Assembly (NCBI GenBank): GCA_012026655.1
Contig: JAAILG010001868.1
Location: 1-61,000 of the forward strand
Source of the DNA: Hydrolagus affinis
Lineage: Eukaryota
DNA length: 61,000 nucleotides
Reading direction: 5' to 3'
Made by a program: the position numbers and the translations under genes. Shown here in pieces: positions 1 through 61,000 of the stretch (the stretch's first letter is position 1; each line of letters starts with the position of its first letter). Under the pieces are notes generated by a model. The model made no database searches and was not told the origin of the DNA. It was given only the letters and a program-made list of their open reading frames with translations.

Positions 1-1038
1 ATTTTCCTCTCCTCTCCCTCCGTTCGCTTTGTTATTGCAGGTGTACCAACAATTACTGTTCACACAACTAACTGCAGGTTCATTCTCTGGGCGATTTCTA
101 CCTGTTTTCATGTTTAAGCACAAAAACACACATGAATTAATAGTGTGTTTGTGTGTGTCTGTGTGTGTGTGTGTTTTCTCTCCCTTTCCCCCTCTCTCCC
201 CCTGTTCCTTGCCATTGCTAGAGATCTCTAACCCTCACCCCAGTGAAGTCCATCTGTTTTGGATTTAAGGTGCCACAACTTGTTTTATGTTGTCCGCGGT
301 CGGCATGGAAACGTTTAATGAGTTGGAGCTATTTAAAACTTTTGCACCTTTCACTACCAGTGAAACGTTTGATACAAATCCCAGTCAAAACTCCATACGA
401 TTTCAACCCCCCCACCCCACATTTAAAGGTCTAAGCGAGGCGCAATCTCCCATTAAAGATTCTGGATTCACTCTGTCTGCAGGTTAACATTACTCTGTAG
501 TGTCCATACATTGTGTGTGTGTAAAAAAAACGATTTTCTTGGTAACTATCTCCTTTCAGATTTCTTTAAAAAGGGGCTTTCGCCCTAAAAATACACAGCC
601 GATCCCATCTGAAGCGTGTTTCAGTCCCATTCCTTGCGTTTTCTTCCATCACCCGACTCACAGGGAAACATTTGACTGACTTGATTGTTTAAAAAAATAT
701 ATATTTTTTAGTAGATTGGTGCAGGGAATGGCGATGGAACGACACGAGCCTGTGTCAAATTGCAAATATAAATTAGTAATGCGGTCCTAATCTATTATAT
801 ATATATATATACATATACAATAAGAGGAGAGGGGTTAGCAATCGTTGATTTCTTTCTCTCTCTCTCTCTCTGATGGTGTGGAAGTAGGGAATCAGACAAG
901 TATTTTATGTGTATGAAAGGGTTGGAAGAAAGTGGCTCAACTTTCATCACCCGATCTCCTCCCTTGAAAAAGCATCCTGACAATCTTAAACAGCCTGTCA
1001 AGCTACTAAACACGGAGCTAACTTCATCTCTGCTACTT

Positions 1039-1358
1039 GTGTGTGTGTGTATATATATATATACACCGTACTTGTATACACAAACATATATATATATATA
1101 TATACATGCATATATACACCCTTGGATAAATGTACTACACACATATATATACACATATATATATATGTATACACATATATGTATATAAAGAGACAAATAT
1201 ACACCCATATATAGAGATTATAGATACATATACATGCAGATATATATATATACATATAGATATATATACATATATGCAGTACATGTATATTTACACACAT
1301 ATGTGTGTCTTTTTAACACACACCACACATATTATATATATATATATATAGATAGATA
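1039..1358. repeat. Compound (TA)n/(CA)n/(TG)n microsatellite
   Basis: Dinucleotide runs; further (TA)n at 796-818, (TC)n at 850-871 and a GA-rich tract at 1800-1930. Confidence 0.95.
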
Positions 1359-2244
1359 AGCGTTTTCCTAGAAAGAGATGAATAATGGTGGCCAGGATCT
1401 GACACCAACTGTCGGTGTTGACATAAATTGATCTGAGGAACAGGTCATCAGTGAAAGAGAAACGCTCGTGTGAAAATCGCCTCGCTTGACAGAAATAAGG
1501 AGATTGCCTTGATGCCGCACACCTGCACCTCCTATTCTTCTCCTCTGTTTACACTGTGTCATACGAAATTAATGCTTTACTATTCTGGTATTCAGTGTCG
1601 TCCCATTGTACAGGGGCCCGCGGCTCGACCCCATCGGGAGCTCTTGTCCGGGAGTAATTGAGCGTTGAAGGTTTTATTAAATGAGTGTGGTAGTGGGATC
1701 GCCTGGATGACCAGGGCTCATTGCAGCCTGTACACAGCCCAGTAAAGCTAATCAGTGCAACACAAGACGCGTCCGATCGCTATGAACATGGGCTGGGGTA
1801 CAGGAGAGGGAGGGATGGTGAGGGAGGGAGGGTGGGGTGGGGGGGAGCAGTGAGTGAGAGAAGGAGGATGGAGAGCGAGAGAGAGAGAGAGAGGGGGGGG
1901 AGATAGAGTGAGAGAGGGGGGGAGAGGACAAAGGACAAAGTGGAAATCTACTGGAATAGTGAGGAACAAATAATAAATAAATCCACCTACATACATGATT
2001 TTTCTTTTAAAAAATTGGTCACTGAATCCTCAGCTGTTTGTGGCTGTGTGTGACTGGCTGCCACGTTTTGCCCACAAATGTACACAGTCCATCCACTTGA
2101 AAGTATATTCTGTGAAGCCCTTTGAGGCATCCCAACACACACGTTACGGAGCTGAAATTAAATGCGAGGATTATTATTGTTGTCAGGAACTCACTTCCCT
2201 GAAAAGCTGCGGATGCTGGATCCATTCGAACGCGCAAGACCGAG

Positions 2245-2387
2245 GTGGATAGAGTTTTGTTAGGACAGGGTACCAAGGGATATGGAGCAAAAACGGGTCA
2301 TTGGAGTTGAGGTACAGATCAGCCATGATCTAGTAGAAGTGTGGAACAGGCTGGAGGGGCTGAGTGGCCTACTACGATGTTCTTATG
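2245..2387 (+). mobile_element. CR1-type LINE 3' end
   Basis: aagggatatgg..gatcagccatgatct..gaggggctgagtggcctact..cttatg, a typical CR1 3' end; reverse copy at about 24267-24620. Confidence 0.7.
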
Positions 2388-3652
2388 ACACAAACCAATA
2401 CACTGGGTCTTTGAGACGGTTGGATTTCACTCAACTGTCTCCCACTTAAACCTTGTTCCCTCTCTTGCCAGGTGTCAGTTGTTCAAGATGCCACAAGAAT
2501 GCGTGTATACGTGTATTATTCAAGTCCTGCCAGCCTGGAAGATATCACTGATTTTTTAAAATCCACATTTAATACTGGTGTGTATATCTTTTACCGGTGT
2601 TAATTAACATATGGTCCAACGGTTCTCAATTCTTCCCACCCACCCTACACAGACAGGATCAACAGCCCCAGATTGTAACTTTGCCTACGCATCTTTTTGT
2701 TAAAGAAACAATATATATATATAATTCATTTTGCTAGTCCTAGTGGCTGTAAGCTTAAGCATGTGTAAGTTTTATGGAGTGAGGGTGTTGGGGTGCGATT
2801 TAAATTGCCCATTAATTTTTTCCAGCTTCTGGAATTTTGCAACATATGTTGCAGCAATCTAGGAACTGACTGAGGGTTTGGCCACCATATCACAACTCTA
2901 CATTGGTGAAATCATTGTTACACAAAACCCAGTTGAAATTAACAATGTGCTGCAGAGCATTGGGAAATTTCCAAGAAATGCGGTTAACTAAGGAAGGATA
3001 GTTTTTTTTCTCTCTCTCTTTCTTTCTCCCTGGCCCTGAAACAAATGCTTTTGGACAATCGTAATCTGCGGTGAAACACTTTGTGAATCCTCAGCTCCAT
3101 GTCCCTCGCCCAGCCCACCCCACCCCACCGACGATTGGGCCTTCAGCCTCTCTGCACCCACCCTTTGTGGAACTCCATCCCACAGTCATCTTGAGGTCAA
3201 CAGGACTGAATGCATTGCCCCTTCACACAACCAGCACAGACAAGATGAGCCGAACAGTCATCCTCCGTGCTGTAAATTGCTACGGTTTGCAAAAAAGCTC
3301 GTCAAGTCATTCAAAGAACTGATCTGGGAGAGTTTGATAGTGATGCTTTGATGTGAAAAGTATTCCATTTTTACCCACAACATGTATCTGGTCACGGTAC
3401 TTTGCGGTACATCTTGTGAAGCTCTTTGAGATATTCCAGTCATGTAATAAGGTGCTATTATCAAATGCAATCATTATTATATAATGTACAATATAATATA
3501 ATTATTATAGTTCTGTTCAATCGAAGCACGATAATGGATCCCCACCAATCACTATCCATCATTAAATTAACAAAATTCTTTGGGTTTTGTGAGCTAAACC
3601 CAAACCTGGTGGGTTTTGAGTGCATTAAAGGAGATGCATTGTCCAATTTGTA

Positions 3653-4105
3653 GAGTCCTGCTGTGTGTATGGTTACCACAGTTGCTTTACAAGCAAGAGG
3701 ACCCGGGTTCGATTCCCAGGCTGTGCGAAGCCTTAGGCAAGTTTCCTGACGCAGCACGCCTCTGTTTACCCAGCAGTATATAGGAACTGGGAGTTAGTTG
3801 ATTGGGGGGGGGGGTAGTAATCCCTTCCAAAAAATAATGTGTTCACTAAACCCACGACTCTCGCCCTGGCTCGGCATCAGACCCATTGTTACGGGCTGTG
3901 AGACACCTACCGGCACGGAGGGCGGCACTATATAAAACGGATGGTGTCAACTGTCTGTGGGGCACTGCCGTGTGCAATTAGCTGCTGTGTTTCACCCACA
4001 AAACACAGTCATTCACTTTACAGTATACTCTGTAAGCGCTGCGAGACGTCTCAACGACACGACGAGGCGCAATGTCACGGTGCGAGTGTTTGCTATTATT
4101 ATAAT
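3653..4105 (+). mobile_element. tRNA-derived SINE (related subfamily) followed by a second SINE tail
   Basis: B-box gggttcgattccc at about 3704-3717, body cctctgtttacccagcagta, L2-like tail ending near 3940. Confidence 0.75.
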
Positions 4106-5284
4106 TCGTTTGATTTATAGAAATGGCAATCTTGCTGCTGAGACATTTGGTGTGATTATGCAACAGGGCGCACATGTCAAGCCATCTGGGTGTGAGAACA
4201 GGAGGTCGTAAAACTACAGTGACTGAGTGTGGCCACATCACACTAACACCACTTGGTTGCCGGGATGCATTCCTGTTAAATCAAGAAAGGTAACTGCAGT
4301 AGTTTTAATTATTTGCAGATCAGTGCTGCAAAAAAAAAATGTTTCAGAAGTTAACTCACAGCATTGGCAACATAGGATGCCTTTGAACTCAGCCAAATTA
4401 ACTTTTCTTCCCCCCACCGAACCTGGAACGTTTAAGAGGAGGAAATGAATCCTAGAAAGGAGTTCAGATCCATCCTCGGTGCAGACAAAGCTGGTGAGTG
4501 GATTTGGGAAGAGAAAGAACAGAGCGAGAGAGGTCAGATCCAGCAAGAAAACAAAGCCGGGGGGGAGGTGTTTTTGCTGTCTTGCAGATGAGACGTTAAA
4601 CCAATGGTCCCATCTCTCTGTTCGGGTGCAAGGATTATTGTAGGAATTATTTTATTTTATGTCAATCAAAGCCTAGTCACAATAACCAATCAACCACTAT
4701 CCATCACCAAATTATCAATTACACTTCGCGTTTTGAGCAGATTTGTCCAATTCGTTTGACTTTACAGACACAATCATCTTATTCATAGATATTTGATAGA
4801 TGTTTAAACTACTTGCGAGGGGTGTGGGGGGGGAGTGGTGGGAATCAGCTTTAATTTTAAGTTGAATCTCCTTCCAGTAGCAAACTGCGTTCTGTGGTTA
4901 CATTATCACCCAAATGAATGGCCATTGTGTATTCAATGGAGAGTTGTTTCAATGTAAAACCAGAAGCAAGATTTGCACAGCCTGTGGAGAGAGGGCGAGG
5001 GAGACTGAAAGTAACATCGTGCATCGATTAAGCTTCGCTGACCATTCTGATTTTCGAGTTTCCCCTCTTTTGTGTTCGGCTGAAGCCAGCACAGCTAACA
5101 GCACTGCGTTTCACCCGCAAAATAAACGCACCGTCGCCTCATTCACTTTACAGTTATCTTTCTGAGAAGTGCTTTGAGACATCTCAAAGGCACGACAAGG
5201 GGCCAAAGTCAACCGCTCGGACTATCATTATTATCACTGTCTTAGTCACATAACGATAATACTTGCATTCAACTTTGAGTTAAA

Positions 5285-5384
5285 NNNNNNNNNNNNNNNN
5301 NNNNNNNNNNNNNNNNNNNNNNNNNNNNNNNNNNNNNNNNNNNNNNNNNNNNNNNNNNNNNNNNNNNNNNNNNNNNNNNNNNNN
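5285..5384. other. Assembly gap (100 N)
   Basis: Run of N next to a poly-C tract. Confidence 1.
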
Positions 5385-7337
5385 TCCCCCCCCCCCCCCC
5401 CAGGTCAAACCCTAGAGAGGCAGGTGCTAGGACCCAGTGGGGGGAGCACAGAGTCCTTATAAGTGCTGAAGGACACAGGTGCGCCTCTGCACAGCACCAG
5501 GGCGGCGCGTTTAAACACATCAGAACAAATCATCTCCCAAACCAAACACTGGCTTTAATTACTAACAGCTGAAGGTGCACCTCATCTCATTAGCAAGGTC
5601 ACTGTTCCGGCATGTTCTCTGATCTCTCTGAAAGAAACACTTTCAGCTGTACCCAAACACTGCATTATTGTAATGTGAAATAGGAATGTCAACATGCCTG
5701 AGGTTTCTCTATTTAACATTCAGGATGTTTCCACTGGAGATCTCAGTGCCTCCTTTTCTGTTTCTTCTCCCTCTCCCCTGCTTCCCTCTCCACTTTCTTT
5801 CCTCTCTTTCGTTCCTTCCTTCCCTCGCTCATTCTCTTTTTTTCTTTCCTTCTTTCTCTTTTCTTTCTCCCTCTCTCCTATTATGTGAAGCCTATTTATT
5901 ACTCCCGCTGTAGTTCTGAATCTACTGCAAATTATTCTACAATAAAATAATCATTCTTTTCATGGTCTCCTGAATCCAATCAAATTCCAGATTAGTCTAT
6001 TCAATGTCTTTTTCAATCCTACAATTATAATCCCTTCAAGGCGTGTGTTTGTGCTTTTATTATACACTCAGATTAATGTTTTAATTTCCTCCTTGAGATG
6101 TAAAATTCCTCGCTGGGTTAGCAGGAGTGAAGGTGCAGACATCTGCACCCAAGGACAGGGTTTGACACACTAAGGGGATAGTTCAGCCATACTTTAGCCA
6201 AACCATCCACAAATCCCTCCCCTCTCACACAAAAGCTTAAAAAGTATTTGATATAAATATCCCTTGCATTTGATAAAGCATCTTATCACATCACAGTGAC
6301 TTCCTAGTAGAGCACAGAGCACTTCCTAGTATATGTAATAGTAATAATACTATCTTTGCATTTGATATAGCGTCTTATCACGTCTTCGAGACACCTCAAA
6401 GCACTTCACTAGAGTATACTGTAAAGTGAATTGACGGCATATTTTTTGGGCACAACATGGCAGGCAATTGCGCACCGCAGTGTCTCACAAACAGTCGTGG
6501 ATTGAAGTGACCAATTTACCCCCGGCAAAGCAATCCGCTAATCGACTAACAACCAGGTTCTACTCAAGTGGTTTGACTGTAATGGAGTAAGTGACCAATT
6601 TTTTTATCAGGGGGATTGTTGGCAAGAAACTAGGAGACATTCTATTCTCTTCGTTCGAATAGTGCTATGTAATCTTCAACGTCTGAACAGGTAGATGGGA
6701 CCTCAGTTTAAAGTAATCTGAATGAGGCACCTCCGTAGGCTTACAGCATCCCAACATATAGTGCAAGTGCTCCATCCTGGGAAACACTTGACTTGAAGGA
6801 CATCTCATGGTATTTCCTGAAGGTGAATGAAAACAATGTGGGGTTAGCAGCTGCATCACCCCCCACGCAACACTGCATCATTCGGAAACACTTTTCAGCA
6901 GGATTGTTTTTCTGTGTGTTTCAGCGACATGATAAGCGACGTGCAAAAAATGCAAGGATTATTTCATATTGAAAAAAAATTAAATAGCCCTTGCAATGGC
7001 TTTTACATCACAAAGGTATCTCAATTCACTACAAAGCAATTGCAGTAAAGTTTAAATGTCTGTATATTTTACAGGCAAATGTGACAACCAATTTGTGCAC
7101 ATAGCAATGTCCCATATAGAAAATAAGCGACTGTGTATGGCTGGAGTTAGGCTGTTTCATGGTTTGTGGGTTCGCCGAATCAAGTTTTCTATGTAAAATC
7201 TCGACTGCCTCTGTAGATTCCATAACCTCCCTCTTCTCACTCCCCCCATCCCTTATATGGTCTATTGTAAAGTTGGTCATCTTTTGATAATAATAATCCT
7301 TGCATTTGATATAGTGCTTTTCACATCTTCTAGATGC

Positions 7338-7425
7338 CTCAAAGTGCTTCACAGAACATACTGTAAAGTGAATTGACTGTATACAGTCAATTCACTTTAC
7401 AGTATGTTCTGTGAAGCGCTTTGAG
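7338..7425. repeat. 88-bp palindrome (44-bp arms, no spacer, 1 mismatch) made of SINE sequence
   Basis: ctcaaagtgcttcacagaacatactgtaaagtgaattgactgta followed directly by its reverse complement. Confidence 0.95.
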
Positions 7426-8027
7426 ACTTTTCTTTGGTGTGCTCAGTTATTTAGCTGATCTGAATGTGATATTGGGTAATGTAGGGCTTTGTGGTAGTAT
7501 GAGCTTTGTTTGTGCCTGTTATGAGCTGTGAACTTCTTTGTGTGTGTTTTCTGCACCAGCCCATGAAATCGCATGCTTAATTAAGTCTCCCCAATTACTG
7601 ATGTAAATTTTCACAGGAGAAATCCTGATGGGGTTTCCAGCAGAAAGCCTCCCCTCTTTTCCCGTTATTGATGTATTCCAAGTCACTGATACGCATTTAG
7701 CAGATGAGATGTGTTTCAGCCTGGTTGCCTCATTTCAACCTTTCCCAAACATTTACAGGTTGTAGGGGTTAATCCATAGAATTCCTGAAACAGATGGTCC
7801 AATGCAGGTGCGGTGAAATCTTTACACAAACCAGCTGGCTTGATGGTGGTGGTGGGTTGGGTGGGTGGGGGGTTTCTGACAGTGGGGGTTGGAAACATTG
7901 TAGGGAGGCCTGAGATTTGTAGATTCATATTAATAATTGAACAAATCTGGTGAAAATAAGTGTGAGTTGGCATCCTTCAGATGAGACATTAAACTGAGGT
8001 CCCATCTGGTGGATGTTAAAAATCTCA

Positions 8028-8335
8028 TAATAATAATCCTTGCATTTTACATAGTGCTTTCATGTCTTCTAGACTTCTCAAAGCGCTTCACAGAATATAC
8101 TGTAAAGTGAATTGACTGTATCATTGTGGGCGAAACGTGGCAGCCAATTGTGCACAGCAACGGCCTTCAAACAGTCATGGATTGATGTGATCGATTTATT
8201 ATTGTTTTTTATTTTTGAGGCATTATTATCAGGGGTGTGGAGTATGAAACTTGCCCAAGGTTTTGTCCTGCCAAGAATCAAACCCAGGTCTCTCTCATGC
8301 GAGGCGAGTGCTCTAACCACTGAGCTACAGGACTC
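8028..8335 (-). mobile_element. tRNA-derived SINE, full length
   Basis: Reverse complement of the 28619-28930 family, including the ctctaaccactgagctacaggact head. Confidence 0.9.
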
Positions 8336-11300
8336 ATGGAGCTATTCGAGAAGGGAAGAGAGGTTCTCTCTGGCCAACAATCCGGCTAAATAAAATTGGC
8401 CGATCACTTTATGGCTGTTTGTGGGTCATGCTATGCACAGTTTGGGCCACAGATACACAGAAAATGCTGTGAGCTGCTTTGGGACCTCCTCCCAACGTGA
8501 AAGGTTGGAGTCATGGAGTCAAATGTAAGGATTATTTTTATTTTTCAATATTTCAGCAAATTTTAATGGGATTCCTCTAGTCATGGATTACTTTTGAGTT
8601 GAATGTTTCCATGGGTCAGAGTGCTGCATTTCTGCTTAATGGAAAGCAATATTATTAATTCTGGAAAAGACTTTGTTTGATGCTTGAGACTTCTTCAAAG
8701 AATCCTGTTGGAAATCGCCTGCCCTTGTAGACCCCATTATCATTAATCTGAACAAATGTTCAGTTAATAACACAGTGTAAGGGAAAGTGCAGCTTATTTA
8801 GAGTTTAACTAGGTTTGGGCAATTTACAAATCGGCAGTGAATGGAGCTGCAGCCAAGAGCTTGTGGGTTTCAATGAGTTTGTTGGCCTCAGCCATGGGAA
8901 GGGCTATGTTGGCCCCAGCCTGTCCAGGGTAAGGGAGGGGGAAACCAGCCAGGTTCCCTGCTCTTGGTCCCTTTCCACCACCCTGCACTGATTCTGCAAT
9001 CAGCAACTCAAAATGTATGGGGTCCAAACCTCGCCTACAATTTACTTCAAAAGCCCAAAGAGTAAGTCATAAACTAAATGTAACTTCCCAATCTATTGCC
9101 ATTAGGTATTTGTCTTCAATAATAACAATCATCCTTACATTTGATATAGTGCCTTATCATATCATTAAGACATCTTAAAGCGCTTCATAGGATATACTGT
9201 AAAGTACATTCACAGAGTATTTTGTGGATAAAACATGGCAGCCAAATTGTACACAGCAATGTCTCACAAACAGTCATGAAGTGACTGACAATTTTTTTTA
9301 ATTTGGAGGACTTTTACTCAGGACACCATGAGAGTAAAACTACCTTCTCTTTGTGAATAGCGCCACAGAATCTTAAACGTCCACTTGGATTAACATCTCA
9401 TCTGAAGGATGGATTTGTCTGCCTTCTCCAGTTGACTCTGCTTTGGATTGTGTACCACATTGATGCACAACATTTTTCTAAAGCTAAAGTTTCATTAAAA
9501 GTGGATGTGCAATTGTTCTAAATATCTAACACTGAAGGCAGAACCTGATTGCTGCAGATGTTAATGATGCCATGGCACTTTACAAAAAGGCATTTTTTTT
9601 ACTGCTTCCTCTCTTTGCATCTTCAAAGAACTCAGAATGAACTAGTACTATACAAGCAAAAGTGAGAAATGGAACCAATTATTCTACTGTGCAAACATAT
9701 GTGTGCTGCGTGTGTGTGGTATGTCAAAGTGTATACAAACAAAAGGGGAAAAAAAATTCCTCGCTGTCCTCCCAATTAATTGGGTTTCCATACAAATGAA
9801 GGAGCAAACACTTCGGAGCATGGAATCTTTGGTGCATCAGTCTTACATCACTCTACATCAGTACACAACACCAAGAGCAGACACCAGATGAGATATGAAC
9901 AATGACAAAAAGGTGGGATGTGAAGTTCAGGCTAATATTCATTTCTTGTTTTTTTCATTGTAAACTCCTGCCAAACGTTTAATGAAGGAAATATGTTTTG
10001 CTGTCACTGATGCCAAACAGAAATTAAAGGGGAATTGCTCTCTGAGCAATTGTCAATTGGCTTGAGGACTACTAGATATAGTGCAAATACCTTACCTTTT
10101 AACATTTCCAGACACATCAAATAATTGCTGCCTCTGGTTTGTTGCTAGTTTGTCCAGAGAGATGTCATATGTGAACAGTAAGCTATCATTCAAATACATG
10201 GGTCATTGCCATGTGTGTGCAATGTGGCTGCTGTGTTGGCCCACAAATTGCACAGTCACTATAGTTTATAGTAAATCCTGTATATATTTTATATATATAA
10301 TAAAAAAAAGGCTCATCTCTTAAATTTAGGAATCAAACCAAGTTTCCCTTTTTTTATTCCTGTTGGCAGACTGTTCTAATTGCCCTTGTTATTTCCACTA
10401 ACAGAGCAAATGAGCATTAACATATTAAAATAGTGTAAGCAGGGAGTGCGATCGAATGCCCTAATTTCTTTAAAGATCATGCAGGTTAAACTTCCCGATC
10501 AGCTTGTGGTAAAGGAAATGCATGATATAGCACCAAACCATAGAAACCAGAAAGTGGTAGGTTTGATTTTGGTCATTGTTTAGTCAGCTAAACTCAAACA
10601 AATGGTCGGGGTGTTACAGTTGACTTTAGTTCTCCTGGAGGAAGTATTGGAGAGCAATACAGGGTGTCCACAAAATCATGTTACCCCCACCCCCCATTAC
10701 AAAACTGTGATGTGAGACTGAGGAGGAGCTGAAACAAGCTGTCAGAGATGCATTCTGCCTTGTTACTCCATCCATCTTATAGAAGACGTCAGACAAAACA
10801 TGGTGTAGAATCATTAACCACCATGAAAATGATGATGCTCACTCACATTGATCCTCTGCACATCTAAATACACTTATAAGTACTGAATGCAATTAACTAC
10901 AGTGCTGTACTTATAACTAGTTATTATCATTCGTCATTTGTTCATATGTTTCACCAGTGCAGTGTGGGGAAGAAAAACATCCATGTCCACCACTATAAAC
11001 CATATTCTAGCATGAGGAACCTTTAAGAAAAGGATAAGAAGTTACAAAACAAAGGGGAGGAAACTGGTTCAAGCCTTTTAAATGACTGTGACCTAAATCA
11101 ACTGTGGCCAACTTCTTAAACCTTTTTTTAGATTCTTCCACGGTCAGCACTGGTCTGATACCAGAATCCCGCTGACGCCACTCAAATATCGGGCTGGTAT
11201 TTAGATAAACCGCCCAATAACTCAATGTTTCCTTTCACAACATATTTAGTTCAAAAAAGGAGAGATTGAAATTGAAGTTTCCACAATGACTCAGTTTTTT

Positions 11301-12799
11301 TAAACAAGATCCACCAAATCTTTCAAGTTTGCACATTTTAATAATGTAGCTTTATTCCTCCCAACTTATCTACCCAGTGCCTATTTTTGAATTAATATTG
11401 TTTAATCATTATTATATTAATAATTTGGTCACCCAATTCACGGCTGCCTATGGGATACTGCCGTGCGCAATCCACTGCAGTGTTTCAACCACAAAATATA
11501 CAGTCAATTCATTTTACAGTATCTTCTGTGAGATATCAGAAAGGCGGGATAGGATGTGAACGTAATCTTTTTACTTGTTTCCTCTCTTAACTACAAGTAC
11601 ATCTACCACCAAACTCTTAATGCTAAATTAGGTAAAACTGCCTATTTGTCTTACTACATTAGAATCCTAAACCATGCATTGAGAAGGGCAGGGACTGAGG
11701 TTTGGCATTTAGAGTTGGACGAGCGAGAGGTTTGGGGCGGCGTGGGAGTGGGGGAAGGGGGGGTGGGAAGCATGAGTAAACTTCAGTTAGACTCAGAGTT
11801 TAGGGGTTAAAGTGTGGCATTTGGTAAAGGTTTGATGTCTGATTGCGTGGAGCGAGCTATACAGCTGGGTCCAATGTTTGGCCTGGCAGTGATTTAAAAG
11901 CACTCAGAGAATTCGCCTCCATTCACTTTTTGACAGGGATCACTGTGCAACCGATGTCTTTCTCCCAAACACCTGCAAAAGCTGCTTTTTTTTTACCACA
12001 TTGCAATCCTGTGATCAGCGCCGAACAAAAGGAATTAAATTCATTTGCTTTTTTAAAAAAAACACTTTATTTGTTTGCATGATAGGAAATCTCGTCTGAA
12101 ATGTAAACCGTGTAGCTTTTTGGTCCACCCCATTGTGCCTGCAGGAAATTGTTCAACACACCTCTCATCCATTCACTAAAAGCAAATCTTCTACATTTCC
12201 TATTTAGCTCATATTTTATGGTCATAGTTTACGATCAAAACTCCTTAGTTCGCATTTCACAAATAGTTTCAAGGCACTAGATTATCAGGCACTCTATCGC
12301 TTCGATGTGTCCATCTCTGTAATGTAAAAACATCGAATACCGTTAGTTGACACGCACCTTGGGATGTCCTCCCGACACGAAAGAGGCTATACAACTGTTA
12401 TTGTTGCTGAGGGGAACTTGCCTAGTTTCTGTTTGAAACTCCTTGTAATTTCTCATTGCACCACCTGTGCCTGTGGTAGTTTCTTCAACGTGTTTCTCAC
12501 CGTTCACTGAACAAAGCCTCCTGCATTTCTTATTCCATTTCCTCTCCTTAGTTTGAAGATTTCAGAGTTAACATACTCTTCAAATTAACCATCAAGATGT
12601 CTTTAGAAAGAGAGAGAATTTCCTCTTGCTCAAAGACGTTGAGTAGATGCAGTACATCAGGAACAATCCATTCCAAGTGCCAATTAATATGGACTCTAAA
12701 CATTGGGAGAAATTTCACTTTTCCTTCTTCCCTTTCCTCTCCTTTTACTCTGCCTGAACTGTAAAATAATTTTTAAAAATTCCAAAAATGCCAAAAGTT

Positions 12800-13135
12800 T
12801 TCTGATAAGTGTAGTGACTGTGTATTTGTAGGAGAACTTGGCAGGCAATTTGCACACAGCTAATGGCTCACGTAATGCCATTATGCGAATTACCATTTTT
12901 TTTTGCATCAGGGAGATTGTTCGCCAGGGCACAAGAAAAAACATGTGCAAATGGGGTGAACTCTTTCCAAAGAGTTCCCTGGGGGTATTTAATGTCCACG
13001 TGTGCAGGCAGTCGGGACCTAGGTTTAATAAGACACATAAATGATGACAATGCAGTGCTTCCCTCGGCACTACACTGGAGATTCAGCCTGGACTGTGAGC
13101 TTAAAGTTCCAACATGGGGTTGGAACCCACAACAA
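12800..13135 (-). mobile_element. Old Deu-domain-type SINE (AmnSINE/SacSINE-like)
   Basis: Segments tttaatgtccac..gggacc..ggtttaat..gacaatgcagtgcttccctc..cactacactgg. Related pieces at about 4585-4630, 6600-6800, 7975-8025, 9300-9410 and 22870-23070. Family assignment is from recall of consensus sequences. Confidence 0.6.
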
Positions 13136-14049
13136 CAACAACAACAAACAATCCACAAAATTACATTTGAAGAGTGCCTTTCACATTGGGACAAGCATTT
13201 GGCTCAGGGGCAAGCGTGCCACCAACAGAGCCAGCCTGACACTGTGAAGAGCTAATAGGTTGTTTTGTCCAACACGTACAGAAACCCACCCCTCTCGCTT
13301 GAGGGTATTCAAACCAAACTGCGAATTCCATGCATCCCACCTACACATGGAAATTCCAGAGATTGATTGTTGGAACGTATTGAACACTCTCTCCCCGGGG
13401 GGATATATCTTGCTTACCTAATTCCGGAAAGTATTAGGCACATGTTGGCAACGCTTGAACCTCAAAGTTTACATTCACTGACTCGCTAACAGTGGTGGGA
13501 GGAAATTCTGCTGCCTCATAACTCCAGGGTTCTCAGAGTGAAATTGTAACCTCTTTGCTGCTGAGATTTGTTCGCTCAGCACAGGTCAGTGACTGAAGCT
13601 AGGAACCTTTCTCGTGCTTCAATTTCATCAATTTTAATGAAGTAGAATGGGGAAATCTGAGTGTTTGGCTCCATCTGCAGGCACTGGAGTAGCTGCACAG
13701 AAAATGGGAAAGATTTGGAAAGTTTTTTTTATTATGCCTCGGATGTCATCCCCTGTCATTATTTTATTCCTTTTCACCCCATTTGCACACATTTTTTAAA
13801 CCCATTTTATTGGCTAAAGGCAGTGTCAATAGGAAATTGAGTCGTTCTGAAGGTCTGAGGTTCAGTCAACAGTTGGACCAAAAAATACTGTCACTACACT
13901 TTACAATAAATCCTATGAAGCACTTTGAGAGATCCTCCAAAATGAAATGTGTTGAATCCGATGCAAGAATTATTATTATCATTACATTACTTATTATTTT
14001 TATGTTATTGTAGTTTAAATCACTCTGTAGAGGTAGTTTCTACATGTTT

Positions 14050-14735
14050 TTCAGGTGGGTCAGCCAGACCAATAACACTGCCAAGTTACATATGACTGGA
14101 AGTTACTTTTCTTCATATGCTTGAACTTCCTATAATAGATACTTTTTGCAGGAGGTGATATATTGTCAAACTTTTTATGAATTGTCATTAAGTCACTGTT
14201 GCACCAATAATTATAGGAATTACGCTTGTATGCTTGTACCACATGCGTTAGCATTCAATTTGTAGCAATATATTACCTGATCTTCTCTCTATTTCCTTAT
14301 TTTGTATATTGTAATGGCATTGGATGGCCACATCAATAATATTGTATGTACAATCTAGTTGTTTTTAATGATAGTACTGTATCTGGTTTATTACAGATTA
14401 ATGTTCGATCTGTATGTGCTTGTAAATCCCAGATAATTGTGATTGTTTAAAATTTTACTTTTGCTGGTTAATGTTAATACCAGTTTACATCAACATTACA
14501 GTACAATATTTATAAATATCCAGTGGATATAATTAGCCACATTGTTATATCTGAATATGGTGACAATATGGTGTCTACTGTTTCTGGTGTTTGATGACAT
14601 GTTTGGCATTTTGCATCAATATTTCTCTTTAAACTGTTATTTTCATGATAACGGGTAGAAATAGCTTGATCTCATACTGAGATTATCAGAGCTTCTGTTT
14701 CAGCTCTCAATCATGGTTAGTCACTGACTCGTTTG
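14050..14735 (-). mobile_element. Decayed R4/Dong-like non-LTR retrotransposon C-terminus (Zn knuckle plus restriction-like endonuclease)
   Basis: Manual minus-strand translation across frameshifts: LRAETEALIISV*DQAISTRY..KCQTCHQTPETVD..RYNNVANYIHW..IIWDLQAHTDRTLICNKPD..IIDVAI..NIQNKEIE..VIPIIIGAT. Confidence 0.8.
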
Positions 14736-17372
14736 TTGGTCTAAAACTATTTGGTTCATTAGATTTATCCATTTCTCTCCACTTTTCCTGTACTTGTGTA
14801 GGTAAGATATGATCAATATGAACAAATCTGAGTTTGCCACTTTCAAACATCCTGACCAAATAGATGTGCAGTCCACGTACTTTCACTATTCTTCCTGGTA
14901 CCCACTTTACCCATTTGTGATGATGGTTCTTCACTTTTTGGTTTAACTCCAGCTTTCTGTCTTTCACCCTACCTCTATCATGGTTCTCTCTCTGTCTCTC
15001 CTGTTTTCCTTCTATCGTTTGTGCTAAGTTGTGTTTTAACAATGAAAATCTTGTTCTCGGGTGTCTTTTTAGGAACAACTCAGCCAGTGTTCTGCCTGTA
15101 GTGGTGTGAGGTGTGTTACGATACGTTATCAGAAAGTTGGCTAGTTTGTGAGGCAATGATAATTGACTTTTCCTTGGGTTTGCATCTAGCATTTGCTTAA
15201 TTAGCGCATGTTTGACAATTTGCACTGTGCGCTCTGCAGCACCATTCGAAGCTGGATGATATGCAGGTACTCTAGTGTGCTTCACGCCATTCTTTTTCAA
15301 GCATTGCGCGAACTCTTCTGAACAGAACTGTGGTCTGTTGTCAGACACGATTTCCTCTGGAAATCCATATGAAGCAAACAACCCTCTCAAAATATCCAAA
15401 GTTTTGCTAGATGTTGTTGTGTTCATCGGAAACACCCCAACCCACTTGGAATGACTATCTATCACAAAGAACAACTGCTGTCCATTTAGATCTGCAAAAT
15501 CTATGTGTAACCTTTGCCACATTCTGGCTGGCCATTTCCATGACTGTAATGGTACTGGTAGTGGACTCCTTCCAACTGACTCATATACCCTACACTGTTT
15601 TACTGTGTTTTCAATATCGTTATCCAACCCTGGCCACCATAGGTAGCTTCTAGCTCGACTCTTGGTCAGACACATCCCTAGGTGTTGATCATGAAGATGA
15701 CCCAACAACTGTACTCTGTAGCTTTCAGGGATTACCACTCTAGCTCCCCACATGACACATCCTTGGTCATTTGACAATTCATATCTCCTAACAAAGTATG
15801 GCCTAATTTCTTCTTCTGTCTCAGTTATATGACTAGGCCACCCACTGACAATATAGTCATGCACCTTGGATAAAATCCTGTCCCTACGAGTTGCTTTGCT
15901 GATGTCACTTGATGTGACTGGCAGCTCTTCAATATGGGAAAAATAGAACACATCTTCCCTGTTGGGTTTCATTTCTGATGCTAAGGGTAACCTCAACATT
16001 GCATCGGCATTACCATGGTCTGCTGACCTAACGATATTGTATGTCATACTGGTATGCTGACACGACCATCTTTGCATTCTGGCTGCTGCTAGAGTAGGTA
16101 CCTATGAATTTGGATTTAGGATGGCTGTCAAAGGTTTATGGTCTGTTTCAATGATGAACTTGCAACCATACAAGTATTTGTGGAATCTCCTAACTCCGAA
16201 AATCAATGCCAAAGCTTCTCTCTCTATTTGGGCGTAGTTTTTCTCACTACTACTCAGGGTTCTAGAAGCGAAAGCTATCGGTCTCTCTTCCCCTGTTTCT
16301 AACACATAAGAGATAACCTCACCAACCCCATATGGGGAGGTGTCACATGCTAGCTTGATTGTCTTTGTGACATCAAAGTGTACCAGCATTGTACCATCTA
16401 CTAGCTGTCTTTTACACAACTTGAAAGCCTGGTCACATTCATGTGTCCATTTCCATGGTACATCTTTCTTCAAAAGCTCATTCAAGGCATGTATAAAGGT
16501 TGCCAAATTTGGAATGAATTTTCCATAATAATTCAACAATCCCAAGAATGATCGTAGCTCAGATGTGCTTCTGGGAATGGGCACGTTCCTGATCGTCTCA
16601 ACCTTACTCTGGGTTGAGTGCAACCCATCTTTGTCTACCTTGTGCCCTAGGTACTCTACAGACTCTTTAAACATCTCACATTTGTGAGCCTTGATACGTA
16701 CTTGGTGTTTCTCTAACCTTTGTAATACCATGTGTAGCCTTTCATCATGATCCTGCCTATATGCTGCAGATGAGCATGTCATCAAGGTAGCATATTACCC
16801 CATCGATTCCCTCTAGAATCTGAGTCATGACTCCTTGGAAAATTCCTGGGGTCAATTGATGCAATGCCAAATGGTAGCCTATTGTATTGATACAGGTCCA
16901 TATGAGTGTTGATAATCAAGTACCCCTTTGACTTCTCATCTAACTCTAACGGTAAATAGGCGTTTGACAAGTCCATTTTAGAAAATATTTTGCCACCTAC
17001 CAATGTGTTGAACAAATCTTCTACATTTGGTAATGTGTCAGGTGGACTACACTCAAGAACTCGAATCACTGTTACCTTGCAGTCCCCACAGATTCTGATA
17101 CTACCGTTAGATTTTGGAACTACAACAATGGGAGTCGCCCAATTACTTTGTTGTACTTTACTGATAATGTTCTCTTGTTCCAGTCTTTTCAGTTCTTTTT
17201 CTACTTCTTCTCTCATTGTGTATGGCACTGGGCGTGGCTTATAGTGCACTGGCCTTGCTTCACCTTGCACTCCTACACTCACTTTGTATCCGCTGATGGG
17301 TGCACCAGATTCATTGAACACCGTCGGATGCTTCTTTATCACCTCTTCTTGTGTTGTGAACGAGATTTGCAC
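14707..17372 (-). pseudogene. Gypsy pol fragments (RT, RNase H, integrase)
   Basis: ORFs 16782-17372 (RT N-terminal half), 16102-16785 (RT C-terminal half and RNase H) and 14707-16077 (integrase) are consecutive broken pieces of one pol. Confidence 0.92.
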
Positions 17373-17578
17373 ATGGAAGATTTCTTGCTAATCTAATTTC
17401 AGTGATTTCATCCAATTTCTATCAAGTAATGCTGTTTTTTCTCCCTTCACCACAAGAATTGGCAAATCCACACATTGATTCTTGTATTTAACCGGAACAC
17501 ACACTCTACCCACAACTGGGATGATCTCTCCTCCATAGCTACGCAGCTCGACCCTTGCTGTTTGTAGCTTATTTTTGC

Positions 17579-18610
17579 TCAGCTTTTCTCGGTACAGTTT
17601 TCAGATACCACACTGACTGCTGCTCCAGTATCAAGTTCCATGATTACTGGGACTCCATCCAATGTTACTTGGACCTTCATGCCATGCGACTTGCTACTGG
17701 ACGCTTTTGTGTTGTAGATTGTGTTGATCTCCACTAGCTCCTCAGAGTCCTCGCTCTCCTGGTGTCGCTCAACCGTATGCAGAAACTGACGATTTTTCTT
17801 GACCGCATTCGTTCCCCTGGTCTTGAAACAAGCCTTCGCAAGATGCCCAGTCTTACGGCACGAATAACACTCCGCTTTCGTGAAAGGACAAGATTGTGCT
17901 GGATGAGAACCCAGACATCGATAGCATGACTTTGCATTATTCCAGCTACTCTTCCCTGGAGGTCGACTCACAGGTGCTTTGAATTTCGGTTTGCACACCT
18001 GCAGCTTGTTTACCTCCCCCACTGTTAGGCAATAGCTTGCTCGAACTTCTTTTGAATCTCTCTCAGCCATGTCCATAGATAAGGCAGTTTTACATGCTAA
18101 ATCAAATGTTAGCTGTGACATTGTCATTAATTTGCTTCGGATACGGCCGCTCTTCAGTCTGCACACAAACCTATCTCGTAACGCACGGTCCTGGAAATCT
18201 CCAAAATTGCAGTGTATCAACAGCTTTTTCAATTCTACGATAAAACTGCCAATGTTTTCATCTGGTAATTGACATCTGATACCAAATCGGTAACTTTCTG
18301 AAATCTCTAGTGGCTTTGGGTCATAGTGTTCTGTAAGCTTTTCAAGGATGTCCTTCAATGGTGTGTCCTTAGGCTTAGCTGGGGTTAAGAAATTCTTCAC
18401 TGTTTCATACACATCGGGACCCACTTCTGTCAGAAAGATTGCTGTCATTCTTTCTTGCACTGCTGTATTTACTCTTGCAGCATTATCTTCAGAAGCCTCA
18501 ATTTCAACAATATTATTGGCAGCAAAGAACATCTCCAACCACTCAATGAAAGCACTAAACATTTCCCGGCTTTGTTGAAACTCACCCTTTACTGGATTTG
18601 TAGCTCTCAA
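17579..18610 (-). pseudogene. Gypsy gag plus N-terminal protease ORF
   Basis: 343-aa ORF with capsid-like LRDRFVC segment, two CCHC knuckles and DTG protease motif; ends prematurely within the protease. Confidence 0.9.
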
Positions 18611-18714
18611 TCAAAACGAAAAGTCTTCACACACCTCTCCGCACTTTGTACAGTCCTTGTCCTACAAACAGAAATAGCTAGGGAATCCACTATCCCAATC
18701 CCTCGTAGCCAATT

Positions 18715-18827
18715 TGTGATATCTCTGGGACTACAAGTATCACACATGTTCACGCTCCGATGTTCTGGAAAACGACTGCACACATCATGTGGTTTATTTA
18801 CATTTATATACACTGGTCACTATCACA
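18715..18827 (-). repeat. Short 5' LTR (113 bp) of the Gypsy element
   Basis: Bounded by inverted TGTGATA...TATCACA. Minus strand carries TATATAAA (about 18803-18810) and AATAAA (about 18793-18798). Lies 3 nt from the PBS. Confidence 0.75.
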
Positions 18828-19787
18828 TTTTTGAGCTCTGACAAGTTGTCATTGTTCATCTATGACTCTTGACAGTGTTTGTTGAGAGATTACTGGGCTC
18901 ACCCAAGCCAAGATGCTGTCGTCCAGCTGTTATAATATACACCTTTCCCCAACTCTATCATCAATGGTTCAATACATAAAGCTCCCATTCATGTGGTACT
19001 GAGCCATTCAGACCCAGGAAACTTTTGATCATTTACTAGTTGGCTGATTCAGTCACTTCAATGGCAGGCTGGACAACAATTAACCTCATTCTCCTTGGGC
19101 TAGGGAAGTGATTTCTGCTCAAACTTGCGTGAGTGGATGTTGGGAGAGGATGGGAAGCAGGCTTGGCTATGATATTCCCCTTCCTCATTGTATAAGTTCC
19201 CTCAAAGAAGCTCTAAGGTAGGCTGTGGCACTTGTGGAAGGGAGGAAATTGGCAGAATAATGTTCTCTCAATAAAGGTGGGTGGGAAAATGTTTCCGATT
19301 TTGCATGTTTAAAAAGGTAAAATGTCTTCCCTACATAACTGAATATACAAGATAAATAGACTTAGTGTAAGATTATATGTAAAGTGTTAAAGCCTATACC
19401 AGTTTGTACAAAAACAAATTGAAAAATGTAACTGTTCTATGCAACCCAAATAAATAACAAAAGTCTTATTGAAGTAAGACTATAAACAATTTTCCAAATC
19501 TCACTTCAGACTTGATACCTCAGTACTGGAAGAGAATTATAGGAATCCTGAATGCCCAAATCTTGTACTAGATCATTTAGAAAGTGGATTGGCACATTAG
19601 CCACAATGCCAAAGGGAATGATGTCCCCAGTATTTCCTCCCAAATTGGCATTGGGCTGACCATACGGAAATCTTTACATTCCAGTCTGGTACAGAGCTGA
19701 CTGCTATAACCAATATTTACTTAGGAGAAATAAGAGCTTAAAATAGAAAAAAAAATTCTACATTTATAATGTAATCATCCTTGCATT

Positions 19788-20080
19788 TTGATACAGCACT
19801 TTTCAAATCTTCTAGACGTCTCAAAGTGCTTCACAAAATATACTGTAAAGTGAATTTAATGTATATTTGTGGACGAAACGTGGCAGCCAATTGCGCACAG
19901 CAGTTTCCCCCAGACAGTCGTGGATTAAATCACCATTTTTTTATTATGGGTTATTTTTGGACGGATTATTATTAGGCAGATAAAGAAACTTGCCCGAGGT
20001 TTCACCTTGAACTGCCTGGATTCGAAACACAGGTCTCATGTTTGTAAGGCGGGTACTCTAACCACTGAGGTACAGGACTC
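19788..20080 (-). mobile_element. tRNA-derived SINE, full length
   Basis: Same family; head and tail present. Confidence 0.88.
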
Positions 20081-20606
20081 CGCATTTCTGCACATTCAGG
20101 GTGTATATTTGAAGCAAACATTACAGTTTCTGTTCCAGGGCTTGAGCAAATTCATTCATGAGGTATGTGGAGGGATTCCAGTTTTGCTTTGTGTTTGCGA
20201 GCAAATAAACTACACAGAGGTCAATATTCTTGCAACAAAAACAGAGCCTGACAATAGGTTCCTTGTTGCATTGACTAAAGAGTTCTCATTAATACTCACA
20301 GCCATGAATCTGAACCAAATACAACTCGGGAGTTGTACAATAGCTTCACAACGGCTGCAGTTTGTAGAAGAGTACTGCTAACTCAATTACTTTGAGTTTA
20401 CCGTAGTTCATAGCATGTAAAATTATGTCCAAATTGTAACAATATTCTTCTTTGTTTACTGATACAAGTAATTTATTCTGGAATACTGTGCCACCAGTAC
20501 TGGCATCTCACCAATTAATCATTTTCTGGTTTGTTTTTTAATCCGACCAGGGGAAAAAAGGAAATCTGAAGACACACAAGTGAAAAACCAAGAGCCAAAT
20601 CTTTCA

Positions 20607-23600
20607 ATGAAAATGAATTACACTGATGAAGAAAATCTGTTCAACATCAGCTGGAATATATTCGCAAATGGCAGCATGACTCCAGCCTTAAATGTGACTT
20701 TGAATTGGATGGATGGACCAACTAGAAAGATTATAGATCAAGCTATCAACATACTTACCTCCCTTGTTTTGTGTTTTACAATGATGTCTCTTGGCTGCAC
20801 AATGGAGCTATCGAAAATCAAGAGCCATGTGTTGAAACCAAAGGGTGTGCTAATTGCTTTGTTAGCCCAGTATGGAATCATGCCCTTGACAGCCTTTGGA
20901 CTCAACAAACTCTTCAAGCTATCTTCCACCCAAACACTGGTAGTCCTCATCTGCGGGTGCTGCCCTGGTGGAGCTCTCTCTAATATCTTCTCACTGGCAC
21001 TGGATGGAGACATGAACCTCAGGTAGGAGACAATTTCCAATCAGTCAGTCAGTAGAACTGAGTTTAAGTTTCTTAACCTTAAACCTAAGTGACCCAGTTT
21101 TTATTTGTTTACAAACACATGGCGAATGAATGTGAGCATTTCCAAAATTAAAACTTTACCAACTAATGTTTTATCCCCTCCCACCCTCCACCACCCCCCA
21201 CAACCAACTAACCAATACATTGGCAGAATCTCATTCAAAAGGCTATTCTTTAAATTAGACATTAATTTACACCACAAGACTGAATACAGCAACAGTAGGA
21301 ATTACCATTATAATGATACAGTGAACAATTTGCTATTTTTAGCAGTCGGTGTATGATAGATCACAGTTTGAGCATGCATGCTATTTGACTATAACTATGT
21401 ATGGTTCTTGCATCTTACTTAAATAAATAAATATCTGGTCACTCATTCCACAACTGTGCACAGTCAATCAATTTTACAGTAGATTCTGTGAAGCACTTTT
21501 AGACGTCTTAATGACTTGTTAAGACGCTATGTCAAATGCAAGAATTATTATTACTCAAATCTTGTCCTTGCACAAACCAGAGGGCAGTGGATAGCAATCA
21601 AGAGGAAAGAACCGTGGCTGATCCTTCACTTTCCCTTGGATAGAGGTATCTAAAGACTCGAAAGCATCTATCATCCGACCAGTTGAGATCAACTAAATTA
21701 GCACAGATTTGCAATTGAATCTGGGATCTTCCTTATAGCTTGGCACCACACTGGGCATTGATTGCATTCATCAAGCGAGCTCTTGGTGAATTGGAGGGGT
21801 GAAGTGTATTTATTTTTAAAAATTGCAATCATTTAATTTGTATTCTTCTATTTTGTTTTGTAATACTCACTCCTATTAATTTAACAACTTTAGCTGTTTA
21901 GTTCTTGCAAAGACAATAGTTTTCATGCCTATGTGTTTACAGCTCAGTACACACAGTCACCTCTGGTTGCAATAATTGACCAAATTGCAGCAAATTGATG
22001 TGATAACAGCATGAAACCCTTTACAGTTTGGAAATGTTCCGTTACAATTAAATGCATGAAATAAAGCATGCAGCAGAAAATTACTGAGCTGTCACAGGTG
22101 AGTCAGAAGCTCACTTAACTGGAATTGATTCTTTTAACACCACCACAAACAAAAACCATGAGTTTCTTATTCACTTTTTTGAAAGGTCACATCATCACTG
22201 CAGAAACAAAATACATCAGTCCTGGAGAATTGAGTGGGAAGAAAGTCTTGTACATCGCTTCTTCTTGTAACATTTCAAATTGTTCATAGTATTTGATTTA
22301 ATCTTTATTAAGTATTAATAATATTTTTTGCACTTGATTATAATCCTTTCATGGAGGGAGGAGATCTCAGAGAGCTTAACAAGGGTTACTATAAAGAGTA
22401 GTCATTGGGTATTTTATAAGTGAAGTAGGTGTAGAGCTATGTCCCACAAAAAGCCATGGAGTGAGTGAACAATTTTATCTGGGGGTATTGTTAGCTGGAA
22501 CACTCCCTTTTTTAGTAAGTAAACTAGATCTTTTCCTGATGTTGAGCTGTCAGTAAAGAGCAAACCAAGAGGCCTTGAAGCCTGACTGATTTGGTCCTCT
22601 CTCTTCCCAAAGGACACTGAAGAAAGCTCTAGCAGTCTTCCCAGCCGCCAACTCCTCAATGACCAAAATGAAATCCTGTGTCTAGTCCCTGTTTATTGCA
22701 TTTACCTTTTTATGGACCTGGGTTCCTGTTGTAAAGTCAGCAAAATTTTAGAAGGGCAAAATCTAAGTTTGTAGCACATTTTGTATGTTTAGCTTTTTTA
22801 AATCCAGCAATACCCCCAACACATTACTTTCGAGTTCCCAAGCCCTTGGCGATTGCCAACATGCACCTACTGTTTGCCAGCCTGGCTCAATCACTCTCAC
22901 CTCCATGTCAAAAAGCTGTGGGTTCAAATCTACTTTGGGACTTGAACTCACATAGTGTAAGGTGCACTCCGATCCCGTGTTAGGGTGTGATGCATTGTCG
23001 GAGGTGCCGTCTTTCTTTTCAGATGTTAAACCAATTGTCTTGCCCAGATATCTGCCTATTCAGATGGGCACTGTACCAAATACAAGGATTCATATTAATT
23101 TTGTCAGAATTGGGTGAAGCAGTGTGTGTTCTTCCAGTGTGAGATTGCACATTTCAATAACGGAAATTTCCACATTAGATGGCATGGATAACGTAAAGTT
23201 CTTATTCTGATTTGTGTCCTCTTAAGCAAGGTGATGGGTTTCCAAATGTGTCAAGAGACCAGGCCGACCATATATTACAGCTGAGTATAATCCAGCTGTA
23301 GAAACAGTACAGTTGTGATCGGGAGTGAGATTTCTTGCACTGCTCACATCGCCACCCAGTGGAGACTAGGAATATTATTTTTAAGTCAACAAAATCTAAA
23401 TGTTTTCTCATACTTAATCTCATTTGGATAACAATTATAGCATCTAATATTCAATTGCTCATTTTAAAACCCCGACATGAAAGCGATCTAATGAATGTAA
23501 TTTTGTCGTTGTTGTGCTGTAATATATAAGCAATGCTGAATGTAAAAATGCGTACAATATGCTATCCTTCCCAAATGACAGAATAAAAGTTCCCAATAAA

Positions 23601-26600
23601 TTTATTCAGCCCCTTTATAGTGGCTTCATTACAGAGACTGGTACTGTTCTATTGACTTTTCTCAAACTAACTTTGAATGGCCTTTTTCCTAATGGTATCT
23701 TTTTTGTTCTTGCAGTATTGCGATGACTGGGTTATCCACAGTGCTGGCTTTGGGAATGATGCCTCTGCTTCTCAGCGTGTACAGTCGAGGCCTGGCATTC
23801 ATTCCTAAGGTCCCATATAAAGGAATCATCATTACCCTGGCCTTAATGCTCATTCCTTGTGGCTTTGGCATCTTCCTCAATTACAAGTTTCCGAAGCACT
23901 CAAAGACTATTACTAAAGTAAGATGCTTGCCGGGATTGTGAAATTCTAGAGCCTGAGTTTATTTTCTACTGGTTAATAGAGGCAAACATGAGCTTATTTT
24001 TTTCTCAACCTAATTACTTAAAACAATTTGATCTGATGGTATTTTCTCAAAGTTATTTGTCAGATGGGAAATGGAGAGGTTTGAAAAGATTAGGATATCA
24101 ACTTTCTGTATTTTTTCTCAATCTATGTTTGAATTAGGAATGTCCTCCCAACATGAAAGGTGCTCTATAAATGTAATTTTGTTGTTGTTGAATTGGGATG
24201 TCATTTTGAGCTCCCACTAAGGCCCAGCAGATACAGCCCCTAGGGGAGTCCCAAGAATGCTTCCTCACATAGGAACGGAGTAGGCTATTCAGTCCCTGTT
24301 CATCCATTTTAATAACAACAACTTTGATTTATATACCGCCCTCCACGCGGGCCGGCGCCTCAGAGTGCTTTAATAGATCATGGCTGATTCGTACCTAACT
24401 ACAAAATACCCACATATGCCTTGATATTCTTACCTAACAAAAAATTATTCACCTCAATCTTGAACTTAAAGGGATCCAACATCCATTGGCTTTGGGAGAG
24501 TTCCAGATTTCCACGTTTTGCTTGGAAAAAACGCTTCCTGGTTCCACTCCTAAATGGCCTAGCTCTAATTTTAAGATTTTCCCTTTTCTGGATTCCCCCA
24601 TCACAGGAAATAGTTTCTCTCTCCAGGCTATTTTACCTGGGGGCTCAAAATTAGAGGCAGTAGAATTCACAATACAGTAGATTTAAAGTATCAAGCTTCT
24701 CGGGTTGAGCTACAATTGCAATCCATGGTTTCTTTGTTTGTAAGAATTTAATAATAATATTGCCTGTTTTTATTTCAAGGTTGGACTGTTAATTGCCCTC
24801 ATCTTGATCGTAATAACTGGTGTTCTATCAGGAATGTCAAATAAGATGTCTCTCTGGATGCTAGTCTCCCCACAACTAATAGGCATCTCAGCACTGATAC
24901 CTTTGATTGGATACAGTTTGGGATACACCCTCTCAAGTTTATTCAGGTTATCTGAAAGGTAAGGACTATAATAAGTATTTCATTCTCAGTTGGAATATGA
25001 ACAATTTTACTTTTGTTTGGGATTAATTGTGTTTTTCTCATCTTTTACAACGTCAGCCATGGAAATAAAAAGGTAAAATGCATGACTTTAAGTAGGCATG
25101 AATTATTGACCAACAGGGCAAAGCCTTGGGCAAGTTTTCTTACTCTAGGTGCCTCTACTTACCTAGCAGTAAGTAAGAACCTGGTTGTTAGTCGATTGAT
25201 GGATCACTTTCTGGGGATAATAATCCCTTCCAAACAAATAACTACTTTAGTCACTCAATCCACGATTGTCCTTGGGATCCTGCCATGCACAATTGGCTGT
25301 CGTGCTTCAGCCACAAAATATAATGTCAATTCACTTCATACTACCGTGAAGCGCCTTCAGCTGTTTCAACGACATAAGGCACTATATAAAATGCAAGAAT
25401 TATCATTATTCATAGAATACTCAGTAACTTCTATTTGTTATTTTTATCTGTGTAACACTTCATCTAGAAGATATTATCGTATCATGATCCCAAAAATGTT
25501 TTGCAGATGCAAACGGACAGTAGCTATGGAAACTGGATGCCAAAATATTCAACTGTGCCTTACCATCCTGAAAGTCTCTTTTCCTTCAGAGGATGTTGGC
25601 ATTCTTTACTTATTTCCATTAGTCTTCCTATTCTTTCAAATTATAGAAGCAGTTATTTTCATCGCAATCTATCGGGCCTATAAAAGAACAAAGAAACCTG
25701 CTGAAAAATGTAAGTTACCAATTCAAACTACGTGACTCACATGCAAGTCCTATCGATGAGCAGATTCACCAGTTGGTGCTTGTACTGAGCCTAGCCTACA
25801 GTGGTCATGGGTTCAATGCTGAAGTGAGGTAGCTACTGTCAGATCTGTTAACCAAGGTGTCAGTGTAGCTTTATGCATTTGTTGGGTGCAAACAACCAAG
25901 ACGATATCAGGTATCAAGGTATGTTAATTATAAAATAATAATAATAATAATCCTTGTATTTGATACAGTATAGCACTTTTCATATCTTATCAACGTGTCA
26001 AAGCGCTTCACACAATATACTGCAAAGTGAACTGACTGTATATTTGTGGGAGAAATGCGGCAGCCAATTGCGCACAGCAGATGAGAAAATTTTTGAGAAA
26101 AGTGTAATTAATTTTACCCACAAAATACACAGTGAATCCTGTCAAGCGCTTTGAGATGTCTCAACAACACGATAGAGTGTTATATCAAATGCAAGGATTA
26201 CTATTATTTGCAGTAAAGGGTTAAGGAAATCATGTTTGCTCTGTGGGAACAGAGGCTTGAACTTGACTTCACTGTGTTTTCCAAATCCTGACAAAGTTTA
26301 TTTAGCCAAATTGTTTTCTATTAGCAGAGTCCAATTGTCAACATCACAAGTTAAAAATTAGGAAACTTAGAAAATAAGTTGCTTTAGAGAATAAACTTGT
26401 GTAATAAGTTACCAGTCAAGGCCATTGAGGTAGGAAAGTTAGTTAAGGCCCAACTACACGTTACACAGAGAGAGGGAAATTATGGACAGTTTGGTTGTTT
26501 GAGATCAATCAAACAGGGGCAACCTTGTTGATGCTCTTCTTATGCTTCTGTGCATAAAAGCTTGTTTGGTACATTTGCTGATAACTGATCATTTGTTCCT

Positions 26601-29600
26601 GGGCACCACAAACCTATCCCCCCCCACCAAATATAGCTACACGTAAACAGATTACAGCAATAATTTGACTGGAGCCAAGTGAGTTGCTAAGATTCAACCA
26701 CAATAACAACAAAATTGCACTTATATAGTGCCTTTCACGTCAGGAGGACGTCCCAAAGCGCTGAACAGACTGGTCAGGACCCAAGCGGGGGGGTGTGGGG
26801 GTTGAGGGGGGTAGGGGAGGGTCAAAGTAGGAAGAGGGGAAGGAGAGTGGGAGAGGGGAAGAGTTAGTGGGGCAGCCGAAGGTGTGGTCGAAGAGGAAGG
26901 TCTTGAGACTGGCCTCGAAGGAGGAAAGGGAGGAAGCAAGGTGGAAGGGGCTGCGGGATGGAGTTCCACAGTGTGGGAGCAGAGACGCTGAAAGTCCGGC
27001 TGCCGATGGTTGGGCGGTGGATGCGGAGCAGGCCCGAGTCTGCTGAATGGAGGGTGCGGGCAGGCTGTTCGGGAGACAGTAGGTCAGAGAGATAGGCAGG
27101 GGCAAGGCCGTGAATGGCCTTGAAAGTGAGGACAAGTATCTTGAACTCGATCCTCTGGGTGACGGGGAGCCAGTGGAGACAGGGGAGGGTGGGAGTGATG
27201 TGGTCGCGAAGCCTGGTACAGGAGAGTACACGAACGGCAGAATTCTGAATGATCTGCAGCCTGTGAAGGGAGGAGCTAGGGAAGCCGATGAGGAGAGAGT
27301 TCCCGTTGTCGAGCCTGGAGGTGATAGAGGTGTGGATGAGGGTTTCAGAGGTGTGGGGGGTGAAGTAGTGGCGGAGTCTGCCAATATTGCAGAGGTGATG
27401 AAAGGCTGTGCTGGTCATGGAGCGGATGTTTGGGAGGAAGGATAGTTCGGGGTCGAACAAGACACCCAGATTCCTGATCTACTTTGAGAGGTGGAGACAG
27501 CAGCCTTGAACGCTGATGTTGTCAGCACCTGAGGTGCGGAGGCGCTGACATGAGCCAATCAGGAGGGCTTCCGTCTTGTTAACATTGAGTTGTAGAAAAT
27601 TTGCCCTCGTCTAGGACTCGATGTCGGACAGACATGCAGTCAGAACGCCAGTGCTAATGGAAGCGAAGGTTGACATGGATGGGTAGATTTGGGTGTCATC
27701 CGCGTACATATGGAAATTGACCCCATGTCTACGGCTGATGTCGCCCAAGGGGAAAGTGTAGAGGGTGAAGACCAGGGGGCCAAGGACATTCAGACATGAT
27801 TGAAAATCATTTTTAATACTCATTTCAGGTTCCAGTGATATCTAAGTACCTGCCCAGACCACATTGGAACACATTACACTTTCTGAATCCAAGAATCCTT
27901 ACTCTGCAGTGCCTTTTAACAAAACCAAGTCTTCCATAAGGATTCAAAGACAGTAAATTACATTTTGTTCACCATTAACACCCAGTTAACTTGGCTCCTG
28001 TGTGAATGGGGCTCAAACGTTTGTGTTGAGAAATTAAAGTTTTAGAGGCTAATGATTTCCTCGTAAATTGGTCATTTGCTTTATTTGTACATTGATGGTA
28101 TTCCACTGCGGCTAGTTTGTACTCTTATTTTTCACTCTTCTCACTAAAGCTATGGCTGGCAATGGGAGTATTGCTGTATAATAATGATCCTTGCATTTGA
28201 TATAGTGTTTTTTACCTATGTCAAAACACCTAACCAACTCGCAAGATTCACTGTAAAGTTTATTAGCTACATATTTGAAAGCTAATGTGGCTGCTAGTTT
28301 GAGCAGAGCAATGTCCTGCAACAATTATTAGGTGAATGACCCTATTTTTTAACTATCTGTATTCTGTTGTAAGTCCAGACATGGGTTCAAAGTTTCAACT
28401 TGGAGCTTGAACCAAAACCTTTCAACTTAAAGCTAAATATGCTATCAATTCATCCTGGCTGACACCTAATAGTAGCCCTCCAGCACATTGTTCAAGTGCA
28501 TTAACTATGTGTTGTGAGCTGGATGTGATGACCATTGAGTTATTTGACAGTAAAGCAATGCAAGCTGAATCTGATCCTGTTCTTACTTGTTGTCCACACA
28601 TGCACTTCCAACAGAAGTAGTCCTGTAGCTCAGTGGTTAGAGCACTTGCCTTGCAAGCGAAACCTGGGTTTGATTCCAGGCAGGCAGGACGAAACCTTGG
28701 GCAAGTTTCCTTACTCCACTTGCCTGATAATAATCCCTCGAAAAATATAAATGAATGAAAAATTGGTCATTTCAATCCACGACTGTTTGTGGGACATTCC
28801 CATGCGCAATTGGCTGCTGTATTTCACCCACGAGTAGAATCAATTCACTTTACAGTACTCTGTGAAGCGCCTTGAGATGTCTAGAAGACGTGAAAAGCAC
28901 TACATCAAATGCGAGGATCATTATTATTATGTCAGTGAATACTGATGATGAATTGGAATGCGATGATTCTTTCTCTCCATACTTAAGGGTGCAGATAACA
29001 TGGCTCTCAATTCTCTCGGCTTACAGCAACCCCAATAAACAGCTGAGAACTCCCACCATGCCAACAACTTCATAGTTATGCAAGTTAAAATGTAGTGACA
29101 TGCCAGCAATGGTTCACTTACTCACAAAAAGAGCTTTTGAGAGGCTGCATAATCTTTTTCATCCCAACTTTTAATGTACCTATTTAAGATGCCCTTATTC
29201 CCCTTTGTTAACATAGTTGTAAATGTGGTTCATTTGTTCCAGTTTGTGTTGTCTTGTCATGTGTTGATGCAGAGTCTTTTTCATGTGGAGTTGAATTCTA
29301 AAGCTAATATGAAAGATTTTATAGTAACAAAAATGATACAGTAGTAAGTAGAGCCCTTAGACAAGAGTCCATATTTTTTTTCTTAACTTAGTGGGAGATA
29401 GACAAAATAAATGGATGATATGAGTGGCCAGGTCTTCTGTGTATTCATAATAATAACTTGCATTTATATAGCACCCTCCACAATAGACGGCATCTCAGAA
29501 AGGTCTTCAGACATGACCTAAAAACGAAAAAGGAGTGAAGGGATGACATCTCCAAGAGGGAACATGTAGGTACAACAACGAAATTACACTTATAGAGCAC

Positions 29601-31060
29601 CTTCCACGTCGGGAGGACGTCCCAAGGCGCTGAACGGTCAGGTTGGGACCCGAACATGGGAGAGTGGCAGGGTAGGGGGGAGGGGCGGGAGAGTTAGGAG
29701 GGGAGGGAGAGAGTTGGGAGGGAAGCAGAAGGCACGGTCGAAGAGGAGGNNNNNNNNNNNNNNNNNNNNNNNNNNNNNNNNNNNNNNNNNNNNNNNNNNN
29801 NNNNNNNNNNNNNNNNNNNNNNNNNNNNNNNNNNNNNNNNNNNNNNNNNGGGGGGAGTGCAGAGAGATTCATAAGGGGACAACAAGTTGGAGAGTTAGGG
29901 GGAGGCAAGGCCGTGAAAGGCTTTGAAGGTGAGGACAAGGGTCTTGAATTCAATCTTGAAGGCGAGGAAGGTGAGAAACATTTCCAAGGATGGATCCTTG
30001 GGGTACCCCGCAGGTGACCGGATGAGAGCAAGAGAAAAAACCGTTTGCAGAGATGTACTGCTGGCAGTTTGTGAGGTAGGACTCAAACCGAGCGAGTGCA
30101 GTCCCACTGAGGTGGATGATGGAGGACAGGCGGTGGAGGAGGATGGCGTGATCGACTATGTCAAAGGCGGCAGAGAGGTCAAGGAGGCAGAGAGGACATA
30201 GTTTGTGACTGTATTGTGGGCAGGGTGGAAGCCGGCCTCGAAGGGTTCATATAGGTTGTGGAGGGAATAGAAAGTTTTTTTTTAATTACTAAAGTTCAAA
30301 ACCATTTGCGAGCATGAATAAAGCAAGTTTTATGTCCGATAAATTTGGATATTTGGGAACCAAAATTGTTTTTGCAGAGTAGAACAATTTTGCTCATAAA
30401 TTGTGAGAGGAGGGCAGGGCTAAAATTAATGTAGTAAATAGAGAGAAGTTTTAATATGGCTACGGTTATCTCCTTGCAGCATAAAGATTTTCTCTTGTAG
30501 GTTTGTTTTGAAGTAAGGTAAACATGTCAATCGACAAATTTGGTGGGAAAAATCTGTTAAAAGTACAAAATTACCAGTATATATAGTTGTGCAAAATATG
30601 TTTGCATTTGTTTCAGTACAATTCTGAAGTATTTCAATTCTTAGAAAAATGGCAATCAGACAAAAAAATCCAGATCTGACAAAAATGTGTTAGATAATTA
30701 TATCAATATTATCTTCCTTAAAAATCAAAGTGAGATAGAAGCAACTTTGTAAGATTAGTTGCTAATCATTGAACTGAGTACAATATGCCTGGTTGAGGCC
30801 AATAGGCACAGTATGTTACCACAGAATTACCACTGACACTTTAAATATCTTAATATAGCAACATAGTAATTTGTTTTAATAGGTATCAATGTACAATGAT
30901 ATAGTTGGAAGGAAATTGCTGGATATTATAAATCTGTGCAGGTAGCATCACATCATTTATGCACGTATTTTTTCCAGAGGAACTAATGCAAAAATCGCAG
31001 CCCCAAGAAATATCTAATGAAAGTGATGACAGTTCTGCACAAGAGATCAATGATAAATGA
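20607..31060 (+). CDS. SLC10A1: Sodium/bile acid cotransporter NTCP (SLC10A1), spliced CDS
   Basis: Exons with GT-AG boundaries and consistent phase: 20607-21022 ([44 protein letters not shown]), 23716-23917 ([35 protein letters not shown]), 24780-24958 ([18 protein letters not shown]), 25507-25709 ([19 protein letters not shown]). The last exon is tentative: 30942-31060 is in frame (..[27 protein letters not shown]) and is followed by AATAAA at 31076. Motifs match the SLC10 family; tail-to-tail position with SRSF5 is the known SLC10A1 synteny. Confidence 0.92.
25115..25410 (+). mobile_element. 5'-truncated SINE of the dominant family
   Basis: Body and (TTA)n tail match. Similar partial copies at about 2030-2180, 5090-5235, 6340-6500, 9121-9290, 11425-11560, 21435-21553, 25935-26210, 28180-28330, 35700-35830, 42960-43075 and 60255-60440. 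Confidence 0.85.
26700..27790 (-). mobile_element. L2 LINE 3' fragment (RT) in SLC10A1 intron 4
   Basis: [20 protein letters not shown], then [42 protein letters not shown]; (TTG/TTA)n tail at the left end. Confidence 0.92.
28619..28930 (+). mobile_element. Full-length tRNA-derived SINE with L2-type tail (dominant family in this window)
   Basis: tRNA-like head gtcctgtagctcagtggttagagc..gggtttgattcc with A and B boxes; body caattcactttacagta..gtgaagcgc; tail (TTA)n. Confidence 0.9.
29447..30270 (-). mobile_element. Rearranged L2 LINE fragments spanning an assembly gap
   Basis: L2-type tails at about 29447-29505 and 29572-29640; [17 protein letters not shown] motif; DLSAAFD-type RT motif near 30150-30185. 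Confidence 0.8.
29750..29849. other. Assembly gap (100 N)
   Basis: Run of N inside an L2 fragment. Confidence 1.
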
Positions 31061-31145
31061 TTCCAATGAACCATTAATAAAGTCGAAGTTTAATTACTTC
31101 ATAATGAGCATTCATAAATATCCAGTACTGCTTTTCTTTGTAATA

Positions 31146-31456
31146 CAGTAAAACCTTGATAATCCGACATTCCGAAAGCCGGCAACTCCCTAAAACCGGC
31201 AAGATTTCAAAATACAAACAGCATTAATTATTTTCTGATGTGCGGCAAATCTCATGAAGTTTGGAACGGCTGCTTGCAGTTCATGCTGGCGTCGGGTGCT
31301 CAAGGTTTTTTTTCCCCTTCAGTGCTGTGTTTAAGCACACATGGTGTATGTAGCGGCACTTCCCCAGCCATTTCTATGTAGTTTCTAAATACCGGCAAAC
31401 TCCGAAATCCGGGAGGTGAGTGGGCCCAACAGTGCCAGATTATCGAGGTCTTACTG
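31146..31456. mobile_element. Tc1/mariner (Tigger/pogo-like) MITE
   Basis: About 25-bp imperfect TIRs cagtaaaaccttgataatccgacat / gtgccagattatcgaggtcttactg, flanked by TA on both sides. Confidence 0.85.
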
Positions 31457-32293
31457 TAAAGTTGTAGATTGAAACCTGAGAGTAGGGATACCAGCCCACC
31501 CTCCTACAACAGCTGGTTACTAATGGACCGGCTTTACAGCATGTACTTCCAATAGCTTAGGTCTGGATAGAGTGCTCACATGCAGGTCCTGAGAAAGGCA
31601 GTGATTATTGATGATTGAGTCTGAATGCTCCCTATAATTAAAACATTCCCACCCTGCTCCCCATCCTATCAACCTTTTGACAAATGATCACAGCACTGGC
31701 TAGAGCTGCAGCAACATTCATTTCAACACCATCTCATAGAATCAGAAAATGGAAATGACACAAAGTGCAGACTCCTATGCTTTAAGAAGCAGGTATCTAC
31801 TGTGTTTTTTTTCTTTAGGAGTTATATTTATCTGAGGGACTGGCCACCTAATCACAGTGGGGAAAAAAATCTGCATTACAGAGTAGTCTTGGATCACAGT
31901 AAAGGTTTGGACACCACATTGCCATTTGTTAGCATTTTTTGTTAAAAATACTGATATTTCAGAAGTGTGTAACCTAATCACTGTCACATACACCAACTAA
32001 TAACTGTCTAATCTACTTAAAAGGAGTACATCAGAGAAATGTAATTTACACCATTACATTTAATACCAAAAAGTAAAAGATACAAATTTAGATTCCTCTC
32101 TAAAGAAAGCGAAGCAAACAAATAAAGGAGCATTTCAAATATGTGACAAGTCAAGTGAAAATACTTCAGTAAATGCAAGTATTGCAGTTAACCAACTTAA
32201 AATTTGCATTTCTCAAACAAATTCACTTCTTTACATATTTCACATCAACTTTTGCTCACTCGTGTCAAAGTCCACTTTGCTATATTAACGTAC

Positions 32294-35200
32294 TCAATCC
32301 GTGCTTTCACCAGAAGGCGATCGTGTGCGTGACCTTACATGATCCCCAGACGCCAAAGAGGAATGGCCTCTCTGTTCCTTAGGAGGAACAGGTGATCTAC
32401 TCTCAGAGCGTGACCGGCTACGGCTTCGACTCCTGGACCGACTGTACGACTTGCGGCCCCTGGAGCGAGATCTGGAAGAACTTCGACTGCGAGATCGAGA
32501 CCTGCTGCGAGATCTGAAATTATAAAGCGAGTGAATGATTTGAACCGACAGAAATGTTGAGAGATATTCTATCAGCATTAGTTGTATAAAGCATTACAAG
32601 TTTTTGTTTAAATTCAATTCTATCCATCTTACATCCTATCACCTAAATGGGGGTGGGAAGAAGGAAAGAAAACGGATATACAGTCAACACTGTCATTACA
32701 ACCACGGGCAGAGAAGCAAACGCAGCAGGACACAGAGGAAAATGAAATTGTCAAATGTTGATTTACCTGTATTGTTTACGTTCTTCAATGAGTCTGATCT
32801 TCCTTCCATTGAGCTCTGTGCCAGATAGCTTGTCAAGAGCATTCTTCACATCACTGTATGAGGCAAACTCAACAATCCTATCAAAGAAACACAGTGGAGT
32901 TTTTAAAGTTAGGACCATTTCAACAGCCATGTTTTCTTTCCCTGACATACTAGTTTTATAGATCCAGTCAATGCTGTATCTGGTTTCAGCTACTGGACGT
33001 CCCAACTGAACAAATGTTAAGATCTTACAACAGCAGCAGAAAGGAAGTCGGAGTATATGTGAACAATACGATCGATTTACCAGTCAATTCTCTTCAAAAC
33101 CAATCAATTGAGCAGCAGATCCCCTTCCATTCAAATGGGAAACAAATCAATAAACCTCCATCTATGATTTCAGAAATTTATTTGGTTATTTCTGATTAGC
33201 AGCTTGGAACATCCTCCCAACATGAAATGCGCTATACAAATGTGGTATTGTTTTTGAAATGCCTGCGATTCTTACTGTGCTCAAAGCCCATGCCTGAATT
33301 TGATTAAAATGTAAAATTTAAAGTATAAATCAAATGCAAGTATATTTCTAAATATAAGCACGATAGAATTAAAATCAGTTAATGGCCAAATGAAAATTTA
33401 GTAGAAAAGTGAGATAATCAATTTTGAAATGAAGAAATTCACTGCATGAAAACAGAGAATATATCCATTCATGTTTATGCACAAGTAGAAATCAGTTAAT
33501 TGGCCAGTCAAGAGTTAGTTTGTTACAAATGCATTCAATTTGAATACCTTAAAATGTTGGTTGCAAAGTTTAAAGATTCCTCCCACCAGGATCAAGCAAA
33601 CGGTATCCTCACAGTGGCCATTAATCCACCATGAATGCTTACTTTTGATGAATGGCTTTCCTATGCGTCAGGACAGAATTTGGTTTCCGTGTTACATTGA
33701 GACACTGTCTTTCCTTATCCTGGAATATTGCAATCCAAATATCTAATCAGGTAATTATTTCTACAAGAATAATATCCTATTTCCATTAATAGATTTGGGT
33801 TACTGAGACTTGTATTTTTACTGTTGAATCGGGAAGCCCCACAATATCTGAGCAACGTGGACTGCTGAGGTATGAACTAGGCACTTCCTCCAAGAGGAAG
33901 GTGGGATAATTGAAGGAATATATTTGTCAGGTTGCTATTAGGAACCATCCAACAGCTGGTATCTGAGCTGCATTATCAGCACATTTGGTACCTCACACCC
34001 ACATATATTGTAAACCACAGATATTTTAAAATCCATTTCTTATAATAACTTACCCTTCATTTAGTTTGTGCCTATGCGCATCTGCAAAGGTAACTTCTCC
34101 AGCTTGTCTCATAAAATCTTTCAGGTCCTACATAAGACCAGATTAGTTAGGTAAAACAAAGCATGTTAACATACGTATACTATCATTTTCCAATGTAGAT
34201 CACTGGAAAAGCAAGCAAAAAAATACACAAATCTGATATCAAAATTTATATTACCTTCCTGACCATTCCCTAGGCTATTCAACCAGCCAAATGCAACAAG
34301 GATTCGCAGACGTACCACCACGATTGAAGACCAGATGGTTGTCTTCACCACCCGCTTGTCTGACACTACCCATTCGATGCGAGCCTTCCTGGACATCAAT
34401 CACCCTCCCTTAAAGGAAGAGTCTGGCATTGCCATAGGAACCAAGCACTGCTACTCTTGCGCCGTGACCAAGGACTTCTCGACTCACTCCAATCGAGCTT
34501 CCAACCAACCCAACTAGCGAATTTCGCTCATTCTTTCAATCAAGGACCTCATTTTAGAGCTGGCTCTCAGAACGCTCGGCTTTAGGGCACCTTGTTACCA
34601 GCATTTTCAGGCATCCAGCAAGGAAAACGGCACTAAACCCAGTGCCCATCATTGTTGATCAGACCACCACACACAGATCTAGATCACCAATTGACTGAAA
34701 CATAGGAGCGGACTGGCAATTCAACTAGGCCCACCAAGAAACCGAGCCAGAGCGATTAGGAAAACCAACGACACTCCTCGTCACAAGGCCAACGACAATG
34801 AGAGGCTGGTAAATAAAGGTTTTAACACTTGGTTAAATTTCAGAAATATTTGAACATTAAAAACTGAATAAAAATACATCTTAGTTGCAAGGTTAATAGA
34901 CAATCAATTTTTTTTAAAAAGCAACAGTACTTAAATTAATCTGGAAGACAATTAAAGTTTGCCCCCATTTTATTTAAACATTGCTTCCCCCACCCCCTTC
35001 ATTAAGTCTCATTATACATTCAGTAATTTTGAAACACAATCGCAACAGCATATACAAAAGAAAGGAAATCTAGGTAAAACATAGGTTAAGAGGGAAATGA
35101 AACCAGTCACAGGCACTGTGTCCCCTTAATATTTTCCATAATGGAGATCATAAGATCTTTATGTAAATTCTCTGTTCTGTCCCCTTTTAAGCTTTGTGCA

Positions 35201-38200
35201 CAAAATGTGTGCCATTCTGTTATTTTAGCTTTTGTCCAAAATTAGTAATATTGCATAATTTCTAATGAGTTACACACCCCATGGGATGAATCGGTGAAAC
35301 ATTTAATGTCATAAACTTGCTCAGGACTGGGGAGGTAACCTAGGCTTTACATAATTCCTGTTGTTTTGAACAGCTACATGTGCTTGCAATTATTCAAATT
35401 ATTAACATTATCTTAAATTCACAAAATCGAGATCTGGAATACTTTATACATGCATAAACATAGCTATTTAGCTAACACCTGGCAATGCCCCTCTAAAATA
35501 TCAAATTAAATTGTTGGTTATATTTAAGTTTTAGCAATCCACATAAAACTGGTCATTTAAATATAGAACAATCATATTTCCACACAACATACCTGCCAGC
35601 TAACTCTGGAAGATAAATTCTCAACAATCACTCGGTTTTCTGTACGAACTGGAGGTCCATTTCTGAAATGGAGAATTGTATGTTATGAGATGTCTCGACG
35701 AAGTGATAAGCTATATTATTATTCTGCCCACAAAATATACAGTCAATTCACTTTACAGAATATTCTGTGACATGTTTGGAGACACCTAGAAGACATGAAA
35801 AGCGCTATATCAAATACAAGGTTTATTATTGTTATAGCTGTAGAGAAGATTAATGATCGGATAAGGAAACAGGTCATTAGATAACACACTGGAGAAACCC
35901 TTTTTGCCTCTCTCAGGCCCTAGTCCTACCAAAGAACAAATTCTGTATAGACTGAGATCATCCCACACCGTGTATACCAGTGGTCAAACCTGCGACATTT
36001 TGTAGTGAGTTATTCAGACTAGATATCACCCAACATTTAACACTGTGACCATTATGGGTACAGAACGACCACAGTATGTTCAAATAACATTTTGTGTGAT
36101 GACACATTTTGAAATAGACAAAATATCCAGTGCATTATTTCCACTTTCGCAACTACCATTCAAAGTCTAGCTTCTATCACGTTACTATTTTGTTTTGATA
36201 TTGAAGGGAAGAAAGCACCAACAGTCTCACCTTCCTCCACCACGAGGACGGAGTTGACCAAATCGATATCGTCCTGGTCCTCGCCCACCTCCCCCCCTAC
36301 GTGCTCTAGCATGTTCCACTGTAACTCTGTAGGGAAAAAAAGTATCCATCGGTGTAGAATGCAGTCAGCTACGTTTTACTAATAACTAATAGCGTTTTAT
36401 AAACCTTCAGTTTTATTTGTGATGTGCTTACCTTTCATTACATAACTCTTTTCCATCCAGTTCATAAACTGCATCCTCTGCATCTCTGTAATCTTCAAAC
36501 TCCTAAATACAAACAACAAAACATTTTCAAATATAAGGAATTTAATTTTCAGTTATAGTTAAAACACTAAAAAAAAGCAAAGGATTTATGATGTTAGAAA
36601 CTCAATAGTTCCTGATTTAAAACTGACAGAACTCTATGAAACCAGCGATTATAGGCCATTTGCTTTGACATGAATAAAAATACTTCATGAAGACATTGTG
36701 AGCAATTCAAAAACAATTATTAAAGGCACATACACACGGAACAGATCGTATTTTATTTACTTTTTGTGGGGACAGCTGGCAGAAACTCAACATCATGCTT
36801 AAGAGTATCCAAACCAGACAGTTCCACATATGCATGCTACCTACACACGGAAATGTCCAAGTATGGAATGGAATGAGCACTACACTTACTTAATTCCAGA
36901 GAGCGTTGGGTAGTTTGGCAAAAGCCAAGGTTTGGAGTTCCCACAGCATGTGCTGGAATTTAACCAACTAAAACCACACCATTGGACACATTGTCTTGAC
37001 AACTTCCCCCTCTTTGTCCAGCTAGGCCCACTCCACCCATTAATGCTTTGGCCTGCAGGGTTAACATGGGCTAAGTAGGAAACATCCCCAATTCCGGATT
37101 GTCATCAGTTTTTGAATTGCTCACAATGTCTTCATGAACTATTTTTACTCCTGGAGTATTGCGGATCCACCTGATTCAACAACTGGATTACCGTGACCGG
37201 CAAGATTAATGATTCAATTTCAATACCTCATTGCCAAGCACATACCTTGGGAGTCAGCTCCCTTTAAGGATATTTGCTAGTTAATGTGGATAAAATATCT
37301 GCATTTTCATTTACTATTTCTCAATAATAAAGTGTATCAAAGCAGCTTAAAGCATACCAGTAGGGCCAGCATAGATGACCATCCACTTTCTTTGGGAAAT
37401 AAGGCACTTAAAAATAGCAAACTGAATCAATTCAAGGGACACACTGTCCAAACTTTCCGATCTTGAAGATATTTAAAACCCAAATGTATTTCTCTTCTTG
37501 CAAAATACTTTTACTCAACGGACAAACTAAAAGGACTTGTTGACAAAACAGATCCAAAGGAAATATGGCACATTCCTAGGTGCCAAACAGGAGGAGCTGA
37601 GGTAGGAGAACTTCAAATGTACTGTATCCATGGCCATCTCCTCAATGAGGTTATAGACTTAAACCAGCAAAAGTCCCCAAGAGACAATAAACTTTCAACT
37701 CCTATTCTCAAAATTGTCAAAGCAAAAACAATTCTAGCATAATGGTCCCCTTTGAACATTTATTTTTGGAATATTGAATAAGGAATAATAATACTAATCC
37801 TCGCATTTGATATAGCGACTTATCATATCTTCTAGATGTCTCAAAGCATATATTGTAAAGTGAATTGACTGCATATTTTGGGGGCGAAATGTGGCAGCCA
37901 ATTGTGCACAGCAGTGTGCCACCAACAATTGTGCATTGAGTGATCACATTATCATTTTATTTTTTTCCAAAGAATTATTATTCCCAGAAAATGATCTGTC
38001 ACCCAACTAACAACTGGGTTCTCACTTACTGCTAGGAAAACAGAGACTTGTGGAGTAAGGAAACATGCCCAACCTTTCACCCTTCCTGAAAATTAAACCC
38101 AGTTCTCTACCTTATGAGACAATTGCTCTAACCACTAAGTTACAGGACTCCACATTGGGGTCAGTAGCCATAACATAGCTACGATTCCCTGCTTGGAAAC

Positions 38201-40412
38201 TACAATTTTAGTGCTACCTCCAATATTCTCCAGAATAAATGTGACATTTTGGTTGAATTGAATGGTTGCCAGAAGTGCACTTCAAAACTAGGCCTCCAAC
38301 AAGGCAAATAAACAAAAGTGAACACACACATCAGAAAACAATTAACAGCTTACTGTGCATGTAGTTTGCAAAATACAATAAATGCATATGGAACTCATTC
38401 ACAAGTATCCTGAGCCCTTTTAGTGCCTAGAATTTACACCATTTACTACAGTAAATTCTTTAGTTATTCAAAAGTGCCACTAAAAGCCATCATTACTTTA
38501 TTATTATACTCCATTCTTGATTTCTCAAAAACACTCCTTGCCAGCCTCCCTATTTCCACCATCCATATCCCCCACTCCAGCCTTCATCAAGGCTCTTTGT
38601 CCCCAATAATCTCAATCTTAGAATTCACAACTAAATAGAAATCACAGAAGGATATGAAGAACAGGACAAGAATCTTAAAATTAAATAATCTGAGGTATTC
38701 AGAATCCAATAAAGTTTGATGAGTAGGAAAGTTAATGCAGAAAGAACACTGGCTCACATTTCCGGGCCAGTTGGAAGTGTTTAAGACTCTGACGAGGGAA
38801 GCCAGAGACAAGAAGCACTGCAAAAATACATTCTTGTGACAAAAGGCATAGGTTGTGTGTGACGATAGTGGATGTGAGTACACTAATATTCATTCAGGCA
38901 CATCAGTTTACAGACAGCAGCAACCAGAAAAAGCTGAATAGGTGCATACAAGTGCAGGTATATACAAAATACTTGACAACAGCAAATGTGCAAATTTGTG
39001 GGATGCTCATAGGCTGTAGCTGACTATGAGCAAGAAGTAATACCTCAGTCTGTAACACCTTGAAACCTTAACCATCTTCTCCAGTTTCCCCTTAGTTATT
39101 GGATCTCTCCCTCCCTCTCCATTTTTGTTTAAACCTAAACTGTACTACTTATACTGAACTTCACATCTGCCTTCCAAAACATTTTACAATCTATTAAGAC
39201 TACATCAGCTTATATGATATTTTTAATATTCTCCTGAATTTCCCATCTCTCTATTCAATTCTGGCATCTGCCCCTTTCCCGTGATTGGTCCCTCAGCAAA
39301 ATGTTACTTATATGATAATTTCTTTTCTAGATTCTGTTTGAATAACAAAATTACATTTGTATAGCACCTTTCATATTGGGACGATAATATTAATAATCCT
39401 TACATTTATATAGCACTTTCCACATCTTATCACGTCTCAAAGCGCTTTGTCCCAAGGCGCTGGACATTCAGGGTTTTGGACCTGAGCTGGGGATCAGGAT
39501 CAGGAAGTTTGCAGGGCGGGGGGGTTGCAGGGAATAAGTGCACTCACAGATTGAGTGCACAGTCAAAGAGGAGGGTCTTGAGATGGGGTTTTGAAGGAGG
39601 AAAGTGAGGAGGCAAAGCAGTTAAGACTGCAGGATGGAGTTCCAGAGGCTGGGGGCAGAGTGGCTGAAGGGGGACTTGAAACAGGCCTGAGATCACTGAG
39701 CAGAAGGAATGGGCAGGCTGGTAGAGGGTTAGGAGGTCACAGCATTAAAGGGTAAGACCATGGAGGGTTCTGAAGGTGAGGGCCAAGATCTTGATCCTCT
39801 GTGATGAGAAGCCAGTGGATTTGAGTGAGGATGGGGTTATTAGGATCACAGAGCCTGATGCAGGAGAGTACACAGGCTGCAAATTCTGGATGATCTGCAA
39901 CCTATGGAATGAGGAGTTGGGTAGGCCCACAAGCAGGGAGTTTGCAAGACTGGATGCATGTATGTATATATGTATGTATGAGAGTCTTGGCGGCCTGCGG
40001 TGTGACAGTAGCAGAGCTGGACAATGTTGACAAAGTGGGGGAAGGTCATGGCGCGGATACTGGGATATTTGAGGTTCAAAGAAGACGCAAGGTTCCGGAG
40101 TGTTACTCAGTGAATTGGAGTGTGCATATTCTTGGACGGTGATATTGTCAGCGCCTGAGATGTAAACTGCAGTAAACCTGAAGAGTTTGGGTGGTGGGGT
40201 TCCGTAAGTTATTGATCAAAGGGGAACTGGTTTCTGGGCACACTCGAAACTTCAATCACAATTTATTGCTGTGAGCGAAAACAGCTTACCACAAATCCAA
40301 ATCCATTCTTCAAATCAATTTCCCTAATTCGTCCATATCCCCTGAAGAATTTCTCCACATTTTTCTCGGTGGCATAAGGGCTCAGTCTCCCGATGAACAC
40401 ACGGGCACTCAT
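32294..40412 (-). CDS. SRSF5: Serine/arginine-rich splicing factor 5-like, copy A (254 aa)
   Basis: Coding exons 40412-40290, 36502-36432, 36326-36231, 35662-35593, 34127-34054, 32877-32767, 32513-32294 total 765 nt, open frame, all GT-AG. RRM1 ([18 protein letters not shown]), RRM2 with SWQDLKD signature, RS domain. Probable non-coding exon 1 near 41070-41170. Confidence 0.93.
34255..34805 (-). other. Poison (PTC/NMD) alternative exon of SRSF5 copy A
   Basis: Acceptor ..ctttatttaccAG at 34806, donor GAAG|GTAAT at 34254. In-frame stop at 34725-34727 ([26 protein letters not shown]). Alignable with B and C while the flanking long intron is not. Position inside SWQ/DLKD matches the known conserved unproductive-splicing region of SRSF4/5/6. 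Confidence 0.85.
36675..37147. repeat. 40-bp inverted repeat (36675-36714 / 37108-37147, 1 mismatch)
   Basis: taaaaatacttcatgaagacattgtgagcaattcaaaaac versus gtttttgaattgctcacaatgtcttcatgaactattttta. Confidence 0.92.
37785..38150 (-). mobile_element. tRNA-derived SINE, long variant
   Basis: Same family with an extra internal segment (cttactgctagg..agag). Confidence 0.88.
39343..40170 (-). mobile_element. L2 LINE 3' fragment with nested SINE tail, intron of SRSF5 copy A
   Basis: [31 protein letters not shown] motifs; similar to the 26700-27790 copy. Confidence 0.85.
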
Positions 40413-40779
40413 TTTCTTCCGACAATAATGTTGCAACTGGTGAAAGGAAACAAAAAACAATTCCTCTCTTATCAAGCACTTAACCTCAGGGGACAAAATC
40501 CCATGAAAGAAAGAATCTTTTTTACTAAATAAAAAGCAAATTCCCTAAGAATAATTTTTAAACAAAAAGCAATTTCCGATGATTTAACTCTCGACCACAT
40601 GGCCCCTGGGAGATCACAGGAGAGCCTCCTCCAATTCAGGCAGCTGTAGTAATACCTGGACCCCCTCTGGTCCGACCCCTTCGCTATCGGGGAATTCATT
40701 ATCCCCCCCCTCCCAACGGGAGCAGAGCGCACCCTCCTCCCAACTCCCATCAGAACGCAGTAGTAGAAGTTTCTTGCAC

Positions 40780-41230
40780 ACGAAAAGGTCTAACGCAGTT
40801 TCCTCCCCCTGGGCGTTTTTGGTTTAAAAATAGAAACCGAACGAACAAAGCCGCCATTCTCTGTCTCTCCCACTCACTCACTCACCCCCGGAGGGAGAAC
40901 TGCCGCGACGATTCACTCGGCCCACACTCAGGCCGAGCTCGGGAGGGTCTTTGAGGCCAAACTCTAACCCCCCACCTCCCCCCGCCCCCCCACCTCGCCT
41001 CGGTCTATCTGCCTGGCCTGACGGTTTCTTTTCCCGTTAGCATTTGGGATTCTGCCGCCGCGCCTTCTACCTGCTGGATCGGATCCTGCGATGAAAAACG
41101 GCGCCGCCACTGAAAGAGAGAGCGAGAGCTCAACAACACCTCACCTCAAAATGGAGCCCGACCCCACCGACCGTCACTCGGCAACCGGCCAGGATGCGTC
41201 ACTTCCGGCATCTTGAGCACCCCCCCCTCC
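40780..41230 (-). promoter_or_regulatory. CpG-rich promoter / non-coding exon 1 of SRSF5 copy A with overlapping ETS-CRE motif
   Basis: CpG-rich segment. Minus strand reads CCGGAAGTGACGCA at about 41195-41208; YY1-like AAAATGG near 41147; CAG|GTAG donor near 41070. Confidence 0.7.
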
Positions 41231-44200
41231 CATTCAATGAGATGAGAATCACCATGGAAACGGTGTTCCCACAGGCTGGCCTGTGTCCCCCCCCTCCGTC
41301 ATATACACACAGGTCAAAGCATGTCACACCATCATGATTATACACAGACCAGATGGTGCAATTCTTACACGCAGGATACATCATGCTAGACTACACAGAA
41401 CATGCTACAGACAGGATAATCTACAACAACTTGAGTTGATGTAGCACCAGTGTGTTAGACACGTTACACACAGGATCATGCACAGAGGATTAAAGTATTT
41501 ACACGGGATCAGGCCAGTGTTGTACACTTTACAGAAGATAACAACAAAATGACATTTATAGACCGCCTTTTACATCAGATGGACATCCCAAGGCACTGAT
41601 AACCTGTTACATATGGGCTAAAATGCAGCATTGCTACACAATATTACGCGGGCTGATGTATTTTTCAACACAGGAAGCACGAGTACTGTATACTGAACGG
41701 GAGAATGTGCAGGTACAAAATATGCTCATTCCAAAGCATAATTTATGTTAAAGAGGATAATGCACAGAATGTTACATCGGTAAGTAATTTGTTAGCCTTT
41801 GTTCCATCTATATATCGGCTATTGTGCAATGTACAGCCAACACTATTATAACTGTAGGAGTAATATTGATCAGCATTCCAAAGCCTAGTTGCAAAGCCAC
41901 CCAGAATTGTTCCAAAATGTCATACAAAGATCCCTGCTGAAATGTGCGTATGTGTGCCACTGATATGACCTGCCCTTTCTGATCTGTTAAGACTCCACTC
42001 CAAATGACGCACTCAACTTGTACACTCCATCCTACTTCATCCCTGCATTTGATTAGGCACGCTTCACAACAAATTGCCTCAAAGCACTCCCTAGATTTAC
42101 TATTTTGCAGGCAAATACCTAGCTATGTTCCAAGGAAATTTGGAAATGGACCGTGTTCGTTCACATGCTTGTTTGCCTTTGCATTTATAAATCAGTGAAA
42201 CCATGCTGTTCCATATTTTGCAATCATTCACCGCCTTGGGATGTCCTCTCAACATGAAAGGCACTTTACAAATGTAATTTTTTTTGTTGTCCATTTTGGG
42301 AGGCACAAAATACACAAGTCTCACCCTTGGTTTGATTCAAGTCCTCTTCAATCTTAAATTTATCACTAAATTCAAACTAATTGGAAACATCTCTATAGTG
42401 TGCTGCTAACTCATTAAACTGTCCTATTTAACAGCATTCACTCAATTTCTAGCAGCTACTTCTTTTTTAAAATCAGGACCTCGAGAGGTTCATCTTTAAA
42501 TTAATATAATATAAATGGAAAGGAGTAATTTATTTTGGATAGATTAATGTGAACTCAGGACCTTTGCTTTTACCATGTCCTATCTCAACAGTTTCTCCTT
42601 ATGTGTGCTTTGTTTCAAAATTTCACAGCAAAGGCCAGAGCCATCAACTTATTGCTTTAGTCTCCCTTGCTCCACCTATTCTTTTTATACTGTATAAATA
42701 CTTGCTGGTTAGTTGATGGTTGGTGGGTGGGTGGAGAGAGAGAGAAAAAAAGAACTTACCTCATACCATCTTTTCTCTACCACATTACTGGAAACTAGAC
42801 TATTAGCACTGCAAGAGCAACCATGGTGGGGGAGGAGGTTCTTTATCTGATTTATAAAAATACATAGTGCAAAGAAATCTAAGTGTTTTCTGGTAGGAAG
42901 CAGAAGAGGTCTCAGGTATATGTGATTGCACACAGGATGAGTTATGCAAGTTTTATTATAATAACAATCGTTGCATTTCATTTAATGCTTTTCACATCTT
43001 TTCGACGTCTCAAAGAGCTTCACAAAATTTAGTGCAAAGTGAATTGATTGTATATTTGCGGGTGAAATGTTGCAGTATGTTTTACTGCATATACACATGA
43101 TTAACAAATCCTATCAACACTTAAAACAATGTGCGTTTATAAAGAATAAATCCATCCAATCCAGTTGTTAAAGAATAAAAGCCTTACCAAAGAAGCCACT
43201 GATCAGGCAAGCTAGCTTCAAGCCAAACAGCCTGCAGCAATGGGCCACAATTATTTAGGATTTTCCCATAATAAACTGCCAGAATGGCATGAAGGGCTTT
43301 ATGTCAGAATATTATTTTATGTGCATGCTTTTTGTGTGGAAAGTTGCTTTACTGCCACCTCTGCCTTTGAAAATCTGGCAGAAAACAAGGACGTTTCCAA
43401 ATAATGCCTCTTTCAGCATGATCAACAATTGTATCCCAGTAGTTGGAATTAGTTTGCCAACAAAGTAACAAAAAAGGTACAAGTAGGCGTTTGCGGGTCT
43501 CAAAAGCTGAAATCCTATATGGCGACTCGTGTTGCAGGATGACACTCCAGTACTGTATTGGGTGGGGCACTGAATTGGAGATACAAGAGTGAATGTGGAG
43601 AAACCTACATTTACTCCAGAAAGATCATCCAGTCTCCATGCTAACTCATCTCAGTTCTTGAGCAGAAACAAGAGACAAGCATCAAGCAACAATCACTAGA
43701 AATTTCAAGTTCCAATACTTATGAAAGTATTTATATGGATTTATATGTATCTATATGGATCTATTAAAGTAGGTGAATTTCCAACTGACTGCCATAATCA
43801 GCATTTGATTATTCACCACGGTAAAAGTGTTGTTTCAAGTGCACCTTCTGCCCAGTTTGATGTACCAAACTACCACATATTTCCTGCCACGAGCCCCAGA
43901 TAGTGCACCATCTGTATTGAGAGCCAATAGTCAAGCAGGTGATGTGTAGTGTAAGAAACTCTACTAAAGTTCATTCTCTGAAGCATAGCCTCAGAAAATT
44001 GCAGATACTCGATTTGCATTGATGGCTCCACCACTGTTAAGCACCCGAGACACCACCTGGTGTGGAGGGCACTATAAAAGTGCAGTTCTCAGAAGTCAAC
44101 AGGATCACTTCTATTGTAAAACCTCAATAATTCGGCCTGGTCAGGACCACATACCTCCCGCATTTCAGTTTGCTGGTATTTAGAATATTGGGCCAACACA

Positions 44201-44692
44201 GCCAAGCTCTTTGGAAAACTGGTCCAATGAGCACTCAACCACATAAAATGTTTTGTACATTTACCCAGTGATCCAATTGTAAGGATCATGTGACTGTGTA
44301 GAGCCCAGGTAAATACAGAAATATGAACATGCACAATATTTGTGCAAGATTAAAACACCACAAAAAAGAATTTCATACCATTGCATTTAATGCTACATTT
44401 ATTTAAAATCAATGTCAGCAAATCAGCAAAGGATGAGAATGTTAATAAATCAATGTTGGATAAACAAGCACAGATTAAGTGGAGAAAGAAATGACCATTT
44501 TCTGAATATAAATCTGAACTATACAAGAACACTATAGTCAAAAGGACTTTGAGGACTATACCTTCTCTGGATGAAGTAAACAAATTAAGGTTTGTATTGT
44601 TTAGCAGAAATTCACCACATCCGACTTACCATATTTTAAATCAACTTTCACTCACTTGGGCAAAAGTCCACTTTATGACATTAACATACTGC

Positions 44693-47600
44693 TTAATCTG
44701 CACTTTCAACTGAGGGTGATCGGGAACGAGACTTTGACCGAGACCGGGTTCGAGATCTTGCATGCTCCACTGAAGCGGATTTCGCAGGCGATGGTGAACC
44801 GGCTTTTTGTTCCTTGGCTGGAGCAGGCGATCTGCTACGAGACCGGGATTTACTACGGCTCCTACTCCTGGATCTACTCTTTGATCTAGTGTAGGACCTA
44901 CGGCTCCTAGAACGAGATCGACTGCGAGATCTGGAAGAGCTACGGCTACGGGAACGAGATCTGCTGCGAGACCTGAAAAACAAAGTACAGAATAATTAAA
45001 GCTAAAATAAGAAATGTGTTATATCACTAAATTGTTGCAAAATCCTGATCGTGCATTAACTCATCCTTTGTGCATTAACTCATCCTGTTAAGTTGGTGGG
45101 CAAGCTGTAGCAAGATACTTAAGACATGAATATGCAAATCATGGGAATTTGAATTGGCACTTGAATAACCTACAAAAACCCAATAAAATTTTGTGAATCG
45201 AACACCAAATTAGACTAATAACCAGATAGAATATCCATTTACCTGCCCTGCTTGCGTTCTTCAACAAGTCTGATCCTCCTTCCATTGAGTTCTGTACCCG
45301 AGAGTTTGTCAAGAGCATTCTTCAAATCACTGTACGAGGCAAACTCAACAATTCTGGAAGGAAAAACGTAGAAAAACCTTGCTGCAAAAGTAACATTTGT
45401 AAGAATAACAGCTTGTATTGCAAGTGACCAATGAGATTTGGGAGGGCAAAACAGACAAATCTGGTCACATAACTTTTTACAGTACTGTATTCAAATATTG
45501 AAATGGTAGCTTCCAATTTCTAACTAATAAACTAAGTTTATTGCAGAGAAGTGAGGTGATGCATTTTTGGAGGAAGCATGAGTAGCAGCAATGTACACTA
45601 AATGGGAGCAGATAAGCACAAGCAGAAAAGGGGTAGGGAAAGAAAGATCAAGGAAAAAATTAAGTGGCGCACTGAAGATGAGTTGTTGATGAATCAAAAC
45701 AAAAGAAGGCAATAGTGGGAGGTTATAGAAAGAAAAGATGCATCAAAAACCCAGACAATGTTTGAATGGTCATAGAAGACGAATGAGGGGGAGGCTAGGC
45801 TGAGAAGATGGTTCTAAGGGGTTCAAATCAATATTGAGGTAAGAGAATGTGTCAAGGAGATAGGTGACCTTACAGCCCACTGGCCTCAACATTGATTTTA
45901 ACCACTTCAAACCTTAAACAATCTCCAATCTTTTCTAAGTCTTAAAGCGCTCTGATACGCCGTCCGGAGTGGAGGGCGCTATATGAATCAAAGTTGTTGT
46001 TGTTGTAAGCCCTGCCTGCCCCTTCCCCTTTAACCATTCACAGATCAAGCAAAACTGTCTCAACTAATGCATGGGTTGGTAACCAGGGTACACAGATCTA
46101 AGATAATTGACAAAAACACCAGAGGGGAGATGAGACTATTTTCCTCCCCCCCAAAAAATAAGAGCTGTTAAATTGGAGCGGATTGTGGAAATATTCAATA
46201 ACTCAAAAAGGAATTGGATAGGTACTTGAAAAGGAAAAATTTGCAAGGACATGAGGAAAGAGCAGGTGAGTGGGACCGATTGGGTAGCTCTTCAAAAGAG
46301 CCAGGAAAGGCACGATGAGCCAAACGGCTTCCGTCTGTGCATTCATTTTCCACTATTATACGTATTTGGCTCACCAATCAAGCAGCTATATTAATGGTAC
46401 ATTAAACTTAAAAACTTCAATTTAACGCAGAGATGCTCGTTTAGTATTTAGCATCCTTGCCCCAAAGGCATTTCCTAATTGAAGATTAAAACATTAGTCA
46501 GCAACACACATCTACTATCCATTTAGTAAGTTACAAGTAATATTTGGCAGGCAATATATTTGTCATGTACAACCACTTTTGTTAATCAGCAGATAGTGTC
46601 ATTTAGATGAGCAACAATTCCAAGCATCTAAATACAAGTTAACATGTTCCTACACCTTACCCTTCATTCAGTTTGTGTCTGTGTGCATCCGCAAAGGTAA
46701 CCTCTCCAGCCTGCCTCATGAAATCTTTCAGATCCTATGTAAAACGAGATCAGTTAGTTAAAAAGTAGTTATTTTCCAATATACTAGTTATTTTCCAATA
46801 TACTACATCATTGGAAAAGAATTTTTTTAAAAGCAATTCTAATGGCATCAAAATTTATATTACCTTCCTGTACAATTCCCTAGGCTATTCACCCAGCCAA
46901 ATGCAAAAGCCTTTGTAGAGGCACCACCACGACTGGAGATCAGATAGTGCTCTTCACCACCCACTTGACCGCTGCTACCCATTCGATGCGAGCCTTCCCG
47001 GAACATCACCCTCCCTTAAAGACAGACTCTGGCATTGCTATAAGAACAAGCACTGCTACTCTTGCGCCATTTCCAAGGACTCCTCACCTCATTCCAATCG
47101 AGCTTCCAACCAACCCAACTAGCGAATTTCTCCCATCTTTCAATCAAGGACCTCATTTTAGAGTGGGCTCTCAGAGCTTGACTTTAGGACACCTTGTTAC
47201 CAGCGTTTTCGGCGTGCAGCAAGGAACACTGGCACTAAACCAGTGCCCACCCGTGAAGGTCAGACCACACACAGATCTAGATCACCAATTGACTGAAACG
47301 TAGGAGCGGATTGGCATTTCAACTAGGCCCATCAAGAGACCAAGCCAGATCGATTAGGAAAACCAACGGCACTCCTCGTCACAAGGCCAACGACATAACG
47401 AGAGGCTGGTAAATAAAGGTTTTAACACTTGGTTAAATTTTGTAAACATTTAAACACGAAACCAAACAAATTTCACACTCAAGGCTTTCAAGGTCAATAG
47501 ATATACAATATCTTTTTTAAAAAAGGTTAGCTACTCAACATGGAGCAGTATTTAGTAAAAATATCAAAACTGACACTTTACTGTGAAACAACTGAAACTC

Positions 47601-50600
47601 AAAAAAATTGATGACAGTAAGACACTCACTATCTTGAAACTATTTTCTGGTTTCTCAAAAAAAAAATTTGATCAGGTTTCTCGGTGCCACTCACCATTCC
47701 CCTTCTGAGAGTAGGCTGACCAACAACTTCTTGCCATTAATATTGAGAGCAGGCATGTGGGTGTCTAAGATGCTGGTGACCTTCCCTCTTTAAGAAGTGA
47801 CTGCCCACCCCCACCCAAAATCATCTAAGAAGCTTGCCTCGCCTGTGGGGGAGAATTCACACTCGTTCCAATTTCCACCTATTTCTCTCTGTACTTCCCC
47901 AAGCAACAGACAGTGATTCTCAATAGTATACAGTATTAGATCACATTCTTAAAAGCTCAATGTCTAGGTTCTGAGGGCAAAGCAATTCAGGGCACAAGAT
48001 AACCCATCACTTTTTTGAAGTTTTCCAAAATAGTGACTTTAAATGTTTGCAATACCTATTTTCTTCCTTTTGTAAGTAAACAGGACTGAAAACATTTAAA
48101 AGGAAACAAATGTTTAATGGATTCTACAAAAGACAATCCTAAAATGCTAATTTGAACTTTCACCACTATCAATAAAGCTAGTCTACAGCAATCACAGCTC
48201 CACCTTAAGAATTTCTGTACCATTTTACATTTTTTTTACAGTAGAGGAGCACAAATTTTTCCTGTTAATTGCTTTAAAACTTTTTTTAGTAGCCTAAAGG
48301 TTCAGTAAATAGCCTTTCCTCTGATGCTTTCCATCTTTTGTTTAAGTTTTTTTAATTATAAAAAAAGCATTTTAATCGAGTCAACTATAAAGAATGCAAG
48401 TTTCCCTTGTGAGTTCCTCCATATCCCAATCTAGAATATTACCTTACTCACAACTATCTATTCCTTGGTTCTCTCACCAAAAAGAATGTTAAATGGTAAA
48501 TTCTGAGCAGTTACTTACTTACCTTCATTAAAGAAACCCCCTGCCACCAAAAAACTAATCTCAAAATATATTCAATTGTCACTGATTGCATTGCTGGCAC
48601 AAGTTGACAGCCATATTTGCCTACATAAGTCACTGCATACAGAATACTACATACACCGCAAAGTACTTTGACATGCTGAAGCACTATTTGAAATATATAT
48701 TTGAAGTATTTGATTTGGTAAGAGGGAAAAGGCTAGCACATGAGCTCACTAGCTTAAGCAATTCAGGAAGACATCACACTTGTGTGGCCTTCACTGTAAA
48801 TTGAGGCTTAAGTAACCTTGAAAGCTTTATTCACATTTCATTGCAACAGAATTCAGTTTTAGTTGAAATTAATGAATGATCATCTTATTTCACAAAAAAA
48901 AACAATGTAACGTTACATACCTGCCAGCTAACTTTGGAAGATAAGTTCTCAACAATCACTCGGTTTTCTGTACGAATGGGAGGCCCATTTCTGAAAACAA
49001 AAGTGCAAGCTACATATAACAAATCACATTTATATAGTTCCTTTTACATAGGGCAACATCTCAAAGATATGTGGCAATGTCAATTAAGAGACAAAGTAGG
49101 CACCGATACAATAACAACAAAATGACATTGGTATAGCATATTTAATGTCCCAAGGCGCTGGATAGACAGTATTCCGAATCCAAGATGGGGATAGGGATTG
49201 ATGAGGGAAGCAGGCAAGGGGGGAAAAAAGACATGGATCGAAAGCAAAGTCAAAGAGGGCCTTGAGGTGGGTCTTGGAGGCAATGGATGGCCAAGGTGGA
49301 GGAACTGCAGGATGGAATTAGAAGGTGGGAGCAGAGAAGCTGAAGGCTCGCCCCTGCCAATGGTGGGATGGGTGAGGCAGGGGACACGAAGTAGGCTAGA
49401 GTCCAAAGAGCTGAGGGAGCAGGAAGGATAGTAGGGGGTTAGGAGATCGCAGGTAGGGGGAGCACGGCCATGGAGGGCTTTGAAGGCAAGGATCAGGATC
49501 TTAAAGCCCTCCATGGCCTTGCCCCGCCTTACCTCTGCAACCTCCTAACCCCCTACCAACCTGCCCGCTCCCTCCACCCAGTCAACTCCATCCTGCTCCA
49601 TCTCCCCGACCCAGACTCCCCTCGATAGTCAAGCTATCAGCCATTCTGCCACCAACCTCTGGAATTCCAGCCCACAATCCTTCCGCCTCACCCCTTTCCT
49701 CGCCCCTTTTAAGTCCCACCTGAAGACCCTCCTCTTCGAAGAGATGCCATCCAGCGTGAAGGGCGCTATATAAATCAAAGTTGTTGTTGTTTGAAAGGCG
49801 CAACACGAATGTCATTTTGTTGTTGTTCATACTGTTCACAAATCTTTTATTATAAAATGCCCAGAGAACTAAACTCACCTTCCTCCACTTCGAGTCCAAC
49901 TTTGATTAAATCGACCTTGAAATCGTCCTCGTCTTCCACTGCCACGAGTTCTAGCGTGTTCAACTGTAACTCTGAAGAAACAAATTGTCAATGCCTGCAA
50001 GACTAAAGGCACAATCAAATACAATGGAGAGCTAATTAGCCACACTAATGGTGAAAAGGAAACCATGGGGATAACTGGTTGTCACAAGATACAAAATAGC
50101 TCTAATGCTAACCCAAAACAGGAATTACACAGGCACTAGTGCCAAACTGTCAACTCAATTTTTCTCTTTAAACTTTCTGCATCTTTCTACTTCACATTTC
50201 TTCTCTCCATTTGACCGTCTTATCTCTCTCAACCAACTACTGTACCAACTAACTTTTGCAGGCTCGTCACTAAGATTTATATCAGAGTAGCATGAAATAC
50301 CTACCTACTTACAGATACAACATATTCCTAGTAATCTTGCAAACACAAATGCAACTAGTTATGACGGTTATATGACATGACCCCATTACTCCCACCATCG
50401 TCCGGCTCCATTGGCTGCCCATCTTCCAGAGGATCGAATTCAAGATCGTCGTCCTCACTTTCAAAGCCATTCATGACCCTTCCTATCTCTGCGACCTGCT
50501 GCCTCAACCTGTCTGCCTTTTCTGTTCAGCTCCATTTCTCCCACCTGACCCACCCTACCATCGGTAGCCGAGCTTTCAGCCTCTCTTCCCTCACACTCTG

Positions 50601-51170
50601 GAACTCCATCCCAACATGAAAGACACCTTATAAATGTCATTTTGTTATTGTATTGCAACCCCAGGTTTAATTCTGCATTCAGAATTCAATGCGGATAAGT
50701 GGACATGTAGATAACAGTTTACCAATCAGCAGTGTTCTAATTTTAGATAATGAAATCTAACCTTTCATTGCACAACTCTTTTCCATCCAATTCATAAACT
50801 GCATCATCAGCATCTCTGTAATCTTCAAACTCCTGAAAGAAAAAATAAGATATGCTTTCATGCCACCATAGAGTAAAGCTGATAAATTTCCTCTAACCAT
50901 AATTTATACTAGAAAATGTCTCTCTTCTAAGTAATCTGGAAAGGAAACTTGTACATCTTCAGACAGCGGCTATAATATTAAATGCTGCAAAATGTTACTA
51001 AATTAAATAAGTCTGGCTTGGCTATTATACATTAAAAAAAAACTCACCACAAATCCAAAGCCATTTTTCAAATCAATCTCTTTAATTCGTCCATATCCTT
51101 TAAAGAATTTCTCCACTTTTTGTTCAGTGGCATAAGGGCTCAATCGCCCAATGAATACACGGGAGCTCAT
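44693..51170 (-). CDS. SRSF5: Serine/arginine-rich splicing factor 5-like, copy B (273 aa)
   Basis: Coding exons 51170-51048, 50832-50762, 49971-49879, 48990-48921, 46734-46661, 45353-45243, 44972-44693 total 822 nt, open frame, GT-AG. Same RRM-RRM(SWQDLKD)-RS architecture. Non-coding exon 1 ends at a CAG|GTAAG donor at 52863. Confidence 0.93.
46040..46360 (+). mobile_element. CR1-type LINE 3' fragment
   Basis: aaaaggaattggataggtacttg..gagccag..cacgatgagccaaacggcttcc; related decayed reverse copy near 22380-22660. Confidence 0.7.
46864..47405 (-). other. Poison (PTC/NMD) alternative exon of SRSF5 copy B
   Basis: Same acceptor and donor as copy A; reads PLVMSLAL*. Confidence 0.85.
49110..49826. 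mobile_element. Two L2 3' fragments joined in opposite orientation (- 49110-49500, + 49501-49790)
   Basis: ggccatggagggctttgaa versus ttaaagccctccatggcc across the junction; L2 tails at both outer ends. Confidence 0.8.
50385..50652 (+). mobile_element. L2 3' fragment in an intron of SRSF5 copy B
   Basis: LHWLP..RIEFKI..LTFKAIH-type sequence followed by an L2 tail. Confidence 0.8.
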
Positions 51171-52439
51171 TCCAAATAAAGTATACGGTTGCTAAAGTGA
51201 ATAGGAAAGAAAAACAACCATCAAAGTAAATCTAACTTATTACCACCAGAAAAGTAACAAAAAGAACTCAAACAACTCGAGGTTAAATTACTGGAACTAA
51301 ACCAGTGAATAATCTGATTACAACATTTATTGAACACCTTTCACTTCAGGAGGACAATATGCCTTTAAACAAATCAAGACAATTTAAACTGCTCCTGTCT
51401 GTCCCTGCAAGCCAACTGCAAAATTGAATCCACTATCTATGGGAATAGAAATCTCAAAGGTATTTTCCATATTCCCCATCTCCCCAATTAACATCAGACA
51501 AAATGTAGCATTTAGTATTGTCATACTCCCAGAATGCTTTTTAATTGCTGCAGAAATGTTTACATTGGAAATCATTGGCAATTAATATTATGTCCTTTTC
51601 TAAAAAGGTGAGGTTCTCTCAAAAACCTAATCTTGAATTATATTAATGATAACATCAAAAACATTGCCTCTAAACCTCGATGGTGAAGAGGGTCTATTGC
51701 GGGGGGGGGGGGGGGAAGGGAACGATCCGTGAGGCAACTGGTTGAGAGAAAAACTGATAACCTCATAGATGTGATCAAAACGCACTTAAAAATATTCATT
51801 CCATTTAATCTGATGTGGTAGAGTGCCACAGGGCTTTCCCAGAACTTCCAGCAATTATTGCCATGTAACGAGTAACAGTTACTCTTTTTTCTTAATAGTT
51901 TGTAAGAGCAGTGCCGGTTAACCAGACCGGGTTAGTCTCCACCACACAGCTACGTGGCGCACAAAGGCTCTTAAGAAATAATAACCTTTTTTTAAAAAAA
52001 ATATATAAAACAACTAACTTTCGTATGGTAATGTTGCAAAATGAAACCCTTTCAATTGAATCCTAGGCCTGGGAGTGCATATTGGGCACAAACTAGCTGC
52101 TTGGGAACATGGTAATCGATACAGGCGATTCATCCCCAAAAGAGGCGTTTAACACCCGCTCTCGACCAACATTAACCCTCTCCTCAAGCTTCTTTTTTGG
52201 AAAAAAAAACTCCAGCAAATAACGCCCCCCATAAAACGATCAACGAAAATCTCCAGGAAATAACGCCCGAAATATCTACCGAAAAAAAATCTACAGCATT
52301 GACCCCCCAGCCAGCACCCACCAGCCCCCCCCCCCCCACCCCCAAAAAAGCATCAAAATTTCTAGCAAATTTCACCCCTGCCCCCAATAAAATTATCCCG
52401 AGTATTGACACCCCGTGAAATCGTGCACAAGAATCTCTC

Positions 52440-53255
52440 ATCAATCAAGAGCGACAAACCAGGCGTCCGGGGACAAGATGGCGGAGAGAGGAAGGGGGTT
52501 GGGGGGAAGAAAGAGACGCGGGACAAAAGCCACAATCCCGAGGGGAACCTTAACATTTATTTAACTCCACCGTCGAGCAACTACCGGGGGGGGGGGCACC
52601 CGCGTTTACACGAAATTAACGTCCACGAAAGAGGAGGAAGGGGAACAGAGGAGAAAAAAAAGCTTGAAAACCCGACACGGCAACAAAAAGCGGCCGCCCG
52701 CATGGAGGGGGGAAACATTTTTTTCAGAAAAATGAAAAATCAGAATTCAAATGGGGAGAATAAATCAGGCAAAAACATATATAAATTGTCGAGCGGGCCA
52801 CACTTGCCCACAGTCTGAAACACTGACCGCCTACAGCCAATACCTCTCTTCGCGCCGCTTACCTGGTCCCAAACACCGAGCCACTGCAGTGACGCAGTTA
52901 TAATAAAAACCGAGCCACAAAATGGAGGCCGCGTCTCGTCCCGCCTTGACATCAACCAATCCGAGGCGGGCGAACCGCTTGCCTTCCACCAATCAGCATC
53001 CACGACTGTACACTTCTCAGCCAATCCAGGGTTGGCAATCCATGCGCCAGCCTACCCAGAGCGGCCAATCACAGCCCCGCCTTCCGCTCACTGTAGGCAA
53101 TCACAGCTCCACCTCCACCACGGAAGCCAATCGCAATCCCGCCTCCACCACGGAAGCCAATCGCAACCCCGCCTCAAACACGGAAGTCAATCGTAGTCCC
53201 GCCTCCAACACGGAAGCCAATCACAGTCCTTGCTTCCGCCAACACGGGAAGCACA
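52440..53255 (-). promoter_or_regulatory. CpG-rich promoter / exon 1 of SRSF5 copy B with CCAAT-ETS-GC box array
   Basis: CCAAT at 52956, 52989, 53021, 53065, 53127, 53157, 53217, variants at 53097 and 53187. CGGAAG at 53121, 53151, 53181, 53211. YY1-like AAGATGGCGG at about 52475. Donor at 52862. Confidence 0.75.
53097..53230. repeat. 30-bp tandem repeat, about 4.5 units (ccaccacggaagccaatcgcaatcccgcct)
   Basis: Exact 30-nt periodicity visible directly in the sequence. Confidence 0.92.
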
Positions 53256-53349
53256 AACCTGGAAGCTCAGCGAGAGGAATGGACTTCTTCTGTTGTTTTC
53301 CCCTTAACACCTTAGGTGGAATTTAAGATGATAAGATACGTAAGTGTGT

Positions 53350-53790
53350 GTGGGGCTCAAGCCCGCCAAGGGGAGGGAGCTGACGGGGGATTAGGAAGGA
53401 GCAGAGGTAGGAGGGAAGCAAGGCCATGGAGAGCTTTGAAGGTGGAGATCAGGATCTTGAATTTTATCCTCTGTGTGATGGCAAACCAGTGAGGTCGGGC
53501 AGGGGTAGGAGTGATATGGTCACCGAGCCAAGTGCGGGAGAGGACACGGGCTGCAGAGTTCAGCCCCTTGGGACGTCTTCCTGACTTGAAAGGCGCTATA
53601 CGAGTGTAATGTTGAACTGCAGCCTGTGGAAGGGGTTGGGGAGGCTGACAAGCGAGGAGTTTGCAGTCAACCCTAGATGTTATGAATGCATGTATGAGAG
53701 TTTCGGCAGCCTGTGGTGTGTGAGTCAGTTGATTCACTTTATAGTATATACCGTGAAGCACTTTTGAGAGTAGTTGTGCATTTATAGAAC
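53350..53790 (-). mobile_element. L2 fragment plus SINE tail directly upstream of the copy B promoter
   Basis: ETLIHAFITSR..NSAARVLSRTWLGDHITP..QRIKFKILISTFKALHGL. Confidence 0.85.
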
Positions 53791-56135
53791 ACAACATACA
53801 AATGAGTGAGCATGGCTGCAAAATTCTCAAGTGTTAAATAGCCTGCCAAGACTCACCGGTTTGGAACGTACTGGAGAAGACACTTCAATAAAATATCAAC
53901 ATCTCAACTGGCTCAGTTAGCAGTATTATTCTCACTGCTGCATCAGATGGTGGAATCAGGCCTTTGATCTCCGTCTATTCTAAGACTCCAATGCAGTCTG
54001 GCCAACGATCCTCCAAAATAAAATTGGTCATTCACTTACTTCACGGTTCTTTGTGATTATCCTCAGTGGGTGGGGGGGTTCACAGGCAACTGGCTGCTAA
54101 GGTGACATGCCTTGTAATGGTAATTGTCAGGAATCTGAATCGAGCCAGCACTGGGTCGGTCTGGGTAACCTGGTTCCTGAGCCAGGCAGGTCTGCAGTGA
54201 AGTGATAAGGCAGTATAACAAGAATGTGACCATAACATTGATATAACGCCTTATTACATCTGCCTAGGATTCTGATATAGCACCTTTTCGCTTCTGATTA
54301 CAACACAACCAGTTTGGCTCATTGGCATGATTACTGGGGGCAGAAAGCTTAGCTCCTGTTATCCCCAGGAGCCAAAGCCCTAATGGGTTGAGTGGTCCTA
54401 GCTGGAGGAACAGAGGGAAAGTTTGTAATATCAGTGGCAAACTGCATCTTTATGTATTTATAATCCAGCAGTATCCCAACACATGTTCTGGGGTCCCCAA
54501 ACCCTGGCTCTTGCCAACCTGCACCTCATCTGGAATTGGATAAACAGAATGAGTACCTCTTGTGAGATTATGAGCATTCCATTCAAACAATCGATCCGAG
54601 ATAATTAACAAAACTTAAATTTCAGTAACAAAATGGAACTGTACAATGAACCCTTGACTCCAGCTCCAAAAGAAAATATTGTTAATGTTTTCTTGGGGAA
54701 TGTTACATTAAGTGTTAAACTTTGCCTTGTATGTGATAAAAGCAAGATTAAGTTACAATAAAAAGAAACAAATCCAGGGGCAACACTTATCTAAATTCAT
54801 AGATTGTTATTCTTTATCATCTAATTGAAGTGCCATACAGAAAATCCAAAATATCACTCGGCCAAAGTGGTGGGGTGCTACAATTGAACTCAATGTCTAG
54901 TAGTCAGTCCATAGTAATGATCTGTGAGCCAGCACATACATTTCCAAATTTGTAGTGTGTACCGTTGTGAACCCTGGTGTTTCACAATTCAAAGGAATGG
55001 ACAAGGTTTGAGGTTGCCTTCTAATTTTCAAGTTACTTAAAGTTATGGGAGGGCATGGGAAATAACGAGAGATTGAATCAGAATGTGCTGTCTCGCAGCT
55101 CAAAATTAGAACTGGCTTCGGAGGCCAAACAGGCTTCAGGAAACAAAGCTCAGCTGCAACAACTCACCTGAATTCCTTAAGGTATCATTACCTTGGGAGA
55201 TAGGCATGTTTAAGCAGGAAAATACCATTAACCAACACAATTCTGCTAATATCGTGTAACAGAATAAGATGAAATCATCACACTTCACCTGCTTGATATG
55301 GTGTGATGTGTTTACCAATTAAAAATACTTTTCACAATTCAATACTTTTTTCCTTAATATAAAGCACAGTACAGACCTGTCTTTTTGGTACAATGTGTAT
55401 CTTTGTGATTAGAACTTTACAAGATAGAAATATGTCATTTAAATAGAATCTGTCACATCAATAAACAGCCTCAAATCATCTTCTGGGAATCTAGCCACAG
55501 TAATATAATTAACATCGGAAAATGTGACAATGGTTTTCCCATAGCACATAATCAAATTCTTGCACTTCAGTGGTATTTTGTTGACAGCTAGGAAAGACTA
55601 ATAATCATAATCTGATCATTTTACTTCATATACTGATCCACATACATATATGTATGAGGGTTGGGTGAGTACGGGAAGAGAGAAAAAAAAGTTTATAAAA
55701 TACATCCAACAAAGATTACAAAGACACTCTCACCAGTAATTGGTATAATTTTTATTTAAAGCATACACAAAACAGGATTTCATGCCATTATGTTTGCCAC
55801 AGATGGATGTTTTTCCAGTCGGGGATGGGTAGGGCAGGGAGAGAAGGGATTATGAAAACAAATTGATGCATTTCTAAAAGAAAACTATATCAAACAAGCA
55901 ATCACACATTCATATGGGGGAAGAATCAGTATCCTGTGCATAAAAATCTTAAGTACTGCATATGAGAATACAATTTGAATGTACTTCCAGTAGCTGCAAG
56001 TATTGAAATTCTAACAAAATTAGATTATTTTAACAGAAATTTACCACTTCCTACTTACCATATTTTACATTAGTTTTCACTAACTTGGGGGTAAAAGTCC
56101 ATTTTCACTATATTAACGTATGCCACAAGCACCAT

Positions 56136-59100
56136 TTAATCTGCACTTTCAACAGAAGGCGATCGTGAACGTGAACGGGATTTTGATCGTGACCGTGAAC
56201 GAGATCGAGATCTTGCCCGTTCCACTGACGCAGATTTGGACGGAGTAGGGGAGCGGCCTTTTGGTTCCTTGGTGGGAACAGGTGATCTACTACGAGAACG
56301 GGATTTACTGCGGCTCCTACTCTTAGACCTACTGTAGGATCTGCGGCTCCTGGAGCGAGATCGGCTGCGAGATCTGGAAGAGCTACGGCTTCGGGAACGA
56401 GATCGACTCCGAGACCTAAAAAAAATCAAGAGAAAGAGCAACTGAAGCAATCGATTTGACATGTATTACAATTTTACTATCAGAATATTCTAAGTACAAA
56501 TCAGGCAAAAAATTGACATTCATGATGATCGCATATTGGGAGATCTAATACTCTCCACTGAAAATAATCCTCCCACACCGTGATGTGCCAAGCAGAGGCC
56601 AATACATTTAACTATTTAGTGCCCCAATTTACCTATACTGTTTTCGTTCCTCAACCAGCCTAATCTTTCTTCCATTGAGCTCTGTGCCAGAAAGCTTGTC
56701 TAGAGCATTCTTCAAATCACTATAAGAGGCAAATTCAACAATCCTAGGAGCAAAGAAAACACATTTTCAGTGAGAATATTTCCAGCAATTAAAAGTTATT
56801 TGAAAATATCTAATAGGACAATGGTTATGCAAATAATTTGAATAGACATTTTAAACTCTACACCAGGTTTAGATAACTAACCAAATATTCAAACTTTGCA
56901 AGTACGCATCTTTGTGTAATAATGCACGTCTGTTTATAATAAATGACAGTAGGTATAGTTTCCAATATTCACATTGTGTAATGCAAATGGATCTTGATTA
57001 TCTGAAGCAAATAATCCTTGCATTTGATATAGCGCTTTTCACGTCTTCTAGATGTCTTAAAGCGCTTTACAAAATTTACTGTAAAGTTAATTGAATGTAT
57101 ACTTGTGGAGAAATGAGGCAGCCGATTGTACTCAGGAGTGCACCACAAACAGTTGTAGCTCGAGTGACCACATATTTTTGAAGAATTATTATCCCAAAAA
57201 AGCGATCTGCCAATCGACTGACAACCCGGTTCCTACTTACTGTTAGGTAAACAGAGGTATGTGGAGTAAGGAAGCCCAACATTTCACCCTGCTGGGAATT
57301 CAGGTCTGTCGCTTAAGAATCCAACGCTCTAACCACTGAGCCACAGGACTTCACAAATACTACTATATAGATTAGACTGAATTTATATAAACAAGTCACT
57401 TCCGTTAACTTACCCTTCGTTCATTTTGTGTCTGTGTGCATCAGCAAAAGTAACTTCTCCAGCCTGTCTCATGAAATCTTTGAGATCCTATGCAAGATCA
57501 GATCACTTAGGTAAAACAAAGCACATTCACACATTAATTCTATAATTTTCCAATAACATGACTGGAAAAGGAAATACACAATTCTAATGTCAAAATTTGT
57601 ATTACCTTCCTGTACCATTCCCTAGGCTATTCACTCAGCCAAATGCAACAAGCACTCGTTGAGGTACCACTACGATCGAAGACCTGATGGTGCTCTTCAC
57701 CACCCACTTGACCGACACTACCCATTCGATGGGAGCCTTTCCGGACGATCACCTCCCTATAGGCAGATTCTGGCTTTGCCATGGGAACGGGGATTGCTAT
57801 TCTTGCTCCGTTAACAAGGAGTCCTCACCTCACTCCAATCGAGCTTCCAACCAACCCTACTAGCGAATCGCTGGCCTCACACTTTAGTGGGATCTCAGAA
57901 CTCTCGACTTTAGGACACCTTGTTATCAGCATTTTCAAGGACGCAGCAAGGAAAATGGCACTAAACCCAGTGCCCACCAATGTTGGTCAGACCAGCCCAA
58001 AACAGATCTAGATCACCAACTGATCCTGAAACGTAGGAGCGATTAGGAAAACCAACGACACTCCTCGTCATAAGGCCAACGACACAAAGAGAGGCTGGTA
58101 AATAAAGGTTTTAACACTTGGTTAAATTTCAGAAAACAATTGAACATTTAAAAAAAAACAGCAAATCATATAGTAAAGGCTTTCAAGGTCAGGAAACTAA
58201 ATATATACATATATGTATAAATAAAACTGTTCTGCTCATTTAGCTACTCTAAAAGTTAAATAGAAATTCCATCTTCCATTTTAGAAAGCAATAATTACAC
58301 TAAGTATTACCCCAAAAAATTAACACCTATTCTCCTGTGTACTGAGACCATCTATGATCAGAGGGTGGAAGACATGTCAAAGCCAACCGCCACCGAGACC
58401 AATCAATTCTATTTAGCGCGATTCACAGGCACGATTTCTGAACAATCAGGTCACAATGGACCAGATGCCTCCTCCCCATCACTCTTTATTACCTGTGGGT
58501 GCCACTCATCCAAGGATGCAAGCGACCCTTTCTTTACTTGGGGAGCACGCCCAAGAGGCCACTCCTCACACTGTTTGGCAATTTGCCATGAAGGAGTATC
58601 TTATACATCTGTATCTTATACATCCTTCACCTATGTCTATAACAATTTCAGCAGGAGTGGAGCAAACAAAATTTAAATGACTAGAGCACAATTTACTTCA
58701 ATAGAGTTGCGCGTTCTGTAAATATCACTCAAAATTTTAGGACTAAGCTACTTATCTACCTATCCACTTAGCTACCTATCATTAAGAGTCCATTTACAAT
58801 AATGGGGTAGGAAGTGACATTCTTAGAAAACAGTAGTGGCCTCTGTATTTGTGATTTAGAAATTGAAAGGCCTTTCCCCTTCCCCAGACATTGTAAAAAT
58901 GATACAGGTTCATACTTTGAGGTCAATCGCTTTGTTAAAAGTTTGCTATTTTATCAATAAACTGTCACATACAGACGGGGTCTTGTCCAGTTATTTTCTT
59001 GGTTTAGATAAAACTATTGAACTAATTTCATAGATTTGCAAAGCAAACACATGGAAGTCACTTCTGCCCTTTATTGCGGCTGGGTCTCAACTAACCTTGA

Positions 59101-60635
59101 AAGCTCTATTTACAGTTACATTTGATAAGAGAACACAATTAAATCAATAAAGCTATGCTCAAGAGTCACGGTTACAAGTAACCTACCTGCCAACTAACTC
59201 TGGAAGATAAATTCTCAACAATCAATCTGTTTTCTGTGCGACTTGGCGGACCACTTCTAGAACAAAGCAAGATTTGATTAGATCCCACACAAGTGGGAGG
59301 CAGAAGCAAAATTTGAAAATGAGCAATGGGAATGTTAAAGCAAAAGAACAACAAATCCATTGCCCAAGCAACAGGACAATGAAATAGTCCAAATATCTAG
59401 TATTCTATGACATTTCCACGAGACCTAAACTAATTACATTTTTCCATATAAACATCAAGCAGAATCTAGTGGAACCAAAGTTACTGCTCTTGGGAACACA
59501 TGAAACGGCTTGGTTCTATTAATATGGCTATATTTCAGAATACCCCCACTCAACCTCACCTTCCTGCACCTCTTGGGCGACGTTGATTGTAACGGCCTTG
59601 AAATCGGCCACGGCCCCCCCGAGAGCGTGCTCTAGCATGCTCTACCGTAACTCTGCAACAACAAAAACAGGAGCTCATTTAAAATCTAAAATCGCCATTG
59701 AGAGTACTGGATACATATTTACACAGAACTACAGAACCAAAACGGTCCATGTAACCTAACTAGACCAGGCAGTACAGTATTTACACTCCACATGTGTTTC
59801 CACTTATGTATGCATTCTCCCTTATATACATATTTATCGTGCACACACCCCACCCCACTTAATAATCCTGGATCATGGTTGATTGAAAAGGAAACATTGG
59901 GAATTTCCAATTTATTTTCCCCCAAAAAAAAATCACAGGATTTTGTGTTTACCTTTCACTACATAACTCTTTTCCATCCAGTTCATAAACAGCATCATCT
60001 GCATCTCTGTAATCTTCAAATTCCTAAAAAAAAAGTTAATTTTACAACAAAGCACAAAAGTTTTAAGAATTGTTTAAGAAAAGTATTGCAAACATTTTCC
60101 TCACAATTCCAGTCACCTCTGTCAATTGGATTTAGCAAAGCAGCTTGCTAGCTGATCTACGGAGCAATATTTATTACTTGTATCAAGTATGAAGCTCTAA
60201 ATACTAAGACTGAAAAAAAATTCAGAAATGGCAGGTGCACTCCACAATCTGTATAATAATAATCCTTGCATTTGATATGGCACTTTTCATATGTTCTAGA
60301 CATCACAAAGTGCTTCAAAGAATATACTTTGAAGTGAACTCACTGTATAATTGTGGGCGAAACGTGGCAACAGCATTGTCCCATAAACAGTCGTGGATTA
60401 GGTGGCCAATTTATTTTTTTTCTTGAGGGATTATTATCAGTGTACAGCCAGCATCCGAGCAGACTAGCTCTAAAATGGGGGAATTTTTTCACCGTATTTG
60501 CATAAATCTTACCACAAATCCAAAACCATTCTTAAGATCAATTTCCTTTATCCGGCCATATCCTCTGAAAAATTTTTCCACATTTTTCTCGGTAGCATAC
60601 GGACTCAGTCGCCCGATGAACACTCGAGAGCTCAT
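56136..60635 (-). CDS. SRSF5: Serine/arginine-rich splicing factor 5-like, copy C (273 aa)
   Basis: Coding exons 60635-60513, 60023-59953, 59652-59560, 59256-59187, 57487-57414, 56743-56633, 56415-56136 total 822 nt, open frame, GT-AG. Exon 1 and promoter lie beyond the window end. Confidence 0.93.
57010..57350 (-). mobile_element. tRNA-derived SINE, long variant
   Basis: Same family; head ctctaaccactgagccacaggact. Confidence 0.88.
57606..58094 (-). other. Poison (PTC/NMD) alternative exon of SRSF5 copy C
   Basis: Same acceptor and donor; reads PLFVSLAL*; has internal deletions relative to A and B. Confidence 0.85.
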
Positions 60636-61000
60636 CCTCTCGACAGAAAACACAATTAGTTCCCTTTCGACACGTTTCTAGTTGTGATCCTGGAGATAAA
60701 AGGAAGACAATTTAGAAACTAGTTCAGCACCATTAGTTGAATATGAGTTAGGGGAGTGAGAGAAAAGGGGTTGGAGGGAAGACAGAGAAAAAAAACGGGT
60801 GGAGGGAAGGGGAAGGGGGTGCCAGCTGGAGAAATGGGAGAAGAGGTGGCGTGAGAGCGAGAAAAAAGGGGAGAGGATTAGAGAAAGAATTGGGAGAGAA
60901 ATGGAGAAAGATGAAGTGTGAAATACGGGAAGAAATTGGGTAGAGGTGGAGGGAGAGAGAAATGGGCAAGGGAGGAGGGGAGAGATAGAGAAGGGGGGGA

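Follow-up and report, generated by a model that had tools for sequence, protein, structure and literature searches.

We observed three SRSF5-type genes in one orientation on the minus strand of the window (the whole 61,000-nt stretch of chimaera DNA that was analysed): copy A (60635-56136), copy B (51170-44693) and copy C (40412-32294). The first-pass annotation had described three co-oriented copies with matching exon sizes and open frames; our gene models confirmed this and added the strand. The three neighbouring copies span ~29 kb, and all lie within 29850-61000, which is free of any N. No fourth SRSF5-type copy was found in the 61,000-nt window by tblastn with the three proteins as queries.

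Exons 2-8 of copy A occupy 56136..60689, with the ATG at 60635, the stop ending at 56136 and coding exons at 60635-60513, 60023-59953, 59652-59560, 59256-59187, 57487-57414, 56743-56633 and 56415-56136. An AATAAA is present at 55756, and the end of the window cuts off the promoter and non-coding exon 1 of this copy. Exons 2-8 of copy B (44693..51191; ATG 51170) have coding exons at 51170-51048, 50832-50762, 49971-49879, 48990-48921, 46734-46661, 45353-45243 and 44972-44693, with an AATAAA at 44403. Those of copy C (32294..40436; ATG 40412) have coding exons at 40412-40290, 36502-36432, 36326-36231, 35662-35593, 34127-34054, 32877-32767 and 32513-32294, with an ATTAAA at 32064. The coding exon lengths are 123/71/93/70/74/111/280 nt in A and B, and 123/71/96/70/74/111/220 nt in C, with 60 nt less in the last exon. 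All 18 donors carry GT and all 18 acceptors AG, and the translations (273, 273 and 254 aa for A, B and C, the last with a shorter RS domain) contain no internal stops.

As read from the translations, each of the three proteins has an N-terminal RRM, a second (pseudo-)RRM with SWQDLKD, and a C-terminal RS domain, which is the domain plan of an SR protein of the SRSF4/5/6 subfamily. The exon layout is of the SRSF5 type and not that of SRSF4/6, with seven coding exons and a predicted non-coding exon 1; the human SRSF5 exons used in this comparison are 126/71/99/70/74/111 nt long. The stop-containing segment in intron 5, a hallmark of SRSF5, was seen at the same position in all three copies.

The neighbouring gene on the plus strand (20607..27955) is SLC10A1 (NTCP, the sodium/bile acid cotransporter), as indicated by a Pfam SBF domain (E 5.5e-25), named homologues and five exon matches to the Callorhinchus protein P0002. 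These matches bear out the linkage of SRSF5 with SLC10A1 that had been proposed earlier. Judged by this gene, the DNA seems to come from a holocephalan that is not Callorhinchus milii. SLC10A1 serves as a syntenic anchor, tail-to-tail with copy C and ~4.3 kb from its stop. A 100-N gap (29750-29849) separates the two genes, and both of its flanks match one LINE-like repeat with order and orientation kept. The human gene order is listed as SUSD6, SRSF5, SLC10A1, SMOC1 (PMC10751923). SUSD6, if the locus has it, would be outside the window. A SMOC1 exon was sought at the start of the window and was not recognised there.

Constraint and age of the copies

The pairwise dN/dS values were 0.059, 0.096 and 0.107 at dS 1.09, 1.00 and 0.88, respectively, with bootstrap upper bounds of 0.153 or less; for the RRMs only, dN/dS was 0.014-0.055. 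The ratio is thus well below 1 in all pairs, as expected from the earlier suggestion of an old triplication kept under purifying selection. Fourfold-degenerate sites differ between copies by 43.6-51.4%. Since dN/dS is 0.06-0.11 at dS ~1, the sequences indicate that A, B and C are old, constrained paralogues rather than an assembly artefact. The holocephalan-elasmobranch split is placed at ~421 Ma and chondrichthyan rates are slow (PMC3692497); as the portion of that paper available to us gave no synonymous rate, dS was left unconverted to years.

The RRMs are 92-95% identical between copies. Their 13 variable positions (7 in RRM1, 6 in RRM2) carry mostly conservative changes, and none falls in the RNP2, RNP1 or SWQDLKD motifs. 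Identity in the linker is 61-64%, a divergence that may change binding specificity, and A, B and C contain 29, 26 and 17 RS dipeptides.

The introns were compared in 18 orthologous pairs outside the intron-5 module (introns 2, 3, 4, 6, 7 and proximal intron 5), using the best of 40 mononucleotide shuffles as the threshold. In 13 of the 18 pairs the score was at or below this threshold. Of the other five, three exceeded it by no more than 3 points, over 19-35 nt; the A-C match in intron 2 paired two SINEs, and the A-B match in proximal intron 5 was a patch of 36 nt. The introns outside the module are therefore unalignable apart from these marginal, SINE and 36-nt matches, and repeat insertions are specific to each copy; on both points the first-pass annotation held. 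The 3' UTR could be aligned over its first 105-130 nt in all three pairs, at 76-83%. We also considered the intron-2 SINE of A and C as a marker predating the duplication. Its identity (~76% over 119 nt) resembles that of any two SINEs in the window, which makes separate insertion events likelier. With Rfam at the gathering threshold, the only hits within the window were two tRNA-like SINE heads, and the module matched no known RNA family.

The candidate poison exon and the promoters

Intron 5 of each copy holds a candidate poison exon, with boundaries drawn from conservation among the copies. In copy A it spans 489 nt (57606..58094) and reaches a stop after 8 codons, 647 nt upstream of the last junction. 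In copy B it spans 542 nt (46864..47405), with the stop again after 8 codons and 700 nt upstream of that junction, and in copy C 551 nt (34255..34805), with 26 codons before a stop that lies 655 nt upstream. All three are on the minus strand and have stops in all three frames. The candidate exons differ between copies by 14.7-16.5%, while fourfold sites differ by 43.6-51.4%; in each of the three pairs the Fisher p is at most 5e-9. A 41-nt invariant run covers the acceptor, and equally long runs occurred in 13 of 5000 permutations; a further ten invariant blocks measure 12-24 nt. Conservation is highest at the splice signals and ends at the edge of the module. The comparison supports the retention of a candidate poison exon under strong constraint in each copy. 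Thus the proposal that every copy keeps an autoregulatory module agrees with the sequence, which holds segments of 489-551 nt with early in-frame stops and 15-17% divergence.

A second conserved acceptor-like site was seen inside the candidate exon in all three copies. A long-range acceptor-donor pairing suggested by RNAalifold was rejected: 17, 107 and 53 of 500 donor shuffles matched the duplex energies in A, B and C, these energies did not stand out from those of ordinary acceptor-donor pairs, and at 37 and 10 C the single-sequence ensembles contained 0.0-0.3 expected pairs.

Upstream of copy B there is a CpG-island-like promoter (52200..53300, minus strand), in which CCAAT and GC boxes are numerous and a 30-nt tandem repeat occupies 53098-53229; the predicted non-coding exon 1 ends at the donor 52863. 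The CpG-island-like promoter of copy C (40700..41400, minus strand) has one ETS-like site, and the predicted exon 1 ends at the donor 41071. The two promoters gave no alignment, as 37 of 300 shuffles scored as high. CpG-island-like promoters usually indicate broad expression.

Possible regulation of the array

Core SR splicing factors are under dosage control and, to our knowledge, each is single-copy in mammals. On the evidence of the sequence, we consider it probable that a local triplication took place at the SLC10A1 site and that shared poison-exon buffering holds the three working genes as one pool. An old triplication of SRSF5 at its usual place beside SLC10A1 would have given three working genes. 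In the human gene, SRSF5 binds around the poison exon and promotes its inclusion, and the included product goes to NMD or is held in nuclear speckles, with SRSF3 acting on the exon too. Because A, B and C should share one RNA target and their modules are ~85% alike, any copy's protein would promote inclusion in all three pre-mRNAs where the copies are co-expressed. SRSF5 activity would then be buffered in total as a single pool, and the extra dosage after duplication absorbed, while divergent promoters and changes in the linker and RS domain would give the copies expression domains of their own, and with them a reason for retention. Cross-regulation of the three copies as one unit is plausible; it cannot occur if promoter activities do not overlap.

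The intron-5 poison exon of vertebrate SRSF5 (SRp40) is conserved across vertebrates (Lareau & Brenner 2015, PMC4379411). In the part of a human study available to us, SRSF5 binding was strongest around its own poison exon, and inclusion fell from 10% to 4% on depletion (PMC10726014). The same part reports that SRSF5 mRNA falls, and does not rise, when the protein is depleted (PMC10726014), so the loop is no simple thermostat. Inclusion of the SRSF5 exon is driven by SRSF3 as well, so the conservation of the exon may instead reflect shared outside regulators. The modules would then be functional but read mainly by SRSF3, other SR proteins, or kinase or temperature signals, with the copies partitioned by tissue or stage and no meaningful cross-regulation. 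The unrelated promoters of B and C and the diverged linkers and RS domains are in keeping with this. We regard it as somewhat unlikely, given the similarity of the RRMs, the two visible CpG-island-like promoters, and the human protein's binding to its own exon with loss of inclusion on depletion, as far as the portion of that study goes.

Gene conversion among the tandem copies, in place of selection on each module, is improbable. Tandem arrangement favours conversion, and the branches are uneven along the gene: exons 2-5 hold 22/15/2 codons unique to A, B and C (p 0.0004 for a departure from equal branches), and exon 8 holds 4/10/15. However, the module differences are evenly split (40/35/33; p 0.70), conservation peaks at the splice signals and stops at the module edge, the flanking exons hold many synonymous differences, and the same segment is conserved between vertebrates, beyond the reach of conversion. 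Copy B is nearest C in exons 2-7 and nearest A in exon 8, as an unequal-crossover chimera with its 5' part from C and its 3' part from A would be; but both the module and the 3' UTR give star-like patterns, the B promoter does not align with that of C and the RS-repeat alignment is ambiguous, so that this origin is not supported. We give very little credence to an assembly artefact (uncollapsed haplotypes) or to some copies being recent pseudogenes. The gap between copy C and SLC10A1 would fit the former, but its two flanks match one LINE-like repeat in consistent order and orientation, the three genes lie in gap-free sequence with 44-51% fourfold differences and unalignable introns, and frames and splice sites are intact at low dN/dS.

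We found no description of a tight three-copy vertebrate SRSF5 array in the literature, and the chimaera array looks undescribed. The mechanism proposed for it is already known: SRSF5 poison-exon autoregulation and cross-regulation between SR paralogues are both published, and the array adds no new mechanism. According to a published idea, poison-exon feedback absorbs dosage after duplication and is later replaced, which uncouples the paralogues (Lareau & Brenner 2015, PMC4379411). Three long-lived tandem genes, in which the element was not replaced after duplication, offer a natural test of this idea. The three versions of the element, at ~85% identity in unalignable introns, also show which blocks matter; the mammalian element is too invariant for such footprinting.

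Comparison with known systems

The copies share with vertebrate SRSF5 the two RRMs and RS domain, eight exons, the stop-containing segment in intron 5 and the SLC10A1 neighbour. That gene is single, whereas here three lie adjacent within ~29 kb and the promoters of B and C are mutually unrelated. Duplicates are known as chicken SRSF5a, Xenopus 'krt5.1' and zebrafish and fugu srsf5a/b, which bears out the earlier mention of a second SRSF5-type gene in some non-mammals. In chicken, frog and zebrafish both genes are scored positive for intron-5 alternative splicing or retention, and fugu has no such ESTs (Table S1). In chicken, a single 1-Mb interval holds SRSF5, SRSF5A and SLC10A1, but its two SRSF5-type genes are ~430 kb apart and not a head-to-tail triplet; in zebrafish the two copies lie on different chromosomes. 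The part of a zebrafish study available to us reports srsf5b, along with several other SR genes, as up in srsf5a mutants, and srsf5a is absent from the genes it reports as up in srsf5b mutants (PMC5766196). For the reading of the array as one pool, the rise of srsf5b counts in favour and the other two observations count against.

The array could alter the explanation of the non-mammalian SRSF5a/b genes. Tentatively, and we think this unlikely, it may be what is left of an SRSF5 cluster already present in ancestral jawed vertebrates. Chicken SRSF5/SRSF5A, the frog's second gene and perhaps teleost srsf5a/b would then be scattered survivors, and mammals would have kept one copy.

The C. elegans genes rsp-1 and rsp-2 are an adjacent SRSF5-type pair separated by ~1 kb. 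They show alternative splicing and/or intron retention, but they are invertebrate and only two. For PTBP1/2, hnRNPL/LL, hnRNPD/DL, and SRSF3 acting on SRSF2/5/7, one paralogue's protein drives another's unproductive splicing. The genes of those sets are dispersed, whereas A, B and C carry a homologous exon in three linked copies, where we infer cross-regulation. SRSF4 and SRSF6, which arose from SRSF5 by duplication, belong to this subfamily and have the same arrangement of domains. None of their intron positions is found in SRSF5, and they have replaced the intron-5 exon by a new intron-2 exon, whereas A, B and C have kept the ancestral layout and module.

Gene structure and identity of the array

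We observed three SRSF5-type genes in the order A (60635-56136), B (51170-44693) and C (40412-32294), all on the minus strand. The array is real: the first-pass annotation had described three co-oriented SRSF5-like genes, and this was borne out, with open frames throughout and GT-AG splice sites for every intron. The coding exons of copies A and B measure 123/71/93/70/74/111/280 nt (273 aa each) and those of copy C 123/71/96/70/74/111/220 nt (254 aa), with a polyadenylation signal 230-380 nt past each stop. The assembly is gap-free across the array (zero N, 29850-61000), and a fourth SRSF5-type copy was not found within the window.

The gene downstream is SLC10A1 (20607-27955, plus strand; Pfam SBF, five exon matches). 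It lies tail-to-tail with copy C across a gap of 100 N (29750-29849), both flanks of which match one repeat, in register. Among the best 120 of 652 matches, its first exon aligned along its entire length with a Callorhinchus milii protein at 80% identity, and with shark and ray proteins at 60-68%; the best E-value belonged to a 700-aa teleost model (61% identity, 70% of the query). The DNA therefore comes most probably from a holocephalan that is not C. milii. Several of the fish SLC10A1 models (matches P0001, P0003, P0004 and P0008) run to 570-700 aa, the usual length being about 350; these are possibly fused or tandem-duplicated gene models.

Since exon layout, intron-5 module and SLC10A1 synteny all say SRSF5, we assigned the copies to SRSF5 instead of SRSF4/6. 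The criteria are those of Lareau & Brenner (PMC4379411), and human gene order around SRSF5 (PMC10751923) was the synteny reference.

Elsewhere in the window, a tRNA-derived SINE family is scattered (Rfam tRNA matches and self-matches; e.g. 8263-8334, 28622-28684), and LINE-like 3' fragments occur (e.g. 26700-27780). A degraded Gypsy-like LTR retroelement lies at 14700-18620 (minus strand); its integrase matches Pfam rve and Integrase_H2C2, and further frames are split into separate ORFs, which we take to be gag/protease- and RT/RNase H-like. LTRs were looked for in this element and not located.

Divergence and selection

Overall, the copies share 84-88% amino-acid identity; the figure for the RRMs is 92-95%, and the linker is the most loosely conserved region (61-64%). 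An old triplication kept under selection had been proposed, and the numbers agree: Nei-Gojobori dS is 1.09 (AB), 1.00 (AC) and 0.88 (BC), with dN/dS of 0.059, 0.096 and 0.107, respectively (bootstrap upper bounds 0.093-0.153). The introns, described earlier as unalignable, are indeed so outside the module: 13 of 18 pairs aligned no better than shuffles and three barely better, the others yielding one SINE match and one 36-nt patch. As most SINE copies throughout the window are still ~70-90% alike while their host introns no longer align, the duplications are probably older than this SINE wave. By the depth of divergence in these sequence comparisons (dS, unaligned introns, SINEs), haplotype duplication is excluded as the source of the array.

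Private changes in the module are star-like (40/35/33). In exons 2-5, private codons number 22/15/2 of 91 for A/B/C, giving a very short C branch, and in exon 8 they number 4/10/15 of 51, giving a long one. This uneven synonymous change could stem from tighter constraint on the copy nearest SLC10A1, from old conversion, or from misalignment of the RS repeats.

Candidate poison exons and proposed shared regulation

In distal intron 5, ~820-890 nt can be aligned among the copies at 75-82% identity. This module holds a candidate cassette exon, delimited by conservation, of 489 nt in A (57606-58094), 542 nt in B (46864-47405) and 551 nt in C (34255-34805). The acceptor lies within a run of 41 nt that is identical in A, B and C; the conserved donor, AAG|GTAAT, is 118-129 nt ahead of exon 6. 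Inclusion is predicted to bring a stop after 8 (A), 8 (B) or 26 (C) codons, which would place it 647-700 nt ahead of the last junction; were intron 5 retained, the predicted stop would come after 4-11 codons. The candidate exon diverges by 15-17% between copies, as against 44-51% at fourfold sites. The autoregulatory module proposed for each copy appears as a constrained candidate poison exon in A, B and C. Since a second acceptor-like site within the exon is also conserved in all three, its boundaries may be alternative. A 44-nt piece is present in the B and C modules and absent from A. A predicted acceptor-donor helix failed its controls, and the module gave no Rfam match.

Conservation among the copies, at 76-83%, is also seen over the initial 105-130 nt of the 3' UTR (56000-56130 in A, 44560-44690 in B, 32160-32290 in C; minus strand). 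This stretch, absent from the first-pass annotation, may be a second shared regulatory element.

The 5' ends of copies B and C resemble CpG islands, each with a plausible, predicted non-coding first exon; the only other such island found in the window is at 3701, and the 5' end of A lies beyond the window edge. The B and C promoters gave no significant alignment (37 of 300 shuffles were as good), and B has nine CCAAT boxes against one in C. In the B promoter, at 53098-53229, a 30-nt unit composed of CCAAT-box and GC-box-like elements is also repeated in tandem (3.9 copies), and C lacks this repeat. The B and C promoters resemble each other only over 17 nt with a YY1-like core (15 identities; 52925 and 41154, minus strand), immediately 5' of exon 1, and this likeness is not significant by itself.

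The RRMs of the three proteins vary at 13 positions, all of them outside the RNA-binding motifs, and the modules of the copies are ~85% alike; mutual regulation is therefore likely to be the default wherever the copies are co-expressed. In human cells, the strongest SRSF5 binding is around its own poison exon, and removing the protein lowered inclusion from 10% to 4%, with total SRSF5 mRNA also falling (PMC10726014). The model that we favour, and consider reasonably probable, is that the divergent B and C promoters would provide separate transcriptional inputs, and that the inputs of the copies would feed one common post-transcriptional brake. Its main rival, which we judge rather unlikely, is that outside factors control the modules and expression is partitioned among the copies. 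SRSF3 acts on the SRSF5 poison exon too (PMC4379411, PMC7764535).

Relation to known SRSF5 duplications

We found no description of a three-gene SRSF5 array in the open-licence literature, which was the scope of the search; this literature yielded no paper on tandem SRSF5 duplication in sharks or on duplication of SRSF5a in chicken, and the best 6 of 7 matches on SR-protein and SRSF5 duplication in vertebrates, lamprey and coelacanth dealt with other matters, judged by title and opening of the abstract. The one open-licence paper on SRSF5 and Callorhinchus concerned CLK kinases (PMC12795684). SRSF5 was not mentioned in the best 40 of 4,801 matches on cartilaginous fish, a result that carries little weight. 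In related species, such copies may already have been labelled by automated annotation. An old three-copy array with a constrained candidate poison-exon module in each copy is real and well supported, and would be of greater interest if ancestral to jawed vertebrates and if cross-regulation were demonstrated.

According to Lareau & Brenner, the intron-5 event is universal among animals, and fresh duplicates would regulate both themselves and one another (PMC4379411). In their Table S1, chicken, frog, fugu and zebrafish have two SRSF5-type genes apiece, and evidence of intron-5 splicing is given for both members of the pair in chicken, frog and zebrafish. The table also has two neighbouring genes of this type from C. 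elegans. The chicken pair lies on chr5, ~430 kb apart, and one 1-Mb window holds chicken SRSF5, SRSF5A and SLC10A1 (PMC6678660). Cross-regulation between RBP paralogues is called very common (PMC11062102). Given these published duplicates with the intron-5 event, and paralogue cross-regulation, SRSF5 duplicates that retain the module, and the regulatory logic proposed here, are already known.

Follow-up and report, generated by a model that had tools for sequence, protein, structure and literature searches.

Nucleotide-level conservation of the SRSF5 intron-5 poison exon in three tandem SRSF5 paralogs of Hydrolagus affinis

The three working SRSF5 copies in the window, i.e., the whole 61,000-nt stretch of DNA analyzed, very probably keep the SRSF5 intron-5 poison exon for unproductive splicing, with constraint on the nucleotides and a frame that is free. 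The element is the already published SRSF5 poison exon (PMC4379411) and not a new one; the event is ordinary in kind, and the three copies help to map the bases that matter. The sequence comparisons indicate that purifying selection acts on the nucleotides of the element and not on the peptide. This agrees with the original prediction of an exon conserved as RNA and not as protein, in that the nucleotides are constrained and both frame and tail vary across paralogs and vertebrates.

Gene array and features of the element

The array consists of three tandem working SRSF5 copies and one pseudogene copy. The working copies are as follows:

32294..40412, minus strand: SRSF5 paralog A; 7 coding exons with RRM1, SWQDLKD-type RRM2 and RS domain; ORF intact
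44693..51170, minus strand: SRSF5 paralog B; exon structure as in paralog A; ORF intact
56136..60635, minus strand: SRSF5 paralog C; exon structure as in paralog A; ORF intact

All introns of paralogs A (6/6) and B (6/6) were present as joints in transcript contigs of a related species. The RRM1, the SWQDLKD-type RRM2, the RS domain, the SRSF5-type intron positions and the SWQ/DLKD intron place A, B and C in the SRSF5 subfamily. In the trees, they grouped with SRSF5/5b and were separate from srsf5a (99/98) and SRSF4/6; the forks between A/B/C and the shark and ray genes are open for one-to-one orthology. No published account of SRSF5 having expanded in tandem in cartilaginous fish was found in open-access text.

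The host intron of the element is the SWQ/DLKD intron, equivalent to human SRSF5 intron 5. The exons and the short intron that follows them are located as listed:

34255..34805, minus strand: poison exon A, 551 nt; TAG at 34727-34725 after 26 codons; contigs cover 34255-34695
46864..47405, minus strand: poison exon B, 542 nt; TGA at 47381-47379 after 8 codons (PLVMSLAL); contig coverage complete
57606..58094, minus strand: poison exon C, 489 nt; TGA at 58070-58068 after 8 codons
34128..34254 (127 nt) in A, 46735-46863 in B and 57488-57605 in C, minus strand: short downstream intron, retained by contigs of A and B

The exon limits of the original prediction were right, on the minus strand, and splice sites were present at all three copies: an acceptor CAG/CCT at 34805 in A, 47405 in B and 58094 in C and a donor AAG/GTAATA at 34255, 46864 and 57606, respectively, the donor being conserved in the amniote as well. 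Compared with A, exon C has deletions of 44 nt and 18 nt. The predicted loss of frame, with a stop after 26 codons in A and after 8 in B and C, was borne out. Every one of the three reading frames of the element contains 5 to 13 stops; the frame need only reach a stop and therefore drifts. By the usual rule, NMD is triggered by an in-frame stop that precedes a subsequent exon junction by more than about 50 to 55 nt. The stops of A, B and C sit 462 to 515 nt upstream of the exon end, with two further junctions downstream, and are thus all in a position predicted to trigger NMD.

Nucleotide constraint and RNA structure

Identity of the element between copies was 84 to 89% (87 to 89% by pairwise global alignment and 84 to 88% by a second estimate) compared with 45 to 68% at the four-fold sites of the RRM exons. 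The original prediction, which was to fall if identity was no higher than at synonymous sites, therefore stood on this point. The difference between the element and the four-fold sites of the whole CDS was significant (Fisher P = 2e-11 to 2e-14). Outside the element, the four remaining intron stretches gave shuffle-like scores and do not align between paralogs, and the same holds for the upstream portion of intron 5. Over its 542 nt, element B differed from that of a related species by a single substitution and a single 1-nt gap, whereas the 388 nt of the intron upstream of it contained 22 substitutions and 3 gaps (P = 4e-8).

Of the element columns, 78% were invariant among A, B and C. Given this proportion, a single invariant run of at least 23 nt was not significant (P = 0.27), but the longest run, 40 to 41 nt, was (P = 0.004), and 11 runs of at least 12 nt were observed against 5.6 expected (P = 0.002). 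Four of the five motifs predicted to be shared were exact in all copies, and the fifth was complete in A and C (17/17 positions) but had one mismatch in B (16/17). For ultraconserved elements, the criterion is at least 200 nt of human/rodent identity; the longest run here is 41 nt, in a comparison among paralogs only.

Pattern scans for orthologous DNA returned two metagenome loci, one a genuine amniote SRSF5 locus (L009) and the other a chance match (L010), and yielded 0 prokaryote genomes and 0 viral contigs. The element was 64% identical to the amniote locus, including perfect blocks. The following blocks were distinguished:

34800..34840 in A, 47400-47440 in B and 58089-58129 in C, minus strand: 41-nt invariant block with predicted branch point (about 34833), pyrimidine tract, acceptor and second AG; 32/40 identical in the amniote
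34755..34797, minus strand: deeply conserved 5' exon block; three runs, 13/13, 12/12 and 14/16 in the amniote
34629..34690, minus strand: conserved block 34690-34673 (16/18 in the amniote) and two predicted small hairpins (34681-34660 and 34646-34629)
34342..34379, minus strand: purine-rich 3' blocks with deep conservation; amniote identity 13/14 and 12/12
34249..34281, minus strand: pre-donor block and donor; amniote identity 14/17 and 8/13

Conservation starts at the branch point and stops at the donor. Invariant columns within blocks of at least 12 nt were identical in the amniote in 83% of cases (160/192) compared with 55% (111/202) for other invariant columns, a comparison that is partly circular because the aligner anchors on such blocks. 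Blocks of this length are enriched for deep conservation, so the idea that the three copies footprint the important sub-elements is partly right; however, only part of the paralog blocks persist in the amniote ortholog. The block listed first in the original prediction was weak there (17/24), and the strongest block is the 41-nt branch-point/acceptor block, mostly upstream of the exon. The three diverged working copies, the pseudogene copy and the amniote ortholog rank the sub-elements of the poison exon: the branch/acceptor block, the first 50 nt, 34690-34673, the purine-rich 34379-34342 and the pre-donor block are retained, and losses of 44 and 18 nt are tolerated, as shown by C. The sequence requirements of these exons were undissected as of 2015 (PMC4379411), and the ranked blocks can serve directly as a plan for mapping with minigenes or antisense reagents.

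The constraint is probably mostly on primary sequence (splice signals and putative protein-binding sites), with a possible contribution of local stems. Alternatively, in a refinement of the best explanation that is considered unlikely, the main constraint would be a fold of the RNA that masks both acceptor and branch point until protein binding or temperature opens it, with binding motifs secondary. The following stem favors such a fold:

34704..34782, minus strand: predicted stem; arms 34782-34772 and the 34710-34700 region; 7-bp core with pair probability 0.82 to 1.0 in A, B and C

The 44-nt deletion of C takes only the enclosed part and leaves the arms intact, but it is flanked by short direct repeats, and slippage therefore explains it. 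In the amniote, 6/7 pairs are possible and another partner is predicted; the stem z scores were -2.9 in B, -3.1 in C and -1.0 in A. A hairpin common to all four working copies (z of -3.5 in A, -2.7 in the amniote and -1.3 in B) also points to structure, as does a possible helix at the acceptor, where the amniote shows one double change from A-U to G-C. On the other hand, covariation of the helices was not significant relative to shuffles (27/500 and 53/500), even though the helices were picked from the same five sequences. There was no element-wide folding excess, the best mean z being -1.8 among 29 80-nt windows, with 39 intron controls. A long-range helix pairing the acceptor with the purine block at the 3' side, proposed by RNAalifold from three sequences, was not supported, as it formed only in B when the four working copies were folded alone, at four temperatures.

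The SF3B3 stem-loop (PMC11162794) is a precedent for a fold of this kind. In A, B and C, as in SF3B3, a hairpin is predicted to cover the putative branch point (p of 0.54 to 0.65), but it has 6 bp compared with 14 to 17 bp, with 5 bp possible in the amniote and no covariation among the working copies. It thus falls short of an SF3B3-type concealed branch site, whose stem has 7 or more continuous pairs and no more than 1 mismatch. Similarly doubtful is the combined reading in which a conserved 5' fold (acceptor helix, AGGAG/CUCCU stem surviving the C deletion and twin hairpins) controls this event, the oldest known case of conserved unproductive splicing, while a single dosage loop serves all three copies, each with its own set point.

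Transcript forms and alternative explanations

Transcript contigs of a related species, guessed to derive from RNA and representing graph paths rather than molecules, cover A and B and match one or the other at 98 to 100%. Joints that omit the element were detected in 4/4 runs for B and 2/4 runs for A, and contigs running through the donor into exon 6, with the downstream intron retained, were found in 4/4 runs for both, indicating that skipped and element-containing forms coexist in A and B. Neither a joint at the predicted donor nor one from exon 5 to the element was present among the 15 joints listed of 197 in the related species, and the cassette form is therefore putative here. For the predicted exon, these contigs showed element-containing transcripts and retention but no clean cassette.

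Annotated isoforms, together with a single protein derived from a transcript, imply that the acceptor is used. SWQ followed by a Pro-initial tail ends 19/124 database relatives, consistent with use of the acceptor, and PLVMS(L/W)AL ends 6/11 further proteins. The contig of X5 stops at 47408, which fits the predicted acceptor. The contigs of X1 and X4 stop at 47429, which fits an acceptor at a second AG 22 nt upstream and, equally, a graph break at the 41-nt paralog repeat. Were this AG used, A, B and C would each reach a stop after a single codon; the AG is missing from the amniote locus and the pseudogene copy, and the lone-Cys tail expected from it was absent among 135 database proteins.

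The similarity could in principle result from recent duplication or local gene conversion without selection, as the tandem arrangement and the 78 to 83% identity of the short downstream intron among paralogs would suggest. However, the paralogs have diverged to a dS of 0.63 to 1.42, the introns on either side are unalignable, the relative's contigs are assignable to A or B and show the element to be much less changed than the adjoining intron, the B-type tail is retained in sharks and rays, and blocks persist in the amniote. This explanation is therefore very improbable.

It is just as hard to credit that the element is retained to produce a truncated protein that has a single RRM and ends in a short, functional tail. 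The B tail PLVMSLAL recurs unchanged in 6 database records, from sharks, rays and one transcript contig, the A frame has VVGL-TRS in common with amniotes and coelacanth, and annotation pipelines list such isoforms. Yet the reading frame of the element varies among vertebrates and paralogs, the tails being 7 to 8 aa long for rays and frogs, 16 aa for amniotes and coelacanth and 24 to 56 aa for teleosts; conservation extends 460 to 515 nt beyond the stop, and stops occur in all three frames. Least probable of all is an independent small RNA gene or DNA enhancer within the intron, for which high conservation alone speaks, since conservation is bounded by the branch point and the donor, contigs join the element to exon 6, and Rfam at gathering score gave no match at the element (only two tRNA-like matches in the window, both elsewhere).

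Proposed regulation and known systems

Under retention of the poison exon for unproductive splicing, and by analogy with findings in mammals and zebrafish, SR proteins (SRSF5, SRSF3 and SRSF4, tuned by Clk kinases) would bind the element and promote its acceptor. The element-containing product would either stay nuclear with the short downstream intron unspliced or be finished as a cassette and enter NMD, and skipping would yield the coding mRNA. Because the RRMs of A, B and C are nearly identical, each protein would read all three elements, and the copies are therefore likely to be tied into a single feedback loop for dosage; this would account for retention of the element in all copies after duplication.

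Unproductive splicing of SRSF5 (SRp40) through this exon was described by Lareau and Brenner in 2015 (PMC4379411). SRSF5 binds around its own exon (PMC10726014), and SRSF3 promotes its inclusion (PMC3439968). Degradation of the included form by NMD has been published for human cells, fly and zebrafish srsf5a, whose inclusion is increased without upf1 (PMC7354994). Published human ESTs show downstream-intron retention over donor use at 68 to 5. In mouse, the Srsf5 poison exon has detained introns on both flanks and requires Srsf4 (Boutz et al. 2015, PMC4281565), and intron-retaining Srsf5 transcripts are not NMD substrates (PMC4281565); "poison by NMD" may thus describe a minor form only. The element-containing transcripts in the contigs resemble these detained introns in their unspliced flanking intron.

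The present event shares with the published one (PMC4379411) the subfamily, intron, early stop, amniote homology, skipping and flanking-intron retention. It differs in its three tandem working copies and pseudogene copy, in a downstream intron of 118 to 129 nt compared with about 470 nt in the amniote locus and in stops after 26, 8 and 8 codons compared with 16 in the known SRSF5 exon; cartilaginous fish are missing from the table of that study. Homologous NMD exons are kept by the SRSF4/SRSF6 pair (PMC4379411) and are also published for chicken, frog and zebrafish SRSF5/SRSF5a, and hnRNP D/DL, L/LL and RBM5/10 are paralog pairs that keep or cross-regulate such exons (PMC7354994). As in these pairs, the regulatory exon was kept after duplication; unlike in pairs of the SRSF4/SRSF6 type, it was kept in three tandem copies, whose elements are 84 to 89% alike at a dS near 1.

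Tandem SRSF5 genes and their relatives

The window is the whole 61-kb contig (genome, 1.1 Gb). Its right half carries the SRSF5 paralogs A, B and C in tandem, with identical exon phases and an element in intron 5 of each.

Features of the locus and further SRSF5 copies
40412-32294, minus strand: SRSF5 paralog A, coding; seven coding exons, intact ORF (element, 34255..34805)
51170-44693, minus strand: SRSF5 paralog B, coding; seven coding exons, intact ORF (element, 46864..47405)
60635-56136, minus strand: SRSF5 paralog C, coding; seven coding exons, intact ORF (element, 57606..58094)
20472-21023, plus strand: bile-acid-symporter exon, PF01758 (sodium/bile-acid symporter), convergent with SRSF5 A
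G000:C44381 1011-3116: L007, broken fourth SRSF5 copy, pseudogene
G000:C36130 2-6063: L008, separate srsf5a-type gene

The three proteins contain RRM1, a SWQDLKD-type RRM2 and an RS domain. Their closest protein matches are SRSF5-like proteins of sharks and rays, the best being a whale-shark protein for A (92%) and a ray protein for B (91%). A cartilaginous-fish clade of 11 rows takes in all three in a 33-row tree (99/96, bootstrap not settled). In a 16-row tree, they form a clade (94/91) on the SRSF5/5b side, separate from srsf5a (99/98). The symporter exon is likely SLC10A1, a neighbour of SRSF5 in human. A broken LTR retroelement (14707-18610, minus strand) has reverse transcriptase, RNase H and integrase in separate open frames. 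A repeat of about 300 nt, likely a SINE family, occurs in many copies (8028-8335, 19772-20086, 28619-28930, 37786-38154, 57010-57355 and others), two with tRNA-like heads (Rfam).

In L007, exon 1 is frameshifted, exons 3-4 have no match and the remaining exons are decayed, with 77-87% identity at codon positions 1-2 compared with 94-98% among A, B and C. The element is still present there, at 75% identity to that of each paralog. Exon 1 of L007 seems closer to a shark/ray copy beginning RERDVEKFF. A genome search for the element gave no match in intron 5 of L008. Accessions of the srsf5a and B types are almost consecutive on a single chromosome in each of Stegostoma and Hemiscyllium, a hint that these genes form one cluster.

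Conservation of the intron 5 element

The original prediction placed a poison exon, conserved as RNA, in each paralog. These exons lie in the SWQ/DLKD intron. The predicted limits were recovered in all three copies, with acceptor CAG/CCT and donor AAG/GTAATA, and four of the five near-identical motifs it named are exact in A, B and C, the remaining one matching at 16/17 in B. The frame is indeed not kept: a stop follows after 26 codons in A and 8 in both B and C, and each reading frame of the element holds 5-13 stops.

Element identity between paralogs was 87-89% in pairwise and 84-88% in five-way alignment, compared with the 45-68% that the RRM exons show at their four-fold sites (dS, 0.63-1.42), and the element is thus conserved above synonymous sites (p of 2e-11 or less). 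The remaining introns tested aligned at shuffle level. Eleven invariant runs of at least 12 nt were observed versus 5.6 expected (P=0.002); a single invariant run of 23 nt was not significant (P=0.27). The longest run, 41 nt (A 34800-34840; P=0.004), extends over the acceptor, its pyrimidine tract and the predicted branch point, mostly outside the predicted exon. Each of the three copies has a second AG, 22 nt upstream of its acceptor (34829-34828, 47429-47428 and 58118-58117), which is absent from L007 and the amniote SRSF5 locus L009, and would lead to a stop after one codon if used as acceptor.

Compared with a related species, element B had 1 substitution and one 1-nt gap over 542 nt, versus 22 substitutions and 3 gaps over 388 nt of the intron upstream. 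Element A had 2 changes over the 441 nt covered, and the two short downstream introns of A and B had 10 over 256 nt. The fewer changes in the element than in introns indicate nucleotide-level selection.

The match to L009, one locus found by metagenome scan, was 64% overall, and 69% at columns that do not vary among the three paralogs versus 50% at variable columns. Invariant columns matched at 83% (160/192) within blocks of at least 12 nt and 55% (111/202) elsewhere, a comparison that uses a single outgroup and is partly circular.

Blocks of the element ranked by matches in L009
Acceptor block: 32/40, kept
First three exon blocks: 13/13, 12/12 and 14/16, kept
Block 34690-34673: 16/18, kept
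3' blocks: 13/14 and 12/12, kept
Pre-donor block: 14/17, kept
First-listed block of the original prediction: 17/24, weak
Three 10-nt middle blocks: 4, 1 and 2 of 10, weak

SR-protein enhancers typically contain GGAG- and GAAGA-type purine runs, and such runs are present in the deeply conserved blocks.

Among 124 related proteins, mostly annotation models rather than proteomics where truncated, 19 end in SWQ and a Pro-initial tail, which fits the CAG/CCT acceptor. Tails of 16 aa (orangutan, pigeon, tuatara, coelacanth) have their first codons in A's frame, two frogs (8 aa) and two rays (7-8 aa) show the B/C frame, and teleost tails have 24-56 aa (11 records). The ending PLVMS(L/W)AL was found in 6 of 11 additional proteins (rays, sharks, one transcript contig). 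The frame switches between lineages, and the constancy of B's version in sharks and rays speaks against a recent conversion. A Mobula isoform (P0133) carries a different tail after SWQ, implying that intron 5 of its paralog has a further acceptor.

Predicted RNA structure

Local folding predicted a stem whose 7-bp core pairs 34778-34772 with 34710-34704, at a probability of 0.82-1.0 in A, B and C. In C, a 44-nt deletion removes solely the sequence enclosed by this stem. In L009, 6 of the 7 pairs are possible, yet a different partner is predicted. A hairpin at 34681-34660 is predicted in A and the amniote (above 0.9) and also in B and C (0.3), hence in each of the four working copies; the counterpart of a second hairpin (34646-34629) carries a different loop. 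For a candidate helix covering the acceptor, the amniote shows one double change. Covariation at 41 chosen pairs showed no excess over shuffles (27/500, 53/500), nor did folding windows across the element show a general excess. A long-range helix formed in one of four copies and was not supported. Structure in the element may be regarded as a lead, and its action as a structural gate is unlikely.

Transcript forms and proposed function

Four contig sets from a related species (two studies), presumed to be RNA, were aligned to 32100-51300, which covers A and B. All 12 introns of these genes appeared as joints, indicating that the contigs represent spliced RNA; they record the presence of transcript forms, not levels. 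The joint skipping the element was listed for B in all four runs and for A in two. For both genes, contigs in all four runs start within the element and read through its donor and the downstream intron (127-129 nt) as far as exon 6; one contig of set X5 goes on into exons 7 and 8, which are spliced. The 15 joints listed, of 197, include none at the element's donor or acceptor.

PMC4379411 reports that intron 5 of SRSF5 contains an alternative exon, with flanking retention, in every animal tested, and that SRSF5 and SRSF5a of chicken, frog and zebrafish both show the event; the species listed there include no cartilaginous fish. Human ESTs numbered 20 for the upstream junction, 5 for the downstream junction and 68 for downstream retention, and sequence requirements were 'not yet dissected'. 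According to portions of PMC10726014, SRSF5 binds around its own exon, its depletion lowers exon inclusion from 10% to 4%, and the transcripts are located in speckles. Excerpts of other papers concern detained introns, Clk and Srsf4 (PMC4281565), SRSF3 (PMC3439968), zebrafish upf1 (PMC7354994) and Sox9 (PMC10796970); passages on an SF3B3 stem (PMC11162794) and on temperature (PMC11346455) do not mention SRSF5. Among titles and abstract openings of the open-access literature, neither a shark SRSF5 cluster nor structure within the SRSF5 exon was found. New here are the triplicate in tandem and a map that ranks the sub-elements.

The elements of A, B and C very probably are, and work like, the SRSF5 poison exon. 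SR proteins would drive use of its acceptor, the element-containing transcript may then undergo nuclear detention or NMD, and one feedback loop could be common to the paralogs. The 3' UTR starts (31994-32293, 44393-44692 and 55836-56135) also align between paralogs above shuffles, and a donor-like site lies soon after the stop codon in those of B and C.
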